Of a stretch of DNA of 64,000 nucleotides, positions 1 through 64,000 are shown piece after piece; position 1 is the first letter of the stretch, and every line of letters starts with the position of its first letter. Both the position numbers and the translations under genes were made by a program. The stretch is from IMG/VR virus record IMGVR_UViG_3300044981_000078, positions 1-64,000 of that record; one strand, 5' to 3'. This stretch comes from a virus. A model generated the notes under the pieces. The model was not told where the DNA came from and did not search any database. It worked only from the letters and a program-made list of their open reading frames with translations.

Positions 1-247
1 GAGCTATTTCATTGATTAGCTCTTCCTGCCGCTCCATTTTGTAACGAAATGCCATCTTATCTGAAATTTCTTTTTCAGCGAGTATAGTCTCTTGAGCGAA
101 TGCTTTATAATCGCGAGGAAACCGAACCCAATTGGGTGTTCCACCAGACAAGAGCCTCTTAATTGTGGCTTGCGTGGTTTTCATATCTCGATAAACCTCC
201 CAAGGTTTTTCGAGATGATGCAATCCTTGCGTTATGTTTTCAGGCAT
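1..247 (-). CDS. Hypothetical protein downstream of the capsid gene (runs off the window)
   Basis: Open frame MPENITQGLHHLEKPWEVYRDMKTTQ...; its ATG at 247 overlaps the end of the upstream endonuclease ORF; not in the ORF track. Confidence 0.7.
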   Translation of the reverse strand, partial: MPENITQGLHHLEKPWEVYRDMKTTQATIKRLLSGGTPNWVRFPRDYKAFAQETILAEKEISDKMAFRYKMERQEELINEIA

Positions 248-688
248 GTGCTGATGCAAATCCTTTTAAATATTCAATTGCGTTCATCAAAGTTTTTTGA
301 GAATCATTCGCATATCCTATAATAAGATTACATGAATGACACAATAGTCCTCTATTACAAGAGCCGCAGCCTCTACGACCCGAGCAACAAGAATGATCGT
401 GATCTACAATTGGTTTAGACAATTCAATTTTACAAATAGCGCATTTACCACCTTGCTCTTCTAATCTTTTTATAAACTGCTCTGGCGACATTTTGTAATA
501 GTACTTTCTAGATTCATCAGAACGATTACCCCTAACTTTCTCGGACCACTTATTACGTTGCCGACGATACTTTATGGGGTGATCGATACGCCACTTCTTT
601 TGTTTTTTTTTTTAGATATTTCTTTTTTATGCAACTGATAGTAACTCTTTTTATGCGCCTTCCCTACATTTGAATCTTTGTACGGCAT
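240..688 (-). pseudogene. Endonuclease VII-like homing endonuclease, frameshifted in an A11 run
   Basis: MPYKDSN... start at 688 behind GGAG; C-terminal CAIC..DHDH..RGLLCHSCN in another frame; frames join at the homopolymer 603-613. Confidence 0.75.
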
Positions 689-690
689 AT

Positions 691-741
691 TAATCTCCAA
701 GAAGATAATCTGAGGCGATGTCTTGGCACCGCCTCTGATTA
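691..741 (-). promoter_or_regulatory. Kissing-loop SD-sequestering element, copy A
   Basis: GAGGCGGUG-[CCAAGA]-CAUCGCCUC ... AUCU-[UCUUGG]-AGAU, then AUG. Confidence 0.8.
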
Positions 742-777
742 GTATACCACAGATCATGACTCTGTGGGAAAGTTAAA

Positions 778-1720
778 CTACTGAATTGCAGGAACTGAGT
801 CAATCCACCTCATCCTTTGCGTGTTTGCGCCACGGGCAGGCGGAAGAGTTACCGTCTGGTGGAACTTGTATGAACACCATCCACCGATTGTTCCAGTTGG
901 GTCAAAGCTCGACTTCGGAGCGTTGTCCACAACAGAGCAATCGATTGTGCGCCAGTCGCCTTCGTGAAGGTCGGTGTCGCCCGGGACTTCCAACCATACG
1001 CCGATTATTGCGTAGTTACCGAATACATAGGTACGATAAGCAATCTTACCAGTTGACTGGTAGTTTGCGGTTGTGGTCACGAACGGAGTCTGACGCAACA
1101 CAATGTTGGTGCCTGGTAGTTCGATATCCATCTTCTGGTCTGCGCCAGCCATCTTATCGAACTTGTCAATGTTACCTAGCTTCCACAAGTCAACGATTGA
1201 GTTGTTCACTGTCGTTGCATTGAAGATATCACCTAGGACGTTTGGTGAAACTACTCCGGCAAACTTTCCACCACGGTTTGGCAATACGTTCTTTGAAACA
1301 AGCTGCTGCTTCAATTCACGGATTGTTCCCAAATCGATGGTGTACGGAGCAGATAGCAAGCTGCTCTGGTTAACCTGAGTATCAACCGAAGCGGCTCCCG
1401 CTGCGTCGGCTACTGCGCTATACAACTCAGAGATACTCTGTCCTGCCTGATATGCAAGTTCGATAGCGCTGTTTCCAACGACATCGTCCAATGCTGAAGC
1501 AATAACAAAGCTGCTGAAGTTGCTGTAGTTGTTCCACTCACCGACCTGAGCAGGAGAACTGATCTGGCCGACGAATTCCGGTGATCCTACGATACCGTCT
1601 CCAACCTGGGTTGTATCTCCAGTTAGAGTGTTGTACTGAAAGAACTGACGGTTGATACCGGCATTAAGAGGCTGAACCTTTCTCTCTGCCGCTACCAAGA
1701 ACGCGTCTGTTTCTCCCTTG
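778..1720 (-). CDS. Major capsid protein, exon 2
   Basis: Follows the scaffold gene; frame open from ...KGETDAFLVAAERK; joins exon 1 in frame. Confidence 0.8.
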
Positions 1721-2478
1721 CCTTATGTTAACTAACAGTTCTTTTTCCTGTTAGAGCGGACTATCACATCCCGCCGTCAGCGGGTTTTCTCGTTTAGTCT
1801 CTCACGCTGCTTTCGCTTGCGCCTTGTTCTCATCTCAGAGTTCAAGTCCATTAGAGAAAATTCTCACTGTTTCCAGTGACCCCATATAGTCAATGATTTT
1901 TTGTAGCTCTTCAAGATTTGCGTCAGATTTAATCCTATTAGCTCGGTGTGATATAAAGACTAAATTACCAGAGTATTTTTTCAAATATGGTAAATTAGGA
2001 TTCTTTCTATCTATAGAAGGACTAAGGTCTTTATTTTTTAAAGTTCCTTTTCCCTTTTTATACTTTATGCCGAGTACAGGACAAAAGTCTGTCAACTCAG
2101 GAAGGTCCTCTAATTCAAGATCACTCTCGTAACCTCTCCTTTTAGACCTCTCATGAATATTCTTCAAAGCTTGAAACTTGATTTGATCGTCAATAGATGA
2201 CAGCATTGAATAGCCGCCGTGCTTTCTGTTCTGATGCCCTTTTCTTCTAGCATCATCAGTAAGAAAACATCCGCAAGACTTAACCTTATTTTGCATAAGA
2301 GATGAAGTTGACACCACTTTTTCTTTACCACAAACGCAATGACAGAGCCAACGTCCTACTACTACATTACCACCTGTGGTTACCTTACTCTCTGCTCTTT
2401 CAATAACTGTAAGTCTTCCGAATTGTCTATTTTTCAAATCTATTATTTTCATTAACTAGCTCCACTATTTAGTGGTCG
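1721..2478 (-). ncRNA. Group I intron in the major capsid gene
   Basis: 5' exon ends in U (CCAACCU); intron ends in G (AUAAGG); R/S elements GAGACUAAACGAG and GAUGUGAUAGUCC; P2 UCACUG-GAAA-CAGUGA; P3 UUUUCUC/GAGAAAA; splicing restores P-N-L-K-G-E. Confidence 0.9.
1835..2452 (-). CDS. Intron-encoded HNH-type homing endonuclease
   Basis: N-terminal FGRLTVI..WLCHCVCG..SCGC; C-terminal CPVLG..SPSIDRK..NLVFISHRANRIKS. Confidence 0.85.
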   Translation of the reverse strand: MKIIDLKNRQFGRLTVIERAESKVTTGGNVVVGRWLCHCVCGKEKVVSTSSLMQNKVKSCGCFLTDDARRKGHQNRKHGGYSMLSSIDDQIKFQALKNIHERSKRRGYESDLELEDLPELTDFCPVLGIKYKKGKGTLKNKDLSPSIDRKNPNLPYLKKYSGNLVFISHRANRIKSDANLEELQKIIDYMGSLETVRIFSNGLEL

Positions 2479-2570
2479 AGGTTGGGAATGAGTTCCTTAT
2501 CAAAAAGAATACTCTGTGCCGTCAATATATTCCCAACGTTTGCTGCTGACGGGTTTGGTGATCCAGCCAT
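2479..2570 (-). CDS. Major capsid protein, exon 1 (MAGSPNPSAANVGNILTAQSILFDKELIPN-L)
   Basis: ATG at 2570 after GAGG; 92 nt; in frame with exon 2 after intron removal. Confidence 0.8.
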
Positions 2571-2614
2571 AGCTGAACCTCGTGTGCTTTATCTCCGCTT
2601 ACGCGGGTTGTCGA

Positions 2615-3883
2615 TTATCGTTGAGCCCTCTGGTTTCTCTCCCGTACGAATTCCTCGATTAGAGGACGCATCTGCGGATCACGCATGTGCTTCTTCATTT
2701 GCTCGGGAGACCATGACTTAACTTCTTCTGACGTGAGCTTCTTAGGCTTAGCTGGACCCGGTCGAGTCGCTGACGACTCACCTGGAACCAAACCGCCGTT
2801 TACCCCCGGTCTTGGGATAGCAGTAGCCGGATTAACCGGTGCTGCGGCCTGTGCCGGAACAGTCGCTACCGGCTGCACTGCCGGTACCGCTGTTGGTGTA
2901 ACTGTCACTGCCGCTACCGGGGTTACCGGAACAACAGGCGCTGTCACCACCGGATTGGCCGGAGGGGTTGGCGCAACCGGCTCTCGTGGTACGGGAGCCA
3001 GCTTGGATTCTATAGCAAGAAAACAAATCTCTAAATTGTCGTATGTCCAAGTCAACTCCGGGTTTTCTACGAAGTAGTCCTTGACCAGTTCGATATTTGC
3101 CTTACAATTGTAAAAATCTTCTTTATGATTATCCAAAAATCGTCGGCTTACTGCGGCTTGACGCGCTGTCTCTGCTGCCTCAGCGTCTAGCTTGTCTTTT
3201 TCGGCCTTCTGAACCTTTCGGATAGCAGCCAACTGTTTTTGAGGATCGTCTGACTTCAAATCCTTCATAGACTCTAATAGCTCCGCATCAGATAGATTCT
3301 GTGGAGATACCGGCTGTTGGTCTTTAAATGAAATTTTTTGCTGCTTAAGACGATGGCCCCAACGAACTGCCTGAGTATGGGCCTCCTTCTGCTTTATAGA
3401 CAGTTCAACCCAAGAGCGAGCCTCAAGGTGAGTCGGCCTACCGATTGGGTTTCCATGTTCGTCCACGGATTGATAATCTTGTACTAGCTTAGCGATGTTT
3501 CCGTATTGATCTCTAGTAGCTGAGATTCCAGCCAACGCTAACTGCTCGTTCTCTACCTTAAGAGCGGCTTCTCTTTCAGCCTCTTTGGCTGCTGCAGCCT
3601 GAGCTTCCGCTTGTACTGCTGCAATCCGCTGTTGCTCTGCTTCGTCAGGAAGTGTTACTACCGGGTCCGGAACAATCTCTGGTTCGGGCTGCACCGCAGA
3701 GTTTGCTTCTATTTGTCTTTGCGCTGCTTCAATATCTGCTAGTGACTGAGATTTAACGACAGTTAAAACAGCATGTCTCATCTCATCTGATCTGCGCATT
3801 TGATCTTTCATTTCCTGCCCAGTCCACTTTAATACTTCAGAGAAACTAAGGGTTTCAGGAGTAAGTCCAGGGGTTACGCTCAT
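2615..3883 (-). CDS. Probable capsid scaffolding protein
   Basis: Lies between portal and capsid; coiled-coil and Pro/Ala-rich linker. Confidence 0.6.
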   Translation of the reverse strand: MSVTPGLTPETLSFSEVLKWTGQEMKDQMRRSDEMRHAVLTVVKSQSLADIEAAQRQIEANSAVQPEPEIVPDPVVTLPDEAEQQRIAAVQAEAQAAAAKEAEREAALKVENEQLALAGISATRDQYGNIAKLVQDYQSVDEHGNPIGRPTHLEARSWVELSIKQKEAHTQAVRWGHRLKQQKISFKDQQPVSPQNLSDAELLESMKDLKSDDPQKQLAAIRKVQKAEKDKLDAEAAETARQAAVSRRFLDNHKEDFYNCKANIELVKDYFVENPELTWTYDNLEICFLAIESKLAPVPREPVAPTPPANPVVTAPVVPVTPVAAVTVTPTAVPAVQPVATVPAQAAAPVNPATAIPRPGVNGGLVPGESSATRPGPAKPKKLTSEEVKSWSPEQMKKHMRDPQMRPLIEEFVRERNQRAQR

Positions 3884-3884
3884 A

Positions 3885-4232
3885 TTATTCCGTCCTTGTG
3901 ACGAGTGGTTTTACGATTCGATTGACTTCAGGTTCCGCTTTTGTATCTTGAGTTTGACTAGCTTCCGCCATAGCGGTTTGCCAATCGATAGACTGAAGAA
4001 CCAAAAGAGAAAATTCGCTTCGATCTCTTGCCTTAGATTGGAGGGCCTTGAGTTTTCGCTCGTAGCCCTCTTCAATCGGGTCTAGCTTAATAACATCCTC
4101 AGTCGCTCTTTTACAGGCCTCCATAAACATCAGTTCGAGTACTGAAAACCCCGGATGATGTCTAAGTCCTGTAAGATTGAGTCGCTGAGTCTCTGTCAGG
4201 GTATCCGACAGTAGAGGCGTTTTATTTGCCAT
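3885..4232 (-). CDS. Hypothetical protein, head module
   Basis: ORF between portal and scaffold; overlaps the upstream endonuclease end. Confidence 0.6.
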   Translation of the reverse strand: MANKTPLLSDTLTETQRLNLTGLRHHPGFSVLELMFMEACKRATEDVIKLDPIEEGYERKLKALQSKARDRSEFSLLVLQSIDWQTAMAEASQTQDTKAEPEVNRIVKPLVTRTE

Positions 4233-4662
4233 TGTACTTCCTTAGATATTCGATTGCACTAGATAGCCTCTTAGTGTCTTCGTGAGCAAAGCCTACAAAA
4301 ACATTACACGAGTGGCATAATAAGCCTCGCGGCTGTCTAGTTTTATGATTGTGGTCAACGCTCGGCTTACTGAGAACAGAAAAACAAATAGCACACTTAC
4401 CTTCCTGATCTTTTAACTTCTGCTCAAACCACTCTTGAGTTACGCCGTAATTTCTCTTTCGTGCATAGGCTGCATACTTCTCTGGATGCTTACGACGATG
4501 ACCCTTAATATACTCATTCTGATATCCCGGGTTATCTCGTTTATATTTATTAACCTTTTCAGGGTTGTCTAGAGCCCACCGCTTCTTTCTTAAAGAAATC
4601 TCGTTTTTATGGGCCTCATGATACTTCTTATTCTTTTCTCGTTCTTGCTCTTTTGTTTTCAT
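4222..4662 (-). CDS. Endonuclease VII-like homing endonuclease
   Basis: CAIC..VDHNH..RGLLCHSCN motif. Confidence 0.85.
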   Translation of the reverse strand: MKTKEQEREKNKKYHEAHKNEISLRKKRWALDNPEKVNKYKRDNPGYQNEYIKGHRRKHPEKYAAYARKRNYGVTQEWFEQKLKDQEGKCAICFSVLSKPSVDHNHKTRQPRGLLCHSCNVFVGFAHEDTKRLSSAIEYLRKYNGK

Positions 4663-4665
4663 ATT

Positions 4666-4713
4666 CTCTCCATTAAGAGTGATCTGGGGCGTGTAATGGC
4701 ACGCCCCTAATCA
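4666..4713 (-). promoter_or_regulatory. Kissing-loop SD-sequestering element, copy B
   Basis: GGGGCGUG-[CCAUUA]-CACGCCCC ... CUCU-[UAAUGG]-AGAG, then AUG. Confidence 0.8.
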
Positions 4714-4743
4714 GTAAACCTCAACGGATCAGGTTGAGGAAAA

Positions 4744-6864
4744 TTATAGCGCTGTAGTTGAACCAAATGACTCAGGATTGTCCGATGGTTGACCGGCTGC
4801 TTCCATATTAAGTGAGTGTTCGGTTGCTGAACGAAGTACTTCGGCTCCAGCCTTTCCGAGTTGTCTTTGATCTTCCAACTGTTGTTCTTGTTGGAATTTC
4901 TGCTGTTGCACTGCTTGCTGCGCTTGCAATTGCTTTTGCTGCATAGCTGCTGGTTGATTTGCGTCGTAACGTTGCTTCTGTTCCGGAGTCATAGGAGTCA
5001 TAAAATCCTGAGAAAATTTCCATCCGGCTGCATCAGTAAATGCCTTAAAAATTGCAACACCATCGAATTGATAACCCGAATCATTAATGTTTTTTACAAA
5101 TACCGGGCTATTCAAAAGTTGAATTATCACTGGAAGTGCCTGAGCCATCTCTTTCTTGGCACCAAGATGAGACCCAGCAAGAACCTCATATTCGAATTTT
5201 GCACTTCGAAACTCGATATGATCTCCCATGTATGTTGTACCTAGCTCCTCACCAAGCACTCGGCGTAGAACTGAGGTCGGAAGAAGCTGATTGTTTAACT
5301 CATCCATCTGATACAGCCAAGGTACAAACACTTGTTCTATCAAACGACTACTTGGGCCGTCTAGACGTGACGCATTAGCTTGAACAACGGCTGCCGCTCC
5401 GGTTCCTGATCGCATTCCGGTGGTCTTAACACCGGCTGCTCCAGCACCCATCATTACCTGTTCATTGGCCCCTGATGTTTCCTGCGCGGCTGCGCGAGTA
5501 ACATTCAAGAACTGCCACGCTTCCGAAGGAACAGGAGGCATTGTCATAAACTTAAATGCCTTGTCAACATCATCGTCCACGTCTATGATTCCGCCCTGCT
5601 TCCAGCGGGTCATCTGAGTAGGAACATTAAAACCTTTCTTACGTACGGCGGTTGGTTGTAGTCCGTATGCAAGCAGGTCAAGAGCCAGGTTTGTAATTCC
5701 CTGTTCGACTATCTGTTCGCTTCCTATTAGTAAGCCGAGTCCCTGACCATAGAAAGCGTCCGGTATATTTCTCCAGTTTGCACTAAAAAACGGAAGCGCT
5801 CCGTAAGGATTTGGCTCGTTTCGAAGCAATATGTTCTGGCCGCTAAAAGACAAAACTACAATGACCTTTTGTTTGTCCCAGCGCTCAAGAATTTCCATAG
5901 GAGCATCTTGAGGGTCAGAACTACTCTTAAAGGTTCTCGGTAGTGCGTGCTGTAGGTATCCACGCATGCCTTCTGGAATAGTCAATGTCAGATTATCCGG
6001 CTTAGCCGTAGGACCGGATAAGAAAAATGACTTAAGGTCTTCCTCACTCGGAATATCGTATCCCGGAGTATCTCGCAGCGAGTTCAAATCATCAAATGTA
6101 ACATAGTCTCGATAGATGACCCACTTCGCTTCTCGAATATCTCCGACACGAGTACCTGGGTCCACCAAAACTGTTCGTATGTCACAAAACTTAATCCAGG
6201 GACGAGAAATCTGCATGGACTCAACGAACACTTCGAAGTCATCAGATTCCGGAGTATCTATAGGAGATGTCGGCACCGTTGTATCGAGAGACGCAGGAGC
6301 CTGCTTCCTACGATATCTCTTTACATTTTCTGTCTTCTCTAGATAACCCCACTTGAATATAGTGGTGCCATAGAGAGCCATCTGATCTACCCCACGCTCA
6401 ACCTGGGTCTTAAACTTCATGTCCCACAGTTGGGCGGAGAATAGAGCGGTCTTAGCGCGGGTCACTTCCTGCTTTGTTCCCGGTCGGGGGCGTAGCAAGA
6501 ACGGAGGGTCTTCATAAAACAAACCCTCTATGATTTTAGGAACTATAGAACTTATGTGATTTGATACAGTAAACTTCGGAACGTTCGCTTGAGCTACATT
6601 TCCGCCATCAAAGGCGCTAGACTGTCTCGGGCTCTGAAAGATAATTCCAGAATCAATCCATCCGGACGCCCACTGATTAACATTAATGTAATTGTCAGCC
6701 AGTGCAGCATCATCTATAACTAGTTTTAGCGCTGCGCCGTCATCAAACATGTAAGTACCAGTATCCTGGTCCTTGTGCATGTCCTTTGACGTAATGTTGC
6801 CTACCGCATCAACTGCCTTGCTCTCCAAGGTTTCAGCCGCATGCGGATTCAACGGTTCTGTCAT
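4744..6864 (-). CDS. Portal protein (P22/podovirus-like)
   Basis: 706 aa, directly after the terminase; Q-rich C-terminal helix. Confidence 0.8.
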   Translation of the reverse strand: MTEPLNPHAAETLESKAVDAVGNITSKDMHKDQDTGTYMFDDGAALKLVIDDAALADNYINVNQWASGWIDSGIIFQSPRQSSAFDGGNVAQANVPKFTVSNHISSIVPKIIEGLFYEDPPFLLRPRPGTKQEVTRAKTALFSAQLWDMKFKTQVERGVDQMALYGTTIFKWGYLEKTENVKRYRRKQAPASLDTTVPTSPIDTPESDDFEVFVESMQISRPWIKFCDIRTVLVDPGTRVGDIREAKWVIYRDYVTFDDLNSLRDTPGYDIPSEEDLKSFFLSGPTAKPDNLTLTIPEGMRGYLQHALPRTFKSSSDPQDAPMEILERWDKQKVIVVLSFSGQNILLRNEPNPYGALPFFSANWRNIPDAFYGQGLGLLIGSEQIVEQGITNLALDLLAYGLQPTAVRKKGFNVPTQMTRWKQGGIIDVDDDVDKAFKFMTMPPVPSEAWQFLNVTRAAAQETSGANEQVMMGAGAAGVKTTGMRSGTGAAAVVQANASRLDGPSSRLIEQVFVPWLYQMDELNNQLLPTSVLRRVLGEELGTTYMGDHIEFRSAKFEYEVLAGSHLGAKKEMAQALPVIIQLLNSPVFVKNINDSGYQFDGVAIFKAFTDAAGWKFSQDFMTPMTPEQKQRYDANQPAAMQQKQLQAQQAVQQQKFQQEQQLEDQRQLGKAGAEVLRSATEHSLNMEAAGQPSDNPESFGSTTAL

Positions 6865-6867
6865 ATT

Positions 6868-9126
6868 TTATGCTCGTAGCCCATTTCCCCCAAAAATTCG
6901 TTGGGCTATTGAACTGTTTCCAACGTCTTCGGAGGGGGTATATATTGGTTCCAATGCCGGAGGATTTATGTTATATCTACCAAACATTGCGTCGTGCTGC
7001 GCTCTTAAAATCTTTGCGCCCATCTCTCTTTCTAGCTGCTCCACCTCTTGCTGTTGCTGCTCAGGAGATTTTGGAGTACTGCTAGGAAGATATCGGCTAA
7101 TAAAAGATAGCGCATCTGGGATGTCGTCTTTTCTAGAACGTGTACTTTTAGCCCCAGTGTATTGACTTAACTGAGTAAAAGTTTCGTCGTTCCACGGTCC
7201 CATAGCAAAATATAATCGATCAGACTTAAGTAAGACCTCAAGGCCTTTAACTCGATTACGTTTTGCGTCGTATCCCTGTTCAACTGGCGCTCTAAATATG
7301 TGGTACCACGGTAACCCGGTTTTCTTAAAGTGCTCCGGAATGGCATACATCCAGAATGACTCCAGACCTCCGGTATCCTCAACGTGTATTCGTTTTGGTA
7401 ACCAGCGCTGATTAAGTTGAGCCAATTCTTGGGCTGTTTGTGTTTGAGTCCACCTGCCGAACACCACTTCTAAAACAACAACCGAAACAATGCCATCTTG
7501 TAGACCAGTTTGCGGGTCTTTCTTTTTATAAATTTTCATGGCTGCAAAGGTAGAAAAATCTGAATTCTTCTTTGCTTCTTTAGCCATATCGCCTACAATG
7601 TATATCTCACCTTTAAGGGCCTGGGCTTCTGTGGGAAGCATTTGATGGGCCTTCAATAACTCTAAAGGCATATCAATAGCATCAGCGCCCCAGACAGGCT
7701 CATTAAGATACTGACATCGGAATGTAGACTCGTTCTTTAGTTTTCCCTGAAGAAACTTCCAGTCTGCGTGCTCTGGAAAGGTCAATGTGACCATGTGCTC
7801 TTCAAGCTCTTTAACTTTTTTATTTCCTATATGCGAAAAAGCTGGCTTAACGTACCAGGCCGCTCGCTTGAACAGCTTGATACCATGAACTTCAGGCTTC
7901 TCGATGGCTGCATCCTCAATATACCCGTAATAATCATCCGGGAAGTATCGAGTACCAATCATATCCACCCAACCCCATGTGTCACATACAGACATGGTGG
8001 TGTCTATGTGGTTCTTTAATTTTTCTCTGGTAACTGTAGTTTGACAGTTGGTGTTTGATACCACGTCATCAAACTTCAATATGTCGCAATGCAAACCAGA
8101 CAATGTGGAATCAATAGAGTCTGCCCAAAGAGTAGGATATGTGCGATCCAGTCTACGAGCCGGACACTTCACAGGCTCATTAGATGTTCCCTTTACACCT
8201 CGTAAAATATACTCTGGAAAAAGTAAGTGAAGGGCGCTCGGTTCCGCTCCGGCAGCAAGGAAAAACTTCTTCTTAATCTGATTAACGAAAATCTCTGCGA
8301 GATTATTATCCGCGCAAAGAATAATCATACTGATATCTGGAACCGAAAGCATCCACTGAACTGCGTCTGCTCTGCCTATGGTTGACTTGAAAAAATCTCT
8401 AGCGTCTTCTGTCAGAGATATCTTTTCATAATTACTTGGAGAGTCTACCTCTTCAGGTCTAAAAACATAATTTTTAGTTTCTGGATTCCATACAGTGGGA
8501 ACACGATTCTGTCTCTTGATGGCCGTGGTTAGTTCCATAATTCCATAACCGGAACGATACACACCATCAAAGTTCTTAGAGACAAACTGATTGCAAACAA
8601 CCTGATGAACTCGCTCCACTACTAAGGTCTCGCCCAGCACTTCTCGGGCTAGCCATAGCAGGTCTTTGCGAGCTTGATCTCTGGCGTACAGCCAATTTTG
8701 AAAGTCTAAATATCCATCATCGTGAAAATGGACACCATAAGAGTATTCACCGGTAGCTATTCCTTTTTTATCAAGAATAGGGTATCCGGCTATTCTTCTA
8801 GCTTTAATTGGCTCTACAGCCGATTCTTTTTTCTTTTTCTTTCCACGTTGTTCTTCTTCCTCGGTTAAATGTTCTACACCGATATAAAGAAGCCACATCT
8901 CTTCCATCGGAGTTCTCTGACGACCAGCGCCGTCAGCCGGACTAGTGTGTCCTTCTCCGCGAAAGTACTTACCTTCTAGACAGCACTCAAGAATTTCTGG
9001 GTCTACCTTGGATAAATCTAAGCCTTCGACCTCGCCCTTAACCAGTTTCGACCAGAATGCAGTTTGTTTCTTCGCACGATGACTAACAAACTCCCAGTCT
9101 CTTTTAGGTTGCCCCGTTAATGGCAT
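6868..9126 (-). CDS. Terminase large subunit
   Basis: ARDFFKST Walker A-like, LKFDD Walker B, IGTRY motif, C-terminal RNase H-like domain ending KDDIPDALS. Confidence 0.88.
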   Translation of the reverse strand: MPLTGQPKRDWEFVSHRAKKQTAFWSKLVKGEVEGLDLSKVDPEILECCLEGKYFRGEGHTSPADGAGRQRTPMEEMWLLYIGVEHLTEEEEQRGKKKKKESAVEPIKARRIAGYPILDKKGIATGEYSYGVHFHDDGYLDFQNWLYARDQARKDLLWLAREVLGETLVVERVHQVVCNQFVSKNFDGVYRSGYGIMELTTAIKRQNRVPTVWNPETKNYVFRPEEVDSPSNYEKISLTEDARDFFKSTIGRADAVQWMLSVPDISMIILCADNNLAEIFVNQIKKKFFLAAGAEPSALHLLFPEYILRGVKGTSNEPVKCPARRLDRTYPTLWADSIDSTLSGLHCDILKFDDVVSNTNCQTTVTREKLKNHIDTTMSVCDTWGWVDMIGTRYFPDDYYGYIEDAAIEKPEVHGIKLFKRAAWYVKPAFSHIGNKKVKELEEHMVTLTFPEHADWKFLQGKLKNESTFRCQYLNEPVWGADAIDMPLELLKAHQMLPTEAQALKGEIYIVGDMAKEAKKNSDFSTFAAMKIYKKKDPQTGLQDGIVSVVVLEVVFGRWTQTQTAQELAQLNQRWLPKRIHVEDTGGLESFWMYAIPEHFKKTGLPWYHIFRAPVEQGYDAKRNRVKGLEVLLKSDRLYFAMGPWNDETFTQLSQYTGAKSTRSRKDDIPDALSFISRYLPSSTPKSPEQQQQEVEQLEREMGAKILRAQHDAMFGRYNINPPALEPIYTPSEDVGNSSIAQRIFGGNGLRA

Positions 9127-9147
9127 GAATTGATCTCCGACTATTGA

Positions 9148-9771
9148 TTATGAAGCATAGGCTGTCTCTTCTGATTCTTTCTTCGGCTTAAATACAGGCT
9201 TAACATTAAACCTTTTACCGTCGAATGAGACCTCTACCACCCCACCCGGCTCTACTAAAGCAGCCTTGTGGTTTCCGTGCAACAAATTACCTAAAGAATG
9301 GATTATGCTAGAATGTACGGCTAAATAACTTGGCTTACCTGTTCTATATCCGACTCTAAATGCTCTAAGAAGCGGTCTTCGAGATCGAGAATTTATATTA
9401 TCAATCGACTCCCCGCCGGGGATCGGAACATCAGTATGCTCGTGATAATACTTCATCTGCTCTTTATGATCGCTCTTCTTTTCTCCGGTATACTTTCCGG
9501 CGTCTAGAGGTAAAAGAGACTGAAGAGGGGTAGCTTTAATTCCACGGCCTTCTAATACTTCTTTTGCGGTATCTCTAGACCTACTTAAAGGGCTGGTCCA
9601 GGCTTGTCCGATTCGCTTATCGGCCATAAACTCTGCCTGTTCTTTTGCGTCTTGACGACCCTGCTGATCTAAAGGAACATTTTCCTGACCACGGTATCTG
9701 TCTTCTTTATTAAGCTCCGTCGTACCGTGTCTGCCAACGTAGGCGACTACCTGGTCGTTATTTTCTGCCAT
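9148..9771 (-). CDS. Histidine phosphatase family protein
   Basis: RHG motif, SPLSRSRDTA, GGES, late catalytic H. Confidence 0.85.
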   Translation of the reverse strand: MAENNDQVVAYVGRHGTTELNKEDRYRGQENVPLDQQGRQDAKEQAEFMADKRIGQAWTSPLSRSRDTAKEVLEGRGIKATPLQSLLPLDAGKYTGEKKSDHKEQMKYYHEHTDVPIPGGESIDNINSRSRRPLLRAFRVGYRTGKPSYLAVHSSIIHSLGNLLHGNHKAALVEPGGVVEVSFDGKRFNVKPVFKPKKESEETAYAS

Positions 9772-9958
9772 GTATCACCTACGATAGCTCTCGTATTCTC
9801 CGCTCTATTTCTTCATCCGTGGGTTCTTTAATTGAAAACGTCTTCAAACTTGCATAGACTTGAATAAGTTCAACACGACGACGCTTCTCTTCCTCTATTT
9901 GCATCATTAACTTCGCAATAACGCGAAGAAGAGTCTGTTCATCAAACATCAGGAGCCC

Positions 9959-10162
9959 CTATTGTTGGTCGTGATCTCTCTGTGCCGGTGAAAATGCGTG
10001 TCCAGTAATAGCGCCCAACACTGTTGCAGTAAATGCCACGAATGTGGGGTCCATGTGGTGAAACCACTGAAGGACAGCACCTGTGCCAAATACTCCAACA
10101 CACACTGGAAGGTGATAATCTTTTACAGCCGACAACCACTTGTCTACAGTATTAAATGACAT
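9959..10162 (-). CDS. Small two-TM membrane protein (holin-like)
   Basis: Two hydrophobic segments. Confidence 0.4.
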   Translation of the reverse strand: MSFNTVDKWLSAVKDYHLPVCVGVFGTGAVLQWFHHMDPTFVAFTATVLGAITGHAFSPAQRDHDQQ

Positions 10163-10613
10163 CAAATTTCTCCACATACGCATGGGCGTCCAACAAGCAC
10201 TGCAAATTGCGCTTTTCGAAAAACCCTAAACCAGCGTTGTGTCCACTGCACAGAATTCCACGAACTTTTCCCGAGACATGAGAGTGGTCGATTGGCGAAT
10301 ATAAATCAACTGTCGCTTCACAGTGAGAAAAAGCACATTTAAAATTTTGTTCGATAAGCATCGCGTCATGCTGCTCAGTTGTTAAACCGTACTTCCTCTT
10401 AACCCAACTATGTCGTACTCGATCTCGATTTCTTCTATTCCACTCAGAAACCAAACGACGATGACGATCCGGATTCTTTCTAACCCAATTATCTTTAAAT
10501 TTTTGTACTCTATCGGGGTGCGCTTCGGCCCAAGCCTTAGCAGCCGCAACTTTCTTCGCTTTGTTTCTCTTATGATACTCACGATCATAAGCAGCTTTAT
10601 CTTCCTTATTCAT
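10152..10613 (-). CDS. Endonuclease VII-like homing endonuclease
   Basis: KYGLT..CAF..IDHSH..VRGILC..HN motif. Confidence 0.85.
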   Translation of the reverse strand: MNKEDKAAYDREYHKRNKAKKVAAAKAWAEAHPDRVQKFKDNWVRKNPDRHRRLVSEWNRRNRDRVRHSWVKRKYGLTTEQHDAMLIEQNFKCAFSHCEATVDLYSPIDHSHVSGKVRGILCSGHNAGLGFFEKRNLQCLLDAHAYVEKFDVI

Positions 10614-10615
10614 GT

Positions 10616-10665
10616 GTTCTCCTTGATAGAACGATAAGGGGTACGATCAAGGCGTACCCCAAATC
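10616..10665 (-). promoter_or_regulatory. Kissing-loop SD-sequestering element, copy C
   Basis: GGGGUACG-[CCUUGAU]-CGUACCCC ... GUUCU-[AUCAAGG]-AGAAC, then AUG. Confidence 0.8.
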
Positions 10666-10730
10666 TGCGCCCCGAGGATCAATCGGGGAATATTCACCAC
10701 TTCCAAAATTGAAAAATCTTTTTGAGGATA

Positions 10731-11030
10731 TTAAGTAGCCACTGCAGAAAGTCCTGTGGGAGGTAGAATAGGCACCTGAACGTTAGATGCTTCGTTCGAA
10801 TGCACCGATTCGACTCCGCCTGCGCCTACTGCTGTCACAACATAATCATAAACCTGTCCGGCTGCTACTGTTGTATCATCGTAGGTCAGAGCCGTAATCA
10901 AACTAGAATTCAAAGCTGGCGCTTTTTCTCCGCCAACTGATGTGCTACGATAGACGTTATATCCTGTTCCTGCTACCGGAGGAGTTGTTAAATCTACCGA
11001 TGCTACCCAGGTCAAAGTAACTGTATGCAT
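10731..11030 (-). CDS. Fibronectin type III domain protein
   Basis: VTLTW..GYNVYRS..YDD..YDYVVTAV..ES..SNE pattern. Confidence 0.8.
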   Translation of the reverse strand: MHTVTLTWVASVDLTTPPVAGTGYNVYRSTSVGGEKAPALNSSLITALTYDDTTVAAGQVYDYVVTAVGAGGVESVHSNEASNVQVPILPPTGLSAVAT

Positions 11031-11038
11031 TTAGTCTC

Positions 11039-11230
11039 CTAGTGCTTAAAGCTCTTCATCGTTTTCGCGAAGTTTTTCATGTGCTTCATGTGCTCGCTAT
11101 CACTATCCTGAGCGGCCAACTTATCTTCTGGAATAGACTCGCCTTCGGGCACGCCTAGGGCGCGATGCAAACCACCCTTGCGAAGATGGTGCATTGCGCG
11201 ATACAAACTTGTATTATGTCCTTTAGCCAT
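11039..11230 (-). CDS. Small basic phage protein
   Basis: KGGLHRALGVPEGESIP; coupled to neighbours. Confidence 0.55.
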   Translation of the reverse strand: MAKGHNTSLYRAMHHLRKGGLHRALGVPEGESIPEDKLAAQDSDSEHMKHMKNFAKTMKSFKH

Positions 11231-11231
11231 A

Positions 11232-11483
11232 TTACACCGCCGCTGGAGGAGCTACAGCGCCTGCAGGACCTGCCGCTGGCATCGGTCCGGCTTGGGCCTC
11301 TGCTTCACCCGGGTTGGGGCTTCCCGTGTGATCTAAAAGTCCGTCAAGCATGGAATCATGATCCGCAGATGCATACTTCTTATCATGTTTCGGACCATCT
11401 TCGTGGACGTGGTGCGTAGTATGACTTCCGTCAGAATGGTGCTCGATATGAGTGTGAGTATACTTATGTTTCTTGGTCGCCAT
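11232..11483 (-). CDS. His-rich small protein
   Basis: GGAG SD; HTHIEHHSDGSHTTHHVHED. Confidence 0.55.
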   Translation of the reverse strand: MATKKHKYTHTHIEHHSDGSHTTHHVHEDGPKHDKKYASADHDSMLDGLLDHTGSPNPGEAEAQAGPMPAAGPAGAVAPPAAV

Positions 11484-11610
11484 TTGAAACTCCTAAACTA
11501 AACCGTCTTTCAAATTCTTTCTTAATTACATCATCAGAAAAATCTTCTATCCGTTTTCGCCTTTGGTTACTCATCTGAATAGACGTAGAGGCCCACCTAC
11601 AATTTTCAGC
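11465..11610 (-). pseudogene. C-terminal remnant of an HNH homing endonuclease
   Basis: Frame reads ENCRWASTSIQMSNQRR..., like the NCRWAT..Q.NN.R end of HNH endonucleases; no start codon. Confidence 0.55.
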
Positions 11611-11648
11611 CCCGCCAACAGGTTATAAGGCTGCTGGTTTGAATAAAC

Positions 11649-12245
11649 CTACTTAGTAAATGACTTCATACCCTTTGTATCATTCAGAGCACAACATCCG
11701 TCTCTATAGACTCTAAATGCACCCTGCTTACAAAAGCCGTCTCTACCGTGACTATCTGGGGACTTTGCGTCGGCCATATATTCACAGCGCTTACAACTAA
11801 ATCCCTCTCTTGGGGTTTCACCGTAGTCGGCCAAATCTTTACTTATCTTATCGGCAAACTCTAGTTCCGGATCACCGGCGTCTAAATCTTCCCAGTGGCG
11901 ACAGCTACCGTGATCTCCGCTTATTTTTCCTTCAACAGCTAAACAAGCTCCACCTGGTTCGTACTTATTACAAGTTTGACAAAGATAGTTACCTTCGTAA
12001 TCAAAACTTCTAGAGTCACCAGACCATGGGTCCGCATACTGAAACATCTTTGCAAATGTGTCTCTTAGATGTGACTCCTGAACCTCGTCATACTCCCCGG
12101 TATCTTTAAATAGCCCGTCTTCACCTTTTGTCGGGTTCACAATCTTTCGATCTTGAGCAGGACGATTATTCAAAATAACAAACGGAGAAGACTTTGGCTT
12201 ACTCTGCTTAACCAACTTATAAGAAGCGTTAGAGTATTCGTTCAT
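11649..12245 (-). CDS. Protein with two HiPIP-like four-Cys repeats
   Basis: CQTC..C..VEGKI..GSCRHW and CKRC..C..GCCAL. Confidence 0.5.
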   Translation of the reverse strand: MNEYSNASYKLVKQSKPKSSPFVILNNRPAQDRKIVNPTKGEDGLFKDTGEYDEVQESHLRDTFAKMFQYADPWSGDSRSFDYEGNYLCQTCNKYEPGGACLAVEGKISGDHGSCRHWEDLDAGDPELEFADKISKDLADYGETPREGFSCKRCEYMADAKSPDSHGRDGFCKQGAFRVYRDGCCALNDTKGMKSFTK

Positions 12246-12247
12246 GG

Positions 12248-12424
12248 TTAAGACTCTTTACGAGCTTTTCTGACTTCCGAATAAGATGGCTTACCATCTT
12301 TCACATGCTCTGGGAGATTGTGTTTTCCCTTAGTTGCGGCGTCAAACTCAGCTAAGTTCTTTTTACCAAACTCTTCTGGGTGCGCGTGAGCCCAACCTTG
12401 TTGCGCCTTCGATACAAATGGCAA
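12248..12424 (-). CDS. Small phage protein (MPFVSKAQQGWAH...)
   Basis: TTG start behind GAGG; 58 aa; below the ORF-track cutoff. Confidence 0.55.
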   Translation of the reverse strand: MPFVSKAQQGWAHAHPEEFGKKNLAEFDAATKGKHNLPEHVKDGKPSYSEVRKARKES

Positions 12425-12433
12425 GTTAACCTC

Positions 12434-12775
12434 TTACAACTTCCAATGAAATATTGAGCTTAAATCGTGGTGAACAATGGTTCCGATACCGACAATTATC
12501 GAATGATACCACTGTCGTTTCTTAGCGTCATCTTGCTCGGTCTCAATAGTTCCTACTCGGGCTTCCATACTTCCTTTAAATCCTGAAAATTCTTGATGCA
12601 AATCTCCAACGGCTTTCAACATCTCTGCTCTTGCATCACTAATAGCTTTCATCACTTCGAGTGTGTCGCCGTTCATAAGGTCCCTATAAAATTTGCCAAG
12701 GGCTTTTACATTGGCTGCTGTGGATTTCGCACGGTTTTCTGGAGGAGGGGCGCTAACATAGATGCGCCCCGTCAC
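12434..12775 (-). CDS. Hypothetical coiled-coil protein with hydrophobic C-terminus
   Basis: ORF in operon; start uncertain. Confidence 0.45.
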   Translation of the reverse strand: MTGRIYVSAPPPENRAKSTAANVKALGKFYRDLMNGDTLEVMKAISDARAEMLKAVGDLHQEFSGFKGSMEARVGTIETEQDDAKKRQWYHSIIVGIGTIVHHDLSSIFHWKL

Positions 12776-12807
12776 AATCCAGGAAATTAATTAACTAATT
12801 CAGGTCA

Positions 12808-13500
12808 CTAATCCTGAACTATCTTGAACTCAGTCAAACTAGCACTGTTTCCGGTTGATCCTGCGCTGAATGTAACTCCAGCTACGAACCCAAATCCAGG
12901 ATTTGACAAAGCATTTCCAAACGATGTTGCTGCCGGAGTACCTGTTAACAATCCCTGAACTGCGGTAAAGTAAGCAGGAACCTGAGTTACTGCTGCGCCA
13001 CCGCCTGTCTTCTGTACGATAGCATATGTCTGATAACCGGATAGCGTTCCAGAGTTAGGATCAAAATACATATCACCCATGATGGTAAATGCAACGCCAT
13101 CACCAGCCACTGTAGCGCTAGAAGCAACGTTACATAGAAGGGCGGTATAAACTGGGCTTACATAGATCGAACCTGTTGAAGCGTTAGGTGTAACAATCTG
13201 AACTACTGGAGTTATTGTTGGAGTTCCAGTTGTGGTTGACGCATAACCGGATGCGTACAAACGGAATCTTGCACCCTGCAACTTAAACGCACTTGCATCA
13301 AATGCCAACATACCAATCGAACTGGTTGCTGATGGCACCTGACCTAGCTGTGATGACTGCTGCGGAGTATTAACCCCCGGCTGTCCGACGTTCCACAATG
13401 ACTGTGGCGGATTACTAAAGAAATACTGAAGAACTCCGGAAGTTCCCCCGACTGTGCTGGGGAATGCTTCACTGATTTGATACTGAAGTACTGTTGCCAT
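12808..13500 (-). CDS. Probable virion structural protein
   Basis: Gly/Ser/Thr-rich beta composition; GAGG SD. Confidence 0.5.
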   Translation of the reverse strand: MATVLQYQISEAFPSTVGGTSGVLQYFFSNPPQSLWNVGQPGVNTPQQSSQLGQVPSATSSIGMLAFDASAFKLQGARFRLYASGYASTTTGTPTITPVVQIVTPNASTGSIYVSPVYTALLCNVASSATVAGDGVAFTIMGDMYFDPNSGTLSGYQTYAIVQKTGGGAAVTQVPAYFTAVQGLLTGTPAATSFGNALSNPGFGFVAGVTFSAGSTGNSASLTEFKIVQD

Positions 13501-13606
13501 GACTTGCCTCTATGAACGCAAACGCTACGCTTCGATTTTGTTCTAACACGCAAACGCTGCGCTTTATTAGGAATAGTCGTACTATCCCTATCATCGAATG
13601 ACACTT

Positions 13607-14041
13607 TCAATTTTCATTCGTATGTTTCCGCAAAAGCGGAAATCTCTTTCTAACAATTAAATCTTCTTTATTTTCTCGTCTCTTAATCCAATTGCAATTA
13701 GCACAGAGAATCTGAAATAAACCTAAGTTGTCTAATACGTATTTCAAAAAAGTAGTCTGAGAAAAATTCTTACGATTTTTACTACCACCACCGTTTATGT
13801 GGTCTATTTGAAGGGCTCTTCTGTCTCCGAATCCGCAGTGGGAGCACCTAGCCCCTAATTTATTAAAAACTCGTTCTCTTAGAACAGCAGTGCGTTCTTT
13901 AGACCTATCATAAACGCCGTTGCAAATATTGCGATTACGACTACACGCATTACAATATCCGTATCCGGCTCGTAGAGTAGAGGGAGTAGAGTTTTCTATT
14001 GTAAGAACAACTAAACACGTACTGCACTTTCCGTTTGCCAT
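13607..14041 (-). CDS. HNH homing endonuclease
   Basis: CSHCG..LQIDHINGGG..FQILCANCN. Confidence 0.85.
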   Translation of the reverse strand: MANGKCSTCLVVLTIENSTPSTLRAGYGYCNACSRNRNICNGVYDRSKERTAVLRERVFNKLGARCSHCGFGDRRALQIDHINGGGSKNRKNFSQTTFLKYVLDNLGLFQILCANCNWIKRRENKEDLIVRKRFPLLRKHTNEN

Positions 14042-14047
14042 TTTATT

Positions 14048-14094
14048 TCTCCTAGTAAGACGGTGAAGGGCATGTACTAGGCATGCCCAACACC
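14048..14094 (-). promoter_or_regulatory. Kissing-loop SD-sequestering element, copy D
   Basis: GGGCAUG-[CCUAGUA]-CAUGCCC ... UCU-[UACUAGG]-AGA, then AUG. Confidence 0.8.
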
Positions 14095-14118
14095 TAACTC
14101 TCGGGAGCTACCCGAAAG

Positions 14119-14931
14119 CTAAACTTTTTCTAGCGACGTTCCACACTCTATGCAAAATTTCGCTGATGATTTATTTTTCTTGCCGCATGTATCGCACTTG
14201 ACCTTAGTTTGAACGGTCTTCGCGACCCTAATATCTGACCCCGCCTTCTTGCCGACCAGGTGTAAGACCAAAACCTCTGATGAATCTGTTTCGAAACCCG
14301 AAACTCGACAAAACTGCTGATTGCTAATGGACCCCGGAACTGTAATCCCCGCATCATTCTCCTGCTCTGCTGACTGCAAGTTAGCTGCGCATAGAGATAC
14401 ATTCTGAGCCGACAACATAAAATTACTATTATTTAAAGATGCTGTTCCCGAAGATCGGGTCAATGACCCCAACGATCCCGAAGCGCTCGGATTACCGTAC
14501 GTACTATAATATATGGGATACCTAGGATAGCAACCACCAGGATAATGATAATGGTAAGTATGGTGCTCAACAACCTTGGGCGCTTCATATACTTTTTCGC
14601 GCTTGAACTCAATACGAACGAGGCCATCTTCTGCGGTGATGCCTCGGTGTTCTTCGATACGCACTGTACGTTCGATAAACTTGAAACGGTTACCACGGTT
14701 CAGGTCCTCAACAAATCTCTCGACCTCTACATCCCGCCCTGGTTTGATAACGAGCCAGCCTGCGGCGTCTTTTCCGTCGATTGAGATACGGGCCTGCATA
14801 CGAACAGAATCTAAATTCTTCAAAAGAACTGTATATTCTGAGCCGAATGGCAGTTCAACGCGATCTGAGGACTCGCGAAGTATTTTACCACCTACCTTAA
14901 TTGCGCAAACAAAGTTCTTCTTATACGTCAT
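14119..14931 (-). CDS. Hypothetical protein with C-terminal zinc ribbon
   Basis: CDTCG..AKFCIECG. Confidence 0.7.
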   Translation of the reverse strand: MTYKKNFVCAIKVGGKILRESSDRVELPFGSEYTVLLKNLDSVRMQARISIDGKDAAGWLVIKPGRDVEVERFVEDLNRGNRFKFIERTVRIEEHRGITAEDGLVRIEFKREKVYEAPKVVEHHTYHYHYPGGCYPRYPIYYSTYGNPSASGSLGSLTRSSGTASLNNSNFMLSAQNVSLCAANLQSAEQENDAGITVPGSISNQQFCRVSGFETDSSEVLVLHLVGKKAGSDIRVAKTVQTKVKCDTCGKKNKSSAKFCIECGTSLEKV

Positions 14932-15017
14932 TTATTCACCTTTTAACGGTTGACACACTAACAACCCAGTATTTTAAAGTGTGTTGATTTTCCTATTCGC
15001 TATATCCGAATAGAGAA

Positions 15018-15278
15018 TTACTTAATGTGCTTTAAAGCGTCCCCGGCGGCCTGATGAGGATTACTCATATCAGCGAATTCACGCTTCTTAGGGTTCTGGC
15101 TCAAAGCCTCATCTTCCTTAGATGTGGACTTGTGACCTACATGGGCGGGAGGTGCCATCTTCTTCATCATACCGCCGAGTGCCTCGTCTTCATGAGACGT
15201 TGATCCCGGGCTAGAGTGCGCCATGGGTGCCTTCTTCTTAATTTTACCGCCAAGTGCTTCACAATCGCTCATTGCCAT
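15018..15278 (-). CDS. Small protein with internal EALGG..KK.AP repeats
   Basis: AGGAG SD; internal repeats. Confidence 0.55.
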   Translation of the reverse strand: MAMSDCEALGGKIKKKAPMAHSSPGSTSHEDEALGGMMKKMAPPAHVGHKSTSKEDEALSQNPKKREFADMSNPHQAAGDALKHIK

Positions 15279-15297
15279 AGAAATTCTCCTAATTTTA

Positions 15298-15678
15298 CTA
15301 CACGTAATTTATTGAAACGATTACATTACTAGATGGAGGAGTGGTCCCCGCAGTCCCGCCGGTCGTAACACATGCCGCTGATAGAGCAGTTGCAAATGTC
15401 TTACCCTGCGCCGCTCCAACGAAATAAGTTTCGGTTACCAATGCACTGCCCGGGACAAAAATAACAGAATCCGGAGCAGTTGTTCCAAGGGTTACTGAGC
15501 CGCTGGCAAGATTCCAAAGCTTAACATAACTAGCCGAAGCGTTAAGTGTATTATCTATAGTTACAGAATATACTTTAGCTGAACTTGCCTTGACAGCATC
15601 AATAGATGCACCCATTGCAGAATCTTGAAAAATAACTTCATTAGATGGACTAGACACATTCACTTGAGTTATCGCCAT
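15298..15678 (-). CDS. Probable virion/decoration protein
   Basis: Small beta-rich protein in structural cluster. Confidence 0.5.
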   Translation of the reverse strand: MAITQVNVSSPSNEVIFQDSAMGASIDAVKASSAKVYSVTIDNTLNASASYVKLWNLASGSVTLGTTAPDSVIFVPGSALVTETYFVGAAQGKTFATALSAACVTTGGTAGTTPPSSNVIVSINYV

Positions 15679-15689
15679 AAATTTTTCCC

Positions 15690-16076
15690 TTAGCCACCGA
15701 CTATAAATTCAACCGGGGTGTTACCAACATTTGCCTGCAATGACAGCGCCGTAATCCCTGAACCTGGAACCGGATTCGCTTCCGTAAACATAATCATTGA
15801 TCCGGGCTGCAAAACTACAACAACGTTAGACGCTCCGCCCGACGGGGTCCATGTAACGGTCACGACATTGGCCGCGTGTAGATTTTTAAGATATAAAAAC
15901 TGAACCGGAGATATCGGAAGACTAATAGTGGTGGCTCCAATACCTACAGGCAAGGTCTGTGCCTGAGAAAAAACGACCCCAGGCATAACTAAAGACAGTT
16001 GCTTCTGCAGTGAAACAACCCCCGTAGTACCGTCCGATATGATAATTTGTCCCTGTAGGGTAACAGTTATAGCCAC
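15690..16076 (-). CDS. Probable virion/decoration protein
   Basis: Small beta-rich protein in structural cluster. Confidence 0.5.
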   Translation of the reverse strand: MAITVTLQGQIIISDGTTGVVSLQKQLSLVMPGVVFSQAQTLPVGIGATTISLPISPVQFLYLKNLHAANVVTVTWTPSGGASNVVVVLQPGSMIMFTEANPVPGSGITALSLQANVGNTPVEFIVGG

Positions 16077-16080
16077 TGAA

Positions 16081-16650
16081 TTATCCTAGCGGAATTTCCG
16101 CCCAAATAAGTGAAGGTGCAAGATTGGCAGTCAATGTTCCCGATGACACAACACAAACTCCCGAGTTAGGGGTGATGACAACAGACCCAGCAATATCATC
16201 CTTAAAAACTACCGCATCACCGGCAGCCAAATCCAAATAGGCTCCGGTACTATAATATCCCGGAACAGTTGGCGCTCCAACAAGAGTACCGGCGGTAAAC
16301 GGAGTAGCCTTTGCAGTTCCGGCATTTCCGATCAATGCATTTTGAGGAGTATTTCCGGGGGTCGTAGCAGTAGGAGTTTGTCCACCTACAAATTGAAATC
16401 CAAAGCCCGCTCCGGTTGTACCGGCGGTAAAGGTTGTTATTGGAAGAGTCATACCCAACAAAACCAAATTTACACCGGAGGTCGCTGGGTTAAACAATGC
16501 AAAATTTCCGGTAGCTGTAGCAGACGCAGCGGCCACTGCCGCTGACGCATAAGTTACACCAAATACAATTCCCGCAGACACTAAATTGAAATATCGTGGA
16601 AAGAAATCTGAAGCGAGAGAAGACTGACGAATAGCAAGTCCAAGATTCAT
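16081..16650 (-). CDS. Probable virion structural protein
   Basis: Ala/Gly/Thr-rich; start uncertain. Confidence 0.45.
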   Translation of the reverse strand: MNLGLAIRQSSLASDFFPRYFNLVSAGIVFGVTYASAAVAAASATATGNFALFNPATSGVNLVLLGMTLPITTFTAGTTGAGFGFQFVGGQTPTATTPGNTPQNALIGNAGTAKATPFTAGTLVGAPTVPGYYSTGAYLDLAAGDAVVFKDDIAGSVVITPNSGVCVVSSGTLTANLAPSLIWAEIPLG

Positions 16651-16665
16651 ATCATCCCCAAAACA

Positions 16666-16699
16666 CAAAAAGCGGGGCCAACCGTTAGGCTAGCCCCGC
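16666..16699 (-). terminator. Rho-independent terminator
   Basis: GCGGGGCUAGCC-UAAC-GGUUGGCCCCGC followed by UUUUU. Confidence 0.7.
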
Positions 16700-16705
16700 A
16701 GAAAA

Positions 16706-17170
16706 TTACTTAGTTCTCCATGCTCCATTAGTAAAGCAATAGAAAATTGTTGGCCCGGTACCCCCGCCATTCTGCGCGGCCACAGACAATGCTGTGTTTA
16801 CAGCCGCTCCGTTAATCGTTTCACCTGTCGCAGGAAAAACGTTCATAGCGTTTAATGCAGCGTCATTCAAAACGTCAATCTGCATACCACGAATAGACGG
16901 AGGAAGAGTAATAGAATCACCCGCTGTACCTACAGTCGTAACACGTATCATAGGAGTAGTTACAGGAACTCCATTCGCTTGACCGCCGCCAGCGTGAGCA
17001 GTGACCCCATCCTGAGCCATCGCCTGACCGTACAACTGATTATTTGCTGTCTGTCCTGCGTTAACTACCTCACCGGGTCCTAACACCTGACTAACATCGA
17101 TATTTTCTCCGCGATCCATGTACTGCGCTCTTGCAATAGGAAGTCCGGCTGATGTTGAAGGAATTGCCAT
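16706..17170 (-). CDS. Probable virion structural protein
   Basis: GGAG SD before MAIPST; beta-rich. Confidence 0.5.
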   Translation of the reverse strand: MAIPSTSAGLPIARAQYMDRGENIDVSQVLGPGEVVNAGQTANNQLYGQAMAQDGVTAHAGGGQANGVPVTTPMIRVTTVGTAGDSITLPPSIRGMQIDVLNDAALNAMNVFPATGETINGAAVNTALSVAAQNGGGTGPTIFYCFTNGAWRTK

Positions 17171-17213
17171 AGATAATTCTCCGTGATACTTAAAATCCAG
17201 GCAATGCCTGGAC

Positions 17214-17243
17214 AAAATAAAAGCCGCCCAAAATGAGCGGCTT
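17214..17243 (-). terminator. Terminator closing the tRNA array
   Basis: AAGCCGCUC-AUUUU-GGGCGGCUU followed by a U tract. Confidence 0.65.
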
Positions 17244-17265
17244 GGCCCGAACTACATTTTAATAT

Positions 17266-17339
17266 TGGTCGGGGATGGAAGAATCGGACTTCCGTCTCAC
17301 CCATCCGAAGGGCGTAGATTGCCATTATCAGAATCCCCG
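17266..17339 (-). tRNA. tRNA-Pro(CGG)
   Basis: Cloverleaf, C1-G72, A73, encoded CCA; T-loop UCCGAUU. Confidence 0.75.
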
Positions 17340-17442
17340 TGACACCGCCACTTTCCGCTCGCTAATGACCCCTTGAGCCTTCGGACGATGGGGGACCGTT
17401 GTTCTCGGGAACGATTGCCGCCAATTATTAAAATTGGTAAAC

Positions 17443-17530
17443 TGGTCGGGGTACGGTGACTCGAACACCGAAGGTCTCTCGACACCGGTTTCCAAAACCG
17501 GACTGCTTCCATTTACAGAGCTATACCCCG
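17443..17530 (-). tRNA. tRNA-Pro(TGG), long variable arm
   Basis: CCGGU-UUUGGAA-ACCGG; CCA. Confidence 0.85.
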
Positions 17531-17536
17531 TTAAAC

Positions 17537-17908
17537 TTATTGTCGTGCTGACAAAAGAGTTGTATGATCCATACGCTCACCACCAGACTTTTGTTGCTGC
17601 GGCTTCGTTGGCTCATGCGATTGATCTCCGCCATATTCGTCCAATAGACTCGGCGGAAGAATCAAAATTTTTTTACCGTCTGTGCTGTGTCCTGCGTAAA
17701 CCCCGGGCTCTACTCCGGCTGGTGCGGCCACAAAAATCTGTGTGCCATCGGGAACGACTAGTGGTACTAACGCTCCGGTCGCCGGGTCTGCTACCATAAC
17801 ATGCGGTATTACTACAGATCGTACTCCGACTTTCTTTCCGACAAAGAAACAACTGACAGCGACAGTCAATCCGAGAACAAAAGCCAACGTTGAAGTAATT
17901 ACGCTCAT
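17537..17908 (-). CDS. Hypothetical membrane-anchored protein
   Basis: GGAG SD; N-terminal TM helix. Confidence 0.5.
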   Translation of the reverse strand: MSVITSTLAFVLGLTVAVSCFFVGKKVGVRSVVIPHVMVADPATGALVPLVVPDGTQIFVAAPAGVEPGVYAGHSTDGKKILILPPSLLDEYGGDQSHEPTKPQQQKSGGERMDHTTLLSARQ

Positions 17909-17988
17909 AAATCTCCCGGGACAGAGCACAATTATCGTCGCTCAAGTTCGCTGCGGTGAACTTAATCCTCTGCTCGACGTTACAAACT

Positions 17989-18063
17989 TGGATGCGCGAA
18001 CTGGATTCGAACCAGTATAAACAGGGTCAGGGCCTGTTGGACTGCCAATTGTCCGATCACGCA
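17989..18063 (-). tRNA. tRNA-Gln(CTG)
   Basis: ACAGG-CCCUGAC-CCUGU (C33); CCA. Confidence 0.85.
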
Positions 18064-18071
18064 ATTGAAAC

Positions 18072-18148
18072 TGGTTGGCCTCGAAGGATTCAAACCTTCA
18101 GTCGCATCGGTTCAAAGCCGAGCATGTTATCAATTACACCAGAGGCCA
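18072..18148 (-). tRNA. tRNA-Gln(TTG)
   Basis: Loop CUUUGAA; A19-U56. Confidence 0.85.
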
Positions 18149-18154
18149 ATAAAT

Positions 18155-18228
18155 TGGAGAGCCGGGTGAGAGTCTAACTCACCAAAGCGGGTTTGCAATC
18201 CGCCGCCTAGACGATTGGCTTCCGACTC
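18155..18228 (-). tRNA. tRNA-Cys(GCA)
   Basis: Loop UUGCAAA; U73; U19-A56. Confidence 0.85.
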
Positions 18229-18280
18229 AATAAATTGACGCAGGGACCAAGAGTTAACATTGAAATCCCTGCATAGAAAA

Positions 18281-18365
18281 TGGAGGAAGATAACGTATCG
18301 AAACGTAAGCCTCTCGGCTTGGCTGGTGTTCAAGGCCAGTTGAGCGCCCTTGCTCCCTATCTTCC
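18281..18365 (-). tRNA. tRNA-Ser(TGA), atypical acceptor/T arms
   Basis: Loop CUUGAAC; long variable arm; possible 8/4 fold. Confidence 0.7.
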
Positions 18366-18369
18366 ATAA

Positions 18370-18459
18370 TGGCGGAGGATACAGGATTTGAACCTGTACA
18401 AGCTTACGCTTGGCTTCCGCTTAGCAAGCGGACACAATACCGGGTTCTGTCAACCCTCC
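18370..18459 (-). tRNA. tRNA-Ser(GCT)
   Basis: UCCGC-UUGCUAA-GCGGA; long variable arm; G73. Confidence 0.9.
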
Positions 18460-18860
18460 AAATACTTTATAGCACTTTGCATGAATGCTAGATTATCTTC
18501 AAACGATCCTATCCCTCGGTTACAAGAACTACAAAGCAAGCCACGCACTTTTTTAGTTGAGTGACAATGATCTATAACCAGCTTTTTATCTCGTTGGCAA
18601 ATTGCACATAAGCCGTGCTGCCGTTCCTGCATCTGTTTATATTGTTCTTCCGTTATCTTATATTTTCGAGTGTAGTCTTTTACGTAATTATAAGGGCCTT
18701 GCCGTGCTTTAATGGCCTCTTTATTATTCTGGTATCTTACAGCTTCGTATTTTGACCTACAATCCTTACACTGCGGGTGTCTTCTATCTCTTCCCTTCGT
18801 GTGATAATCAAAACGCTCAATGTCTTTCTCAATGCCGCACTTAGAACACAATTTCATCAT
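18450..18860 (-). CDS. Endonuclease VII-like homing endonuclease
   Basis: CSKC..CKDC N-terminus; CAIC..IDHCH..VRGLLCSSCN. Confidence 0.85.
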   Translation of the reverse strand: MMKLCSKCGIEKDIERFDYHTKGRDRRHPQCKDCRSKYEAVRYQNNKEAIKARQGPYNYVKDYTRKYKITEEQYKQMQERQHGLCAICQRDKKLVIDHCHSTKKVRGLLCSSCNRGIGSFEDNLAFMQSAIKYLEG

Positions 18861-18862
18861 AA

Positions 18863-18910
18863 CACTCTCCCTTAAAGAGTGCCGGGAGGTGTTAAGGGCA
18901 CCTCCCGACT
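18863..18910 (-). promoter_or_regulatory. Kissing-loop SD-sequestering element, copy E
   Basis: GGGAGGUG-[CCCUUAA]-CACCUCCC ... CACUCU-[UUAAGGG]-AGAGUG, then AUG. Confidence 0.8.
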
Positions 18911-18927
18911 AATTGTACGTACAAACC

Positions 18928-19134
18928 TTATTGGTTCAATGCCTGTTTAGCTTTTTGAACCATATCTCCCTTGGCCTTCAGTTCATCACCAAGCGAAGGG
19001 GCCTTGCGTGCTTCTCGCGCCGCGCTATATGTCGGTTTCTGTGGCTGCGGCATACTCGGACTAGGAAACTTCTGTTCTGCCTCTCCGAGTACCTTCTTAG
19101 CGTTTGCTAAGGTTGTTTCAATATCTTGCGGCAT
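18928..19134 (-). CDS. Hypothetical protein
   Basis: 68-aa ORF directly after the RNase P RNA. Confidence 0.45.
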   Translation of the reverse strand: MPQDIETTLANAKKVLGEAEQKFPSPSMPQPQKPTYSAAREARKAPSLGDELKAKGDMVQKAKQALNQ

Positions 19135-19144
19135 AATTTTCGAT

Positions 19145-19444
19145 GGTGAACTTGTAAGCAGGATTCTGTTCCGTGCGTTCTTATAGAAGCACGGTGACTG
19201 CCATTCGTCTTTGCTGCCTACCCGACCTTCATCACGCTAAACAAACGTTCCGGTCCTATTTGGCATTGCTCTGGTGTGGATTATCTTCGCTCCAATGATG
19301 TAAGCGTTCGATGACTTTCTAGAATGTCACCGTTCAATTACATACGAAGGCTTACCCGTACGCTTTCGCGCCCCGCAACTTCCACGGCACCATGTTTAGA
19401 TGAGTCCTGACTTTCCTCTGTTTCCAGCGGCAGTCTAGTTCACC
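19145..19444 (-). ncRNA. rnpB: RNase P RNA (bacterial type)
   Basis: P1 GGUGAAC/GUUCACC; CR-I GAGGAAAGUCAGGAC; CR-V AACAGAAUCCUGCUUA; P2 GACUGCC/GGCAGUC; GAGCAA..CCAAAUAGG (P15 region). Confidence 0.88.
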
Positions 19445-19448
19445 AATA

Positions 19449-19525
19449 TGGACTCGCTGGCGGGACTCGAACCCGCATACATCAGTTTAGGAAACTAAGC
19501 CCCGATCCTTTCGAGGAACAGCGAG
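19449..19525 (-). tRNA. tRNA-Arg(CCT)
   Basis: Loop UUCCUAA; A20; CCA. Confidence 0.88.
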
Positions 19526-19609
19526 AAAATTTTTATCCCTTCAGGTGCGCGACCGGAGTCCGGTGCGTTTTAGTTTCGAGAGTTTCACTCTACCCCTTCG
19601 GGATAAAAC

Positions 19610-19684
19610 TGGGGGGCCGTAACGGAGTCCAACCGTTCTCTTGGAGTTAGAAGCTCCAGGTCCTATGCGATGAACGAACAGCCC
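19610..19684 (-). tRNA. tRNA-Arg(TCT)
   Basis: UGGAG-CUUCUAA-CUCCA; C19-G56. Confidence 0.85.
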
Positions 19685-19690
19685 AAAACT

Positions 19691-19765
19691 TGGCGAGAGA
19701 TGATGGATTCGAACCACCAAAAGCGCGTTTGGAGTGCGCCGGTTTGCCGTTAAGCCTAATCTCTC
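19691..19765 (-). tRNA. tRNA-Trp(CCA)
   Basis: Loop CUCCAAA; G73. Confidence 0.88.
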
Positions 19766-19772
19766 ATAAAAC

Positions 19773-19848
19773 TGGAGCGGAACATGGGATTCGAACCCAC
19801 TCGTTCAGTTTGGAAAACTGACATGCTAGCCGTTAACATCAGTCCCGC
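19773..19848 (-). tRNA. tRNA-Gly(TCC)
   Basis: Loop UUUCCAA; U73. Confidence 0.9.
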
Positions 19849-20060
19849 TTAAAATCCATAAATCCACAACTCATGATCCAGAATCGGACGAAACACATGC
19901 TTATCGCCAGGTGTCCACAGATACAATCCTAACTCAGTGGACATGATAATAAAAGCAGATTCTGAATGCACGTACATATAAATTTGTGGCACCCACCTCA
20001 CGGTCCCGGTGCCCCGGACTAGGTATTGAGGGCAACCCTCGTGCGCCTAGACGCTGTGAT

Positions 20061-20135
20061 TGGAGCGATGTGCGGGAAATCGAACCCGCGCCTATGACTT
20101 GGCAAGCCATCGGACTTCCATTATCCGAACATCGC
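20061..20135 (-). tRNA. tRNA-Gly(GCC)
   Basis: Loop UUGCCAA; U73. Confidence 0.88.
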
Positions 20136-20528
20136 CTAAAATTCAAAGTCTTTAGCAAAACGTAATCCGGTTTTTATGCTCTTAGAAGGCTCTATACGTA
20201 ATGACATTGTGCCTTTAACACACTTCTCTATAGGAACAAAATATGTCTTTCCATTGTCGGGGCAATAAACTCCGAAAGCGTCTATATCGTCTTTCGAATA
20301 ATAATTCATACCTGCTGCTGTCACACTATAAGTTCTAAATTTTACCACACCTTTTCTAATTCGTGCAGTCTTACATTGAACACGTATGAATTTTCCCTTC
20401 TCATCATCTAATAAAAGGTCATATCGAGAAGCACCGTTAAAAGGTATAAAAATTTTCTTACCCCTCAGCAGTAGCGCCGCTAAAATCATTCCTTCTGTAA
20501 CAGAACCTACTCCACTCGTATCTTTCAT
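20136..20528 (-). CDS. PD-(D/E)XK homing endonuclease (I-Ssp6803I-like)
   Basis: RYDLLLD..RVQCKT..Y..DIDAFGVYCP; likely start ATG 20528. Confidence 0.85.
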   Translation of the reverse strand: MKDTSGVGSVTEGMILAALLLRGKKIFIPFNGASRYDLLLDDEKGKFIRVQCKTARIRKGVVKFRTYSVTAAGMNYYSKDDIDAFGVYCPDNGKTYFVPIEKCVKGTMSLRIEPSKSIKTGLRFAKDFEF

Positions 20529-20532
20529 TTGT

Positions 20533-20574
20533 CTCTCCACTATAGAGTCGGAGGGGTGATAGTGGCACCCCTCC
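20533..20574 (-). promoter_or_regulatory. Kissing-loop SD-sequestering element, copy F
   Basis: GGAGGGGUG-[CCACUAU]-CACCCCUCC ... CUCU-[AUAGUGG]-AGAG, then AUG. Confidence 0.8.
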
Positions 20575-20595
20575 CAGTTGTACGTACAAAATCAA

Positions 20596-21072
20596 TTAGG
20601 CGTGATCGCCTTTGTCACCCTTGTCGCCTTTAGGTCCGGGGTCTCCACGGTCGCCTTTGTCGCCCTTTATAGAGTCACCTTTATCGCCCTTATCACCTTT
20701 GTCACCTTTTACAGAATCACCTTTATCGCCTTTAGGTCCTATTACGGTATCACCTTTATCGCCCTTAATAGAATCGCCTTTATCACCCTTTAGGCCGTGC
20801 TCTCCGTTAGTTCCTGGATCGCCCTTATCACCCTTCACAGAGTCGCCTTTGTCACCCTTAATTCCTGGAATTCCAATATCGCCGCGATCCCCCTTCGGGC
20901 CTGCGGGTCCTGTTATAGATTTACCGTCGGCTCCGTTTTTTCCAGGGGCTCCTTGAGGTCCTACCGGTCCCGCCGGACCTGCTACCGGCGCTGTCTTAAA
21001 CAGACTGTGAACTAACGCAATAACTCCGGATGCCAACCCTGCTACAGCAATATAATCCGCGTATGGAATCAT
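20596..21072 (-). CDS. Membrane-anchored collagen-like protein
   Basis: N-terminal TM helix, then G-X-Y (GDK) repeats. Confidence 0.8.
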
Positions 21073-21124
21073 CTTAGTCCCCTCAGAACTAAAACTAACA
21101 TGTGGTACAGTACTACCTCAAATG

Positions 21125-21201
21125 TGGTCGCTGTGAGTGGAATCAAACCACTTATGATGACGCTTTATGAGAGCGTTGTTCACTCGGAGAACATCACAGC
21201 G
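21125..21201 (-). tRNA. tRNA-Met/Ile2(CAT)
   Basis: ACGCU-CUCAUAA-AGCGU; A19-U56. Confidence 0.8.
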
Positions 21202-21208
21202 TTAAAAT

Positions 21209-21284
21209 TGGTTGCGGGTCTAAGAGTCGCACTTAGCTGAAATCAGTTTATGAGGCTGATGACTTCCTCGAAGTCTAACCCGCG
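21209..21284 (-). tRNA. tRNA-Met(CAT), initiator-like C1:A72 mismatch
   Basis: CGCGGGU...ACCCGCA-A-CCA; loop CUCAUAA. Confidence 0.75.
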
Positions 21285-21402
21285 ATAGAAATTTTATATT
21301 CTACGTTTCTTATTCCGAACGTAGGTAACTGAGAATGACAATTAGGACATGTAATTGCTAAATTCTCTTCTCGATTATCCCAAAACTTGCCATTCTTATG
21401 AT
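21275..21402 (-). pseudogene. C-terminal HNH endonuclease remnant
   Basis: HKNGKFWDNREENLAITCPNCHSQLPTF; N-terminus missing. Confidence 0.7.
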
Positions 21403-21416
21403 TGTACGTACAAAAA

Positions 21417-21494
21417 TGGTGGGTCTGGTGAGAGTCGAACTCACAAATTCTCCGGTCTAAACGGAGCACATATGCCATATTCTGTTACAGACCC
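21417..21494 (-). tRNA. tRNA-Leu(TAG), short variable region
   Basis: CUCCG-UUUAGAC-CGGAG; A73. Confidence 0.8.
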
Positions 21495-21499
21495 AAACT

Positions 21500-21575
21500 T
21501 GGCGGGGTTACCGGGAATCGAACCCGGATAGTGAGATTGAAAGTCTCACGAATTGACCGCTTATTCGATAACCCC
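21500..21575 (-). tRNA. tRNA-Glu(TTC)
   Basis: Loop CUUUCAA. Confidence 0.9.
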
Positions 21576-21682
21576 AAAATTGAATTCGGCCTTAGCAAAA
21601 TTTCTCAGTTACTTTTGCTTTTTCGCAACCCTCGGAGACTAGGAACTGAGATGGTCTCGACAAGGTGAAGCCGACCGAAACT

Positions 21683-21756
21683 TGGTAGCCCTGAACGGAA
21701 TCTAACCGTTGCTTTTCCCGTGAGAGGGGAATGACCTGACACTAATCGACAGGGCC
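21683..21756 (-). tRNA. tRNA-Glu(CTC)
   Basis: Loop CUCUCAC; U19-A56. Confidence 0.85.
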
Positions 21757-21763
21757 ATTAAAC

Positions 21764-21839
21764 TGGCGGCGTTGACGAGAATCGAACTCGCACCTTCGTT
21801 CGTGACAGGAACGCGCACTCACCGTTATGCTACAACGCC
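21764..21839 (-). tRNA. tRNA-Asp(GTC)
   Basis: Loop CUGUCAC; G73. Confidence 0.9.
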
Positions 21840-21901
21840 ATAAATTTTTGCCCTGACTAGTGGTAGCTAGCCGCCGATGTGGGACCACATCGTTATAACA
21901 C

Positions 21902-21976
21902 TGGAGCCGAAACCAGGAATCCAACCTGGGATTACTCATTACCAATGAGTCGTCTTAAGCACTAGACTATATCGGC
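21902..21976 (-). tRNA. tRNA-Thr(GGT)
   Basis: Loop UUGGUAA; C19-G56. Confidence 0.85.
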
Positions 21977-21982
21977 AAAACT

Positions 21983-22056
21983 TGGAGCAGCGTCTGAGAA
22001 TCTAACTCAGGTCAACGCATTACGAGTGCGTGATAATCACACTATACCAACGCTGC
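21983..22056 (-). tRNA. tRNA-Thr(CGT)
   Basis: Loop CUCGUAA; U19-A56. Confidence 0.85.
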
Positions 22057-22060
22057 AAAC

Positions 22061-23095
22061 TTACGCCGTTGCCTTTCGGCTCTTATCTCGGCGGAATATC
22101 AAATAATCAGAGTGACCGTCCCAATCTAAAACTACTGTGTCACCTGTCTTGACCTGTTCGGTTGACAGCAATCGTGACATCGGACGGACTACATACTTCT
22201 CAATCGTTCTCTTCAGGTGACGAGCGCCGTAGTTTATATCTGTGCCCTCACGAAGCAAAAACTTCTTAGCCGACTCGTGAGTACTGAAAAGAAACTGGGC
22301 CTTGTCATTATGCAAAATTCTATTCTGAACGATCTCTAGTTCGATATCCAGTATACGATAGAGATGCTCAGATGTCAAGGGATGAAATACCACCACCTTG
22401 TCCAGCCGGTTCATAAACTCAGGAGAAAACTTTCTCTTTGCTGCTTCCTGAGCTATCCTATCAATCTTGTTGTCTAACTGAGTCTCGATTTGAGGTTGCG
22501 AAAACCCCATTGAACCGTTAAACAAACTAGTAATATCTTTGGCCCCGAGATTAGAGGTCAAGAATATCATTGTCAGAGACAGATCAACTCTACGGTTGTC
22601 TCCGAGTGTCAAGGTCGCCTTGTCAAGCATACCAAGTAATAGCTGCCACAGAGAGTCTGACGCTTTCTCAATTTCATCGAATAATAGAAAGCTCAGTCTA
22701 AGACCTTCTTTGTGATATGTCGCCAACGCTTCCTGGGTTATCTTCGGGTGTGTTTCCCGATGACCTAGATATCCCGGAGGTGAACCGATTAACTTTGCTA
22801 TCTCGTGACTGTGTTGAAACTCAGCACAGTCTATCTTAATGGCTGCACGCGGGTCACCAAATAAAACTTCCGCTGTCGCTTCAACTACTCTGGTCTTGCC
22901 AATTCCTGTCGGCCCAAGAAATAAAAAGTTACTTATCGGACGACCGGCGGGGCACAGCCCTGCCCGAAACATTTCAAAGGAGTCTACGATAGCCTCAACC
23001 GCATCTTGCTGGCCGATTATCTTCTCTTCTAAAGAAGACTGAAAACCGATCAGTTCTCGGCTCTTACGGGTCGGGTCCAAATCTGACATAGTCAT
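22061..23095 (-). CDS. Single-ring ClpA/ClpB-family AAA+ ATPase (D2 module only)
   Basis: IIGQ..GPTGIGKT, KLIGSPPGYLG, LFDEIEKA, FSPEFMNRLD, YGARHLKR. Confidence 0.9.
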   Translation of the reverse strand: MTMSDLDPTRKSRELIGFQSSLEEKIIGQQDAVEAIVDSFEMFRAGLCPAGRPISNFLFLGPTGIGKTRVVEATAEVLFGDPRAAIKIDCAEFQHSHEIAKLIGSPPGYLGHRETHPKITQEALATYHKEGLRLSFLLFDEIEKASDSLWQLLLGMLDKATLTLGDNRRVDLSLTMIFLTSNLGAKDITSLFNGSMGFSQPQIETQLDNKIDRIAQEAAKRKFSPEFMNRLDKVVVFHPLTSEHLYRILDIELEIVQNRILHNDKAQFLFSTHESAKKFLLREGTDINYGARHLKRTIEKYVVRPMSRLLSTEQVKTGDTVVLDWDGHSDYLIFRRDKSRKATA

Positions 23096-23121
23096 AGAAC
23101 CCCCGAACAACTGTAACAAAC

Positions 23122-23196
23122 TGGAGCACGATAAAGGTTTCGAACCTTTTCCCGCTGTTTACAAGACAGCAGTTCTACCAATTAAACTAATCGTGC
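23122..23196 (-). tRNA. tRNA-Thr(TGT)
   Basis: Loop CUUGUAA. Confidence 0.9.
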
Positions 23197-23199
23197 ATA

Positions 23200-23280
23200 G
23201 CGAGGAATCAAGCGACCTAGGGTATGGGCTTGCGCCCGCTCTATTTACAGTAGAAGTATCCCAGGTCTAACGTCACTCGC
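23200..23280 (-). ncRNA. Orphan Y RNA-like ncRNA
   Basis: GCGAGUGACGUUAGA..GGGAUACUUCU..UCGCUUGAU..CUCGC aligns end to end with the RNA at 57988-58073 upstream of Ro60. Confidence 0.75.
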
Positions 23281-23285
23281 GAAAC

Positions 23286-23372
23286 TGGCTGGGGCGGTAG
23301 GCATCGAACCTACAGGTGTCTTGCGACTCTCGGGTAACAGCCGAGTGGGTTTACCAATTCCCCTACGCCCCA
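23286..23372 (-). tRNA. tRNA-Asn(GTT), long variable arm
   Basis: CUCGG-CUGUUAC-CCGAG; G73. Confidence 0.85.
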
Positions 23373-23482
23373 ATATTTAAAATGTTTACCCGGCTATCAC
23401 GGGTACCGCTTGGGTTCCACTTGCGACCTACCCACAACTGGTAGCCGCCTTTTGTTGTGTTACGCTTCGCACTATAACATAC

Positions 23483-23557
23483 TGGAAGGCAACCGGGGAA
23501 TCCAACCCCGACTTTCGCGTTCGAAGCGCGATGTCTTGTGCATTCGACTAGTCGCCC
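23483..23557 (-). tRNA. tRNA-Arg(TCG)
   Basis: Loop CUUCGAA; C19-G56; A20. Confidence 0.85.
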
Positions 23558-23564
23558 ATAAATC

Positions 23565-23640
23565 TGGAGGGCCGTAAGAGAATCGAACTCTTTTCTCGAC
23601 GTTCGTAGCGTCGTGTCCTATTCCGGTGAACGAACAGCCC
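23565..23640 (-). tRNA. tRNA-Arg(ACG)
   Basis: Loop CUACGAA. Confidence 0.88.
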
Positions 23641-23649
23641 ATTAAAACT

Positions 23650-23725
23650 TGGTAGCCAACTTCGGACTCGAACCGAAAACCCCTTGTTTGTAGGACAAGT
23701 GCTCTTGCCATTGAGCTAGTCGGCT
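23650..23725 (-). tRNA. tRNA-Val(TAC)
   Basis: Loop CCUACAA (C33). Confidence 0.88.
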
Positions 23726-23912
23726 AAACTTTTGCGGGACGGTGGAGCTTCGCTCACTTCGCCGGACTGATTACCACACATAGCCATCGTTTACCGATGC
23801 TGACGCCCGCATTAATAGTCTGGGTGCCCGGGGATTCTCACCCCGCCGTCACGACAGTACTGACTAGTCTTCCTGCCGGACTGGTAACGAATTACCGCGT
23901 ACCCGTAAAACT

Positions 23913-23986
23913 TGGTGGACCGTACATGAATCGAACATGCACCGCTTCCTTGCAAGGGAAACAGACTCCCGTTATCCTAACGGCCC
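23913..23986 (-). tRNA. tRNA-Ala(TGC)
   Basis: G3:U70; UGC anticodon. Confidence 0.9.
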
Positions 23987-24179
23987 AAAATTACTTCTTA
24001 TGAAAAACTGTCTTATACAAACTGTAATTAAACTTATATTCAGCGAATGATGTTGCTAATCCGGCACCGAACAGAACTGCTAGTACCGCTACTGCTTTCA
24101 GAATTAGCATACTGTCCCCTTGAAATATTCGCGGCCTGTTCCCAGAACTAGTCAACCGTATCGAACGGCGAGGCGAAAT

Positions 24180-24255
24180 TGGTTGTGGTCACAGGAATCG
24201 AACCTGTTGCCTCTCGCCTATCAAGCGAGCGCCCATCCTTATGTGCTTGACCACA
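24180..24255 (-). tRNA. tRNA-Ile(GAT)
   Basis: CUCGC-UUGAUAG-GCGAG. Confidence 0.85.
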
Positions 24256-24374
24256 ATAAAACTTTTCTTCAAGAAGCCACCGTGCCAATGCACCAATACT
24301 ATTCGGTTGCTTCGCGAGTTTTTCTAGCTCTTATTTTGTACAGAGCTTTTGTGATGGTTCATAACTCATAAAAC

Positions 24375-24464
24375 TGGAGGAGTAGGCTGGATTCGAACCA
24401 GCAGTGTTCGCAAGGAACTCCGCTTTTACAGAGCGGTGGGATTACCGGATATCCCGTCTACTCC
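24375..24464 (-). tRNA. tRNA-Tyr(GTA)
   Basis: Loop CUGUAAA; long variable arm. Confidence 0.88.
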
Positions 24465-24470
24465 AAAACT

Positions 24471-24546
24471 TGGTAGGTCCGGTGGGAGTCCAACCCACAA
24501 CGTTTCGATTAAAAGTCGAGTGCTCTGGCAATTGAGCTACGAACCT
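24471..24546 (-). tRNA. tRNA-Lys(TTT)
   Basis: Loop CUUUUAA; C19-G56. Confidence 0.88.
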
Positions 24547-24551
24547 AAATA

Positions 24552-24627
24552 TGGTGACTCCGGTGGAAGTCCAATCCACAACCTATCGGGTAAGAGCCGA
24601 GTGCTCTGGCAATTGAGCTACGAAGTC
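24552..24627 (-). tRNA. tRNA-Lys(CTT)
   Basis: Loop CUCUUAC; C19-G56. Confidence 0.85.
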
Positions 24628-24633
24628 AAAACT

Positions 24634-24725
24634 TGGTCCGCTAGACTGGATTCGAACCAGTATGCCGTTTTATAGCGGCGGAGGGTTTTAAGTCCTCAGT
24701 GTCTCGCCTGTTCCACCACTAGCGG
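24634..24725 (-). tRNA. tRNA-Leu(TAA)
   Basis: Loop CUUAAAA; long variable arm. Confidence 0.88.
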
Positions 24726-24732
24726 ATAAAAT

Positions 24733-24826
24733 TGGTATTCCCGAGAGGACTCGAACCTCTATCTTGCTGGAATCCCCAGCGACCAAGGTATAAGCTTGGG
24801 GCTCTAACCAATTGAGCTACGGGAAT
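24733..24826 (-). tRNA. tRNA-Ile(TAT), long variable arm
   Basis: CCAAG-CUUAUAC-CUUGG. Confidence 0.85.
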
Positions 24827-24828
24827 AT

Positions 24829-24913
24829 TGGTGCGAAAGAGGGGAGTCCAACCCCTACGGTTTTACCCGGCGGTTTTTGAGACCGCTGCGTCTGGCAATT
24901 CCGCCACTCTCGC
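24829..24913 (-). tRNA. tRNA-Leu(CAA)
   Basis: Loop CUCAAAA; C19-G56. Confidence 0.88.
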
Positions 24914-24984
24914 ATAATATTTGGGACACTTAAGTCCCAGGTTGGTCTTCACTCCCTCGCGGGCGAAGCTTACCAAACCTAAAC

Positions 24985-25058
24985 TGGTCCTGGCTGTCCG
25001 AGTCGGACGGACACGGCTCGTTCTTCAGACGAGAATGCGACCCCTACATCAAACCAGG
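24985..25058 (-). tRNA. tRNA-Phe(GAA)
   Basis: CUCGU-CUGAAGA-ACGAG; T-loop UCCGACU. Confidence 0.8.
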
Positions 25059-25128
25059 ATAATCTTTCGGGCTTTTGTTGGCGGGAGCCCTGCAACCCGA
25101 CTTAGTGACTTTATATTTAACTTTTAAC

Positions 25129-25157
25129 ACTCTAGCACAGTTCTGAAAACCTGTCAA
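25129..25157 (-). promoter_or_regulatory. Sigma70-type promoter pointing into the tRNA array
   Basis: TTGACA-17 nt-TAGAGT with extended TG. Confidence 0.7.
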
Positions 25158-25257
25158 GCTTTTATTTCAAAAATCTTTTGAGGCTTTCATAGTTTGTCGG
25201 TAGCCTCTAACCGGACATCTCCATCCTACTTGGGATAGGACCAGTCGGACGGGAACT

Positions 25258-25333
25258 TGGGGCGAAAGATCAGACTCGAACTGACATTCTCCGATTCACA
25301 GTCGGATGTCCTTACCTTTGGACGACAATCGCC
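25258..25333 (-). tRNA. tRNA-His(GTG)
   Basis: Encoded G-1 and C73; loop CUGUGAA. Confidence 0.88.
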
Positions 25334-25541
25334 ATCAAACTTAAAGTTTCTTGATTTCGTTAACTACAGCGGTCTCGATCTTCTTGAGTTCCGCTTTGCC
25401 CTTCGCTATCTCTTTCGCGAACCACAGTCTAACTGCTGCCGAGCCCGCGATGAAACTTGCGACCAGCTTTGCATATTCGCTGGTTAGTACTGCTGTCAGT
25501 GAGAAGATTACCATATTCGTTTCCTTTGTCAAGCTTTATTT

Positions 25542-25850
25542 TTACTTTCCTTGATATCCGCCCTTATCGGCTTCTGTGTTGCCAAATCCACGTACCGGTG
25601 CCGGGGAGTTGTTCGGCTTGGCGCTGTATCCCGCTGACTGATAGCCATTCGATCCAAGTTGGCACTCACGTAGTTCGATCAACTCTGAATTCGGTTGCTC
25701 GGTGGCTACGGTAGTTTGATTACGTGCATACCGTCCCGGGTTGCCCAGGGCATCATTCTTTATGTCACCAGTTACCTTAGCCGCCGGGGTGGTTATCCCC
25801 GCACTGGCTACGTCGGTCGGTTGATTATAAGCCGGGTCAATTTTCAACAT
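25542..25850 (-). CDS. Hypothetical protein
   Basis: GGAG SD before MLKIDP. Confidence 0.55.
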   Translation of the reverse strand: MLKIDPAYNQPTDVASAGITTPAAKVTGDIKNDALGNPGRYARNQTTVATEQPNSELIELRECQLGSNGYQSAGYSAKPNNSPAPVRGFGNTEADKGGYQGK

Positions 25851-25851
25851 G

Positions 25852-26265
25852 CTACTCTCCAAAAAATTTAACTGTATCCAACGCGAGATGTTTGAAGGCC
25901 CGGATAACTTGGGAACGGAAGACCTTGAAGTCTTCGCCGCCGACTGAGGCTCTAAGTTGACTTAGAATATCTGTAACTTCGGTACCACCGCATAACATGC
26001 CTGGGTCTATATTTACAGAACCTGCGCCTTCTGACAAATCACGATCATGAATAACTACATCTGAGCCGTCTTCACTATGTTCGATGGTTGTAGAAGCATA
26101 AACAGCTTTTTGCTCTGGCTGCAGTACTACGGTCTCTCCAACATGTTTCGGAACGTGGAACTCAACTTTTACATCTTTCCATTCTTCGCCCGGTTCTTTC
26201 ACCTGGACTACTTCGGACCTGAGAGGCGATTGGTCCACTCGATTGACATAACGCTCAGTTGGCAT
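25852..26265 (-). CDS. Hypothetical protein, first gene of the minus-strand arm
   Basis: AAGGA SD; 137 aa. Confidence 0.6.
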   Translation of the reverse strand: MPTERYVNRVDQSPLRSEVVQVKEPGEEWKDVKVEFHVPKHVGETVVLQPEQKAVYASTTIEHSEDGSDVVIHDRDLSEGAGSVNIDPGMLCGGTEVTDILSQLRASVGGEDFKVFRSQVIRAFKHLALDTVKFFGE

Positions 26266-26857
26266 TGTTTTTAGTCCTTTGTATTCTTCAGGTCGGTCTG
26301 ACAGACCTTTTTGGTAGACCTTTATTCCCGTAAAGCCTTTGTAATGAATAGGTTATAGGCTATTGCTCTAATGTGCCGGTCTCCGAGCAAAAACGTCAAT
26401 TGTTCGTTACCGATCCCGGGTGCAAAGGGCCGCCGGGGCGCTCTACCCCCGTCAAAATTCCATAAGTACCTTCTTTTCAGATACTTAGGAGCGGGACTCC
26501 CAACTTCTTCGCGCTCAACGCATGTCTATAACTTACTCGATCTAAACAGCTTATCGGTATCGCTCGGAAACCACTCAAATCACTGCTTTTGTTGCAAATC
26601 CTTGCAAATCAATGCGTTAGTTTGTTTGCGTATAATGACTTATTATCCCCTTTTGGCTCGGATACAGAGGGTCATTGCCGCCGCTCGCCTCTAGCACACC
26701 CGAAACTGCCTTTATTTTCAACAAGTTATGGCGTTTTCGCTTTATTTTCGTGTTTTTCTGTTCGATTTTCTAATTTTTTCGGTGTTTTAGTTTTGCCTGG
26801 TCCCACTCACATGGAGTCATAGCCGCCGCTCGTCCATAGCACAAATGAAAACAAGCG

Positions 26858-27189
26858 ACGTGGCACCCGCGCGCTTGGACATGGCGCGCTGGGCCTCAGG
26901 TGAAATCATCCGGTCCTTGGTGGTGAGCAGATACCAGCTCGGCTTCGTCCTCCACGAGGGCGGAAACCTTTGGATGGTTTCCGGCTTCGGTGATTACCGC
27001 TCCCCCGTAGGAATGTCCAACGAGAACTGTAGGTCCGTCCTGCGTTGCCAGAGTTCTCTTGGTAACGGCAACGTCGTCCTCCAACGATATCGTCGGATTC
27101 TGGACGATGCTGACGCTATAGCCGTCTTGCTTCAATATCTTGTAGACGCCCTCCCAGCCTGCGCCATCCACAAAGCCACCATGGACGAG
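26858..27189 (-). pseudogene. Alpha/beta hydrolase fragment with internal deletion
   Basis: LVHGGFVDG..VGHSYGG..SALV, then frame-shifted WRTKPSWYLLTTKDRMISPEAQRAMSKRAGA; GC-rich relative to flanks. Confidence 0.75.
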
Positions 27190-27783
27190 TTAGATCAATT
27201 GATTCGCCCAGTCCCTCGGCTAACAGCCTCTCGACCCGGTCTCTCGCTCGCTTTCCCTTCCTATAAGATGTCTCAATTAGTACGGGCTTATTCCCAGGAT
27301 TGTGCCGCCACAAATTGGCGGCGCTATTTTCAGGGGTCAAAACACCGATTGTGCCGCCAGAATTGTGCCGCCAAGTGCTCAAAAAATATTAAGTGTATCA
27401 AAACAATATACTTAGTCATTTCGCACCTGATTCACAATTAGCTAAGTCCTTTGTTTGTGTAAAATGCTGTTGGCCAAAATGCTGTCCTGTAGACAGAGCG
27501 CATTCGTATCAGAAAAATAAATCCAAAAATGCCCCATATGAATTATAAGTATTTTATATATCATATAGATAGAAACGATTATTTTTTGATATTAATAAGG
27601 AGAAACACGGAGGCACCTATTTTGACCCTAAATTATTATGACTAAATATGACTCAAATTAGATCACTTTTCGGATAGAATACTGTCTCAGGAGACCTCGA
27701 TTTGGCGGCGCTTTGAATCAAAAACAAAAGACTTACAGTCAGGGATAATAAAAAGTAGTCGATTGTGCCTCCGCATTTCTCCC

Positions 27784-27812
27784 TTGACAATTAATTTGAC
27801 TTATGGCATACT
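27784..27812 (+). promoter_or_regulatory. Sigma70-type early promoter
   Basis: TTGACA-17-CATACT. Confidence 0.6.
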
Positions 27813-27862
27813 TGGACAATTAGGGTAGAAACTACCCCGAGTTATATATTGTTTACTTAAAA

Positions 27863-28132
27863 TTGGAGGATACGATGCCAAGTAATGAGGACGTTCAAGC
27901 ACGATTGATTAATCTTTTAGACCAGGCTCCGGATAAACTAATGGTCCGGCGCAAGCTAGTCAAGGCATGCGGCAGCAGCTATCGCTGTCGAGCGGACGAA
28001 CAAATCAGCCTGCTACTATCCAATGGTGTATTCGTCCTGTTAGGTCTCGGGGTCAAAGGTAGCCCAAAGGTCGTAGCACTCAATAAGCAATTGACCCCCG
28101 ACCGCTGCCCGCTCTGTCATCAACCTTATTAG
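27863..28132 (+). CDS. Small hypothetical protein (possible winged-helix)
   Basis: GGAGG SD; first gene of the plus-strand arm. Confidence 0.5.
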   Translation: MEDTMPSNEDVQARLINLLDQAPDKLMVRRKLVKACGSSYRCRADEQISLLLSNGVFVLLGLGVKGSPKVVALNKQLTPDRCPLCHQPY

Positions 28133-28186
28133 GTACTAGTACTTTTTTGTTGTTGACAAATTCTGTGGATAATGAGACCATCGGTA
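28132..28186 (+). promoter_or_regulatory. Early promoter cassette, copy 1
   Basis: GGTACTAGTAC palindrome, T tract, TTGACA-17-GACCAT. Confidence 0.6.
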
Positions 28187-28187
28187 C

Positions 28188-28613
28188 ATGGAGGGCAACA
28201 TCATGATGGACATACACAACAAACTAGTACACGCTGCAACGGACTTTGACCGGAAGCAATCAAGCAAGCCCTATAACATATACGCTCTGGGACGCTATCT
28301 CAAAGCAATCGAGGACGCTGAAGTGGATATCGCGGAACAGCACATCACGATCCGCAAGGCGCTATTTGGACATTTTAATGGGCGATTGCTTGACGTGATG
28401 CTTAAGGCAGTTGGCGAAACAAAGTCTACATCGGAAGAGGTTCGCGAATCAGACCGCAACTATTTTCGATCAGGAATCTGCAAGGACTGTGGGAACGGGA
28501 CATTGAACAACGAGACCAACGAACAGTTTGTCGAGTCTGACAACAGCGTAGCCTGCGTGCGCTGCGGTTCTTCTCATGTTGACGGTGACCTTTACAATGA
28601 GGAGAAAGTATAA
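28188..28613 (+). CDS. Hypothetical early protein with C-terminal Zn ribbon
   Basis: CKDC..CVRC. Confidence 0.6.
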   Translation: MEGNIMMDIHNKLVHAATDFDRKQSSKPYNIYALGRYLKAIEDAEVDIAEQHITIRKALFGHFNGRLLDVMLKAVGETKSTSEEVRESDRNYFRSGICKDCGNGTLNNETNEQFVESDNSVACVRCGSSHVDGDLYNEEKV

Positions 28614-29267
28614 TGGACGCGGTTTGCACCGGCGGTCTCGCCAGACTCCATGATATTCGCCGCGAACTAGAGCACGGCGGGTTTGTTCGTTTCGTTTGGG
28701 GTAATTATGGTGGTGAACTGTTGTTTCATGCCGATGGTGAATACTTCACAGCAATTGATGGCCGAAGCTATCAGGCATTTCTCCGTGACGCGGACAAGCG
28801 GTACAATCGAACAGAACGTGGCAGCACAGAGCAGTCCAATCTTGTTATCGAATGGAGGTAGTCCAATGAACTGCGGACCCTACACTCTCCCAAAGTATCC
28901 GGACGACGCAACCCTGACCGATATCGAGCGCGAAGACAGCAGGATACAGATAGAATTGCTTGACAGGCTATCTGACGAATGGCTGCACCTACGCGCTGCG
29001 GTTGATGAACTGACACACATGGTGAACTAATGACCCGCACCGTAAACAATCTATCCGCCGGTCGTCTCAACAGCATGACCCGCAATTGGGCTCACTCAGT
29101 CCAGCGCAAGGGCACCAAGCCTGATTGGGTTGATCTGTGGGACTTGGTCGCGCAGTGGGACGACCAGCGCAAGATTGTCACATGCACAAGTTGCGGCACT
29201 GAGCTTAAGAATTTATCGTGGGCTCAAGAGCACGCACAGCGAAACAATCTAATTTAGGAGGATTCAA

Positions 29268-29600
29268 GTGGGAGATCGAGCGAACGTCAAAGTAGTGGAT
29301 TTTGATTCGACTGTGTTTCTTTATACTCACTGGTCAGGCTCTGAATTGCCCACAGTTCTTCAAGCAGCACTGAAGCGCGGCAGAGAGCGATGGGACGATG
29401 GCCAATATCTCACTCGCATTATTTTCTGCGAGATGATCGGAAAAGATAGTGGACTGACTGGATATGGCATTTCATCCGTTGTCGGAGACGGCGATGACCA
29501 CATCATCACGGTTAATATTCAGAAGCAGACTGTCTCTATCGGTGACGAGAAATTTGATTTCGAAGACTATGTTACGATGAAAAAACCAAGTTGGTACTAG
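29268..29600 (+). CDS. Hypothetical phage protein (MGDRA..YTHW.G)
   Basis: AGGAGG SD. Confidence 0.6.
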   Translation: MGDRANVKVVDFDSTVFLYTHWSGSELPTVLQAALKRGRERWDDGQYLTRIIFCEMIGKDSGLTGYGISSVVGDGDDHIITVNIQKQTVSIGDEKFDFEDYVTMKKPSWY

Positions 29601-29628
29601 TACGTTTTTGTTTTAAAAAAAAAAAACG

Positions 29629-31165
29629 GGAATTATATAGATAACTCCCGCAAGTAAACAAGGGACTTTAAGTGCCGTGTTTACGTTAAAAATCTTTGCC
29701 CGATTCGCAGAATGTACTTGACTACCTTACGGTAGTTATGTATATTGTGAGCATGGAGGCAGCGCACATGATAAACTCTTTTGCACCTCGGGATGGGAAA
29801 TGCGAAGACTGTGGCGAGACTCGTTCGCTAAAGGATGGCCTGTGCCACGAATGCACGCAGGCTGAGATTGATGCCAGCAATTGCGCAGAGTGCAATCTTA
29901 CCCAGTCCGCTTGTGTCTGCGAAGGCGGCCCTTGGATTCCGGGCGGGTATCGCCTATGAGCCGCTCAACGATCAGCACGTTCAAACTTTTTGAACTGTTC
30001 CCACACGAGCCTTCCGCTCGGAAGTATCTGGAAGGCCGTCTCTGGCCGAATGGCGTTACCTGTCCCGAGTGCAAGTCCAAAGAGCGGATTACGGCGCGCA
30101 AGGATGGCTTTTACCGATGCAACGCCTGCAAACTGGACTTCACGGTGCGAACCAAGACAATTTTCGAGCGTTCGCACGTACCGCTTCACAAGTGGCTGTA
30201 TGCCATGTATTTGCTTGTGACAGCCCGCAAGGGCATCTCTAGCCTACAGTTGGGCAAAGAGATAGGTATTACTCAGAAATCGGCGTGGTTCGTCCTACAC
30301 AGGCTCCGTGAGGCTTGCGGAACTAAATTGGAGTTGCTTCAAGGAACCGTCGAAGTAGATGAGACATTCTTCGGCGGCGAGGAAAACAATCGGCACATGT
30401 ACGACCGCATCCACAAACCAAGGGAACGCACTGAAAAGACTATCGTAGTCGGGATGCGCCAACGCGGAGGGCACACGGTCGCCAAGATCGTACCTAGCAC
30501 TGGCGGGTTAGCCCTTCGCGGCGCGATTCATGAGAATGTTGCGCCTGGTACGCGAATCCTGTCCGATGACTACGGCAGCTATACCGCGCTTCCGAAAGAG
30601 GGCTTCCAGCACGATTCAGTGAAGCATGTTACAGGCGAATACGTGCGTGGCGATGTCCACACGAACGGGATTGAATCGGTTTGGGCTGTTATGAAGCGCG
30701 GGATGCACGGCGTCTACCATCACGCCGACAAGAAGCATATGGGCAGATACGTGAACGAATTTACCTTCCGACTAAACCAAGGCAATGTCTCTCGCCATAC
30801 TACGGAACGGCTGGATAGTTTCGTTGACGCCGTAGCAGGCAAGCGATTGACTTTCTCAAGGCTGACCGCATGAGAAAGGGAAGCAAGCGTTGTACAGGTT
30901 TGGTTTGGCATGAACCTAAAGTCTGTGTACGCGGGTATTGGAGGCAATGCGGAAATGAAGCAACCCATCAAGTCGGAGGAAAATACGGGAGATACTTTTG
31001 CGACAGTTGCAGACCCCGTACAGATTCTCAATCAGACAGCGGATTTAGTGTTGATGTATCGTCCGAAAATAAAAACGAAGGCTGCAAAGCGTAGAGTACG
31101 AAGGAATAAGCGTGCGGCGAAGGATAAGGACAAGCCGAAATCAAGGTAGTCAACTATATAATTCC
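29629..31165 (+). mobile_element. IS1595-family element with passenger ORFs
   Basis: Terminal inverted repeats GGAATTATATAGATAACTCC / GGTAGTCAACTATATAATTCC; A-rich flanks. Confidence 0.85.
29956..30873 (+). CDS. IS1595-family transposase
   Basis: Zn ribbon CPEC..CNAC; VEVDETF, SDD, HTNGIESVW, YVNEFTFR. Confidence 0.92.
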   Translation: MSRSTISTFKLFELFPHEPSARKYLEGRLWPNGVTCPECKSKERITARKDGFYRCNACKLDFTVRTKTIFERSHVPLHKWLYAMYLLVTARKGISSLQLGKEIGITQKSAWFVLHRLREACGTKLELLQGTVEVDETFFGGEENNRHMYDRIHKPRERTEKTIVVGMRQRGGHTVAKIVPSTGGLALRGAIHENVAPGTRILSDDYGSYTALPKEGFQHDSVKHVTGEYVRGDVHTNGIESVWAVMKRGMHGVYHHADKKHMGRYVNEFTFRLNQGNVSRHTTERLDSFVDAVAGKRLTFSRLTA

Positions 31166-31179
31166 AAAAAAAAAACATG

Positions 31180-31208
31180 TTGACACCAAATTGGGGATAT
31201 GAGACCAT
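31180..31208 (+). promoter_or_regulatory. Early promoter cassette, copy 2 (core)
   Basis: TTGACA-17-GACCAT, matching 28153-28181. Confidence 0.6.
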
Positions 31209-31256
31209 CAGTATATCAAATACGAATCGGCACCGAGCCGAAGAAAAGAGAATACA

Positions 31257-32051
31257 GTGACCAATCTGACGAACCAAGAAATTCAGCGATATGCTCCAAG
31301 CTGTTTCGCAGGTCAGGCTCACGAGTCCCGTTCCTCGCGCTACACATTCCTTCCGACCATCGATGTTATTGACGGTTTGCGCGATGCTGGTTTTCATCCG
31401 GTGATGGCCTGTCAGTCCCGCACCCGGGTCGCTGGTAAACAGTTTTTCACAAAGCACATGCTTCGCTTCCGTTCCACCGACCAGACAGCTATCACTGTTG
31501 GCGATTCTCTGCTTGAGACTGTCTTGGTCAATTCACACGATGGTACGAGCAGCTATCAGGTTATGCTTGGCGTCTTCCGCCTGGTCTGTTCGAACGGCAT
31601 GATCGTTGGTGATACATTTGACTCGGTCAAGGTCCGACATGTTGGCAATATCGTTGAGGACGTGGTTAAGGCTACCGCGAACCTCTTGAGCAATGCTCCC
31701 AAACTGATGGAGCTTATCAATATCTGGCGTTCGATTATGCTGACCACGGCAGAACAGCTAGCGTTTGCGACCGCTGCCCACCAGTTGATTTTCACCGAAG
31801 GCTCCAACATAGCCCAAGCTATCACTCCCGACCGGCTTCTCGCAGTTCGCCGTGGTGGTGATCAGGGCTCTGACCTCTATACCACGTTTAACCGTGTGCA
31901 AGAGGCTGCGGTTCGCGGTGGCATCCGTGGCAATCGTTTGCCCGGCATGAATCGTCTGCGGTCACGCTCGGTCGAATCGATTGACCGCAATGTCAACCTG
32001 AACAAATCGCTTTGGACTCTGGCCGAGGAAATGGCTAAGCTCAAGGGGTAA
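31257..32051 (+). CDS. DUF932-domain protein
   Basis: HESRSSRY, KHMLRFR, NSHDGTSS, FRLVCSNG, FNRVQE. Confidence 0.88.
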   Translation: MTNLTNQEIQRYAPSCFAGQAHESRSSRYTFLPTIDVIDGLRDAGFHPVMACQSRTRVAGKQFFTKHMLRFRSTDQTAITVGDSLLETVLVNSHDGTSSYQVMLGVFRLVCSNGMIVGDTFDSVKVRHVGNIVEDVVKATANLLSNAPKLMELINIWRSIMLTTAEQLAFATAAHQLIFTEGSNIAQAITPDRLLAVRRGGDQGSDLYTTFNRVQEAAVRGGIRGNRLPGMNRLRSRSVESIDRNVNLNKSLWTLAEEMAKLKG

Positions 32052-32111
32052 GTTATTCTGCCTAGGGCTCTCCGAGCCCCAGGCTGAGCAACTTGCTCAC
32101 TCGGAGGAATT

Positions 32112-32546
32112 GTGGCAACTAAGAAGAACTTAAACCGTAACACTGTCCGCATGCTCCACAAGGTTCAAAGGTTTTTGATGGAAGAGCCGAGGCGGTTTAA
32201 TATGCGGGATGGCGTCGTATCTTCAACTGCTATTAAAGAGCAACTCGAACAGCCGCCTTGCGGTACCGCGTGCTGTATCGCAGGAGCGATCTATATTCTC
32301 GGTAACAATATCGCTCTCCATGGCCAGTATATCAGTTTAGGAACCATTGAACACTACGCTGCCGAAAAGTTCAATCTCAAGGGTGGTTTAGCGTCCCGAT
32401 TGTTTTACGACACCTACGGAACCCCCTCAAACCGCTGGCCTGATCTTTACGTTAAGGCATATCAAGCCGCGCAGACCCCGCTCGAACGCGCCTGCATCGG
32501 TGTCGCACGTATCGAGCACTTCATTGCGACCGACGGACAAGAATAG
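32112..32546 (+). CDS. Hypothetical protein (CGTACCIAG motif)
   Basis: GGAGG SD. Confidence 0.6.
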   Translation: MATKKNLNRNTVRMLHKVQRFLMEEPRRFNMRDGVVSSTAIKEQLEQPPCGTACCIAGAIYILGNNIALHGQYISLGTIEHYAAEKFNLKGGLASRLFYDTYGTPSNRWPDLYVKAYQAAQTPLERACIGVARIEHFIATDGQE

Positions 32547-32703
32547 ACATGACCAGGCTCCGCGAAAACGAGATAGCCGACCGCTGCTATCACTGGTGTG
32601 TGATCGGTCGTCACGATTGGTCGCACGAAGTTCGGCAGTGCAAGAGAAACGAACCGCCCGATACATATAAGCGGAACTGCCCGAAACATACGGAGGAGGT
32701 CCC

Positions 32704-33150
32704 GTGAAACAATTAGCGCCGGGGGTTTTTATTGTTGGTAGGTATGAGCCTCAACAGCTTGATGGCTCTTTGATTGGTAGGGAGCTTGTCACTCTCACAT
32801 CTGATTTGAAAACCCAAGGATATGGATCATGGACCGGAGGAGATTGGCAAGATCATCAGGCCGCAGCGGAAGTTAGACCTCCTGATGTTACCCAGATGAT
32901 TTTAGATAGACCAGAGTATATTTCCGACTGGCATCGAGATAACTCAGGCAAACCGGGTGGCGTTGTTGTGTGGTCTAACCGTGAACAGACAGAAATCAAG
33001 TTAAAAGATGGAACTGTCTTATGTCCAGACTCGTGCGACGTTCTTTTGATATCCAACGCAGAAGTAGAGCATCGCACCCCGCAAAAGATATCAAAAGATC
33101 GTTGGTTCTTCCGGCGTCATGTCGAGCTTCCAGATTGGCCCGGTTTATGA
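32704..33150 (+). CDS. Hypothetical protein
   Basis: GGAGG SD; WHRD..H pattern reminiscent of 2OG-Fe(II) oxygenases (weak). Confidence 0.5.
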   Translation: MKQLAPGVFIVGRYEPQQLDGSLIGRELVTLTSDLKTQGYGSWTGGDWQDHQAAAEVRPPDVTQMILDRPEYISDWHRDNSGKPGGVVVWSNREQTEIKLKDGTVLCPDSCDVLLISNAEVEHRTPQKISKDRWFFRRHVELPDWPGL

Positions 33151-33965
33151 TTAATCCTGTAGAGTGTTCGTGGCCCTGCTGTAGACAGCTAGGCTGGCAC
33201 AAATTTGAGACCGATCAGCGTTACTGTACTGAGCACTATAATAAGGTGCTGAGAAACCGGGATTACATTATAGAACTATGGGAGCGGCTACAGTATGACC
33301 GAGCGCAGCGACAAAATAGACAAGATCAATCAGCGGATAGTCGCCCTAATGCTTGAACGTAAGCAGGCCGAGCGACACGGCACATGGACACAAGAGGAAG
33401 CAATCTACAAGCAGATAGAAGTGCTTGAAAAACAAATCAAGAAGATCGAGGACGAATGAGAGTCACGTCCAGCGAACTACGGCACAGCATATTCATCGGT
33501 ATCGTGATTGGTATAATTCTCATTTTGTGCTTTGTGTTGCATGCGGAGGACAAGATCGAACGCCGCTACATCAGAATCTTGGCGAAAGACCCGCAGACAA
33601 ACGGACGCGCCATAATGCCTATGGTCGCCCCGATTGTCTTTGTACGACAGATCGCCGGACCTGAGTTACCGGAGGACAAAGGCAGCACGGCGTGTCATTG
33701 GTCTCAGAAGATTGAGAACGGCAAGCCGGTGATTGTTGGGGATTGCGATCAGGGTGTCAAGTTGGTAGTTACTGGATTAGATTTGAATTATTAGGAGGCC
33801 AAATGAATCTCTCGGTATTCGAAGAAGATAATAAATATGAATTATACGAAGTCTTAATAGGTAATGATTGGAAGATCATTCATCCTTGGTTACCACTAAT
33901 GCAACAAGTTCGTGGTATGCGCGGGTATCGATTGTGGGACTACGAAGGACACATAGTTAAGCAGT

Positions 33966-34430
33966 TTGTACGATAACCCCGTACCTACAGCGCATCCTCA
34001 GACACTACAAAACCCCGTATCTATTGAGACATCTTATGATACCATGTCTAAACAGACACAACGGGACAGGTTTCTACGTACCGCCTTCGGGATTACCGCC
34101 GCAGAGTGGGACATAATCCTTCTATATCAAGATAAAAAATGTCCTATTTGCGGTAAGTCTATAGCCGGTAAGCCTAGGCCGCACACCGATCATGACCACG
34201 ATAATGGCAATCTTCGCGGACTGCTCTGTAGCCAGTGCAACCGCGCCCTTGGGAAGGCCCAGGACAAGCGTTGGGCGTGGGCCCCGGAGTGTTTCCTTAA
34301 AGCCTACTACTATCTTTTAAATCACCCCGCAGCCGCCGCCCTAGGTCGTCAGCCGGTTGGTTTCCCTGGTCGTATAGGCACAGCTAGATATCGTAAGTGG
34401 GCCAAAAAGAAAACCCCGTACATATCGTGA
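33966..34430 (+). CDS. Endonuclease VII family protein
   Basis: CPIC..DHDH..RGLLCSQCN. Confidence 0.85.
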   Translation: MYDNPVPTAHPQTLQNPVSIETSYDTMSKQTQRDRFLRTAFGITAAEWDIILLYQDKKCPICGKSIAGKPRPHTDHDHDNGNLRGLLCSQCNRALGKAQDKRWAWAPECFLKAYYYLLNHPAAAALGRQPVGFPGRIGTARYRKWAKKKTPYIS

Positions 34431-34436
34431 GTACTT

Positions 34437-35165
34437 ATGAATATGACAATCGAAAAGTGGATTCAGTTTATCAAGGCCCACGAGAAGCTAATCATAGTCT
34501 GTCTCGGGGTATGGTTTGCGTTCCATCTGTATGGCGATGTTCTCAACTCGTGGATAGATCACGATAAGAGAAACATAGCCCTGCAGACTACAGTAGCGCA
34601 GACCGCAGCACAGAAGTCACAGGCTGACAGTGTACAGAACCAGCAGCTTGCCGAGCAGCTAGCAGATATGAAGCTGCAGTATGCTACACTGTCAGCCCAA
34701 CTGACCGCATCGATGCAAGTTCGGGCTGTAGCTACTCAAACTCAGAAGCAGAAGAACGATCAATCGACTCCGAGTGTAGTAGCATCGAGGATCACAGACA
34801 TACTTCATGTTGGGCCCAATCAGGTTGTCTCCAATGTCGGGGATGACGGTTTGACATTTACCGCAGCAGCGGCACATGTAAATGTCAACGCCTTAGAAGA
34901 CGGCCTAAAGGCCGAGGCCGATGTACTTGATTTGAATAAGCAACTCGCCGGGTGTATCGCAATCAATAAAATAGAGGAAGATACGACCGTCGGCGTACGT
35001 AAAGAACTAGCAGATGAGAAGCTGTCACATATAGCTGATGTGAAGCTCGAACAGGATAAGACAAAGTTGGCGGTAGACAATGGTAAGAAACAATTCCGTA
35101 AAGGATTTGTCTTCGGTTTCATTACCGGCTTTGTAGGCGGGATCGTCACCGGGCACAAATTCTAA
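34437..35165 (+). CDS. Membrane-anchored coiled-coil protein (spanin-like)
   Basis: N- and C-terminal hydrophobic segments with a coiled coil between. Confidence 0.45.
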   Translation: MNMTIEKWIQFIKAHEKLIIVCLGVWFAFHLYGDVLNSWIDHDKRNIALQTTVAQTAAQKSQADSVQNQQLAEQLADMKLQYATLSAQLTASMQVRAVATQTQKQKNDQSTPSVVASRITDILHVGPNQVVSNVGDDGLTFTAAAAHVNVNALEDGLKAEADVLDLNKQLAGCIAINKIEEDTTVGVRKELADEKLSHIADVKLEQDKTKLAVDNGKKQFRKGFVFGFITGFVGGIVTGHKF

Positions 35166-35902
35166 TGACTGAGAAAGCGAAGATAGTTCTCATCGATATT
35201 GAAACTGCTCCGTCTCTCGGGTGGGTCTGGGCGAAATATGACACAAATGTCATAGATTTTAAAACCGATTGGTACATACTTTCATTTGCATACAAGACTC
35301 TGGGCGGAGGCAAGGTTCAAACAAAATGCCTAGCCGATTACCCGGGGTATAAAAAAGATTTAGAAAACGACAAAGCTCTTGTAAGCGACCTTTGGAAAGT
35401 GTTCGATGAAGCTGATATTTTGTTGGGGCACAATTTAGATTCTTTTGATATCCGAAAAGCAAATGCGAGATTTCTCACACACGGATTACCGCCGCCGTCT
35501 CCGTTTAAGACAATCGACACTTTGAAAATTGCACGGAGGGCGTTTAAGTTCGATTCAAATAAGTTAGATGACTTGGGACGGTATCTCGGTATCGGGCGCA
35601 AACTACCTCATACTGGTTTTCATTTGTGGCGCTCTTGTATGACGGGGGATTTGAGAGCTTGGGGCCTTATGTGTCGATATAATGCCCAGGATATAAGCTT
35701 GCTTGAGAAGGTATACTACGCTGTTCGTGCTTGGTCTCCTACGCACGCTAATGTGAATAAAGGCGAACCAGAGACCTGTCCGAAGTGTGGAAGTAAGGAT
35801 GTTCAGCGTAGAGGATTCAACTTTACCCTGCTTCGAAAGAAACAGCGTTTTATGTGTACGAAGTGTCGCGGCTGGTTCGAGGGAAGTGTCGAAAAGGTAT
35901 GA
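35165..35902 (+). CDS. RNase H-fold 3'-5' exonuclease with Zn ribbon
   Basis: DIET, HNLDSFD, YNAQD, CPKC..CTKC. Confidence 0.85.
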   Translation: MTEKAKIVLIDIETAPSLGWVWAKYDTNVIDFKTDWYILSFAYKTLGGGKVQTKCLADYPGYKKDLENDKALVSDLWKVFDEADILLGHNLDSFDIRKANARFLTHGLPPPSPFKTIDTLKIARRAFKFDSNKLDDLGRYLGIGRKLPHTGFHLWRSCMTGDLRAWGLMCRYNAQDISLLEKVYYAVRAWSPTHANVNKGEPETCPKCGSKDVQRRGFNFTLLRKKQRFMCTKCRGWFEGSVEKV

Positions 35903-36435
35903 TCGACAACACTCCGGAAAAGATAAAACAGTACTGGTTAGACCAAGCTCCGGAGTATGTCGAGGCCATTAGCGATCCAGTGTACCAGCAAGAACAGTTT
36001 TTACGAATTTCGCTTCGTCCGGATGACAATGTAAAGTGGCGGGAGAAGCTAGAATCATTAGACCCAGCGCATCCGAAGGCATCGGTTCCGGACTGGGTTC
36101 GGTGGGCGAAGCGTAAGAAGCAAGACTTTAGGTGTTTCATTCTCGGTTGGCACGAGAACGACTGGATGCTCAATAAGCAGTCAGGAGAGATTCAACAGGT
36201 CGGCATCCTTACACTAGATCACACCTTGGCGGCGCATCATGGTGGTCTAACTACTGATGCGAATACCAAAATGATCGCAGAGATCGCCAACCTGAAAAAG
36301 GGATGTAAGCTGAAAACATATGACGAGATGCGACAATTTCTTCATACAATTTATGAGCTTTATATCCCGGACCCGGTAGAGCTAATAGCAATTGAATCCA
36401 TGAGAATGAAAAATATTAAGAAGGTGAAACTGTAA
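35899..36435 (+). CDS. Hypothetical protein with degenerate HNH-like motif
   Basis: LTLDH..GGLT..N..N.KKG. Confidence 0.5.
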   Translation: MIDNTPEKIKQYWLDQAPEYVEAISDPVYQQEQFLRISLRPDDNVKWREKLESLDPAHPKASVPDWVRWAKRKKQDFRCFILGWHENDWMLNKQSGEIQQVGILTLDHTLAAHHGGLTTDANTKMIAEIANLKKGCKLKTYDEMRQFLHTIYELYIPDPVELIAIESMRMKNIKKVKL

Positions 36436-37154
36436 TGCTGATAATTGGCTTCGGGAATAAATCGCGCCACGGGAAAGACACCGCCGCAGAGGCAATTAAG
36501 AACTTCTACGACACTAAGAACACTTTGTTGTTGAAGCACGGTCAGGATAAGGCGGTCACTCGGATTGGAGTATTCAAATTTGCAACCGCGTTGTATCAGG
36601 AAGTTGCAGATTATATTAGGGCATACGGCGGTGCAGAAAAATTATTTTCTGACATTGGGAAAGGTGACGCGGCGGTACAGTTGCCAGTAGGTGCAGGAGC
36701 ATATATGGGAGCACTCCGAATACCAACTTGGGTAACGAAGGGTGACCCGACACCGATTGTTGGACTGACTGTTTCAGCGCCGTACGGTAAGCACCCCAAA
36801 TTGTTGCAATGGTGGGGCACAGAGTATCGACGTAAGAACTTCGGAGAAAATTATTGGGTAGATAAGCTATTTGAAAGTATTCCGAGTAACATAGACATCG
36901 CTCTTGTGAGTGACGTTCGATTCCAGAATGAGGCAGATTCAATAACTGAACGTGGCGGATACAATGTGAACGTGACCCGGCTATTGCCGGACGGCACACC
37001 ATATCGCTCACAAGATCGTCCGGCAGATCATTTGTCAGAGACCGCACTAGATTCGTATCCGTGGCAATTCAGACTATCAAATCATGAGGGACATCAAGCG
37101 CTGCTAGAAGAGCAGGCGATCACTCTGACAGAGTATTTACGGGGACTCAAGTGA
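36435..37154 (+). CDS. Deoxynucleoside monophosphate kinase
   Basis: GNKSRHGKDT, LLQWWGTE, SDVRFQNE, HLSE. Confidence 0.85.
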   Translation: MLIIGFGNKSRHGKDTAAEAIKNFYDTKNTLLLKHGQDKAVTRIGVFKFATALYQEVADYIRAYGGAEKLFSDIGKGDAAVQLPVGAGAYMGALRIPTWVTKGDPTPIVGLTVSAPYGKHPKLLQWWGTEYRRKNFGENYWVDKLFESIPSNIDIALVSDVRFQNEADSITERGGYNVNVTRLLPDGTPYRSQDRPADHLSETALDSYPWQFRLSNHEGHQALLEEQAITLTEYLRGLK

Positions 37155-37320
37155 CCAAACCCAGGAAGCAGAAAGATTATACACCGAAACCGAGCAAGAC
37201 CGGGATGATGACCTGTGAACTAGATCATCAGTGGATCGCAATCAATCAGAATCCAGAGCGTGTGTCGGTTCCGTGCCCGGTATGTGGCAACCAAACGTCA
37301 GTGAATAGATTGGAAAAACT

Positions 37321-37902
37321 ATGATCGATAGCAAGGGCAATGACGCAGTCAAGGCGTATATCGCTACGGTGACCGGCAAGAAGTTTTTTCTGTTGTCCCC
37401 GAAGCTAGAGGATATCGATATATACGATATCGCTCACTCCCTGGCGATGCAGTGCCGTTGGACCGGCCATACGAAGTTTCATTACTCGATTGCGCAGCAT
37501 AGTTATTATTGTAGTTTTATTGGTTCCGAGTTAGAAGCGTTCGACCGACTGATGCATGATGCGTCAGAAGCATATATTGGTGATTTAAATAGACCACTGA
37601 AGCATTATACTGAGGCAGGCATAGCATACCGACGCCAAGAGGCGGTGATTCAGAGAGCGATTGCAGAGAGATTTGGGTTCTCAATAATAGAACCTATGTC
37701 TGTGAAGATAGCGGACAACATGATGTTGTATGCAGAGAAAGACCAGATCATGAGTATCAGATTTGAAGCTAGTGACTATCAGGGCGGTACCAAGATTGAC
37801 ACAACCGCCGCCGATGTTACTATCGAGCGGTGGTCGCCAGAACAAGCAAAGCAAATGTTTTTAAATCGTTTCGAAGAGCTATATAAAAGGAGAATTAACT
37901 AA
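37321..37902 (+). CDS. HD-domain 5'-deoxynucleotidase-like protein (YfdR-like)
   Basis: IAHSLA..CRWTGH..YSIAQHS..MHDASEAYIGD. Confidence 0.85.
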   Translation: MIDSKGNDAVKAYIATVTGKKFFLLSPKLEDIDIYDIAHSLAMQCRWTGHTKFHYSIAQHSYYCSFIGSELEAFDRLMHDASEAYIGDLNRPLKHYTEAGIAYRRQEAVIQRAIAERFGFSIIEPMSVKIADNMMLYAEKDQIMSIRFEASDYQGGTKIDTTAADVTIERWSPEQAKQMFLNRFEELYKRRIN

Positions 37903-38878
37903 TGTCTGAGGTAATCAGCAACTATGTAACAATCACATGTGACGCCGCAGGATGCGATAAGAATGTCACGTTCCTGGGCACGGATGACGGCGGAAAGAAG
38001 GTAATTCAGGAGAACCCGTGGATGAATTCACTTCGCACCATTCAAACCATAGACGGCAGGAAGTTCATCTATTGTTCTGACGAGTGCGAGGCCAAGGGGG
38101 TAGGAGCCGGATCACACAATCAGAAGGTTATTGTGACCCCGCAGGCAAACTCAGTGGACCTCGCTGCGCAGGCGGCAGAACGAGCACGTCAAGCGACCGA
38201 GGCACTGAAGACCGGACACGGTAAGGTAGCGCTAAGCTAGTGTTTCTCGGACCAAACGGACCTAGCCTGATATCGGAAGAGTTTAATCAACTCTGCATAG
38301 ATACACATGTGGAGGTTACGGTTAGACCTCTTCCGAATCCAGGTAACCCGTATCAGGCAGTTCGTATGTTGGAGTTTAAGAGTTTCAGCGATCAAGTCAT
38401 ATTAGTGACTCAGAACGATCAGAAGAGAACAACGCACTATATCCCGGCGAGGGGCTCGATTCAGATGATACTGAATCCGGGTGAGCCTCTGCCAAACATA
38501 GAGAAGGTGTCCGATGGTGTTTAGTAGTTACTTTGTAGACTTCACAGCGTACATTGACGAACGGAAGAGACCTGAAAACTTTCCGCATGTAGTTCATGAT
38601 AAGCAGGTCTTAAAGGATGTCGAGAGTATTCCACATCTTCAATTCTTAGTGAATGAAAGATTCATTAAGCTGGTATCGGCTGCCGGGATAGTCGCAATGA
38701 AGGACGAAGACATAGTGGATGAGGGGGTAATCACTTTCGATAGACGAGTTTTTGTGCCGTGGCATATGATCACTCACATGAAGCTAGATGTGAATATCTT
38801 GCCTCCTCCGAAGTCAACTCAGGACTCGATGGTTCCCGGTCACATCATTCCAGGCGAGCCTCCGAAGGAGCTACTAAA

Positions 38879-39604
38879 TTGATTCTTTTGAGCTTGGACT
38901 TTGAGACCACAGGTCTTTCTGTTACGGATGATCGCGTAATCGAAGTTGGGGCCGTGCTTTATTCCACAAATCAACACAAGTGCTTGGACAGTTTAGGGGT
39001 GTTGGTTAAGACCGATAAACAGATTACACCAGAGATAACTGGGATTACGAATATACATCCGGCAGCAGTCGAGCGCTTTGGATACGACCCTGACGACATT
39101 CTTGATCTGCTTATCAATATGATAGCCAATGCCGATGCAATGATCGGCTATAACGTCAAAAGATTCGATAAACATGTATTCAATAATTGGGCTGAGCGTG
39201 CCGGACAGTCTCATGGAGCTAGTATATGGATCGATCTATTCCAAGACCTCCCGTGGACGGTGCCAACCGGTAAATTGAGCCATGTAGCGGCAGACCACGG
39301 CATACTAAACTTATTTCCTCACTCAGCTATGGCCGATGCGCAGACAGTGTTAGCGATAGCAAGTAAATACGATCCGGAAGAGCTATTACATCGGGCGCAG
39401 TCCCCTACTGTAGTACTTCAAGCACGCCAAGACCGTTCAAGTAATGACTTAGTTAAACGCAGTCCTTATAAATTTCGATGGTCTCCGTCAAACCGAATTT
39501 GGTGGCGACCTGCGAAGCAACAAGATGTAGAAGAGATAATTCAATCAGCTCCGTTTCCGATCACAATCGAGAAACAGTGGACGCCGGAGGAGCTAGATAA
39601 TTAA
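38879..39604 (+). CDS. DnaQ-like DEDDh exonuclease
   Basis: DFETTG, YNVKRFD, HSAMAD; TTG start behind AAGGAG. Confidence 0.85.
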   Translation: MILLSLDFETTGLSVTDDRVIEVGAVLYSTNQHKCLDSLGVLVKTDKQITPEITGITNIHPAAVERFGYDPDDILDLLINMIANADAMIGYNVKRFDKHVFNNWAERAGQSHGASIWIDLFQDLPWTVPTGKLSHVAADHGILNLFPHSAMADAQTVLAIASKYDPEELLHRAQSPTVVLQARQDRSSNDLVKRSPYKFRWSPSNRIWWRPAKQQDVEEIIQSAPFPITIEKQWTPEELDN

Positions 39605-39788
39605 TGGCATCAAAAACAAAAGGCTATCAAGTCCTGGCTAAACTTGAGGTGAGTATAGGTATAGAAATTCAAGCTACAAGTTTAGAAGAAGCAGTTCAAA
39701 AATCAGCGTCTCTAAAAGAAAACGACTTTATTACGATTGAGGGTGATTACTTAGATGGGAGTTTAGAAATAACAGGAGTCTACAAATC

Positions 39789-40301
39789 ATGAGCTTAGGC
39801 GGTGGAGATAAGCTGGCCCGTGGCGCATCTTCCGCGCAATTCGAGCCAGCCAATGTCAGTGAAGAGAAGTGGCTAGCAATTTTTGGAGAGGAGGGGGTTC
39901 GTAGGCTGAACGCGATGGACGAGAAGGATCGTCAGAAACTTATAGAGGAGGCCCAAGCCAAAGTAGCCGAAATAGAAGCCGAGGCCGAACTAGAGTCAGA
40001 CGTTGAGATCGAGTCGGTTCAGGATCGTATTTGGGTTATTAGATTGGAAGAGGAAGAAAAAGTCGGTGGTTTGTTTGTTCCTGACGAGGGAAAAGAAAAG
40101 CCCGCGAAAGGAATAGTTAAAGCAGTTGGGCCAGGTAAGTGGGTAAATGGAAACTTGCAGGTACCGTCAATCGCCATAGGTGATAAGGTGGTATTCGGCA
40201 AGTATTCGGGTGCTGAAGTCCAAGTAGGATTTGAACACTATTTAGTACTCCGAGAAGAAGATATTTTCGGAATAGAGAAAAAGAAAACTAAAAAAGGATA
40301 A
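39789..40301 (+). CDS. groES: GroES co-chaperonin with N-terminal extension
   Basis: DRIWV..GGLFVPD..KEKP..G.VKAVGPG..GDKVVFGKYSG..LREEDIFG. Confidence 0.85.
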   Translation: MSLGGGDKLARGASSAQFEPANVSEEKWLAIFGEEGVRRLNAMDEKDRQKLIEEAQAKVAEIEAEAELESDVEIESVQDRIWVIRLEEEEKVGGLFVPDEGKEKPAKGIVKAVGPGKWVNGNLQVPSIAIGDKVVFGKYSGAEVQVGFEHYLVLREEDIFGIEKKKTKKG

Positions 40302-40309
40302 AAACTAAA

Positions 40310-40885
40310 ATGCAGATACCAGCAGCTAAAGTATATGAAAAGCCAGAAGCAGGACCGCACTACGCAGTACTTATCGATGTGGTCGATCTAGGGATCATTA
40401 CAGCTACATTCAATGGACAGCCAAAGAGCTACCCGGCGCTCCGATTCATTTGGAGCCTAGCGACCGTGGGTAAGGACGGCAAGCCGTTGCAGGTTTGGAG
40501 CAAGAAGATCAACGCATCTAGCTGGCACGAGAAGGGAAACCTATACCAGACAGTTAAGCAGATTCTCGGTGTCCCTCCGCAGCCGACACTAGACCCGGAA
40601 TCACTGATCGGTCAGGTCCGTCAGGTCTTTGTAAGTCGAGAGAAGAGCCCCGACGGTCTCAAGGACTACGCAAATATCATCGGTATCGTTCCGGCACCGG
40701 CGGGATTTAATCTACCGATTCCAGCGGATTATGTCCGTGTGAAGTACCGCCCACAACAGACAGCAGGGCCTAATGGACAGCCTGTTCAGACCTATCAGGC
40801 TCCGCCGCCTCAACAGCAACCCCAGCAAACCCCACCATTCGCCCCACAGCCCGTACCCGGGCAAGGTGGAACAATTAAGTTCTAA
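40310..40885 (+). CDS. Probable ssDNA-binding protein
   Basis: OB-like VVDLG region; Q/P-rich tail ending in F; lies before the primase. Confidence 0.55.
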   Translation: MQIPAAKVYEKPEAGPHYAVLIDVVDLGIITATFNGQPKSYPALRFIWSLATVGKDGKPLQVWSKKINASSWHEKGNLYQTVKQILGVPPQPTLDPESLIGQVRQVFVSREKSPDGLKDYANIIGIVPAPAGFNLPIPADYVRVKYRPQQTAGPNGQPVQTYQAPPPQQQPQQTPPFAPQPVPGQGGTIKF

Positions 40886-40950
40886 GCTAACCGGAAAGCC
40901 GCGACTAGGCTTGGCAAGGCGGGAGAGACCGCCAACTTACGGAGCGCACA

Positions 40951-42993
40951 GTGGGACTGTTCAAAGAAATAGCGGAGCCTCTAGTTACACGCGGTGTGCC
41001 TGTAATGCCACTGCGCCCAAAAACTAAGATAGCTTTCTTTAACGATTGGCCTCGTGTAGCGACAACTAATTCAGAACAAATTCAAAAGTGGGATGAGGAA
41101 TTTCCAAACGCAAATGGCGCGTGCGTGGCCCATGCGCATCCTGATGGGGTGTGGTTTTTTGAGATAGACAAACCAGGATTCATTGATGAATTACAGGCCG
41201 AGACCGGACAAATACTTCCCGAAACTTTTATGGTACGGTCCAGCCCGGGCCGTGGCCATCTATATTTTCGCCATAACGCGTCTTCTATTTCTCTAGCCGA
41301 AAAAAGTAAAGTTATAAAAGCTGTTCAAGATAAGAAAGAGGTTTGGTCTGCTCGCTTAGATAACGCCTATGTGGTCGCGCCGGGGAGCTATCATCCTGTA
41401 TCCGGATTACGTTATGAAACCTTACGTGATGTAGATATAGCCATAGCGCCCGATTGGTTGATCGCGTGGTGTAAAAACCAGGCGACAGAAGACGAAAAAC
41501 TGTCTGTATCCTCCATAGATGGTCCAAAGATTCCACGGGGAGCGCACGATACTACTTTAACTCGTATTGCAGGAAAGCTTCGTCAAGATGGACTAGAAGA
41601 AGATTTTATCTACAATGCGATAGTTGAGGTGTGCGAAAAGAGATGTGAGGGCTACGGTTCTGACTATCGAGATATGTGCAAGAAGATTGCACACTCAATT
41701 TGTAAGTACCCAGTCAAGGAAGCCGCGCCAGTCATCATGGGCGGGGTCGTTCTAGGCCAGCCGCAGGTTCAACCAGTTCCGGAACCGGTAGACATCGCAG
41801 CGATCCCATACCCGATATTTCCCCGTTGGTGCATGAAAGGCACATCGGTGTATGATGGACTGATAGAGCCTATATGCAAGGCTAATAGTCGGTATCCTGA
41901 GTTTATGTTCATGCCTGCGGTCGCTCTGATATTGAACTATCTTGCGGGCAAGGTCCGAGTCGAGTATAAGAATCTCATCCCGAGCTTCTATATGGTGAGC
42001 ATCGGGCGCAAGGGTCTGGTTATTAAGTCAAGTTCGGTCAAAGATGTGGTAGAATACTTGAACCATGCTGGAATTGTTAACGACGCCGGTCCGCATACCA
42101 GAAATGCCGAGGGCAAGTCACTGATATTTACCCCGGGATCGTCAGAGGGTCTAGGCATGGAAATGTCTAGGACTAACTGCAAGAATGCGGTATTATTTTA
42201 CGACGAATTGAGTATCTTGACCAGCAAGGCGGGCATAGACGGAAGCTCACTGATCCCTAACCTACTTTTGATGTATGAGTCACAGAAGTTTTCGAATTCG
42301 GTGAAGTCACGTAAAGAGATTTATAACTTTGAGCCAAACTCATACTGCACGTCATTGATAGCTTGCACCACGGACAAGAACTTCCTGCAGAACTGGTCTA
42401 AGATGGCGGGCAATAGTTCCGGGCTGGACGAACGGTTCTTCTTTTTGTACCAGCCGGAGGTGTTGAAAGAGCCGACTCCATACATAGCGGTCGATACTAA
42501 AGACGCGGCGGTAGAGACCCGTAAGAGACTAGACAAGGCTATAAAACAGCAGTTGTATCGTATCACTGACTCTACTCCTCTAGAGATGAAGATCAGTAAG
42601 CTAGGAAACCGTACCGAGATTCGTGCAGAGAAGCTGGCGCTATATTTTGCGATAGACCTGGGACGAGACGAGATAGACGAGGAGTGTGTAGATCGAGCTA
42701 TCGCTATCTGCGAATATGAAATAGCGGTCAAGAAGTACTTGAAAGTGTTCGAGTCCGCGAGTCGGGAGTCGATGATTCAAAATGAAATGATTCAGGCTCT
42801 GCAGCGCAATCAAGGCAGGCTAGAGAAGCGAAAGTTCGAGAAGCTGGTCCACCCACTGCGTCACGGTTTGAGCGTATTCAACAAGTGCTACATGTCTCTA
42901 ATCGCGGCAGGATATATCGCAGAATACGGTAGCGGAGTCAAGGGTGATCCGCAGATGGTCATCTTGCTACGAAATGTTGAGGAGGATGAATGA
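40951..42993 (+). CDS. Bifunctional primase-polymerase N-terminal domain fused to an ATPase/helicase-like domain
   Basis: GRGHLYF, YVVAPGSYHP, PriCT-like segment; SSEGL, FYDELS, GLDERF. Confidence 0.8.
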   Translation: MGLFKEIAEPLVTRGVPVMPLRPKTKIAFFNDWPRVATTNSEQIQKWDEEFPNANGACVAHAHPDGVWFFEIDKPGFIDELQAETGQILPETFMVRSSPGRGHLYFRHNASSISLAEKSKVIKAVQDKKEVWSARLDNAYVVAPGSYHPVSGLRYETLRDVDIAIAPDWLIAWCKNQATEDEKLSVSSIDGPKIPRGAHDTTLTRIAGKLRQDGLEEDFIYNAIVEVCEKRCEGYGSDYRDMCKKIAHSICKYPVKEAAPVIMGGVVLGQPQVQPVPEPVDIAAIPYPIFPRWCMKGTSVYDGLIEPICKANSRYPEFMFMPAVALILNYLAGKVRVEYKNLIPSFYMVSIGRKGLVIKSSSVKDVVEYLNHAGIVNDAGPHTRNAEGKSLIFTPGSSEGLGMEMSRTNCKNAVLFYDELSILTSKAGIDGSSLIPNLLLMYESQKFSNSVKSRKEIYNFEPNSYCTSLIACTTDKNFLQNWSKMAGNSSGLDERFFFLYQPEVLKEPTPYIAVDTKDAAVETRKRLDKAIKQQLYRITDSTPLEMKISKLGNRTEIRAEKLALYFAIDLGRDEIDEECVDRAIAICEYEIAVKKYLKVFESASRESMIQNEMIQALQRNQGRLEKRKFEKLVHPLRHGLSVFNKCYMSLIAAGYIAEYGSGVKGDPQMVILLRNVEEDE

Positions 42994-43688
42994 AGGTTAT
43001 AGAGCCGAGCTTTGACATAGTCGATCCACTTAATCAGACCGAAGGCGTTCGGTTGCTTCAGAAGATCGAGCGAATGGCTAGAATTAGCCACCGATCCGAA
43101 GAGAAACAGACCACGGAGACCTGGGAAAAGTTTATTCGGGCTGTTGTAGTTGGACATGGAGATTATTCCGTAATTGAACACGCGTCGGCTACGGTGATAT
43201 TTCGGGTTGATCGTGGGATCACGCATGAGTTAGTCAGACACCGGCTGTTCAGTTTTACGCAGGAGTCTACTCGATTTGTTAAATATGGGGTTTCAACTAG
43301 TGTCGATGCTACACTAACTCAATATGGGCATGGTATGGAATTTATATGTCCCTCTGAGGTGTATAAACCAGATCGTAGTAGGTTTGCTACATTCGAGTGG
43401 GCGGTAACTGAGGCCGAGAAAAATTATATGGCAATGTTAGCTGATGGAGTTAGGCCACAAGAAGCGCGATCAATACTTCCTAATAGTTTGGCTGCAACAA
43501 TAGCGGTTACAGGAAATCTTAGAAATTGGCGTCACTTTTTCCTGATGCGCACATCTAAAGAAACACACCCGGACTTTCGTAGGGTGACAATACCATTGTT
43601 AGAACAGTTCCAGCAGTTGATCCCAATTTTGTACGAAGACATCGTGCCAAACGCACGACAAATTGATAATCTGAGGGCACCTAGATGA
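42990..43688 (+). CDS. thyX: Flavin-dependent thymidylate synthase
   Basis: HELVRHRLFSFTQESTRF; EARSILP; NLRNWRHF. Confidence 0.95.
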   Translation: MKVIEPSFDIVDPLNQTEGVRLLQKIERMARISHRSEEKQTTETWEKFIRAVVVGHGDYSVIEHASATVIFRVDRGITHELVRHRLFSFTQESTRFVKYGVSTSVDATLTQYGHGMEFICPSEVYKPDRSRFATFEWAVTEAEKNYMAMLADGVRPQEARSILPNSLAATIAVTGNLRNWRHFFLMRTSKETHPDFRRVTIPLLEQFQQLIPILYEDIVPNARQIDNLRAPR

Positions 43689-45325
43689 CCGAGATGTCGA
43701 AGTTCGCGCAAGCGATCATGGAGCAAAAGTACAGTCACACAAATAAAGAAGGGGAGATCGAATCGTGGGAGAATATAGCTTACAGAGTCAGTAAGAAGGT
43801 ACTGCAGGCGGTCAAGGCCCCACAGACGCAGATCGAGGAAACGAAGAAGATTATAGCGGAGCGGAAATTCTTACCTGGAGGCAGGTACCTCGCTGCGACA
43901 GGTCGTCTCTTCCATCAAGTGAACAACTGCTTTTTGTTCCGAGCAGAGGACTCCCGAGAGGGTTGGGCCGACTTAATGTATAAAGGAACCCTATCTCTTA
44001 TGACCGGAGGAGGCATCGGAGTTGATTATTCGGCTGTCCGTGAAAGAGGCCGACTAATTCGTAAGACAGGGGGCGAAGCAACCGGGCCAATTAGTCTCAT
44101 GTCAATGCTGAACGAATCGGGAAGATATATAATGCAAGGTGGCTCGCGGCGCTCAGCTATTTGGGCCGGATTGAACTGGTCGCATCCTGACATCCAGGAA
44201 TTTATTCGATTAAAGGACTGGCCCGCTGAAGTCAAAGCGCTGAAGGAAAAAGACTTCAATTTTCCGGCTGCGATGGACATGACCAACATTAGTGTTTTAT
44301 TGGACGATGAATTTTTCGAGGCATATCACGATGAAAAGCATGAACAGCATACTCTGGCGCATACGGTCTATTGGTCAACTGTCAGGCACATGCTTGAAAC
44401 TGGTGAGCCGGGATTCAGTATCGATACCGGGAAAAATAGTCGAGAGACACTACGTAACGCCTGCACTGAGGTCACGAGTGCCGACGATTCCGATGTCTGC
44501 AACCTTGGTTCCATTAACATGGCGAGAATTGAGTCTTTGGAGGAAATGGAAAAGACTGTGGAATTGGGCATTGCCTTTCTTTTGGCAGGTACCGTCTACT
44601 CAGATATTCCTTTTGCCGGGATCGATAAAGTTAGAAACAAAAATCGCCGTCTTGGACTCGGTCTCATGGGACTACATGAATGGTTGCTTCGTCATAATCG
44701 GAAGTACGGTCCGGACGAAAAACTAGGAATGTATTTGGAGATTTATGCGAAAGCCGATAAATACGTCAAGCCGTACGCGAAGAAGTGGGATGTGTCACAA
44801 CCGATCAAGACAAGAGCTATCGCGCCGAACGGAACCATCGGTATCGTTGCAGAAACTACAACAGGGGTCGAACCGATATTCTGTGCCGCTTACAAAAGAC
44901 GATATCTTAAGGGAAGTGTTTGGAATTTTCAATTCGTAGTTGATCCTACTGCGAAGAGATTGTTAGATTCAGGGGTACCGCTAGAGTTAATCGAGGACGC
45001 ATATGATTTGGCCAATGACGTTGAGCGACGTGTTAGCTTCCAGGCATGGGTACAACAGTACGTCGATCACTCCATATCAAGTACGATCAACTTGCCCCGG
45101 TGGGGATCAGAACTTAACAACGAAATGCGAGTGCGGGACTTTGGAAATATGCTCATCAGGTATCTACCTCGTTTACGCGGCATTACCGTATACCCCGATG
45201 GAGCAAGAGCAGGTCAGCCTTTGAATCCGGTGCCACTTGCTGAGGCGTTAGCGCAAGAGGGTCATGTGTTCGAAGAATCAGGAACTACTGTGTGTGATAT
45301 TACGAAGGGAGGAGTTTGTGGCTAA
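43685..45325 (+). CDS. nrdJ: Ribonucleotide reductase large subunit, probably class II
   Basis: NNCF, NACTE, CNLGSIN, IAPNGT, SISSTIN; no beta subunit nearby. Confidence 0.85.
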   Translation: MTEMSKFAQAIMEQKYSHTNKEGEIESWENIAYRVSKKVLQAVKAPQTQIEETKKIIAERKFLPGGRYLAATGRLFHQVNNCFLFRAEDSREGWADLMYKGTLSLMTGGGIGVDYSAVRERGRLIRKTGGEATGPISLMSMLNESGRYIMQGGSRRSAIWAGLNWSHPDIQEFIRLKDWPAEVKALKEKDFNFPAAMDMTNISVLLDDEFFEAYHDEKHEQHTLAHTVYWSTVRHMLETGEPGFSIDTGKNSRETLRNACTEVTSADDSDVCNLGSINMARIESLEEMEKTVELGIAFLLAGTVYSDIPFAGIDKVRNKNRRLGLGLMGLHEWLLRHNRKYGPDEKLGMYLEIYAKADKYVKPYAKKWDVSQPIKTRAIAPNGTIGIVAETTTGVEPIFCAAYKRRYLKGSVWNFQFVVDPTAKRLLDSGVPLELIEDAYDLANDVERRVSFQAWVQQYVDHSISSTINLPRWGSELNNEMRVRDFGNMLIRYLPRLRGITVYPDGARAGQPLNPVPLAEALAQEGHVFEESGTTVCDITKGGVCG

Positions 45326-45695
45326 AGTTAGTATTGACGCAGCATCAGTTTTAAACGAGCTTGCGAAACAAGTTCATGCGGCAAATAAAAAATGGTGGAC
45401 AAATCCGGCTACAAATGAGCCAATCCAGCGCAATCGCGCAGAGATGCTGATGTTAATCGTTAGTGAAATTGCTGAAGCCATGGAGGGCGAGCGTAAAAAT
45501 TTGATGGATGATAAATTGCCGCATCGCCCCATGGCTGAGGTTGAGTTAGCTGACGCCATAATTCGAATTTTAGATTACGCCAATGGCCTCGGCTATGATA
45601 TTGGCGGGGCTTATGTCGAAAAGATGAAGTATAACGCAATTCGTAAGGATCATACGGCTGAAGAGCGTCTTAAGGAAAACGGAAAGAAATTCTAA
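45318..45695 (+). CDS. MazG-like NTP pyrophosphatase
   Basis: SEIAEAMEG..ELADAIIRILD..EKMKYN. Confidence 0.8.
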   Translation: MAKVSIDAASVLNELAKQVHAANKKWWTNPATNEPIQRNRAEMLMLIVSEIAEAMEGERKNLMDDKLPHRPMAEVELADAIIRILDYANGLGYDIGGAYVEKMKYNAIRKDHTAEERLKENGKKF

Positions 45696-47884
45696 TGTAT
45701 TTAGTTTTGGACTTCGAAACCGGGAGCGAGGCCGAACTGACCGAAGTTGGGCTCCATAATTATTGTCTTCACCCAACTACCGAAGTTCTCTGCCTAGCGT
45801 GGAGGCTCGTCAAGTCTCTAGATATAGACACAGTGACTCCGGTACAGATATGGGAGCCGCATCTAGCATCTAGGCCGTACATAGGTTCGCTGCCTAAGCC
45901 GCTGCTGGGGGCAATCCTAGACCCTAAAGTGCCCATAATTGCATTTAATAGCGCCTTCGAGCGCTATGTCTTCCAGTATGTTCTAGGCATCGAGATACCT
46001 GCAGAGCGATTTCAGGACCCTCAAGCGTCAGCAAGATACTTGTCCCTTCCGGCGAACCTAGAAGATGTCGGTATGGTCCTCGGTCTCCCGATGGAGATGC
46101 GCAAGGATAAACGCGGGGAGCGGCTATTAGATTTGTTTTCGTATCCGCACACTAGGAAGAAAAAAGACGGCGGCGGGACATACTTTAATGACTGGAATAC
46201 GCACCCGGCAGAGTGGGCGCAACTGTTAGAGTATTGTAAGCAAGATGTCATAGCCGAGCAAGAGGTCGCCCGTCGTGAGAATCTGCTTGGGGTCTTCCCG
46301 TTGCCGGATCGAGAACGGAAGATTTGGCTGCTGGATCAAAAAATAAACGATAAAGGAATTAAGGTAAGCGGGTTAGTAGAAAAGGCGCTGAGGCTAGCGG
46401 AAAAAGCCAAGCAAGAAAAACTAGATGAGCAAAATAAAGCAACCGGCCTGCTTAATGCTAACTCAACTTCACAATTGCTTCCTTGGGTTCGAGATTTGGG
46501 TTATCCATTGGGAAACCTTCGTAAGACGAATATTGAACTGGTATTGAAGGACCCAGAGGTTACGTTGACCCCAGAATGTCGGAAGGTTTTAGAGGCTCGC
46601 TTAGAGGCAGGCTCCACTAGTTATAAGAAGTTACAAGCTATCCTTAGAAATACAAGTCCTGACGGCAGATTGCGAGGACAGTTTATATTCATGGGTAGTA
46701 GTCGCTGCGGACGCTGGTCTGGAAATTCCGTTCAACTCCATAATCTTGCTCGTTCAGGCATGTTAGGCGGTTACAATTTTGAAGAGCTAGAAGTAATGAA
46801 AGACTCCCGCAGTATGATCTTTGCGGAAGACTACGACGCAATTAAGAATAAGTACGGGTCAGTTTTACTCACTGTAAAGAATCTAATTCGTACTTTTTTT
46901 TCCTGTGAAGGAACCGATAAGAAGTTTTTGATAGCCGATTTAGCGAGCATCGAGACTCGTGTCGCCGCTTGGCTGTCTCAGTGCGGCCCTCTCTTAAAGG
47001 TTTTTCAAGAAGGACGAGACGCTTATCTAGATTTTGCCTCAAAATTATATGGTATTCCATATGAGGTCTTGTGGTCCGATTACAAGGGTAAGAACGGTAA
47101 AGATCGACAGATCGCCGCAAAACGTATGCGGCAGACGGCAAAGCCCGGGGTCTTAGGGGCCGTGTATCAACTTGGAGGCGGCAAGTGGGGAATAGATTTT
47201 AAGACCGGAGATAGAACGCGTACAGGATTGTTCGGTTATTCCTGGAACATGGGTATAGAAATTACAGAAGGCCAAGCCTACGATATCGTGAAAGTTTTCA
47301 GGGAATCTTATAAAGAAATTCCAGAAATGTGGTTTGATTTAGAAAACGCGGTAAAAGATGTTATTCAGAATAAACAAACAGTACGATATTTAGGGCCAAA
47401 TAATTGCATCAAAATAGATAAGCTGACGATAGAAGGCCGCAAGCCACTTCTCAGGATACAGCTTCCCTCTGGAAGATTTCTGCACTATGTAGACGCGGCG
47501 ATAGAAACAGTAAAAATGCCGTGGACCAAAAAGAGCGAAGAGACCGGAGAAGAAGAGGACGTGTACCGTCCGGGCATAACTTACTATAACCAAAATCAAA
47601 CTACACACCAATGGGACCTTGCGGTCACGCACGGCGGGAAAATATTTGAGAACCTTTGTCAGGCCCTGGCCCGTGACATTCTCACAGAAGGCATGTTAGC
47701 GGTAGACCAAGCGGAGGCAGATATCGTGGCCCACGTACACGATGAAATCGTGTGCGAAGTCATAGATGATCCGTTCTCGCTTTCAATCGAAGAAATGATC
47801 AAAATAATGAGTAGAGATATCTGCTGGGCTCCCGGACTACCGTTGGGTGCAGATGGGTTTCAGGCTGAATTTTACCATAAATAG
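45695..47884 (+). CDS. Family A DNA polymerase
   Basis: DFET exonuclease motif, GRWSG..QLHNL, DLASIETR, ENLCQALARD, HVHDE. Confidence 0.92.
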   Translation: MYLVLDFETGSEAELTEVGLHNYCLHPTTEVLCLAWRLVKSLDIDTVTPVQIWEPHLASRPYIGSLPKPLLGAILDPKVPIIAFNSAFERYVFQYVLGIEIPAERFQDPQASARYLSLPANLEDVGMVLGLPMEMRKDKRGERLLDLFSYPHTRKKKDGGGTYFNDWNTHPAEWAQLLEYCKQDVIAEQEVARRENLLGVFPLPDRERKIWLLDQKINDKGIKVSGLVEKALRLAEKAKQEKLDEQNKATGLLNANSTSQLLPWVRDLGYPLGNLRKTNIELVLKDPEVTLTPECRKVLEARLEAGSTSYKKLQAILRNTSPDGRLRGQFIFMGSSRCGRWSGNSVQLHNLARSGMLGGYNFEELEVMKDSRSMIFAEDYDAIKNKYGSVLLTVKNLIRTFFSCEGTDKKFLIADLASIETRVAAWLSQCGPLLKVFQEGRDAYLDFASKLYGIPYEVLWSDYKGKNGKDRQIAAKRMRQTAKPGVLGAVYQLGGGKWGIDFKTGDRTRTGLFGYSWNMGIEITEGQAYDIVKVFRESYKEIPEMWFDLENAVKDVIQNKQTVRYLGPNNCIKIDKLTIEGRKPLLRIQLPSGRFLHYVDAAIETVKMPWTKKSEETGEEEDVYRPGITYYNQNQTTHQWDLAVTHGGKIFENLCQALARDILTEGMLAVDQAEADIVAHVHDEIVCEVIDDPFSLSIEEMIKIMSRDICWAPGLPLGADGFQAEFYHK

Positions 47885-47910
47885 TAGAAAACAAAGGCTT
47901 TAGAAAGTAG

Positions 47911-47939
47911 TTGACAAAACAATAAAAAAGTACTACTCT
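47911..47939 (+). promoter_or_regulatory. Sigma70-type promoter
   Basis: TTGACA-17-TACTCT. Confidence 0.55.
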
Positions 47940-47976
47940 CAAGGCGGTACTAAAGTACTAGGACGAGGAGCAAACA

Positions 47977-49164
47977 ATGAGTGATGGTTTTATTCCGCTT
48001 TATGATCTTGAATCGTTAACCGAACCGCAGCGTCAAGAATATCTCAAGGCAGTCTGCAAGCACATGGGGGTGCCAGATAATCTGAATTTGGTCGCTCTTA
48101 CATATGTTGACGACGGCGATGGCCCGTCCAGGCTCGTGCCGTACGCGAAGCGCGGCGCAACCGAAAATGTCCGCAATAACCTGCAGATCGATATTGAGAG
48201 TCTCACTAGTCAGATGATTGGTGGTAGTATTGTGTTTACTGCAATTGCAAGGTCTAAACCTACGGGCAGGAGAGAAATCTCCACCGGATCGAAGTTCATC
48301 GATGGGCTACAGGGCACTCAACTCGATGATAGTATTATGACAGCCCAGACCAGGGCTCTCCGCCGTGTAACCCTACAATTTATTGGCGCGGGGGTCTTGG
48401 ACGAATCAGAAGTCAACCAGCGAAAGACTGTTCACGCGGTATCGGCACCGATTGCGCCTACTCCACAACCTACTGTAGCGCCAAGTAGTCAACCGGGTAA
48501 AGATATTACAGTTGTAGATACTTGTTCTTCGGACGGTTCTTTGGTAGGTGTTAAAATTGAATCCAAGATGGTTGGAGAATATTGTGATTTCGCACAGCCT
48601 GATAACCCTGACGGAACGGACCCAGCAAAGAAACGTGCCGACACAATCGCACAACTAAATGCACAAAACCCCCCGAAAGAGGGGGATTCGTTACAAACTA
48701 GTGCAGAAGCGAAGAAACCTAGAAAGCCGCGAGGACCGAATAAGAAAAAGGTCGATTTGGGTCCGAGCGGACCACCTCCGGCACAACCGGTCATTATTCC
48801 GGCCACTGTATCAGCGCCAATTGCTATAAACCCAGTGGCTCCATCAGTTATAGAGGCCCCTAAAGCGGACATTATTCCGGCCATAAAGCCAAAGTGCGAC
48901 CCGGCCCTACTTAAGACATACCGTGTACGTCACTTTCAAATCATGAACACAATGGAGCTAGAGGGCGGATTCACCGGCTCCGAGGGGATGGGCAAGCCAG
49001 ACAAGGTACGAAGTTTCGCTGCATTGATGTTTCCAGATATCACAAACTTTAATGATTTAACTTCCGAACAGTGGGAGAAGTATCTTGGGTTTCTAGAGAA
49101 TAAAATCAAAACTGAGGGAGCAACGGCGACGGTCAAGTATGTCGAGGCCGCAATCGGACTATGA
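47977..49164 (+). CDS. Probable single-strand annealing protein/recombinase
   Basis: YLKAVC.., MTAQTRALRRVTL..G.GVLDESE; upstream of helicase and nuclease. Confidence 0.55.
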   Translation: MSDGFIPLYDLESLTEPQRQEYLKAVCKHMGVPDNLNLVALTYVDDGDGPSRLVPYAKRGATENVRNNLQIDIESLTSQMIGGSIVFTAIARSKPTGRREISTGSKFIDGLQGTQLDDSIMTAQTRALRRVTLQFIGAGVLDESEVNQRKTVHAVSAPIAPTPQPTVAPSSQPGKDITVVDTCSSDGSLVGVKIESKMVGEYCDFAQPDNPDGTDPAKKRADTIAQLNAQNPPKEGDSLQTSAEAKKPRKPRGPNKKKVDLGPSGPPPAQPVIIPATVSAPIAINPVAPSVIEAPKADIIPAIKPKCDPALLKTYRVRHFQIMNTMELEGGFTGSEGMGKPDKVRSFAALMFPDITNFNDLTSEQWEKYLGFLENKIKTEGATATVKYVEAAIGL

Positions 49165-49571
49165 AGACTGGAAAAAAGAAGTATATTCATACAAGTAGTC
49201 CCAAAAATTCAAACGGTTCTATAGGTGGGAGCACTCCGGAAGAAATAACCGCTCATGTTTATATGACTGATTTCATGATCGAACAAGTTTCGGAATTTGC
49301 TTGTTTTAATTATTATGACCGGTGTCTTCATGGTTGTTCGATTTGGGGTATTCGCCCGTGTACTTGTCCGATAGAAAAGCCATTTATTTCTAGGAGCAAA
49401 TTTGTGGCATATCATCTAGCTCCAGGGGCAGATGAAACCCCTGTCAAAGTTGCTAGATGGAAAGCGCTGGAGATTATCAATGATTGGAATGAAAATCAAA
49501 CCAAAGAGTCGCTAAAACAAAAAAGACAATGTCGTTGGGTGTATTTTTTACCATAAAATTGAGGATAACTA

Positions 49572-50267
49572 ATGAAGAAAATCTTAGTCGTGTTAGCTTT
49601 GCTATTTAGCGCAGTTTCAATGCGGGCGCAAGACCTAAAGACCCACTTTCTTTTCGGGCCGGACGGTGGCTATAATTTTGGCAATACGTTTGTTGGTGGT
49701 ACCGCCGAAGTCGAGATTCCTATCGGGCCACATGTCGAGATAGACGGAAGCGGGAAGATAAACCCCTACGAATCGCACATCAAGCTTGGCCACGGTATCG
49801 GATACAGTGTTGGCGGCGGGGTGCTCTTGTGGGCGAACCGTACGTCGGGATTCGAGGGGCTATATTCGTACGGTGGCTATACAGTGGTCCAAGCGACAAA
49901 GGCCGCTGACTATGTGTACGCAGGATATGTGTACAAACACACAATGCTCGGCTTCCCAACTAGATTTCATTTTAACTACTTTCAGCAGGTCTTTAACGGT
50001 ATCTCCGCAAACGGCACCGAAACCAATCATGTGATAGGTGGGGCACTCGCGTTTGACAGTCTCGAAGGTTGCTTTAAGACTGGCTGCGTTCGTTCCAAGT
50101 TTACATGGTACACCGGACGTACACTGAACCAAGGGAACCCGAAGTGTGACGGTCAGTGCGGCGATCCTATTACCTGCCCGCGCCAATCTGTAGTAAGCGG
50201 CGGATTTGAATTCAACGTGCGGTTTGAGTTTCCACGCCGGGCACACGGGAACTACGACCTCTTCTAA
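49572..50267 (+). CDS. Secreted/outer-membrane beta-barrel-like protein
   Basis: Signal peptide; Gly/aromatic alternating strands. Confidence 0.5.
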   Translation: MKKILVVLALLFSAVSMRAQDLKTHFLFGPDGGYNFGNTFVGGTAEVEIPIGPHVEIDGSGKINPYESHIKLGHGIGYSVGGGVLLWANRTSGFEGLYSYGGYTVVQATKAADYVYAGYVYKHTMLGFPTRFHFNYFQQVFNGISANGTETNHVIGGALAFDSLEGCFKTGCVRSKFTWYTGRTLNQGNPKCDGQCGDPITCPRQSVVSGGFEFNVRFEFPRRAHGNYDLF

Positions 50268-51842
50268 ATGAACTTTAATGACGAGCAGCGAGCAGTCATA
50301 AACGCGATTGACGGTACATACATAGTCATAAGCGGGCCAGGGTCGGGAAAGACCGCATGCATGGTCGAGCGTTTTCTTACTATGATTATGCGGGGCATCT
50401 CAGTAAATGATATATTGAATTTAACTTTTACAAATGCAGCCGCTCAAGAGGCTGCTCAACGGGCAGGAATACTAGACGCGGAAAAGTTTTTTAGAACGTT
50501 CCACTCATATGCGTTGGAGATAATCAAAAAAGAACGGGCGCATCTGCCCTTCGAATTAAGCGAGACGGTTATCCCCGTGGCCGGACAAGAGTTTAAGCTC
50601 TTATTTGATCTGGTAAAGGCGTATCCGGCGACACAGAACTTTCGTGCTCTTTCAGATAAAATATCATCTTGGAAACGAGCCGATATCGATCCAGAACGTG
50701 CTATTAGTGAGGCGATAGGAGCCGAATATTATTTTGCTCTAGCCTATCGAGAATACGAGGATCAATGTAGAAGAGACGGCTGGATAGATTTCGATTCTCT
50801 TATCTGGGAGACTGTAAATCTTTTGGAGAATAATGAAGAGGTCCGAAATCGATGGAAGAGAAAATACATAGCAGCGGACGAATTTCAGGACACTGACATC
50901 CGCCAACTCCATATGCTTGAGCTATTATTTGATGGCAATCTAATTTGCGTAGGTGATACAAATCAAGGAATTTATAGTTGGAGAGGGGCGCACCCAGACG
51001 TTTTCAAATACGTCCAGAAAAAACTCCCTAATACTAAGATATTATTTTTAGGACAAAATCATAGGTCTAGCCAGAAAATCGTATCTTTTATCAAAGATAT
51101 TCTTCCCGAAGATAACGGAATATCTAGTTATATGATGACTACGAATGAAGAAGGGGTCGATCCTGTTATAACGCGATATAGAGACGATCACGAAGAAGCT
51201 GTTCAGACTCTTCGGCAAGTAATAGACCCAATTAATACTGTCATTATGGCTCGAACTAATCGGCAACTTTTTGTGTTTCAGAGATTGTGTGTAAGTCGTG
51301 GAATTAAATACCGAATCCTCGGAAAAAAGGACTTCTTTGAAACTAGCGAGGTCAAAAAGCTTCTTCAATTAGCTAAAGATTCTACGGATCGAGGTCCGGC
51401 GGATCAAGTTTTGGCTAGTTTAATCAGTCAGCACAATCTTTTAAATATCTATCGCGGAAGCGGAGACCCGATGGAAAGTGATCCCGTAGATAATTTAAAT
51501 TCAATTGTTAAAATGGCTGTCGGCAAGGGCACCGTCCTGGAGTTCCTAGAAAAACTTCGTAAATTGACATATGCAAGAAAGTCGGCCAAAGGATTGACGC
51601 TATCCACGGTACACCAAATGAAAGGAAAACAGGCTGACCATGTATTTGTGGTTGGGGTGGATCAAAACCGCATGCCCCATCGCGAAGGTGAAATAGGCGA
51701 AGAGAGGAGAATTTGGTTTACGGCATGCTCCAGGGCAGCTAAGACTCTAAATATCAGTTTTTATGGTCCGCGTAGTGAGTTTTTGAATAGCTTTCTAAGT
51801 CAAATTAAAGTTTATCAAAATGAGTCCGAGGAAAACGCATGA
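50268..51842 (+). CDS. UvrD/PcrA-family helicase
   Basis: GPGSGKT, DEFQD, VGDTNQGIYSWRGA, TVHQMKG, EERRIWFTACSRA. Confidence 0.92.
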   Translation: MNFNDEQRAVINAIDGTYIVISGPGSGKTACMVERFLTMIMRGISVNDILNLTFTNAAAQEAAQRAGILDAEKFFRTFHSYALEIIKKERAHLPFELSETVIPVAGQEFKLLFDLVKAYPATQNFRALSDKISSWKRADIDPERAISEAIGAEYYFALAYREYEDQCRRDGWIDFDSLIWETVNLLENNEEVRNRWKRKYIAADEFQDTDIRQLHMLELLFDGNLICVGDTNQGIYSWRGAHPDVFKYVQKKLPNTKILFLGQNHRSSQKIVSFIKDILPEDNGISSYMMTTNEEGVDPVITRYRDDHEEAVQTLRQVIDPINTVIMARTNRQLFVFQRLCVSRGIKYRILGKKDFFETSEVKKLLQLAKDSTDRGPADQVLASLISQHNLLNIYRGSGDPMESDPVDNLNSIVKMAVGKGTVLEFLEKLRKLTYARKSAKGLTLSTVHQMKGKQADHVFVVGVDQNRMPHREGEIGEERRIWFTACSRAAKTLNISFYGPRSEFLNSFLSQIKVYQNESEENA

Positions 51843-53032
51843 GCTTTTTATACGTGAACAGCCAAGGAAATCCTCACCGAAAACACAGCTACAGTTCGGG
51901 CTTAATTTTTGAGCAAAGTCCTCTGAAATACTATCTTCAAAAAATTCTGGGGTGGAGAGAGATTCGTTCGTATGCCCGTTTTGAATTCGGAAAAGCGATT
52001 GAGGAGAGCATACAGTCTTATCACGATCACGGCGGTGAAATAGACATTAAGGAAGACTTTATACGCCGCTGGTCTGCGCACAAGGATAATGAGAGCATCA
52101 CTTATACAGACACAGAAAAGAACTGGGCGACTTGCTTGACGATGGGTCAAGACATGGTTAGACTATACGCTGCAGTTCAGCCCAATCTCCCAATACCGAT
52201 GGGCGGTCGAGCAGTCTGGCAAAGAGAGTATTCAAAAACTGTCTTTCCCGGTGATCCTAATTATGGAGAAATCGATTTTGCGGGAAAGCTAGACATTGTG
52301 TGCTATACTGAGCCGGATCACCCGATGCTCCCTAAAATTGAATGGAAGTCGGAGTACGGGATGTATCGTCCTGTTATAGTTGATATTAAAACTAGCGCCA
52401 TAGATTTTCCCGAACAACCAGGCATGGCCGCTCTAGATGCGCAATTACGTGTCTATTCTTGGCTCACCGGTATACGTGATACAGCGCTGTTGTGGTTCAA
52501 GAAGAGCGGTCTCGGATATAAAAAAGGCTACTCCGCAACAGTAATCGAACCAATCGGACAGTATACTGCCGGTCAAGAGGTGGTTATTGCTAAGGTAGAC
52601 GGGGAAGACGCTTGGGTTGTCTACAATGACTTTATGGTTGAGGAGATGAATAAGGCTCAGGGTAAAAAGGGGGATAAACTAGATCAAACAGACGAGGCCA
52701 AACAACGCGCCCAGAACTGGCTGGATCAATACGGGGTAAGGGTTCCGTTATCAAGTTTGACTCGTCAGCGTCTGCAGTTTAATTCAGGTAGAGTCACACA
52801 GCAGTCTGCAGATGATGCAGGACGCATAGCGGGGAGACAGATCATACAGATTGTCAACGCGTGGAAGAATAAAGAATGGCCAAATAATTTTGGAATCCGC
52901 TACCCCCACGATGATCGAAACGATTCGTACTTTCGCGCGTTCGTGCTCGGTGACGAAGTTTATAAGAAGCAAAATTTCATAAAAGCAGATGAAGAAACAT
53001 TTGATAGTTTATTCCAAGAGGACGAACCGTGA
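51839..53032 (+). CDS. PD-(D/E)XK (RecB/Cas4-like) nuclease
   Basis: GKLD..IVDIKT..QLRVY. Confidence 0.8.
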   Translation: MSFLYVNSQGNPHRKHSYSSGLIFEQSPLKYYLQKILGWREIRSYARFEFGKAIEESIQSYHDHGGEIDIKEDFIRRWSAHKDNESITYTDTEKNWATCLTMGQDMVRLYAAVQPNLPIPMGGRAVWQREYSKTVFPGDPNYGEIDFAGKLDIVCYTEPDHPMLPKIEWKSEYGMYRPVIVDIKTSAIDFPEQPGMAALDAQLRVYSWLTGIRDTALLWFKKSGLGYKKGYSATVIEPIGQYTAGQEVVIAKVDGEDAWVVYNDFMVEEMNKAQGKKGDKLDQTDEAKQRAQNWLDQYGVRVPLSSLTRQRLQFNSGRVTQQSADDAGRIAGRQIIQIVNAWKNKEWPNNFGIRYPHDDRNDSYFRAFVLGDEVYKKQNFIKADEETFDSLFQEDEP

Positions 53033-53557
53033 AAATGAACATCTTTACAGTAACCAGGGGCGGACAAAAGTTTGCAGGGGACTCGATTCATAGTTCAATT
53101 ACTGGAGAAAGCATAGGTGGGCCACTGGCCCCGGAAGATCAAATCATAACTGAAATAGACGAGCTTAAGATGTCTCCAGAAAAGATCATAGCTACTAGAT
53201 TTTTGGCCTTCTTGGAGACCCGAAGGCTTGATATGAAATCATTAGCCATACTAAGTGACGAAGAACAAAATAGAATTAGAAGAGAGTTTTTTCTAGAACA
53301 GGACACAATATGACTTATCATATCGTTAAGTTTCATGCAGACGGCGGTCAAATGTGCGTACCGGGGATTCGGTGTTTCACGGATAAGGCTAAAGCTGACG
53401 AACTAGCTGAGTACCTTCGAACTGAATCGGGGCATTCTTGTGGTCTGCAATCTGTTCAACAATGCGAATCCGAAAGACCTATCGAAAATGACGGAATAAT
53501 CTATCCCGGTGTAGCTAACATGGGAAGAGATACTTTGGGGGAGTGCTATTTTCGCAA

Positions 53558-54124
53558 ATGATTGTATTAACGCCCATTAAACGGACGGACCCTCGAATTC
53601 TTGCGGACATGGCTATTCACTACAGCCAGCCAAAAGGATTTGTTGGTCGCAATATCTGTTACGCCATAGTGGTCAGAGATGTGTATTACGGTGCAATTGT
53701 TGGTGGATCATCTACCTTACATTTGGCTGGTCGAGATGAGTTTTTTGGATTAACAAGAGTAAACAAGAAGTCTGCATTGAAACATATTGTGAATAATATA
53801 TTTTATCACATCGAAAAGAAAGACGGGCGCTATCCTGTCCGAAACATGGTTCCTACTGTTTTGAGTTTGTTTAGAGAACGAATTATATCTGATTGGAAAG
53901 CTAAATATGGAGATGATGTTATTGGATTTGAGTCTTTAATCGAATTACCGCGATCAGGTGAATCTTATAAACGGGATGGTTGGGTAGAGGTCGGCATAAC
54001 TAAAGGGCAGACTTGTAAACGAATCGCGGGGAAGGGAACCGATTCATGGACGGGAAAACGAGTATGGGATACGAAAAATTTGAGACCCAAGCGTGTTTTT
54101 GTTCGTCACATTAGTGAAAAATAG
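53558..54124 (+). CDS. GNAT-fold Mom/DUF4338-like protein
   Basis: HYS..G, ESLIE..GESYKRDGW..VGITKG. Confidence 0.5.
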   Translation: MIVLTPIKRTDPRILADMAIHYSQPKGFVGRNICYAIVVRDVYYGAIVGGSSTLHLAGRDEFFGLTRVNKKSALKHIVNNIFYHIEKKDGRYPVRNMVPTVLSLFRERIISDWKAKYGDDVIGFESLIELPRSGESYKRDGWVEVGITKGQTCKRIAGKGTDSWTGKRVWDTKNLRPKRVFVRHISEK

Positions 54125-54547
54125 ATGGAACACCGGGACACACTCCCGACTTTACGCGCTTCACTCGACGGTAATGACACTTTCTTAAGCGGCGGTCACC
54201 GGGTAATAAAGACCGCCGGGGCGAGTCGTCATGCAAAGCGAATGGAGAAGGTACCGGTGTGGGCTCTCGATGACGAAAAGATAAAACAATATATTAATCT
54301 TAGGTTTCCAAAAGCTAAAACAGATAAACAGCAGAGGACCCGGGCGGCCAGGGTGGTTCGTGTGATTTACCTATATTACCGGGTGGGAGAGACCTTATCG
54401 GCGGTAGCGGAGCAGGTCGGGATGACTGACGGGGCAGTAAATCAGATGCTTATGCGGGTTAATAGGTCCATGACCAGGCCGATCAAGCCGTCTCATAGAC
54501 CTAAAAAGCCCGTACATATTGGGGAGACTAGTGAAGTCAACTTTTGA
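54125..54547 (+). CDS. HTH (sigma region 4-like) protein
   Basis: YYRVGETLSAVAEQVGMTDGAVNQML. Confidence 0.55.
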   Translation: MEHRDTLPTLRASLDGNDTFLSGGHRVIKTAGASRHAKRMEKVPVWALDDEKIKQYINLRFPKAKTDKQQRTRAARVVRVIYLYYRVGETLSAVAEQVGMTDGAVNQMLMRVNRSMTRPIKPSHRPKKPVHIGETSEVNF

Positions 54548-56120
54548 AGTTGGGGAGAACCTAGAAAGGGGCATGATAAGCAAAATTCGGGTCCACACCT
54601 GCGGAAACCAACGGTATGAAGGGTATATTACGGAGAAATGCAGGTGCCGCAAGTATGTGACCCAAGAGAAGGCAGAGCAGCTTAAGAACGACGGCTACGC
54701 GGCTCATGTTATAACATCTATTAAGACCATAGATGTAGAAGACATATGTTCGATGTGCGAAGGCAACGACCGGTTAAAGAAGTCTTGTAAGGCTTGTGGG
54801 AAAACCGGAATAGAGACTAAGAAGAGAAACCTAATTGAATACGGCGAAGATATCTATATGCGTCCTATCCTCAGAACACCGAGGACCGCGACTATCGAGA
54901 AAAACCATCTCGAATACGCCTATGTCAAGTTGGATAAGGATGCCGCAAGAAGAATAGAACTATATCACGAATCTGATCAATCGGCGCTAGGAGATTTAGG
55001 CGCTGAAATTAGGAATCCAGTGACCGGAGAAGTTGTACGTAAGGGCACCCCGGAGCCTAAAAACGATCCGGCTAAGGGCCAGGGTCGAGATCACGACTAC
55101 GGAAGGGCGATATGACCGAACAAAACTCACCGACTCCCGAGGGACAGGCGGCGGCAGAGCAGGCGTTGCAAGAGATTAGAGATCGATCTTTTAGCGGACG
55201 AAACCCCCACTTGGGAAAGATGGTGAACTGTCCGTTCTGTAATTTGCGCCACCGGCAGAATGAGCGTAAGTGCGAACAAAAGTTCGCGGAAGAAGACGGG
55301 ATTGTTTACGGTGCCCTTGTTCCGCCTGAAGGCCTGACCCAACTAACCAAGAGACAAATTTTTGGGGCTCGTGCATTCGCAAAGAAGCGACAGCGCCCTC
55401 GTAATAAACCGAAGAAGCCGATGACAAAGTGGGCTAGGGTTTTAAAAGCCGCCGCTGAGAAGAGGAAGAATGCTAAAACAGTTTAGAGACTGGGTATATC
55501 TGTTCGTAACTGAGCGTTTACTCAAGGATGAGTTTTTCATTTCTAGGCTGGATAGCGCTCTCAAACAGCACAACAAACAACTGGAAGTTTTGAAGGAAGC
55601 AGCGCGTCGGCTCAAGATAGACGCTCTTCAACGTAAGATGGCTGAAGAGCGTATCGCAGAGATAAAGAAACTTCAGGATAGTTGCTCGCATCTTAAGGGT
55701 GGTCGTTTGAGGAGCCCATGCGGTGAAGACTACAATATTTGGATTCACATATTTACAGACAATCACCGCCGTAGTGTTCGATGCTTAACTTGTAGAAAAG
55801 AGTGGACCGGAGATCAACTTAAATCTCCCGAGGTCCAACACATGTTAGCGCATACTACTAATACCCTCACCTCATCGGAGTTTAAGATAGGACCGGCGAA
55901 AGACCAAGAATTTCCCGGTGGTAATGCTCCAATGACAGAAGAGGAAGAGATTGCAAATAATCCGTTATGGCCCTTTGCAAGCCGAATATATGTTCAATGG
56001 TGGGACAAAATGTTAAAGAAACTTCGTAAAAAGAAACGCTTGACAAACAACAGGCGTGCATGACATATTTAACTTGTGAGAGGCACCGTCAGCCGAGAAT
56101 GACGCTAACAGGGGATTGAA

Positions 56121-56598
56121 AATGAAAAAGTTGCTTTCAGCAGTTCTGTTTGTTCTTGCATTTGCAATTGGGGCTTCGGCTCAAACAACTCAACAGAGTG
56201 TTGACTATCCGTTTTTCAACGCGGGGGATCACAGTCAGGTCACGTTTTATTTTGGTCACTTGCCGAACGGTGAGCCCGGCACTACCGCGCTTATCATTCA
56301 GTGCGCGTTTAACCGTGCTGAATTGATTACCAATTTCGATGTGTACGGTCAGCAAATGGGATCACAGTTTTTTGCTGTTACCTGTTCACATGTGGGGCCA
56401 ACTTGGGTCAATGGTCAGAGGACCGACACTTACACTCTTAACGCAACGCCACTTGCCGAATCTCTCGTTATGTACGGGACCAACGAAAATGGCAATCCTG
56501 TGACATCAAATCTCAATCTAATCGTCAACAGCGCAACATGGACTGTTACCGGCACCCGTGGGGCGAAGTCTAGCGGCGGGGCAGAGATTACTGACTGA
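56121..56598 (+). CDS. Secreted hypothetical protein
   Basis: Signal peptide MKKLLSAVLFVLAFAIGASA; own promoter near 56040. Confidence 0.6.
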
Positions 56599-56651
56599 GT
56601 CTTCTCCCTAGCCCTCGCGCGGAGGGACAGGGTGACCGCTCAGGAGGTAAG

Positions 56652-57521
56652 ATGGATTTAATTATTACACATCAGAATTGTCCCGATGGTTGGGCAGCGG
56701 CGTATGTCGCAAAATTACGGTATCCAGAAGCCAAAATATTAACTCAAGACCATGGTCTAGAACCCCCATATAATGACGTTACTGGCAAAAATGTTTTGGT
56801 GGTGGATTTCTCGTGGCGAACCCGAGAACAGAATGACAAGCTCGCCTTATTAGCAAAATCATTCAAGATTCTGGATCATCACAAGAGCGCCAAAGAAGTT
56901 CTCGATGGAGCTAGTTATGCCGTATTCGATATGGAAAGGTCCGGCGCGGGACTCGCGTGGGACTATTTATACGGGAAAGATGCGCCGATAGAAAATAACC
57001 CCCGTAACAGACCGCGTCCTTGGTTTATTGATTATGTAGAGGATCGCGATCTGTGGCGTCACGCGTTACCGGAGTCCGAGGCGGTCAATGGCTTCATAAT
57101 GACATTCGCGTACGAGATTCAAGCCTGGGACCAGATGATAAAGACCGACCTCCGAGACGCTATTACAAACGGAAAGGCGGTTCAGCTTGAGATTAATAAG
57201 TATGTTCGTGAGATTATAAAACAGACTCAGGTCGGATCGCTGAATGTCCTTGATAAGAAATATTCTGTCGGACTTGTAAATGCTCCGTATTTGCACATTA
57301 GTGATGTTGGTAACGCTCTTGCTCATCGTTATGATATTGGAATGGGCTGGTTCGAAAGGGTTGACGGCGTCATTCAATTTTCAATGCGGTCTGTTGATGA
57401 CATAGATGTAGCAAATATAGCGAAACAATTTAATGGGGGCGGGCACCAACACGCCGCCGGGTTCCAATTGTCGTTGGCAGACGGACGTAAATTAGTCGAT
57501 CAAATTCTAGGACGATCATGA
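56652..57521 (+). CDS. DHH/DHHA1 phosphoesterase
   Basis: H..CPDG, VDFS, LDHH, GGGH..AAG. Confidence 0.9.
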   Translation: MDLIITHQNCPDGWAAAYVAKLRYPEAKILTQDHGLEPPYNDVTGKNVLVVDFSWRTREQNDKLALLAKSFKILDHHKSAKEVLDGASYAVFDMERSGAGLAWDYLYGKDAPIENNPRNRPRPWFIDYVEDRDLWRHALPESEAVNGFIMTFAYEIQAWDQMIKTDLRDAITNGKAVQLEINKYVREIIKQTQVGSLNVLDKKYSVGLVNAPYLHISDVGNALAHRYDIGMGWFERVDGVIQFSMRSVDDIDVANIAKQFNGGGHQHAAGFQLSLADGRKLVDQILGRS

Positions 57522-57811
57522 GAACACAAACCACCGTGTTACCGAATGAATTTAAGTACGATCACAAGACTAAAACCTTAGTTGTTGAGTACACAGACGG
57601 CTCTCAGATCAAGTATTTTGACATCGAGCCGACATCTATATTCTTGTTGAACGGGAACTATCACCGCTTTGCGGACTTCATTCAATATGTTGAGACATTT
57701 AGTCCTAGGTCAGAGTTAGTTCGTAAGCCGACAAAGCGTACCGGTACAATCATGCAGGAAGAGCCGGACACTAGAGAAACAAATCCGAACTGGAAGCCTA
57801 AAAAGACTTGA
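57518..57811 (+). CDS. KTSC-like small protein
   Basis: YD..TKTLVVEY.DG...KYFDI. Confidence 0.45.
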   Translation: MRTQTTVLPNEFKYDHKTKTLVVEYTDGSQIKYFDIEPTSIFLLNGNYHRFADFIQYVETFSPRSELVRKPTKRTGTIMQEEPDTRETNPNWKPKKT

Positions 57812-57836
57812 CAGTGATCTAGGATTGTGGTATTAA
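57808..57836 (+). promoter_or_regulatory. Sigma70-type promoter for the Y RNA-Ro60 unit
   Basis: TTGACA-17-TATTAA with extended TG. Confidence 0.65.
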
Positions 57837-57846
57837 TAGTTTGAAT

Positions 57847-57977
57847 GCGGGTGCCGTAGATTAGGGTTACTTCTCCTGCTAAGAGTGGAGTCGTGGGTTC
57901 GAGCCCCACTCCTACGCCAACGGCGAGGATAGCTTAGTGGTAAAGCGCCAACGTTCCTTAGTCGCCTGATGCCCCGC
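57847..57977 (+). ncRNA. yrlA: YrlA-type Y RNA with tRNA-like domain
   Basis: 5'/3' closing stem; GUUACUUC; T-arm GUGGG-UUCGAGC-CCCAC followed by D-arm UAGCUUAGUGGUAAAGC; directly upstream of Ro60. Confidence 0.85.
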
Positions 57978-57987
57978 AAATTTTTGA

Positions 57988-58073
57988 TCGCAGATGCCGT
58001 TAGAGACGGGTTACTTCTTACTGAACAAGAGAGGGATAAAATCCCATATCCTATTTCGCTTGATGCTCTGCGA
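57988..58073 (+). ncRNA. Second, short Y RNA
   Basis: Same stem motifs (UGCCGUUAGA..GGGUUACUUCU..UCGCUUGAUG) without the T/D arms. Confidence 0.8.
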
Positions 58074-58091
58074 TAATCTTTTGGAGGAACA

Positions 58092-59495
58092 ATGAAAACA
58101 AATACGAAGACCTTACCGACTCCGAAGTTCACACACGAGGGCGCTCGTGCGTACAATACGACTGCCGAACAGGAACTGCGCCGGTCAGTTATGGCCTGCA
58201 TGCTGTGGGAGGACACCTTCTATGAAGATGGTGTGGATATCGCTGATCGTGTCAGTTCGCTCGTAGCCAAGGTCGCTCCGGAGAAAGTTTCCGAGATCGC
58301 AATCGAGGCCCGGGTCAAGCAGAAGCTGCGTCATGTGCCTCTGTTTCTCGCTGTAGCGATGGCAAAGCTGCCGACTCACAAGCATGTTGTAGCGGATACT
58401 GTCGCTGAGATCATCCAGCGCCCGGACGAGCTTGCAGAGATTCTCGCTATCTATTCTAAGGACCGTACCGGAAGCAAGAAGCTGAACAAGCTGTCAAAGC
58501 AGCTTCAATACGGTATCGCTCGTGCGTTCACAAAGTTCAACGAATACAGCTTGGCAAAGTATAATCAGGACAAGGATGTCAAGCTCCGCGACGTTCTATT
58601 TTTGACTCACCCTACACCGGTAGACGACGCTCAGGCCGATCTGTGGAAGCGACTGATTGATGGAAAGTTGGACACCCCGGACACCTGGGAGGTCGCAATA
58701 TCTGCTGCGAAGGGCAACAAGGACCTGACCCGCGACACCTGGGACCGTCTGTTGAAAGAGGGCAAGCTGGGCGCACTGGCGCTCCTTCGCAATTTGCGAA
58801 ATATGGATGAAGCCGGGGTACACACCGATCTTATCCGTAATTCACTCTTAAACGCCAATACCGAACGCGTACTCCCGTTTCGTTTTGTTGCAGCCGCACA
58901 CGCCGCCCCGAAGTTTGAGGGCGAACTGGACCAATTACTTATCAAAACATCCGAAAAGCTCCCTAAGCTTTCGGGAAAAACTATCCTGATTGTTGACGTT
59001 TCCGGATCGATGTACAGAGCCGGAAATATCAGCAAGCGATCAGATATGACCAGGTTGGAGGCAGCCGGAGCGCTGGCGGCTATCGCTCGCGAGTCTTGTG
59101 AAAGTGTTGCAATCTACGCGACCGCAGGCGACGATTACGCTCGCAAGCATAAGACCGGTCTTGTTCCCGCACGCCGAGGAATGGCGTTAATTGAGAAATT
59201 TACAGCGCGTGGATTCGTTTTAGAGTTAGGCGGAGGGGGAATTTTCTTGAAGCAGGTCCTTGACTATGTCTACGAGAAGGAAAAGACAGCCGACCGAATC
59301 ATTGTATTCACAGACGAACAGGATTGTGACTTGAAGTGCAATCCGGCAACCGCCAACGCTTTCGGAAAGCGTAATTACCTGGTCAACATCTCAAACGAGC
59401 GAAACGGTATCGGCTATAAGCCGAACTGGATTCATATCGATGGGTTCTCGGAGGCTATCCTTCAATACATTGCAGCAACGGAGCAGAATGGTTAA
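58092..59495 (+). CDS. rsr: Ro60/Rsr (TROVE + vWA) RNA-binding protein
   Basis: WEDTFYEDG, QRPDEL, TWEV, ALLRNLRN, DVSGSM, FTDEQ. Confidence 0.92.
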   Translation: MKTNTKTLPTPKFTHEGARAYNTTAEQELRRSVMACMLWEDTFYEDGVDIADRVSSLVAKVAPEKVSEIAIEARVKQKLRHVPLFLAVAMAKLPTHKHVVADTVAEIIQRPDELAEILAIYSKDRTGSKKLNKLSKQLQYGIARAFTKFNEYSLAKYNQDKDVKLRDVLFLTHPTPVDDAQADLWKRLIDGKLDTPDTWEVAISAAKGNKDLTRDTWDRLLKEGKLGALALLRNLRNMDEAGVHTDLIRNSLLNANTERVLPFRFVAAAHAAPKFEGELDQLLIKTSEKLPKLSGKTILIVDVSGSMYRAGNISKRSDMTRLEAAGALAAIARESCESVAIYATAGDDYARKHKTGLVPARRGMALIEKFTARGFVLELGGGGIFLKQVLDYVYEKEKTADRIIVFTDEQDCDLKCNPATANAFGKRNYLVNISNERNGIGYKPNWIHIDGFSEAILQYIAATEQNG

Positions 59496-60063
59496 AGAAA
59501 CTAATACAGATGAACCTAGTTTCATTTATGATTTAGTTCGTGAAGACGGAAGACTGGAGCGAGTGTGTAAACATGGCATCGGTCATACTGTAGGTCATAC
59601 AAATCCTAAAATGTTAAAAGACAGATATATCTGGGTCCACGGCTGTGACGGATGCTGTGCTACTTATGAAGTAATGGAGCCCGAGTGAAGACACAGTATC
59701 TTGTCGGACGATATAAACTAGGATTCAAGTATGTTCGACTAATTGTCGATACAACGACAGCCAATGGTTCGGTCGATCTAGTTCCCGACGATAAAGAAAC
59801 TACCAAGATAGTTATTGGTATAGACTCTCCGTGGAGTGAATCATTATCAGTTTTTCTTCATGAGGTGTACGAAGGAACCCTAATAGACTTGCACACTCGG
59901 TATAAAGCTAGGCCCAGCTACTCTGATGAAAGCTCCGATTTTATTTTCGTAGTCTCCCATAACCAACTATCGGAGGCGCACGAGCGGGTTGGGGTATTCT
60001 TAGCGGAGAGCCTTCCGGATTTTACTAAGGCATATAAAAAGTATTCGTCATTTAAGGAAACCA

Positions 60064-60651
60064 ATGAGTAAGGTTTGGCTGATATCAGACACTCACCTGA
60101 AGCATCAAAAGATAGCGACCTACTGTCGCCGTCCTGAGAACTTCACCGAACTAATAGATCAAAATGTCAAGAGGCTCGTAAAGCCCGAGGACACCCTGGT
60201 CCATCTCGGTGATGTCGGCATAGATAGGGCCGAGGGTCCGGACGGATTCATGAAGTATGTTCGCGAGTGGCCCGGTAAGAAGGTGCTCGTACGTGGCAAT
60301 CACGATCAGCACGGTTGCGCTTGGTATATAGATCATGGATTTGATTTTGCATGTGATGCTATGATATTTCGTTCGGTGTGGTTGACCCATAAGCCTTGGT
60401 TGGGAGAGCTACCCGAAGGTACGCATATTAATGTCCACGGTCACTTACATAATTGTTGGGATGGCTTCTTACCGGACGATCCGGAAAAAGAGCAAGAAGA
60501 GTTTGTTGTCGCTGCTCAGACCGGCAAATTACTTCGACCGTGGCACCGGTTGTTTGCAATAGAATATACCGGTTACGCGCCAGTTTGCTTTGATAAGTTT
60601 GTTGCAAAACCTGATAAGTATCAGGCAAGAGGTCCAAAGAAAAATGGCTAA
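60064..60651 (+). CDS. Calcineurin-like metallophosphoesterase
   Basis: SDTH, HLGD, GNHD, HGHLH. Confidence 0.88.
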   Translation: MSKVWLISDTHLKHQKIATYCRRPENFTELIDQNVKRLVKPEDTLVHLGDVGIDRAEGPDGFMKYVREWPGKKVLVRGNHDQHGCAWYIDHGFDFACDAMIFRSVWLTHKPWLGELPEGTHINVHGHLHNCWDGFLPDDPEKEQEEFVVAAQTGKLLRPWHRLFAIEYTGYAPVCFDKFVAKPDKYQARGPKKNG

Positions 60652-61186
60652 TTTCGAAAGTATCGTGCAGTGGCTGCTTTATATTGAAGACGATAAAAAG
60701 ACCCCAGGAAAAATTGTTGATTTACATGACGGTGTGGGCTTGACTCGTCTCGGATTGACCCAACGATGGCACCAGGCCGACCTCCCGCTGTCCTTCTTTT
60801 CTACGATGCCTTTTGCAGAAGCGGTCACATGTGCGAAGGCTGTCTATAAGAAGCAATATTGGACCAGTCTATGCGGAGACCAGATTGAGCACGATCAGGT
60901 TGCGGCCCCGCTTCTGAGCTTTGCGGTTAATGACACAGTTAGAACTGCTGTTAAGACCCTCCAGAGCGTTCTCGGAATAACAGAAGACGGGAGTTTAGGT
61001 CCTAAGACCCTGGCCGAACTGAACTCGAAGGACCCGGACATTGTTGCCAAGCTGTTTCGAGCAGAGTGGATTGACTTCTATAAACGAGATATCATGCTCA
61101 ATCCGGGCAAAGCAGAATTTCTGAACGGCTGGCTCAACCGCGTTAATTTTTCTTATCCTAATCCGCTAGTGCCGAGTATATACTAA
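60644..61186 (+). CDS. Endolysin, GH108 + PG-binding type
   Basis: T..G.T..., YKKQYW, LQSVLG..DG.LGPKTL, FLNGWLNR. Confidence 0.8.
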   Translation: MANFESIVQWLLYIEDDKKTPGKIVDLHDGVGLTRLGLTQRWHQADLPLSFFSTMPFAEAVTCAKAVYKKQYWTSLCGDQIEHDQVAAPLLSFAVNDTVRTAVKTLQSVLGITEDGSLGPKTLAELNSKDPDIVAKLFRAEWIDFYKRDIMLNPGKAEFLNGWLNRVNFSYPNPLVPSIY

Positions 61187-62598
61187 TGACTGTTGAAGAC
61201 CCGAAATTTGAGTGGAGTTGTCCGAGATTAGGATGTAAGAAACAGATTATCGCGTATACTGAACGCGGCATGAACCTCCTGGCGGAAGAGCACATCTATC
61301 AACATACTAAGGAAGATCACGCAAACAATGTCAAGCCTAAGACTGACTCGATCCAGGTCTATAAGCCGAAGGACTACGACACCTTGCGGTTGACTCGCGC
61401 TGATATAGATTTTTTGAAGACTAGAATGATCGCAATAGACGACAAGATGGTCAGGGAAGATAATGAGTGATCAAGAGCTAGATATTCATTTTGCTATAGG
61501 CTTTGTCCGCGAGTGGCTGCGTACAGCCCCGGAGCAGGTCATTCAACATCTTGATGAGATAATTTCCGGAGTTGACTACTATCGTCAAAAATATAATACA
61601 CTGGACGAAGACTATCAGATACTCAATAAACGATACAACGATTTGACCGCGCTGTCCGCTGGGTATCTGCAGATGATCCAAGAACAGAAGTCTCAGATCG
61701 ATCAGTTGTTAATAGATTCTCAGAGAGACTTACATCATGAAAGAGAATAACATGAAAAAGAAACAAAAATTAGAACTATGTCAAAAACTAGATTGGGAAG
61801 GTGGTTTCGAAGCCTTCATTACTTATTCTGACTTTCCTGAAATAACGGATGAAAAATTTCGAGGGCTAGTAGACGCCTATAAGCTGGCTTATCAAAACCT
61901 CTCAAAATACATTGGCTGGGATACGTTCGAACCAGAATGAAAATTTCGTGGAGCGAACAAGAGAATTGGTTTCAGGTCGAACTAGGAGAGCCCTGGCGCG
62001 ATAACATGGAACTAGTTCGTTTGGTCGGCTTCAAGACCACTGGCCCGCCTGATTGGATTTGGCACACCTCTAAAGCAGCAATCCTGAACAAACTTCGCAG
62101 TAAATCGCAGTCACTGGTTATCACAGAACTCGCCTTCGAAAAGTATAAACTACTCAACGAACAAGAACAATCTAAAATTGAGCTTAAGAAGAGATTCTTA
62201 AAAGCCAAAACATTGGCTGCGCGAGAAATAAACTCTAACAATTGGAAAGAGTATTTTGATGAACAAACTGGGGTCATGTGTAAGATAGTCGAGCCGGTCA
62301 CAGATAAATTTGTATGGAAATATGAGCCGCCACCCCCGCCGGGGTTGCGTTGCTTTATGTGCGGGCAGCCGTTATATTGTTTCGATCTGTCGGATATTTG
62401 TACATGGTGCGGTTAAGGGAGATAAAATGAAACGTTTGTGTGTATTTTATGATTCACCTAGTGGAAAAACAGCGCGGAATTGGCTGGACAAGCCCATTCA
62501 ATGGATCGTCTGTAAGAAGTGTCAAAAACTGTTGGCAAGGGGTGAGACTATCTATTCTTCGCTCTCCAAAGTATTTTCTAACTACGCAGATTAAAATA

Positions 62599-62620
62599 GG
62601 GGAATTATCCACTTGACTCC
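62599..62620 (+). mobile_element. Left terminal repeat of a second IS1595 element
   Basis: GGGGAATTATCCACTTGACTCC resembles the TIRs of the first element; its TTGACT also reads as a -35 box. Confidence 0.65.
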
Positions 62621-62647
62621 CTAACCCAAATTTGGTAGTATTTGGGT

Positions 62648-63574
62648 ATGAGCAAAAGCACAGTGAGCACCTTCCAACTGTTCGAGAAGTGGCCGACTGA
62701 AGAGTCCGCAAGACTCTACATTGAGAAGCGACTATGGTCGAACGGCCCTGTATGCCCACGCTGTAAGGCTACAGAGCGCATTACGGCCCGCAAAGGCGGC
62801 TTCTACCGTTGTAACCCATGTAAATGGGACTTCACGGTTAGAACAGGCACTATCTTCGGTCGTTCGCACGTCCCGCTGCATAAGTGGTTGTACGCAATGT
62901 ACTTGCTTGTGACTTCGCGGAAGGGAATTTCATCTCTGCAAATGTCTAAAGAAATTGGAGTTAAGCAGCATACCGCGTGGTTCATATTACAGCGGTTGCG
63001 AGAAGCCTGCGGCGCGGAAGTCAAGATGCTTCAAGGGATTGTCGAAGTGGACGAAACCTTTATTACAGGCAAAGAACAGAATCGCCATATGTATGACCGT
63101 ATCCATGACCCCCGAGAGCGATCAGAGAAGGCAATCGTAGTCGGGATGCGAGAACGTGGCGGGAATACCGTTGCGACGGTAGTTCAGAGCACGGGCGGTT
63201 TGGCTCTCCGCGCCGAAATACACAAGCATGTGGTATCAGGCACTAGAGTTATGACCGACGATTACGGCAGTTACACGGCGCTCCCGAGAGAAGGGTTCAA
63301 GCACGAGAGCGTAAAGCATGTCACAGGAGAATATGTCCGTGGCGACGTTCACACTAATTCAATTGAATCAGTATGGGCTGTTCTAAAGCGCGGGGTACAC
63401 GGGACGTTTCACCATGTCAGCAAGAAACACCTGAATCGATATGTTTCCGAGTTTACTTTTCGTCTAAATGACGGTAAGGTTCAGCGCCACACTCTTGATA
63501 GACTCGACAGTCTGATATCCAATGTGGTAGGGAAACGAGTTACATACGAAGAAATAATCTCAGAAAAGTCTTGA
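62648..63574 (+). CDS. IS1595-family transposase, second diverged copy
   Basis: VEVDETF, TDD, HTNSIESVW, YVSEFTFR; visibly homologous to 29956-30873. Confidence 0.92.
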   Translation: MSKSTVSTFQLFEKWPTEESARLYIEKRLWSNGPVCPRCKATERITARKGGFYRCNPCKWDFTVRTGTIFGRSHVPLHKWLYAMYLLVTSRKGISSLQMSKEIGVKQHTAWFILQRLREACGAEVKMLQGIVEVDETFITGKEQNRHMYDRIHDPRERSEKAIVVGMRERGGNTVATVVQSTGGLALRAEIHKHVVSGTRVMTDDYGSYTALPREGFKHESVKHVTGEYVRGDVHTNSIESVWAVLKRGVHGTFHHVSKKHLNRYVSEFTFRLNDGKVQRHTLDRLDSLISNVVGKRVTYEEIISEKS

Positions 63575-63600
63575 CAAACTCTTCTGTTTTTTGTTAGACT
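63571..63600 (+). promoter_or_regulatory. Sigma70-type promoter
   Basis: TTGACA-18-TAGACT. Confidence 0.5.
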
Positions 63601-63692
63601 GTTCTGGTAGCAAGTTGAATGGTGGATTCGTCGCCCACTGCAAATCGACGATAAGGCAGACGTAAAAGAAAGCAAACCCGTCGGCTACATAT

Positions 63693-63768
63693 GCGGAGGT
63701 AGTTTAATGGTAGAACGATCTGTTAACCAACAGGTAGGTGGCGGTTCAAATCCGACCTCTCCGCTCCA
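63693..63768 (+). tRNA. tRNA-Gly-like gene with 8-nt anticodon loop
   Basis: GCGGAGG acceptor, U73-CCA, canonical D-arm, AUCUG-UUAACCAA-CAGGU, bulged T stem. Confidence 0.6.
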
Positions 63769-64000
63769 AGAATCTCACGACGAGTGCAAATATCTCGGAA
63801 ACGATTTATGGGATTGCGGCCACATTGACAATTCTATTGATGGCTGTGACTGTCATGTTTGCGCGGCGGAGTTGATAAATGCCCGACCAATCGCTTAGTA
63901 AAACTCCCTTCTGCCGTCTCCTGTCCGCCGAAGAATCAAACAAAATGCTTAATGCGTGGCACTATCTAGGCGAAGTCAGGGGAATATTGTTTTCTGTCGG

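Follow-up and report, generated by a model that had tools for sequence, protein, structure and literature searches.

Homing endonucleases of the T-even phages are limited at the level of translation by RNA structures that sequester the ribosome-binding site (PMC2988022, PMC3014915). In the leaders of I-TevI, I-TevII, I-TevIII, segB and Aeh1 mobE, these are single local hairpins, idiosyncratic for each gene, and late transcripts avoid repression because a late promoter lies within the structure (PMC2988022, PMC3014915). A pseudoknot in the leader of T4 gene 32 lies upstream of the Shine-Dalgarno sequence (SD) and nucleates binding of the protein repressor (PMC3014915). The leader described here, from an uncultured soil phage of 102 kb, resembles those of the T-even phages in being a cis RNA structure over the SD of a homing-endonuclease gene on long polycistronic phage transcripts, and its presumed purpose is likewise to limit or delay nuclease translation. 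Whereas the SD and/or AUG of the T-even genes is held in an idiosyncratic helix, the SD here is predicted to be held by one conserved and portable architecture, two hairpins (H1 and H2) with loop-to-loop complementarity, that is common to ~100 cassettes and four nuclease folds. The leader shows no embedded promoter and is unrelated in sequence to the hairpins of the T-even phages. With H-type pseudoknots at initiation regions, such as that of the gene 32 leader (PMC3014915), it shares hairpin-loop nucleotides that pair with a downstream strand near a phage start site, but unlike in the gene 32 structure its putative pseudoknot helix would include part of the SD, its loop nucleotides would all be paired and nothing points to a protein partner.

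The window analyzed is a 64,000-nt stretch (positions 1 to 64,000 of IMGVR_UViG_3300044981_000078) of the 101,668-bp genome. The first-pass annotation had placed six such leaders on the minus strand, and all six were read there directly (Table 1). Each consists of the GC-rich hairpin H1 followed by the small UCU/AGA hairpin H2 with a GGAG SD, and in all six the 6- to 7-nt H1 loop (L1, beginning with CC) is the exact reverse complement of the H2 loop (L2, ending in GG). Two pairings, both supported by covariation, engage the SD: that of the GG in GGAG with the L1 CC, and that of AGA(G) with (C)UCU. In RNAfold minimum-free-energy structures, H1 was present in all six leaders and H2 in five. A further hairpin, H0, lies upstream more often than in shuffles. 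Upstream of some copies there is also a 12-bp palindrome, TTGTA(CG/GC)TACAA.

Table 1. Leader copies and free-standing nuclease genes (positions in the window)
Feature	Coordinates	Strand	H0	H1	L1	H2	L2	Element	Downstream ATG	Remarks
Leader copy 1	693..767	-	767-747	735-712; arms GAGGCGGUG/CAUCGCCUC, 9 bp, +4 bp past A.A mismatch	CCAAGA 726-721	706-693	UCUUGG 702-697	735-693	688	SD GGAG extends across L2 and 3' arm of H2
Leader copy 2	4666..4739	-	4739-4719	4707-4686; arms GGGGCGUG/CACGCCCC	CCAUUA 4699-4694	4679-4666	UAAUGG 4675-4670	4707-4666	4662	
Leader copy 3	10616..10688	-	10688-10670	10660-10638; arms GGGGUACG/CGUACCCC	CCUUGAU 10652-10646	10632-10616	AUCAAGG 10627-10621	10660-10616	10613	
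Leader copy 4	14048..14124	-	within 14124-14092	14088-14068; arms GGGCAUG/CAUGCCC	CCUAGUA 14081-14075	14060-14048	UACUAGG 14057-14051	14088-14048	14041	
Leader copy 5	18864..18924	-		18909-18881 (11 bp)	CCCUUAA 18898-18892	18880-18864	UUAAGGG 18875-18869	18909-18864	18860	Palindrome TTGTACGTACAA ~18913-18924
Leader copy 6	20533..20589	-		20574-20550; arms GGAGGGGUG/CACCCCUCC	CCACUAU 20565-20559	20547-20533	AUAGUGG 20543-20537	20574-20533	20528	Palindrome TTGTACGTACAA ~20578-20589
Copy-1 gene, EndoVII-like nuclease	240..688	-							688	Frameshift at A11 run near 606-620; Endonuclease_7 domain in frame of listed ORF 240-491
Copy-2 gene, EndoVII-like nuclease	4222..4662	-								146 aa
Copy-3 gene, EndoVII-like nuclease	10152..10613	-								153 aa
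Copy-4 gene, HNH nuclease	13607..14041	-								144 aa; phrog_2255 match; no Pfam match
Copy-5 gene, EndoVII-like nuclease	18450..18860	-								136 aa; within tRNA array
Copy-6 gene, PD-(D/E)XK nuclease	20136..20528	-								PDDEXK_5; 130 aa
Seventh free-standing nuclease	1835-2452	-								phrog_3322/374

The genes behind the leaders match Endonuclease_7 (four), HNH (one, by PHROG only) and PDDEXK_5 (one), in agreement with the first-pass assignment to three nuclease families and with its report that one gene, that of copy 1, is frameshifted. Descriptor and covariance-model searches of the whole genome each returned exactly these six copies, the latter with scores of 18-54 bits and the next matches at E ~0.1. 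Neither search placed a copy before the plus-strand EndoVII gene (34074-34271), as had been noted, or before the EndoVII-like gene at 91591-91821. The further claim that every free-standing endonuclease on the minus arm carries the leader holds for six genes and fails for a seventh, at 1835-2452, which has no two-hairpin leader and whose SD is covered just by a simple hairpin, CCACU/AGUGG. Downstream genes were also tabulated across IMG/VR, as the first-pass annotation had proposed, and are mostly nucleases: among 64 distinct ORFs, Pfam assigns 27 to Endonuclease_7, 10 to GIY-YIG and 7 to HNH-type families, and PHROGs assigns more. One IMG/VR copy stands before a D5-type primase gene instead. 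The association with nucleases is thus established, the ORFs after the leaders here and in relatives fitting homing-nuclease families (Endonuclease_7, HNH, PDDEXK_5, and GIY-YIG with NUMOD3), and one RNA module does serve unrelated nuclease types. It had not been recognized as a named motif, and Rfam 15 gave no match at the six sites or across the window at gathering thresholds, and none at E<=1 in positions 1-21500. The element represents an uncatalogued RNA family that is common in related phages.

To estimate how often loop complementarity occurs, IMG/VR was scanned with a pattern blind to the relation between L1 and L2. Full complementarity was found in 63 of 108 matches versus 0.11 expected, and in none of the 121 matches of the same pattern in bacterial and archaeal genomes; the complementarity is beyond chance. 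The 98 distinct copies contain 50 different loop sequences. Covariation was measured against shuffles on an alignment of 82 rows (A3), in which 95.7% of cells are paired (72.4% in shuffles) and the covariation score is 0.587 (0.141 in shuffles), a value that was equalled by none of 500 shuffles, while slid-partner controls scored 0.07-0.11. All three helices (H1, H2, and the loop-loop helix L1.L2) covary, in agreement with the earlier remark that loop pairs and stems alike do so. The L1.L2 columns show up to four pair types each, and in H2 the pair 35-49, which was not part of copy selection, is CG in 39 rows, UA in 18 and AU in 11. In addition, the copy 2 ortholog in the near-identical phages L001 and L002 carries compensatory changes in H0, L1/L2 and H2. 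Structure and covariation are established by these observations, as is the nature of the element as an RNA on the sense strand, since the interior non-Watson-Crick positions of H1 comprise 30 G.U and a single A.C. The end of L2 always coincides with the SD, the start codon follows 7-8 nt downstream in 72 of 98 copies, and L1 and L2 lie 15-20 nt apart irrespective of H1 length.

Median energies are -14.7 kcal/mol for H1, -0.8 for H2 and -7.3 for L1.L2, the last with a narrow interquartile range of -7.7 to -6.6. H2 by itself is predicted to be too weak for repression, and it is the loop-loop pairing that would supply the masking energy. When one internal defect is allowed, H1 reaches 11-13 bp in most copies, although its extension past the defect is modestly enriched (36 of 98 versus 18 of 98 in shuffles). 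With these extensions counted, 81 of 98 copies have a gap of 0-3 nt between H1 and H2, and each of the six here has one of 0-2 nt.

In the ColE1 RNA I/RNA II and TAR-TAR* pairs, hairpin loops form intermolecular kissing complexes in which three helices are stacked. As in those systems, the loops studied here are 6-7 nt long, closed by stems and complementary over their whole length, stopping exactly at the stem boundaries; this is what an intramolecular kissing hairpin calls for, and it is seen in the six copies and in the 63 matches found without regard to complementarity. The connector is another matter. From A-form geometry, stacked helices of ~20 bp would span ~50 Å and would require at least ~9 nt, more than the gap found in most copies. 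Unlike in ColE1 and TAR-TAR*, both loops lie on one strand, with stems that adjoin in most copies, so that a coaxial complex of the ColE1 type is impossible in cis without partial melting: the stems stack into a rod with one loop at either end, and the two loops can meet in cis only if the H1 base and/or H2 comes apart. To our knowledge, a zero-nucleotide crossing of a groove such as that of L1.L2 occurs only in kissing complexes. If the H1 base and H2 open, the 15-20 nt from L1 to L2 would leave room for a 7- to 10-nt crossing loop beside an H1 core of 8-10 bp. A kissing complex of all three helices in cis looks sterically unlikely, and a better fit than such a static complex is given by an H-type pseudoknot or by two folds that alternate. 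The "kissing-loop" lock of the first-pass annotation accordingly keeps its loop complementarity and its overlap with the SD, and its kissing geometry is questionable.

The leader is gained and lost jointly with the nuclease gene between near-identical phages, which establishes their co-mobility. In one such phage, a 534-bp unit comprising the palindrome, H1, H2 and a nuclease ORF is inserted exactly between the TAA of one gene and the ATG of another, which are direct neighbors in the present genome. G000 and L002 differ in their cassettes at at least four sites, yet the flanks are 97-99% identical, and the cassette after the capsid gene is missing from the relative G003. At the same intergenic position, G003 has a GC-rich hairpin. 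The copy-2 nuclease is only 33% identical to that behind the orthologous leader in L001, and in place of the stretch holding the copy-3 gene, other soil samples have other sequence and L002 has a different cassette. Insertion between conserved genes and presence/absence polymorphism in close relatives, as found here, are the marks of free-standing cassettes, and the comparison supports the earlier proposal that the leader belongs to a mobile nuclease cassette; it also appears to have been exchanged among cassettes encoding at least four unrelated nuclease folds. The promoter-early stem-loops (PeSLs) of T4-type phages are mobile units of promoter and stem-loop that are thought to mediate recombination. 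The leader is like a PeSL in being a short stem-loop regulatory module that flanks and travels with variable phage ORFs, but it differs in being a translated-region leader with SD pairing and in having no consistent promoter signal.

We consider the element to be a cis-acting 5' mRNA leader of free-standing homing-endonuclease genes that locks translation initiation and travels with the cassette, and we give this reading a probability of roughly 0.68. The stable H1 would display L1, with its CC and A/U-rich remainder, as a perfect antisense to the 6- to 7-nt segment whose last two bases are the first two G of GGAG, and the remaining SD (AGA/AGAG) would pair with upstream UCU/CUCU as the weak hairpin H2. 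The SD would be masked doubly, by H2 and by L1.L2 pairing, which is topologically a pseudoknot. Against this, most copies cannot form the L1.L2 helix in cis while H1 and H2 are both complete. Because H1 adjoins H2, the pairing probably needs the H1 base and/or H2 to be open, and the locked form would most likely be an H-type pseudoknot (H1 core plus L1.L2 helix) exchanging with the two-hairpin form. No T-even-type promoter, through which repression could be relieved, was found within the leader, and TANNNT shows no positional enrichment upstream of H1. Four of 98 copies have a TATAAATA-like site between L1 and the ORF, and a sigma-70-like site was called at two of the six leaders; neither consensus is known to be that of this phage.

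The same exchange could make the leader a two-state switch or timer, in which the two-hairpin rod, masking the SD weakly, would let translation proceed and the pseudoknot would be closed, the states being mutually exclusive and of similar stability. The balance would be tipped, and nuclease synthesis confined to a certain time, by an input such as temperature, the 5' end of the transcript, translation upstream, or the action of a helicase or an RNA-binding protein. The adjoining of H1 and H2, the fixed L1-L2 distance, the covariation of both H2 and L1.L2 and the narrowly tuned L1.L2 energy are consistent with this, and rough nearest-neighbor energies suggest that the two states are similar. 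However, there are no conserved unpaired nucleotides that would hint at binding of a ligand or protein, promoter-like signals have no fixed place, and the enrichment of the H1 extension is modest. We regard the switch as possible but considerably less probable than the lock.

A role in mRNA processing, stability or insulation, in which H0 and H1 would separate the inserted cassette from the host operon by acting like terminators or by blocking nucleases, with SD pairing being secondary, is improbable. H1 is very stable, two of the six H1 hairpins are terminator-like in a simple scan, H0 is enriched and shows compensatory change, and the hairpin in G003 lies where the cassette is absent; however, most H1 hairpins have no U tract, and the exact L1.L2 complementarity, the covariation of H2 and the fixed start-codon spacing would be left unexplained. 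Pairing in trans, whereby rods kiss head-to-tail between leader molecules or L1 docks a separate RNA "key," is very improbable. The stacked rod does place L1 and L2 at opposite ends, and fully complementary, stem-closed loops of 7 nt are the classic intermolecular kissing partners (ColE1 RNA I/RNA II), which these loops resemble in form; but none of the six L1 or L2 sequences reappears consistently on any other hairpin of the genome, nuclease mRNAs should be rare, and the tightly constrained L1-L2 distance favors a cis interaction. Least probable of all, and already disfavored, is a DNA-level element whose interleaved inverted repeats are binding, cleavage or recombination sites for a nuclease or repressor, like the I-TevI operator: the location of copies at cassette boundaries and the palindrome ahead of some of them speak for it, but the G.U excess in H1 shows selection on one RNA strand, a single architecture serves four unrelated nuclease folds, and the relation to SD and start codon is fixed.

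We return to the translational lock, for which we infer repression, and the exact three-dimensional form, from the architecture described above. With the SD masked by H2 and L1.L2, 30S binding should be poor, and the nuclease would be held at a low level despite the heavily transcribed structural or tRNA operons in which the cassettes reside. The leader most likely keeps these mobile nucleases scarce.

Six leaders had been claimed by the first-pass annotation, and when every site was read directly the same order of elements was found in 6/6: from 5′ to 3′, a hairpin (H1) with its loop (L1), a short connector, and then (C)UCU, a second loop (L2) and AGA(G), which make up a small hairpin (H2) carrying the GGAG SD, with the ATG 4–9 nt further on. 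H1 is GC-rich, with 7–11 contiguous pairs and a loop of 6–7 nt starting with CC, and L2 is the exact reverse complement of L1, with GG at its end. RNAfold MFE structures contain H1 in 6/6 copies and H2 in 5/6. Behind the six leaders are four nucleases of the Endonuclease_7 type, one HNH (PHROG), and one PDDEXK_5, as first described, and the frameshifted gene is the first of them (copy 1, EndoVII), broken at an A11 run, which may reflect a genuine break or a faulty assembly, or may be a place where transcription slips. Scanning the complete genome with a descriptor returned the six leaders and nothing comparable besides, and a covariance model trained on 82 copies recovered the same six at 18–54 bits; its next matches (E ~0.1), an ordinary SD and a site within an ORF, were discarded. 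The leader is absent from the plus-strand EndoVII-like gene, in agreement with the annotation, and from another EndoVII-like gene on the minus strand.

The leader is an RNA, on the sense strand. IMG/VR relatives identified by TerL contain many further copies with new loop pairs, all of them complementary. Using a pattern blind to complementarity, in which only GTGCC-N5-CAC...TCT-N5-GGAGA was fixed, we found 63 of 108 distinct IMG/VR matches to be complementary at all five free loop positions, against 0.11 expected, and the distribution of complementarity was bimodal. The same pattern applied to bacterial and archaeal genomes gave 0/121 fully complementary among the matches listed and a plain binomial distribution. 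The total set comprises 98 distinct leader copies with 50 different L1 sequences. When 82 rows were aligned on three helices, with the L1·L2 pairs encoded as a pseudoknot, 95.7% of cells were paired versus 72.4% in shuffles; the covariation score was 0.587 versus 0.141 in shuffles (0/500 reached it), and slid-partner controls gave 0.07–0.11. The fourth pair of H2, a hairpin that played no part in copy selection, is CG in 39 copies, UA in 18, and AU in 11. At interior single non-Watson-Crick positions of H1, G·U or U·G occurs 30 times and A·C or C·A once, an asymmetry that places the RNA on the sense strand and that a DNA-level palindrome would not produce.

Genes behind the leader in close relatives encode EndoVII-like proteins, several HNH families, and one GIY-YIG/NUMOD3 nuclease. 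Tabulation across IMG/VR gave 64 distinct ORFs behind pattern-derived copies, of which Pfam identifies 27 as Endonuclease_7, 10 as GIY-YIG, and 7 as HNH-type, and PHROGs assigns additional ORFs. The sole clear non-nuclease exception among the 64 is a D5-type primase, encoded by a D5_N/DUF5906 primase-helicase gene of an IMG/VR contig (L048). The leader was found at none of the EndoVII homologs of the unrelated IMG/VR phages L010–L028, so the motif tracks the clade of the phage rather than the family of the nuclease.

The near-identical phage L002, whose TerL is identical to that of the window and whose flanks are 97–99% identical, differs from it by whole cassettes at at least four sites. One junction is exact: in the window one gene's TAA lies one base from the ATG that follows, whereas in L002 this point is occupied by 534 bp, consisting of the palindrome TTGTAGCTACAA, H1, H2, and an EndoVII ORF that overlaps, at its end, the start of the next gene. 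The relative G003 lacks the cassette after its capsid gene and has just a 75-nt spacer there, in which another hairpin lies. The L002 junction and the G003 absence bear out the proposal that the leader is part of a mobile cassette: it is gained and lost with the nuclease and belongs to the nuclease cassette. Other soil-sample contigs have different sequence in place of cassette regions, with homology ending at the copy-2 SD; DNA sequencing runs were used as a source for cassette replacement only. Three segments replaced or skipped in such contigs contain cassettes or small ORFs, and one replacement has an H1-like hairpin, GGGGUG-CCUUCAA-CACCCC. The window and the near-identical phages L001 and L002 have a conserved leader at copy 2, and the nucleases behind it are just 33% identical; the leaders differ at few positions, and these changes come in pairs (A-U to G-C in an upstream hairpin, H0; U/A to G/C in L1/L2; C-G to A-U in H2).

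H0 typically ends 7–12 nt upstream of H1, is more frequent than in shuffles, and lies within the inserted 534-bp unit of L002; a compensatory change is seen in it. It is heterogeneous: several copies have a TGATCC-like loop, and others have a 12-bp palindrome in place of H0. We do not claim a promoter within or near the leader, where no consistent signal was detected: TANNNT shows no enrichment at a set distance upstream of H1 (22/98 copies versus 7–24/98, mostly 18–24, in background windows), the T4-late-like TATAAATA is essentially absent from the 98-copy set, and a simple sigma-70 scan matched at two leaders only. The one metatranscriptome run, X13, yielded a few short contigs, on structural genes. 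Trans "key" hairpins were sought elsewhere in the genome, and none was consistent.

H1 is highly stable, with a median of −14.7 kcal/mol, H2 by itself is marginal (−0.8), and the L1·L2 duplex has −7.3 kcal/mol with a strikingly narrow spread, so that L1·L2 is probably the main masking interaction. Beyond its CC, L1 is 76% A/U, and the strength of L1·L2 looks tuned, not maximised. The start codon lies 7–8 nt after L2 in most copies of the family set, so neither the place nor the strength of the SD is unusual, and access alone would be restricted. By analogy with the hairpins of T-even homing endonucleases (PMC2988022, PMC3014915), we infer that the leader would repress translation initiation.

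The spacing between L1 and L2 stays within 15–20 nt (mode 17–18), although contiguous H1 ranges from 6 to 17 bp, and the longer H1 is, the shorter the connector tends to be (r = −0.67). With one internal defect allowed (often A·A or UU/UU), H1 is 11–13 bp in most copies, and its gap to H2 is 0–3 nt in 81/98 copies and 0–2 nt in all six of this genome. Since H2 and L1·L2 are both kept by selection, we favour two folds in exchange, each of which would conceal part of the SD. One of these could be an H-type pseudoknot, feasible provided that H2 opens along with the base of H1, with an H1 core of 8–10 bp, a crossing strand of 7–10 nt, and an L1·L2 helix of 6–7 bp. From the "kissing-loop" lock originally proposed, exact loop complementarity and covariation stand, but a static intramolecular kissing complex is unlikely: A-form dimensions suggest that for H1, the loop–loop helix, and H2 to stack coaxially the connector would have to span ~20 bp, and H1 adjoins H2 with 0–3 nt in most copies. 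A bolder reading, to which we give a probability of about one in five, is that the leader would be a portable bistable RNA lock, alternating between a stacked rod of two hairpins and a pseudoknot whose H1 tip captures the SD region, mutually exclusive and of similar energy. Cassettes for homing endonucleases, spanning four or more unrelated nuclease folds, would carry it along, and it would let them reside cheaply in the operons that a phage expresses most strongly (capsid, portal/terminase, tRNA array); the freely variable loop pair would act as a private "address" for each cassette.

The description of leader-bearing free-standing nucleases on the minus strand holds for six; a seventh, between a 422-aa gene and the major head gene (just ~165 nt apart in G003), has its SD under a simple hairpin only. 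The arms of that hairpin nearly match L1/L2 of copy 6 (CCACUAU/AUAGUGG), and it looks like a collapsed form of the leader. A group I intron was rejected for this nuclease, as relatives have the ORFs on its two sides as separate genes and Rfam returned no intron. Within the tRNA array, a third TTGTACGTACAA palindrome and the short ORF directly after it resemble a decayed nuclease cassette that lacks H1 and H2.

The virus record totals 101,668 bp, the window being the first 64 kb, and its repeated ends indicate terminal redundancy or a circularly permuted assembly. INPHARED megablast and TerL tblastn detected no close cultured relative, the top TerL match being the acidobacterial Tunturiibacter phage Tunturi_3 (25% identity); several soil metagenomes contain DNA near-identical to the phage. 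The window's own head gene is uninterrupted, and the inserts that split it in three relatives may be introns.

Features of the phage and its relatives (positions of the virus record unless another sequence is named; G000, whole phage genome; G001, G002, and L004, relatives)
Feature	Position	Strand	Details
A11 homopolymer	~606-620	-	at frameshift of copy-1 gene
Major head gene	778-1698		91-95% identical in relatives
Interrupted head genes	G001 56867-58031, G002 81230-82356, L004 11520-13467		inserts of ~212, 247 and 1030 nt
Seventh nuclease	1835-2452	-	phrog_3322/374
Its simple hairpin	2453-2480		CCACU-AAAU-AGUGG
Replaced or skipped segments	10018-11067, 11497-11650, 12259-12810		flanks 95-100% identical
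Structural module		-	portal, large terminase, major head protein
tRNA array	17266-25332	-	32 tRNA genes and RNase P RNA
RNase P RNA, bacterial class A	19139-19446	-	full-length; 102.6 bits vs gathering score 100
Short ORF	21329-21436	-	weak HNH match, E 0.006
Third palindrome	~21402-21413		
Covariance-model match, discarded	23014-23056		inside ORF
EndoVII-like gene	34074-34271	+	
tRNA-like gene	63692-63764	+	ARAGORN; irregular anticodon loop (aacc)
Covariance-model match, discarded	G000 ~65515-65558		ordinary SD
EndoVII-like gene	91591-91821	-	
Repeated record ends	1-~100, G000 ~101570-101668		identical at 44-78 and 101577-101611
Leader and primase gene	L048 2364-3862		CCUGACA/UGUCAGG

Rfam gave no match at any threshold tried, in keeping with the view of the motif as unnamed. 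Within the set of papers searched, we found none joining homing endonuclease, kissing, and ribosome binding site, and none describing the element; the text of a 2023 survey of >10,000 viral candidate structured RNAs (PMC10690425) discusses no such leader, and its supplement may have an unnamed entry. The principle of an RNA structure over a homing-endonuclease SD is known from T-even phages (PMC2988022, PMC3014915), where a handful of gene-specific hairpins are the sole earlier known translational control of homing endonucleases. Unlike these, the leader has a conserved, portable architecture with loop-to-SD complementarity, is common to several nuclease folds, and moves with the cassette, and this combination is what is new. 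It is a new RNA family for catalogues and a metagenome marker of free-standing homing-endonuclease genes, and its ~50 natural orthogonal loop pairs could serve as RNA parts. Homing endonucleases are selfish genes that must spare the carrier phage from harm, and one covarying RNA architecture serves ~100 cassettes and four nuclease folds across a clade of uncultured ~100-kb soil phages, providing a defined, small (~50–75 nt), and easily mutated model for how mobile nuclease genes stay quiet.

Follow-up and report, generated by a model that had tools for sequence, protein, structure and literature searches.

Compensated swaps of the 19-56 elbow pair in the tRNA array of a soil phage

The G19-C56 corner pair is almost universal in tRNAs. 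Together with G18-psi55 and T54-A58 it forms the canonical elbow (reviewed in PMC4810234), and the canonical RNase P dock contacts this pair by stacking on its flat face (PMC3664808, PMC4810234). The T-loop is also attacked by CbCash, a type III CRISPR-associated Schlafen nuclease which, according to the parts of its report used here, cuts between U54 and U55 within a UUC motif; the same parts state that phage tRNAs as targets are open, and the mutants they describe are those of U54 and U55 only (PMC13462974). Phage tRNAs evade tRNA-cutting defences by sequence changes, and the portions of the two reports considered here deal with anticodon-loop variants (PMC10264068) and with T5 tRNAs facing a retron and other systems (PMC11555353). 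We found no published description of swapped-elbow phage tRNAs in the literature.

An array with swapped elbow pairs

We analyzed a window of 64,000 nucleotides (positions 1 to 64,000 of IMG/VR record IMGVR_UViG_3300044981_000078), which lies on a 101.7-kb contig of a soil phage and contains a tRNA array interspersed with a few ORFs and one RNase P RNA gene:

17266..25332, minus strand: tRNA array (ARAGORN and Rfam)

At default settings, ARAGORN reported 32 minus-strand tRNAs between 17266 and 25332, to which a relaxed threshold added three (Cys at 18155-18228, Ser-UGA at 18281-18365 and Met at 21209-21284). The Cys gene is additionally matched by Rfam (18158-18228), whose gathering threshold misses eight of the 35 array tRNAs. 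The 35 genes cover all 20 amino acids and each encodes its CCA end (35/35); U33 is found in 33/35 and a purine at position 37 in 35/35, while Ser-UGA possesses a 6-nt T-loop. The RNase P RNA and portions of the array are represented in contigs from soil RNA libraries at a depth of 2-7, for which DNA carry-over is a possible source.

When the T- and D-loops were taken from the ARAGORN structure strings, 11 of the 35 tRNAs showed a swapped 19-56 pair, exactly reproducing the list of an earlier sequence-only reading of this DNA. Six carry C19-G56 (T-loop UUGGA), three U19-A56 (UUAGA) and two A19-U56 (UUUGA). They are listed below, where L126 denotes a near-identical strain:

18072..18148, minus strand: tRNA-Gln(UUG), A19-U56; D-loop AAUUGAUA, T-loop UUUGAAU; canonical allele in L126
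18155..18228, minus strand: tRNA-Cys(GCA), U19-A56; 7-nt D-loop, unique register; only Cys tRNA of the array; U73 kept; L126 allele 96% identical with the same swap
19610..19684, minus strand: tRNA-Arg(UCU), C19-G56, A20 kept; replaced in L126 by an unrelated canonical Arg-UCU allele
21125..21201, minus strand: tRNA-Met(CAU), A19-U56; 7-nt D-loop, unique register; A8 with U14; identical in L126
21683..21756, minus strand: tRNA-Glu(CUC), U19-A56; 7-nt D-loop, unique register; identical in L126
21902..21976, minus strand: tRNA-Thr(GGU), C19-G56
21983..22056, minus strand: tRNA-Thr(CGU), U19-A56; 7-nt D-loop, unique register; also U-A in the related phage G001
23483..23557, minus strand: tRNA-Arg(UCG), C19-G56, A20 kept
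24471..24546, minus strand: tRNA-Lys(UUU), C19-G56; D-loop AAUUGCCA, T-loop UUGGACU
24552..24627, minus strand: tRNA-Lys(CUU), C19-G56; D- and T-loops as in Lys-UUU
24829..24913, minus strand: tRNA-Leu(CAA), C19-G56; long variable arm

All 11 were folded by ARAGORN into a cloverleaf with a 7-bp acceptor stem, D-loops of 7-11 nt and T-loops of 7 nt. Nine of them reach the Rfam gathering score; Arg-UCU and Met at 21125 are ARAGORN calls only, being absent from the Rfam list at this threshold. Lys and Cys are supplied by swapped genes only, as no canonical Lys tRNA is present among the 35, and the identical loops of Lys-UUU and Lys-CUU probably derive from one event followed by duplication. The description of these tRNAs as preserved in shape and changed in sequence holds: each altered position 56 has its partner at 19, and U54, A58, G53-C61, R57, the CCA end and the identity elements are retained. 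As far as their sequences tell, the swapped genes look like working tRNAs.

The assignment of position 19 was examined by rebuilding positions 14-21 from fixed landmarks and enumerating every allowed D-loop register. Five swapped tRNAs with a 7-nt D-loop allow a single register, and for the remaining six exactly one register places a G at position 18. The base following G18 is the Watson-Crick partner of 56 in 11/11, confirming that it is position 19. Sliding the partners by one or two positions leaves 0-6 of 11 Watson-Crick pairs compared to 11/11 unshifted, and when base 56 was shuffled among the tRNAs 200,000 times, the observed pairing (31/33) was never reached, the best shuffle attaining 25. 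Paralogues within the array use a common register (AAUUGG.A versus AAUUGC.A and AAUUGA.A). A20 is an identity element for ArgRS, and it directly follows N19 in both swapped tRNA-Arg.

Among the array T-loops, U54, A58 and R57 are each found in 33/33 and G53-C61 in 32/33, compared to only 22/33 for C56. Three further tRNAs vary at position 55:

17266..17339, minus strand: tRNA-Pro(CGG), C55, T-loop UCCGAUU; D-loop GG kept
21209..21284, minus strand: tRNA-Met, initiator-like (C1 opposite A72), A18 with G55, T-loop UGCGACU; G19-C56 kept
24985..25058, minus strand: tRNA-Phe(GAA), C55, T-loop UCCGACU; D-loop GG kept

Of the 33 tRNAs whose T-loop has 7 nt, 14 are without UUC, swaps and position-55 variants taken together, and 19 keep it. 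G55 is accompanied by A18 in eight of nine cases in the clade, and with A8-U14 in two tRNAs another tertiary contact varies with compensation.

Swaps in related phages

The swap rate of 31% (11/35) in this phage (G000) and of 10/32 in phage G001 compares to 2/237 in the other sampled phages (Fisher p = 2e-9); G002 and G003, found via the same ClpB-like gene, account for one swap in 108 tRNAs. A Bdellovibrionales genome, from a candidate lineage considered below, has none in 36, and at C56 the swapped tRNAs differ from 36/36 tRNAs of that genome and from 235/237 other phage tRNAs. Across the related phage arrays 30 of 134 tRNAs are swapped, all of them compensated within the sub-clade (30/30, uncompensated 0), and the pairs are distributed as A-U 12, C-G 11 and U-A 7. 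In this soil-phage lineage, positions 19 and 56 must hence pair, while the identity of the bases is free.

The same isoacceptor carries different pairs in different phages: Thr-GGU has C-G here, U-A in G001 and L116, A-U in L139 and the canonical pair in L149. Orthologues with merely 77% identity are still swapped, and same-anticodon tRNAs of this phage and G001 share only ~70% identity. L126 is canonical at Arg-UCU and Gln-UUG, where the window is swapped, showing that alleles with and without the swap are exchanged as single-gene cassettes even among nearly identical strains. Thr, Arg and Lys tRNAs are swapped in 19/51 compared to 11/123 for the others, a grouping chosen post hoc; over all amino acids, the swaps are not significantly uneven (global within-array permutation, p = 0.064).

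Possible reasons for the swaps

We tentatively favour, with somewhat less than even confidence, the explanation that the swaps are an escape from host factors reading the T-loop UUC, such as a Cash nuclease. A swap would strip the C from the UUC (T-psi-C) signature with the L-shape retained, so that host factors which recognise the T-loop sequence would act poorly on the swapped tRNAs; T-loop-cutting Schlafen/Cash-type defence nucleases would be the main candidates and TruB- and TrmA-type enzymes secondary ones. Part of the phage tRNA supply might thereby outlast an attack on tRNAs, and the position-55 changes (A18-G55 or C55) would act alike. The fixation of U54, A58, R57 and G53-C61 next to a variable C56 argues for a targeted change and not for decay. 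The three replacement pairs are about equally frequent, so what the swapped alleles have in common is the loss of C56 and no particular replacement pair, and the coexistence of swapped and canonical alleles in one phage population is as expected of an arms-race locus.

Several observations speak against escape. Coverage is partial, even if position-55 variants are counted, and as several amino acids lack a UUC-less tRNA, a broad T-loop nuclease would still halt translation. The interchangeability of same-anticodon alleles in near-identical strains fits neutrality too, the compensation at A8-U14 and A18-G55 suggests generally fast compensated evolution instead of a specific target, and the Thr/Arg/Lys enrichment is post hoc and does not reach significance in the permutation. 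No host nuclease is tied to this phage. The sequence-only reading had inferred selection rather than decay, which stands for the pairing and not for the disguise itself; its suggestion of host-defence evasion gains plausibility from the published T-loop UUC nuclease, but is weakened by the change of only about one third of the tRNAs and by the allele interchange.

Neutral compensated drift is possible and, to us, only slightly less likely than escape. Under drift the 19-56 identity would be unread in this lineage and only pairing selected, so that fast-evolving tRNA cassettes move among the four Watson-Crick options and alleles wander with no benefit. Partial coverage, allele interchange, the very fast sequence turnover between this phage and G001, compensated variants at other tertiary contacts and the lack of a significantly uneven amino-acid distribution all agree with it, as do the similar rates of the three pairs, which are expected if a G-U intermediate equals any other mismatch. 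Drift leaves unexplained, however, the ~1% in the other phages, tRNA-rich ones as well as G002 and G003 included, and needs an assumed lineage-specific relaxation. Moreover, G53-C61, U54 and A58 stay fixed under the same turnover, and C-G and U-A swaps make up 18 of the 30 despite requiring two transversions with no paired intermediate.

A co-evolution with the phage's own RNase P, in which the elbow dock was lost and elbow identity became either irrelevant to 5′ processing or matched to a remodelled dock, appears unlikely to us. It concerns the RNase P RNA gene within the array:

19139..19446, minus strand: phage RNase P RNA, bacterial type A, 308 nt (Rfam RF00010, 102.6 bits, cmscan, cut-off 100)

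Its full-length alignment to the model shows the catalytic core (P1-P4, CR-I, CR-IV, CR-V and the L15 GGU) but no P18, and in the specificity domain the J11/12-J12/13 double T-loop elbow dock (CR-II, CR-III) is not recognisable, 97 model positions being replaced by 71 unaligned nt. The motifs ACAGAAA and GGGUGAAA are present in the RNase P RNAs of G002 and G003 and missing from those of G000 and G001. All arrays with frequent swaps (G000, G001, L116, L120, L122 and L139) carry shortened RNase P RNAs without a recognisable J11/12-J12/13 module, in place of which each possesses a P10/11-P12 stub together with a conserved stretch, UCAUUCRAG, and the low swap count of G002 and G003, which keep CR-II/CR-III, is in line with such a connection. 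So is the mitochondrial precedent: there the loss of the elbow platform went along with that of the sites in RNase P and the L1 stalk on which it docks (PMC3664808). No RnpA is present in the phage, and its RNase P RNA therefore probably works with the host protein. Loss of the dock is nevertheless not sufficient, as L110 and L107/L142, whose RNase P RNAs lack the entire specificity domain, have no swap in 40 tRNAs. The canonical dock is not known to recognise which bases form the pair and may never have fixed G-C, the association may reflect mere shared descent of one or two independent lineages, and swapped tRNAs must still be accepted by host ribosomes.

We give very little credence to the proposal that a phage factor attacks host tRNAs via the canonical elbow or T-loop and spares the swapped ones. 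A complete phage tRNA set would permit the replacement of host tRNAs, and several ORFs in or near the array are without a recognisable Pfam domain. Yet the 24/35 phage tRNAs with a host-like G19-C56 elbow, or the 19/33 with UUC, would be hit too, and no tRNA nuclease (anticodon-nuclease, Schlafen, HEPN or colicin-like domain) was recognised by Pfam in 70 ORFs; the nucleases inside the array are of the EndoVII and PD-(D/E)XK types usual for homing endonucleases. This part of the earlier reading thus found no support. It is similarly improbable that host tRNAs carry the same swaps and were copied by the phage: canonical and swapped tRNAs are mixed within a single array, and the Bdellovibrionota MAGs, the only cellular lineage found with the CR-I variant of the phage RNase P RNA, have canonical tRNAs throughout in the one genome surveyed (36/36), although this link consists of one 17-nt motif and the lineage may not be that of the host. 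Decaying or non-functional tRNA genes can practically be dismissed, since despite some low-scoring or odd array members (such as Ser-UGA and those missed by Rfam) compensation is complete, the cloverleaf folds are undamaged, CCA and the identity elements are in place, Lys and Cys depend on swapped genes, and swapped alleles are identical or conserved in relatives.

Comparison with known systems

The CbCash motif (U54, U55, C56), as given in the cited parts of its report, takes in exactly the T-loop positions altered in this phage, while its link to the host of this phage is conjectural. With the defence-escaping phage tRNAs, as far as the cited portions of those reports go, the array may share a kept function with differences where a nuclease would read, and it resembles them in the large tRNA sets of lytic-type phages; there, the anticodon loop of specific isoacceptors is changed and escape was tested, whereas here the elbow/T-loop of many isoacceptors is affected and escape is inferred. 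The elbow-less mitochondrial tRNAs (PMC3664808) similarly combine a deviant elbow with an RNase P RNA lacking the J11/12-J12/13 module, but here D- and T-loops are full-size, only the bases of a retained 19-56 pair are changed and the ribosome is that of the host. Membership in that class is ruled out by the loop lengths and the presence of the pair.

Compared to bacterial and phage elongator tRNAs with the canonical elbow (RF00005), the cloverleaf, the 7-nt T-loop with U54-A58, G53-C61, R57, G18 and a Watson-Crick 19-56 pair are the same; this pair is C-G, U-A or A-U in nearly a third of the tRNAs here and G-C in ~99% there, and the T-loop accordingly reads UUG, UUA or UUU instead of UUC. The same compensated change is found as A19-U56 in tRNA-Ile(GAU) of the T5-like Escherichia phage vB_EcoS_HASG4, but in one of 23 tRNAs compared to 11 of 35 in the array described here.

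Compensated elbow pairs in the tRNA array

The virus contig whose first 64 kb form the window (G000, 101,668 bp, IMG/VR) is estimated to be about 98% complete, and identical phage DNA is contained in soil metagenomes. Its genes include an SU10-type portal, a terminase, DNA polymerase A, Prim-Pol and ThyX as well as a class II ribonucleotide reductase, a UvrD helicase, Ro60 (TROVE), GroES, NAMPT and an integrase. The tRNA array encodes CCA in 35/35 genes and represents all 20 amino acids; a CCA-adding enzyme was found neither in G000 nor in the related phage G001. Apart from tRNAs, the array holds two free-standing endonuclease genes (EndoVII and PD-(D/E)XK types), a collagen-like ORF, an RNase P RNA gene and a gene for a ClpB/ClpX-like AAA ATPase. 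When 50,697 phage records were searched with the array by megablast, none matched.

17266-25332, minus strand: tRNA array, 35 genes (ARAGORN and Rfam)
18450-18860, 20136-20540 and 10152-10613, minus strand: EndoVII-type and PD-(D/E)XK_5 free-standing endonuclease genes, within or beside the array

ARAGORN at its default setting yielded 32 tRNAs, and a relaxed threshold added Cys (matched by Rfam as well), Ser-UGA and a second Met. While default ARAGORN thus missed three genes, Rfam at its gathering threshold missed eight. The low scores that tRNAs of the swapped type obtain in standard detectors are therefore a practical concern.

Positions 19 and 56 of tRNA form a Watson-Crick pair in the elbow, and G19-C56 is regarded as a near-invariant tRNA signature. 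The sequence-only reading had listed 11 tRNAs with an exchanged pair, and the D- and T-loops taken from the ARAGORN structure strings reproduced this list exactly: C19-G56 in Arg-UCU, Thr-GGU, Arg-UCG, Lys-UUU, Lys-CUU and Leu-CAA, U19-A56 in Cys, Glu-CUC and Thr-CGU, and A19-U56 in Gln-UUG and the Met tRNA at 21125. Since a MAFFT alignment of 27 tRNAs spread G18 over different columns, it was set aside, and Python controls for the register, slid partners and shuffled bases were used instead. Positions 14-21 were rebuilt from fixed landmarks, and all registers with 1-3 nt flanking positions 18-19 were listed. Five swapped tRNAs possess a 7-nt D-loop with a single possible register, and the other six have one register each that places G at 18. 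The base following G18 complements base 56 in 11/11 swapped tRNAs, so that the D-loop base is indeed position 19. When the partner was shifted by one or two positions, only 0-6 of the 11 paired, and 200,000 shuffles of base 56 never reached the observed pairing. The presence of A20 after N19 in both swapped tRNA-Arg independently confirms the numbering.

The remainder of the T-arm is nearly fully kept, as U54, A58 and R57 are each found in 33/33 and G53-C61 in 32/33 tRNAs, whereas C56 (22/33) and U55 (30/33) vary. This bears out the earlier claim that the pattern is not decay and means that the change is aimed at the elbow contacts. Lys and Cys are supplied by swapped genes only, and judged from their sequences the swapped genes look like working tRNAs. 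Three soil RNA libraries contain short contigs of depth 2-7 that cover some tRNAs, some ORFs and, at 19156-19438 and 19178-19382, the RNase P RNA; we rejected these as evidence of transcription because their ends differ and DNA carry-over is possible. In contigs from two soil RNA libraries, tRNA-Ile(GAU) and tRNA-Tyr are separated by 6 different letters where the window has its 117-nt spacer (24253-24371), and hence an array variant without this spacer exists.

Further tRNAs of the array deviate at other positions:

21209-21284, minus strand: second Met, G55 T-loop
17266-17339, minus strand: Pro-CGG, C55 (T-loop UCC), D-loop GG retained
24985-25058, minus strand: Phe, C55 (T-loop UCC), D-loop GG retained
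17443-17530, minus strand: Pro-UGG, long stem-loop variable arm, 88 nt
23286-23372, minus strand: Asn-GUU, long stem-loop variable arm, 87 nt
24733-24826, minus strand: Ile-UAU, long stem-loop variable arm, 94 nt
21417-21494, minus strand: Leu-UAG, short variable loop, 78 nt, in contrast to Leu-UAA and Leu-CAA
24375-24464, minus strand: Tyr, A8 with U14
21125-21201, minus strand: Met 21125, A8 with U14

G55 T-loops (UGC...) are accompanied by A18 (D-loop AG instead of GG) in 8/9 cases of the clade, which by sequence is a second compensated variant at the other elbow contact. A18-G55 is seen in the second Met tRNA of the window, in tRNAs of the loci L001, L084 and L139 and in tRNA-Cys of Xanthomonas phage Xoo-sp13 (L105). 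The C55 variant with D-loop GG recurs in G001 and in the arrays L116, L126, L139 and L149. A8-U14 is the inverse of the usual U8-A14 contact, and several window tRNAs carry a pyrimidine at 15 opposite a purine at 48. A tRNA-Ile with UAU anticodon is uncommon among bacteria.

Other genes of the phage were located as follows:

Window 58092-59495, plus strand: Ro60 (TROVE) gene
Window 29881-30873 and 62642-63574, plus strand: two IS1595-family transposase genes
Window 63692-63764, plus strand: tRNA-like gene with an 8-nt anticodon loop, adjoining the second transposase gene
G000 70534-71457: integrase-family gene
G000 73559-75040 (L212 9559-11040), plus strand: NAMPT gene
G000 75305-76174 (L212 11305-12174), plus strand: PRPP-synthetase-like gene, weak sub-threshold Pfam match

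A weak YrlA-like Y RNA match lies inside the tRNA array of the locus L110 (485-553), and Ro60/Y RNA components seem to travel with these arrays. The NAMPT and PRPP-synthetase-like genes, which lie outside the window further along G000, could form an NAD-rebuilding pair; phages use such pairs against NAD-depleting defences.

Distribution of swaps in other phages and relatives

As a background we used the very large phages G002 (300 kb) and G003 (456 kb), to which the ClpB-like gene had led, a T5-like coliphage, two uncultured megaphages, Stenotrophomonas phage CM1, Xanthomonas phage Xoo-sp13 and other loci met along the way. Compensated swaps were present in 2/237 of these tRNAs versus 11/35 in the window (p = 2e-9). 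The T5-like phage contributes one of the two, in tRNA-Ile(GAU), and such a change therefore does exist in cultured phages. Literature queries (G19/C56 with phage, C19/G56) found no report of tRNA sets with frequent 19-56 swaps, and the L-array paper does not mention the elbow (PMC8421152).

The related phage G001 (110.8 kb, with terminal repeats) carries swaps partly on isoacceptors other than those of the window and with other pairs; G55 occurs in four of its tRNAs, three of which have A18. Additional arrays were obtained by scanning metagenome contigs with the lineage's variant of CR-I, a region of the RNase P RNA.

Swapped tRNAs per array
G001: 10/32
L116: 2/16
L120: 2/7
L122: 1/5
L139: 4/29
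L149: 0/10
L110: 0/28
L107 and L142 together: 0/12

Within the sub-clade of G000, G001, L116, L120, L122, L139 and L149, 30/134 tRNAs are swapped, and all non-C56 T-loops are compensated. Across arrays, A-U occurs 12, C-G 11 and U-A 7 times. Thr-GGU has C-G in the window, U-A in G001 and L116, A-U in L139 and the canonical pair in L149, while the Thr-UGU tRNAs of G001 and L139, 77% identical overall, share C-G; the swapped state is hence both recurrent and stably inherited. Because same-anticodon genes of G000 and G001 are about 70% identical, like unrelated tRNAs, their orthology was not recoverable and the swaps could not be polarised on a tree. Swaps are enriched in Thr, Arg and Lys (p = 3e-5, chosen post hoc), but a global within-array permutation gave p = 0.064, and we treat this bias as no more than a hint.

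L126 is a strain variant of the window phage with blocks of 94-100% identity and one of 86%. In the shared 4 kb (window 17863-21935), Asp, Glu-CUC, Met 21125, Gly-UCC, Trp, Arg-CCU and Cys are identical or near-identical; the remaining L126 tRNAs have the same anticodon but a different allele, the best window tRNA match being 66-73% identical. Two of the replaced genes, Arg-UCU and Gln-UUG, have a swapped pair in the window and the canonical one in L126. As the exchanged segments end at adjoining genes, the pattern looks like gene-by-gene cassette exchange. The homing-type endonuclease genes of the array are possible drivers, as segB is in the tRNA region of T4.

A remodelled RNase P RNA

19139-19446, minus strand: RNase P RNA, 308 nt, 102.6 bits

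The RNase P RNA of the window has an intact catalytic core and lacks P18, and the stretch where the J11/12-J12/13 double T-loop module normally lies does not align to the model. It is with this module that bacterial RNase P stacks on G19-C56 (PMC3664808). The reduced form with a conserved UCAUUCRAG is common to the window, G001, L116, L120, L122 and L139; L110 and L107 lack the entire specificity domain, the G002 RNA is a complete type A (376 nt, 255 bits), and that of G003 retains CR-II and CR-III. RNase P RNA genes lie within phage tRNA arrays in the window and in L083, L081, L082, L116, L120, L122, L139, L110, L107 and L142, the smallest forms in phage arrays having 242-275 nt. No gene for the RNase P protein RnpA was found in the four phage genomes G000-G003, and our literature search turned up no publication about RNase P RNA encoded by phages.

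In IMG/VR, the CR-I variant motif occurs in G001 only, besides two chance matches in coding sequence. Metagenome contigs gave 51 stretches, comprising nine tRNA arrays with RNase P RNA, two with RNase P RNA in which tRNAs were not detected, and a rest that resembles chance. Among 185,579 species genomes, two Bdellovibrionota MAGs (L176, L177) are the only ones in which the variant GAGGAAAGUCAGGACUC lies in an RNase P-like context, and the soil contig L121, with TrpRS and an ankyrin-repeat gene, carries it in a full-length RNase P RNA. This shared sequence is a weak lead to a donor or host lineage.

Possible reasons for the swaps

The flat face of G19-C56 is a contact for the ribosome, RNase P, T-boxes and processing enzymes (PMC4810234, PMC3664808). 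We tentatively favour that the swaps are an escape from readers of the T-loop: the excess is specific to the lineage, precisely the UUC signature is altered, all three replacement pairs are in use and the locus is polymorphic. The published type III CRISPR-associated Schlafen nuclease CbCash cleaves T-loops between U54 and U55 at a UUC motif, and its authors leave the targeting of phage tRNAs as an open question (PMC13462974). However, UUC is absent from only 14/33 T-loops, several amino acids are without any protected tRNA, swapped and canonical alleles interchange, compensated variation extends to other tertiary contacts and the Thr/Arg/Lys bias fails the global test. Neutral compensated drift accounts for the last of these points and is itself quite possible, yet it must assume a relaxation specific to the lineage, given about 1% in other phages. 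Escape and drift stay close.

It is unlikely that the swaps co-evolved with the phage RNase P. Among the arrays examined, frequent swaps occur solely alongside the remodelled form, but arrays without the specificity domain have zero swaps, so that loss of the dock is insufficient, and the association may stem from shared descent. We consider it very improbable that the phage copied a host-like feature, as 36/36 tRNAs of a Bdellovibrionales MAG, tied to the phage by the CR-I variant alone, are canonical. No cellular lineage other than that of this MAG was found to share the variant. That a phage factor spares the swapped tRNAs is just as improbable, since none of 70 ORFs scanned contains a tRNA-directed nuclease domain. 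Decay is hardly credible.

A wider, rather unlikely view is that the tRNA system of the lineage is partly private, with the elbow pair as a self/non-self mark in an arms race. The remodelled RNase P RNA (UCAUUCRAG, no double T-loop dock) would mature tRNAs regardless of their elbow bases, a shifting subset would escape host T-loop readers (defence nucleases, TruB/TrmA), and the homing endonucleases of the array would maintain the diversity by driving the exchange of single-gene cassettes.

A full natural tRNA set of which a third of the members lack G19-C56 implies that the identity of this pair can be dispensable in vivo, and matched natural alleles, swapped and canonical, with the same anticodon and phage background offer material for testing what fixes G-C. 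If the swap protects from T-loop-cutting nucleases, it would add a new class to phage counter-defences and answer the question left by the Cash paper. The pairing of 19 with 56 and single swaps in cultured phages are known; for frequent swaps within a tRNA set, the literature queries gave no precedent.

Follow-up and report, generated by a model that had tools for sequence, protein, structure and literature searches.

A bacterial-type RNase P RNA gene in the tRNA array of a soil phage

The locus and its RNase P RNA gene

The window, the whole stretch of DNA analysed here, comprises the first 64,000 nt of a 101,668-bp (101.7-kb) record. The source is a soil phage of roughly 100 kb: portal, large terminase, polymerase, primase/helicase and RNR genes were all found in the record, and CheckV completeness is 98%. 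The window contains an array of tRNA genes in which an RNase P RNA gene is embedded. The features of this locus, in window coordinates, are as follows.

17266–25332, minus strand: tRNA array of 32 genes that share this strand and each encode a CCA, with the RNase P RNA gene inside it
18370–18459, minus strand: tRNA-Ser(GCU), which in this sub-clade is conserved as the neighbour downstream of the RNase P RNA gene
18450–18860: Endonuclease VII-like ORF (PF02945 match), ending inside tRNA-Ser
18460–19138, minus strand: insert between the RNase P RNA gene and tRNA-Ser, with a 68-aa ORF, a palindrome and the Endonuclease VII-like ORF
18913–18924: palindrome in the insert, read from the sequence
18928–19134, minus strand: 68-aa ORF in the insert, adjoining the RNase P RNA gene downstream
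19139–19446, minus strand: RNase P RNA gene, 308 nt (Rfam envelope)
19449–19525, minus strand: tRNA-Arg(CCU), directly upstream on the same strand, with its encoded CCA at 19449–19451

A preliminary description of this DNA had placed a 300-nt RNA at 19145–19444, without naming the strand, and had it begin 4 nt past the CCA of tRNA-Arg(CCU). This span is accurate as a P1-to-P1 extent, and the strand is the minus strand. The P1-to-P1 core occupies 19144–19445, with the P1 helix starting at 19445, and the gap between the tRNA-Arg(CCU) CCA and the RNA amounts to 2–4 nt, depending on the choice of 5′ end. The covariance-model check that had been set beforehand was performed with cmscan against all 4227 Rfam families. 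It returned RF00010 (bacterial RNase P class A) at 102.6 bits over 19139–19446 (E 3.1e-30), spanning model positions 1–367 without truncation and exceeding the RF00010 gathering score of 100 bits by a narrow margin. Clan competition kept RF00010 and not RF00011, and this was the only RF00010 match in the entire record. The description had also recognized P1, P2 and a P4 formed by CR-I and CR-V. Both motifs lie where it had put them, CR-I (GAGGAAAGUC) at 19409–19418 and CR-V (ACAGAAUCCUGCUUA) at 19155–19169, each read on the minus strand, and the helices are supported by the alignment described below.

The RNase P RNA gene is separated from tRNA-Ser by 680 nt here and by 4–6 nt in two relatives (L015 and L017). 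The tRNA array also holds ORFs that abut or overlap tRNA genes.

Relatives in viral tRNA arrays and RNA-library contigs

The RNA is restricted to viruses and linked to tRNA arrays. At least 25 distinct homologues were found in other viral contigs, every one within a dense tRNA array; they were gathered by nhmmer and not with a covariance model of the family, so that diverged members may have been missed. Carriers include genomes with direct terminal repeats. The terminases of the carriers tested are 36–84% identical to that of the window phage, nine distant ones at 36–46% and close relatives at 62–84%. The RF00010 scores of relatives were 104, 95 (L137), 86.1, 84.9 and 72.7 bits, placing three of the four relatives first scored, as well as L137, below the cut-off of 100.

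Among the search patterns, that of P8, alone or with P9, retrieved the family, while a CR-I pattern gave four loci, one of them useful. A looser P8 pattern matched at least 114 loci, mostly by chance, which were weeded by nhmmer; a true copy in genome G002 was found by nhmmer at the edge of locus L006. The strict motif occurs at 21 viral loci, and all those scanned hold the full RNA among 8–33 tRNAs. When 185,579 cellular species genomes were scanned with the family motif, a single full copy came to light, on a contig that is phage-like and packs 20 tRNAs into 8 kb. The other four of the five cellular matches (L133–L136) are chance occurrences with no RNase P RNA.

A blastn search in distant mode with the RNA found no match in 50,697 GenBank phage records, and a search for a cultured carrier found none. 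The closest terminase among cultured phages, at 25% identity, belongs to Tunturiibacter phage Tunturi_3, which has no RF00010 match, is not matched by the family profile in nhmmer and has only two tRNA calls, one with an odd anticodon.

The RNA is also present in RNA libraries. Three soil metatranscriptomes contain whole contigs of 283, 287 and 368 nt that carry 1–2 mismatches to the window RNA and lie at 19156–19438, 19147–19433 and 19146–19513, respectively. The longest (run X6) runs from the RNase P RNA into tRNA-Arg(CCU). No contig of these three libraries covers the flanking ORFs, and DNA contigs cross both borders. These are assembled contigs, so their matching ends are a weak hint and DNA carry-over is possible; the three runs share year and habitat and may stem from one campaign. 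Where RNA-library contigs are missing from parts of 17900–20600, this is no sign that the DNA is silent. With these bounds, the phage RNase P RNA is apparently expressed.

An intact catalytic domain and a rebuilt specificity domain

The elements of the RNA, listed from its 5′ end and all on the minus strand, are as follows (RNA positions in brackets).

19437–19445: 5′ strand of P1 (2–10), nine bases complementary to 19144–19152
19429–19435: 5′ strand of P2 (12–18), pairing with 19196–19202
19418–19427: minimal P3 (20–29), 3 bp and a GAAA tetraloop
19405–19418: CR-I and 5′ strand of P4 (29–42), with bulged U37, matching the bacterial consensus
19394–19398: 5′ strand of the P6 pseudoknot (49–53) in J5/7, pairing with the L17 loop at 19238–19242
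19272–19392: reduced specificity domain (55–175), consisting of P7, P8, P9, P10, P11 and P12 only
19373–19387: P8 and loop region, UGGAAGUUG, a family hallmark with 11 of 15 positions invariant in 16 sequences
19358–19372: P9 with a GNRA loop (GAAA here)
19350–19354: 5′ junction UAAGC at P10/P11 (93–97), C97 being the proposed partner of G154
19298–19343: P12 hairpin (104–149), variable, and absent in L074
19290–19297: conserved CAUUGGAG (150–157), T-loop-like (UUGGA), in place of CR-II and CR-III
19215–19271: CR-IV with P15, P16 and P17 (176–232), including the invariant J5/15 GCAA and CGGGU loop
19203–19214: J15/2, GCAAAGACGAAU, whose conserved AGACGAAUG motif extends into the first P2 base
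19171–19194: extra P19-like hairpin between P2 and CR-V (253–276), an insert relative to the model and a hairpin in the MFE fold
19155–19169: CR-V and 3′ strand of P4 (278–292), assigned by the model match and the alignment
19144–19152: 3′ strand of P1 (295–303)

We assessed this fold in an alignment of 16 distinct family sequences, with 500 shuffles and slid alignments as controls. Pairing is retained in 93.3% of cells, compared with 74.0% in shuffles (reached by none of the 500) and 32–39% in the slid controls, and 49 of the 69 pairs are double-changed across the 16 sequences, those in P4 and the P6 pseudoknot included. All five pairs covary in each of P6, P7 and P11. P2 is paired in 99% of cells, with five of its seven pairs double-changed; P9 and P15 are paired throughout, with four of five and four of four pairs covarying, and P16 has three of four. 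P4 consists of seven pairs, 100% paired and three of them covarying, around the invariant U37. In P1, seven of nine pairs change on both sides, MAFFT shifting the 3′ strand by one in some alignment rows. Without an input structure, RNAalifold recovers P3, P4, P7–P11, P15 and P16, with 33 of 48 pairs compensatory, and adds an eighth, covarying P4 pair (42–284). The invariant columns fall in CR-I, L8, CR-IV, L15, J15/2 and CR-V. A strain variant from DNA run X2 has 15 listed differences in 200 nt of the adjoining ORF and one in about 250 nt of the RNA. The RNase P RNA fold is thus under selection in this phage family.

The catalytic domain had been described as intact, and every element of the catalytic core is indeed retained. 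Its layout is that of type A, with P15–P16–P17 and the P6 pseudoknot. The L15 sequence CGGGU is invariant in all 16 aligned sequences; in bacterial RNase P RNA, the GGU of L15 pairs with the 3′-CCA of the tRNA. Departures from the model lie at the periphery. P18 is absent, 24 model positions being aligned to 0 bases, and L053 and L109 keep an insert at J15/2, where P18 is lost in the window RNA. In relatives, P3 either has 3 bp or carries inserts of up to about 65 nt, and the P19-like hairpin is variable or missing.

The larger changes concern the specificity domain, in which the preliminary description could not place canonical CR-II and CR-III. These elements, the interleaved T-loops of J11/12 and J12/13, do not match the model consensus here, 97 model positions corresponding to 71 poorly matching bases, and the family has another core in their stead. 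It consists of a J11/12 of 1–3 nt and a conserved CAUU[C/G]RAG. P13 and P14 are absent, a single hairpin lies between the P11 strands, and the P12–P14 region is shortened. P11 itself holds at 5 bp despite many sequence changes, and the stretch from P11 to the T-loop-like element measures 6–88 nt across correctly anchored members. In all of these members the T-loop-like sequence reads UUGGA, UUCGA or UUCAA. Its position 3 faces the junction base that follows UAAG, and among the correctly anchored members the two form G-C in 12 and C-G in 7 (junction base first) with no mismatch; L105 and L138 are mis-anchored, L105 reading G-C by eye. A second tally of the same tertiary pair, in the 16-sequence alignment, gives GC 10, CG 4, AU 1 and other 1. 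A sister form, L062, is the only one with canonical-looking CR-II and CR-III; its CR-II is Bacillus-like, and it is less derived.

In the tRNA elbow, C56 pairs with G19, and the double T-loop platform is conserved in bacterial RNase P RNAs. Judging from one covarying pair and the likeness in sequence, the family core reads like a single T-loop-like element that replaces both CR-II and CR-III. In bacterial enzymes, CR-II, CR-III, P13, P14 and P18 matter for substrate affinity and folding, and because they are lost here, activity could be weak or protein-dependent. In bacteria, L8 and the GNRA loop L9 anchor the specificity domain on P4 and P1.

Proposed function and relation to known RNase P RNAs

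The tRNAs of the array provide a view of the likely substrates. CCA is encoded by all 32 tRNAs here and by 473 of 478 across the family, and no phage CCA-adding enzyme (PF01743) was found. The base before the cleavage site (−1) is U in 26 of the 32. An ordinary bacterial-type substrate design fits the RNA, given that the near-universal encoded CCA matches the invariant GGU loop, together with the U at −1. Ten of the 32 tRNAs exchange the G19–C56 elbow pair for another Watson–Crick pair; tRNA-Arg(UCU) at 19610–19684, for example, has a C19–G56 elbow, whereas that of tRNA-Trp at 19691–19765 is canonical. The RNA had been suggested to be possibly co-adapted to the unusual tRNAs of the phage. This suggestion is not supported: L015, L084, L137, L140, L141 and L145 carry the RNA alongside tRNAs that are all canonical at C56, and the C-or-G variant of the RNA does not follow the share of swapped-elbow tRNAs. 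The comparison draws on carriers, the non-carrier control set having too few real tRNAs to be of use.

The reported lack of an RnpA gene in the window extends to the whole genome, in which a six-frame PF00825 search was empty. PF00825 had no match in six complete or near-complete family genomes, that of the window included, with controls positive in 10 of 14 genomes. No protein gene has a fixed place beside the RNA, the neighbours being tRNAs in most members. The 68-aa ORF was weighed as the source of a protein cofactor and discarded: Pfam gave no match, the product is not basic, and the insert that contains it is missing from L015 and L017. In bacteria, J15/2, CR-IV and CR-V contact RnpA and the leader, and P3 is part of the protein-proximal region. 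Because the phage encodes no RnpA, the RNA most likely borrows that of the host, although this choice of partner is a guess.

Homology, compensatory conservation in a deep clade, the intact catalytic core and the metatranscriptome contigs confined to the RNA support, at the level of sequence, the earlier proposal that the phage carries its own 5′-maturation ribozyme. We consider it probable that this is a working phage-borne RNase P RNA gene of bacterial type A descent, transcribed with the tRNA operon and maturing phage tRNAs, likely with host RnpA. The ribozyme would be transcribed within the minus-strand tRNA operon of the phage, and 3′ trimming of the upstream tRNA-Arg would free its 5′ end. 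In relatives a tRNA follows within 4–13 nt, and the RNase P cut that forms its 5′ end would also create the 3′ end of the ribozyme. The ribozyme could then remove the short U-rich 5′ leaders of the 32 phage pre-tRNAs, and probably those of host pre-tRNAs too. Substrates would be bound near the active site in the bacterial manner, with the P4 core, with J5/15 reading the −1 base and with base pairs between the L15 GGU and the encoded CCA. The half that measures the elbow would be simplified, with L8 and the GNRA L9 kept. There, a single T-loop-like element, Watson–Crick-locked to a junction base much as C56 is to G19 in tRNA, may form a flat surface that stacks on the elbow. The likely benefit would be extra or guaranteed RNase P capacity during the burst of about 30 phage tRNAs.

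A real ribozyme that dispenses with host RnpA, either protein-free in vivo or served by an unrecognised phage protein such as the product of a small ORF, is in our view unlikely. It would agree with the unmatched PF00825 in the six family genomes and with the rebuilt specificity domain, and a P3 varying in size between 3 bp and forms with inserts of about 65 nt is odd for a conserved protein site. Yet no protein gene is fixed beside the RNA, the 68-aa ORF is a poor candidate, J15/2, CR-IV and CR-V, the bacterial contact sites for RnpA and the leader, are invariant, and bacterial P RNAs are not known to work without protein at the ionic strength of the cell.

The RNA could instead act as a decoy or regulator, soaking up host RnpA or competing with the host RNase P RNA and so redirecting or stopping host tRNA maturation. 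Any holoenzyme would have to take the host protein, as this requires, and the elements that read the elbow are reduced. A sponge, however, needs no full active site, whereas P4 with its bulged U, GCAA, GGU, J15/2 and CR-V are invariant or change in ways that preserve pairing, and the phage needs 5′ maturation of its own 32 leader-bearing tRNAs. We find such a role improbable and give it little weight.

It is very improbable that the main substrates are something other than tRNAs, such as phage mRNAs, tRNA-like elements or junctions between homing-endonuclease ORFs and tRNAs. ORFs in the array do abut or overlap tRNAs, as in the case of the Endonuclease VII-like ORF, and the specificity domain is unlike the tRNA-tuned bacterial one, but the RNA is found only within large tRNA arrays, Tunturi_3, the nearest phage in culture, lacks it and has about 2 tRNAs, and the CCA-binding loop with its near-universal encoded counterpart points to tRNA precursors. 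Finally, a functionless RNA, either a chance-acquired remnant of host rnpB in decay or host DNA joined in error to a phage contig, is barely credible: the score just above the Rfam cut-off and the missing helices would suit it, but it is already contradicted by at least 25 independent assemblies with the same placement in tRNA arrays, by compensatory changes that keep 93% of cells paired, by a strain variant with far fewer differences in the RNA than in the adjoining ORF, and by the confinement of this form to viruses, with one phage-like contig as the exception among the cellular genomes scanned.

Returning to a working, tRNA-maturing phage RNase P RNA, a more far-reaching proposal can be built on it: that the family is a virus-specific class in which the double T-loop platform has given way to a single tRNA-elbow-like module (a T-loop and its 'G-N' partner), by which the phage, with or without a protein borrowed from the host, would mature the 5′ ends of the tRNAs from its own operon in a privileged or host-independent way. 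We put this forward tentatively, as quite conceivable if short of probable.

Few ribozymes are common to all domains of life; RNase P RNA is among them and has been treated as a cellular and organellar gene. With a phage copy that is conserved and apparently expressed, the list of host functions taken along by phages would come to include a catalytic RNA, and the question arises why host RNase P should be insufficient when a phage expresses about 30 tRNAs. The family also represents a natural experiment, in which about 25 diverged sequences keep the catalytic domain and rebuild the part that measures the elbow. With the less derived L062 and the P12-free L074, the family opens an old question to direct tests: what extent of the specificity domain is required, and how small an elbow-docking surface can be. 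The RNA, 308 nt long or shorter, may also offer a compact scaffold for RNase P-based tools.

Compared with type A RNAs (RF00010; E. coli M1 RNA/rnpB and Thermotoga maritima P RNA), the phage RNA shares P1–P5, the P4/P6 pseudoknots, P7–P12 and P15–P17, together with CR-I, CR-IV, CR-V, the L15 GGU, the J5/15 GCAA, the GNRA L9, encoded-CCA substrates and U at −1. It differs in being virus-encoded within a tRNA operon, in a genome with no rnpA, and in its size of 308 nt against 367 model positions. It is without P13, P14 and P18, its P3 has 3 bp, and it bears the extra P19-like hairpin. It has an enlarged L8 that hardly varies, and where bacteria have CR-II and CR-III it carries a single 8-nt stretch that reads like a T-loop, with one base paired to the junction. 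Type B RNAs (RF00011; Bacillus subtilis) are also without P13 and P14 and may carry P19, but lack P6, P16 and P17. In the phage RNA these three helices are present and covarying, while P5.1, P10.1 and P15.1 are not seen.

Reduced RNase P RNAs are known from Mycoplasma fermentans (no P12), from Pyrobaculum, whose type T has almost no specificity domain, and from plastids and mitochondria, and published RNAs with a reduced or missing specificity domain can still cleave pre-tRNA. The phage RNA follows the same trend of losing the periphery and keeping the P4 core, but in contrast to these forms it retains a sizeable specificity domain (P7–P12) whose conserved core has changed. Furthermore, each of those is the sole RNase P RNA of its genome, whereas the phage RNA is an extra copy brought by a virus.

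We found no paper describing phage RNase P RNAs in the literature, and a 2024 review of the RNase P field is silent on viral copies (PMC11143913). A survey of huge phages lists tRNAs and tmRNAs, with no mention of RNase P (PMC7162821). Like phage tRNA arrays and tmRNA, the RNA is a host-like RNA of translation, but it would act as a catalytic processing enzyme and not as a substrate or a rescue RNA.

The RNase P RNA gene and its genomic setting

Searching the window with all Rfam families returned a single ribozyme match, to bacterial RNase P RNA class A (RF00010), at 19139-19446 on the minus strand. It scores 102.6 bits (E 3.1e-30; curated cut-off 100 bits) over model positions 1-367, untruncated, confirming the RNase P RNA that a preliminary description had placed within the tRNA array at 19145-19444; the position holds, and the strand, left unstated there, is minus. 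The CR-I and CR-V motifs it had reported were located at 19409-19418 and 19155-19169, respectively. This is the one RNase P RNA match in the whole 101,668-bp IMG/VR record, which has a CheckV completeness of 98% and encodes a portal, large terminase, DNA polymerase, primase/helicase, helicase and ribonucleotide reductase. We conclude that this phage carries a true RNase P RNA gene. In the accessible full-text literature, a scope that leaves most subscription journals outside, no description of an RNase P RNA encoded by a phage came to light, and neither a 2024 RNase P review (PMC11143913) nor a huge-phage survey (PMC7162821) mentions one.

The gene is embedded in an array of 32 minus-strand tRNA genes (17266-25332) and starts 2 nt past the encoded CCA of tRNA-Arg(CCU) (19449-19525). 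The array is broken up by homing-endonuclease-like genes (Endonuclease VII, PD-(D/E)XK) and by an AAA+ ATPase resembling ClpX/ClpB-D2 (22061-23119, -), and it also contains a collagen-repeat ORF (20596-21072, -). Elsewhere, the genome encodes a 467-aa TROVE-domain protein (58092-59495, +; Ro60/Rsr-like; PF05731, 70.5 bits). Proteins of this kind typically have a tRNA-like Y RNA as partner. Two IS1595/ISXO2-type transposase genes are present at 29881-30873 (+) and 62642-63574 (+), the second followed within ~120 nt by a tRNA-like gene (63692-63764, +) with a 4-base anticodon call (aacc) and a score of 30.9 bits, barely above the Rfam tRNA cut-off.

Six-frame translations of the whole phage genome and of five other complete or near-complete family genomes contain no match to the RNase P protein family PF00825, whereas 10 of 14 control bacteria gave one; this agrees with the earlier observation that the window lacks RnpA. 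We consider it likely that the RNA is an active ribozyme, predicted to mature the phage's own tRNAs with a host protein subunit.

Helices were assigned from the Rfam alignment, the family alignment and pair counts.

Helices of the phage RNase P RNA. RNA position 1 is window position 19446 (minus strand); window coordinate = 19447 minus RNA position.
P1: 2-10/295-303
P2: 12-18/245-251
P3, 3 bp with GAAA loop: 20-29
P4, with bulged U37: 34-42/284-291
P5: 43-45/176-178
P6, pseudoknot: 49-53/205-209
P7: 55-59/171-175
P8: 60-74
P9, GAAA loop: 75-89
P10: 91-92/168-169
P11: 98-102/158-162
P12: 104-149
P15: 182-185/229-232
P16: 192-195/220-223
P17: 199-201/211-213
Extra P19-like hairpin: 253-276

P13, P14 and P18 are absent. 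The single strands of the catalytic domain agree with the bacterial consensus and do not vary across the family; they comprise GAGGAAAGUC, GCAA of J5/15, CAAAUAGG, CGGGU of L15, AGACGAAUG and ACAGAA.

A viral family under selection for its fold

Further copies were found by following relatives of the terminase and by searching for a P8 motif specific to the clade, and were filtered with an nhmmer profile, giving a family of at least 25 distinct sequences, every one among tRNAs (8-33 per fetched stretch). Across 16 distinct sequences, 93.3% of cells are paired in the proposed structure, compared with 74.0% for column shuffles (0 of 500 reaching the observed value) and 32-39% for slid controls. 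In the same set, both partners vary in 49 of the 69 pairs; P4 pairing is 100% and three of its pairs covary, as do all five in each of P6, P7 and P11. RNAalifold, run with no input structure, recovers P3, P4, P7-P11, P15 and P16; of its 48 pairs, 33 are compensatory. We conclude that selection maintains the folded form of the family RNA. A strain variant in DNA run X2 carries 15 listed differences in the adjoining 200-nt ORF versus one in ~250 nt of the RNA.

Terminase identity to the window phage is 62-84% for close relatives and only 36-46% for nine more distant carriers, indicating that a deep clade of ~100-kb phages has retained the RNA. In one carrier genome (G014:C1:13491-16118), the terminase match falls in two pieces within one open frame of 923 aa, versus 752 aa in the window phage, pointing to an intein or some other insertion in this large terminase.

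Searches for the P8-P9 hallmark gave 21 viral contigs and five occurrences among 185,579 prokaryotic species (one genome per species). Four of these five are chance matches that lack an RNase P RNA. The remaining one (95 bits) has 20 tRNAs around it within 8 kb; its 36.7-kb contig, binned as an archaeon, is in our interpretation a phage contig. GenBank phages gave no match to the RNase P RNA, and both the RNA and a tRNA array are missing from Tunturi_3, a Tunturiibacter phage whose terminase is the closest among cultured phages. The RNase P RNA of this family is a viral form.

RNA-library contigs, gene order and probable tRNA substrates

The locus is present in soil metagenomes. Three soil metatranscriptome runs yielded whole assembled contigs with 1-2 mismatches at 19156-19438, 19147-19433 and 19146-19513, whose matching ends are a weak hint; the runs may share one campaign. 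The third extends into the upstream tRNA, like a precursor. The same RNA runs gave no contigs for neighbouring ORFs, and DNA-run contigs span both borders. Further RNA contigs in metatranscriptomes X6, X8 and X9 match the P8-P9 motif alone (19351-19390), have unlike flanks and so represent other family members in the same libraries; one of these, of 304 nt, reaches depth 71.7, well in excess of the window's own form.

The gene order is tRNA-Arg, ribozyme, tRNA-Ser in the sub-clade of the window phage and tRNA-Cys, ribozyme, tRNA-Lys in another. The downstream tRNA lies 4-13 nt away in about half of the members, so that RNase P cleavage there would also generate the ribozyme's own 3' end. Such tight linkage is not essential, since the window phage carries a 680-nt insert between ribozyme and tRNA-Ser, holding a 68-aa ORF, an Endonuclease VII-like gene and, between the two, a perfect palindrome, TTGTACGTACAA (18913-18924). 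The Endonuclease VII-like ORF (18450-18860, -) ends ~10 nt within tRNA-Ser(GCU) (18370-18459; overlap 18450-18459), so excising the tRNA would take away its stop codon.

CCA is encoded in all 32 window tRNAs and in 473 of 478 tRNAs beside family members, which fits the invariant GGU loop of the RNA. Spacers between abutting tRNAs measure 2-9 nt. Leaders are U-rich, and U precedes the cleavage site in 26 of 32. In ten of the 32 (18072-24913), G19-C56 is replaced by C-G, U-A or A-U; a UUGGA T-loop occurs with D-loop GC in six, UUAGA with GU in two and UUUGA with GA in two. Such swapped elbows occur, very unevenly spread, in 44 of 463 tRNAs at loci carrying the RNase P RNA. The proposal that the RNA is co-adapted to these unusual tRNAs is unsupported, because six family members have the same RNA beside tRNAs that all keep the canonical C56.

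A rebuilt specificity domain

The bacterial consensus carries CR-II in J11/12 and CR-III in J12/13, whereas the phage family has nearly no J11/12 and instead a conserved 8-nt stretch, CAUU[C/G]RAG, between P12 and the 3' strand of P11. Its five central bases (UUCGA, UUCAA or UUGGA) resemble a tRNA T-loop. The third of these forms a Watson-Crick pair with the base after a conserved UAAG at the P10/P11 junction: correctly anchored members show 12 G-C, 7 C-G and zero mismatches, and the 16-sequence alignment GC 10, CG 4, AU 1 and other 1. An invariant G precedes the junction base and would be the counterpart of G18 in tRNA. From this one covarying pair and the sequence likeness, we infer a single T-loop module that is locked like a tRNA elbow. 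P12 itself is dispensable, as the member at L074 (2249-2542, minus strand) lacks it altogether.

In type A RNAs, L8 and L9 dock on P4 and P1. Across the phage family, L9 is always GNRA and L8 hardly varies, so the specificity domain probably keeps its position over the active site. A sister RNase P RNA, L062:212-531 (+), combines a phage-type P8 with canonical-looking CR-II/CR-III sequences (ACAGUGACGAA ... GUGAAAC) and therefore looks less derived; it could be an intermediate form linking the bacterial to the phage type of specificity-domain core.
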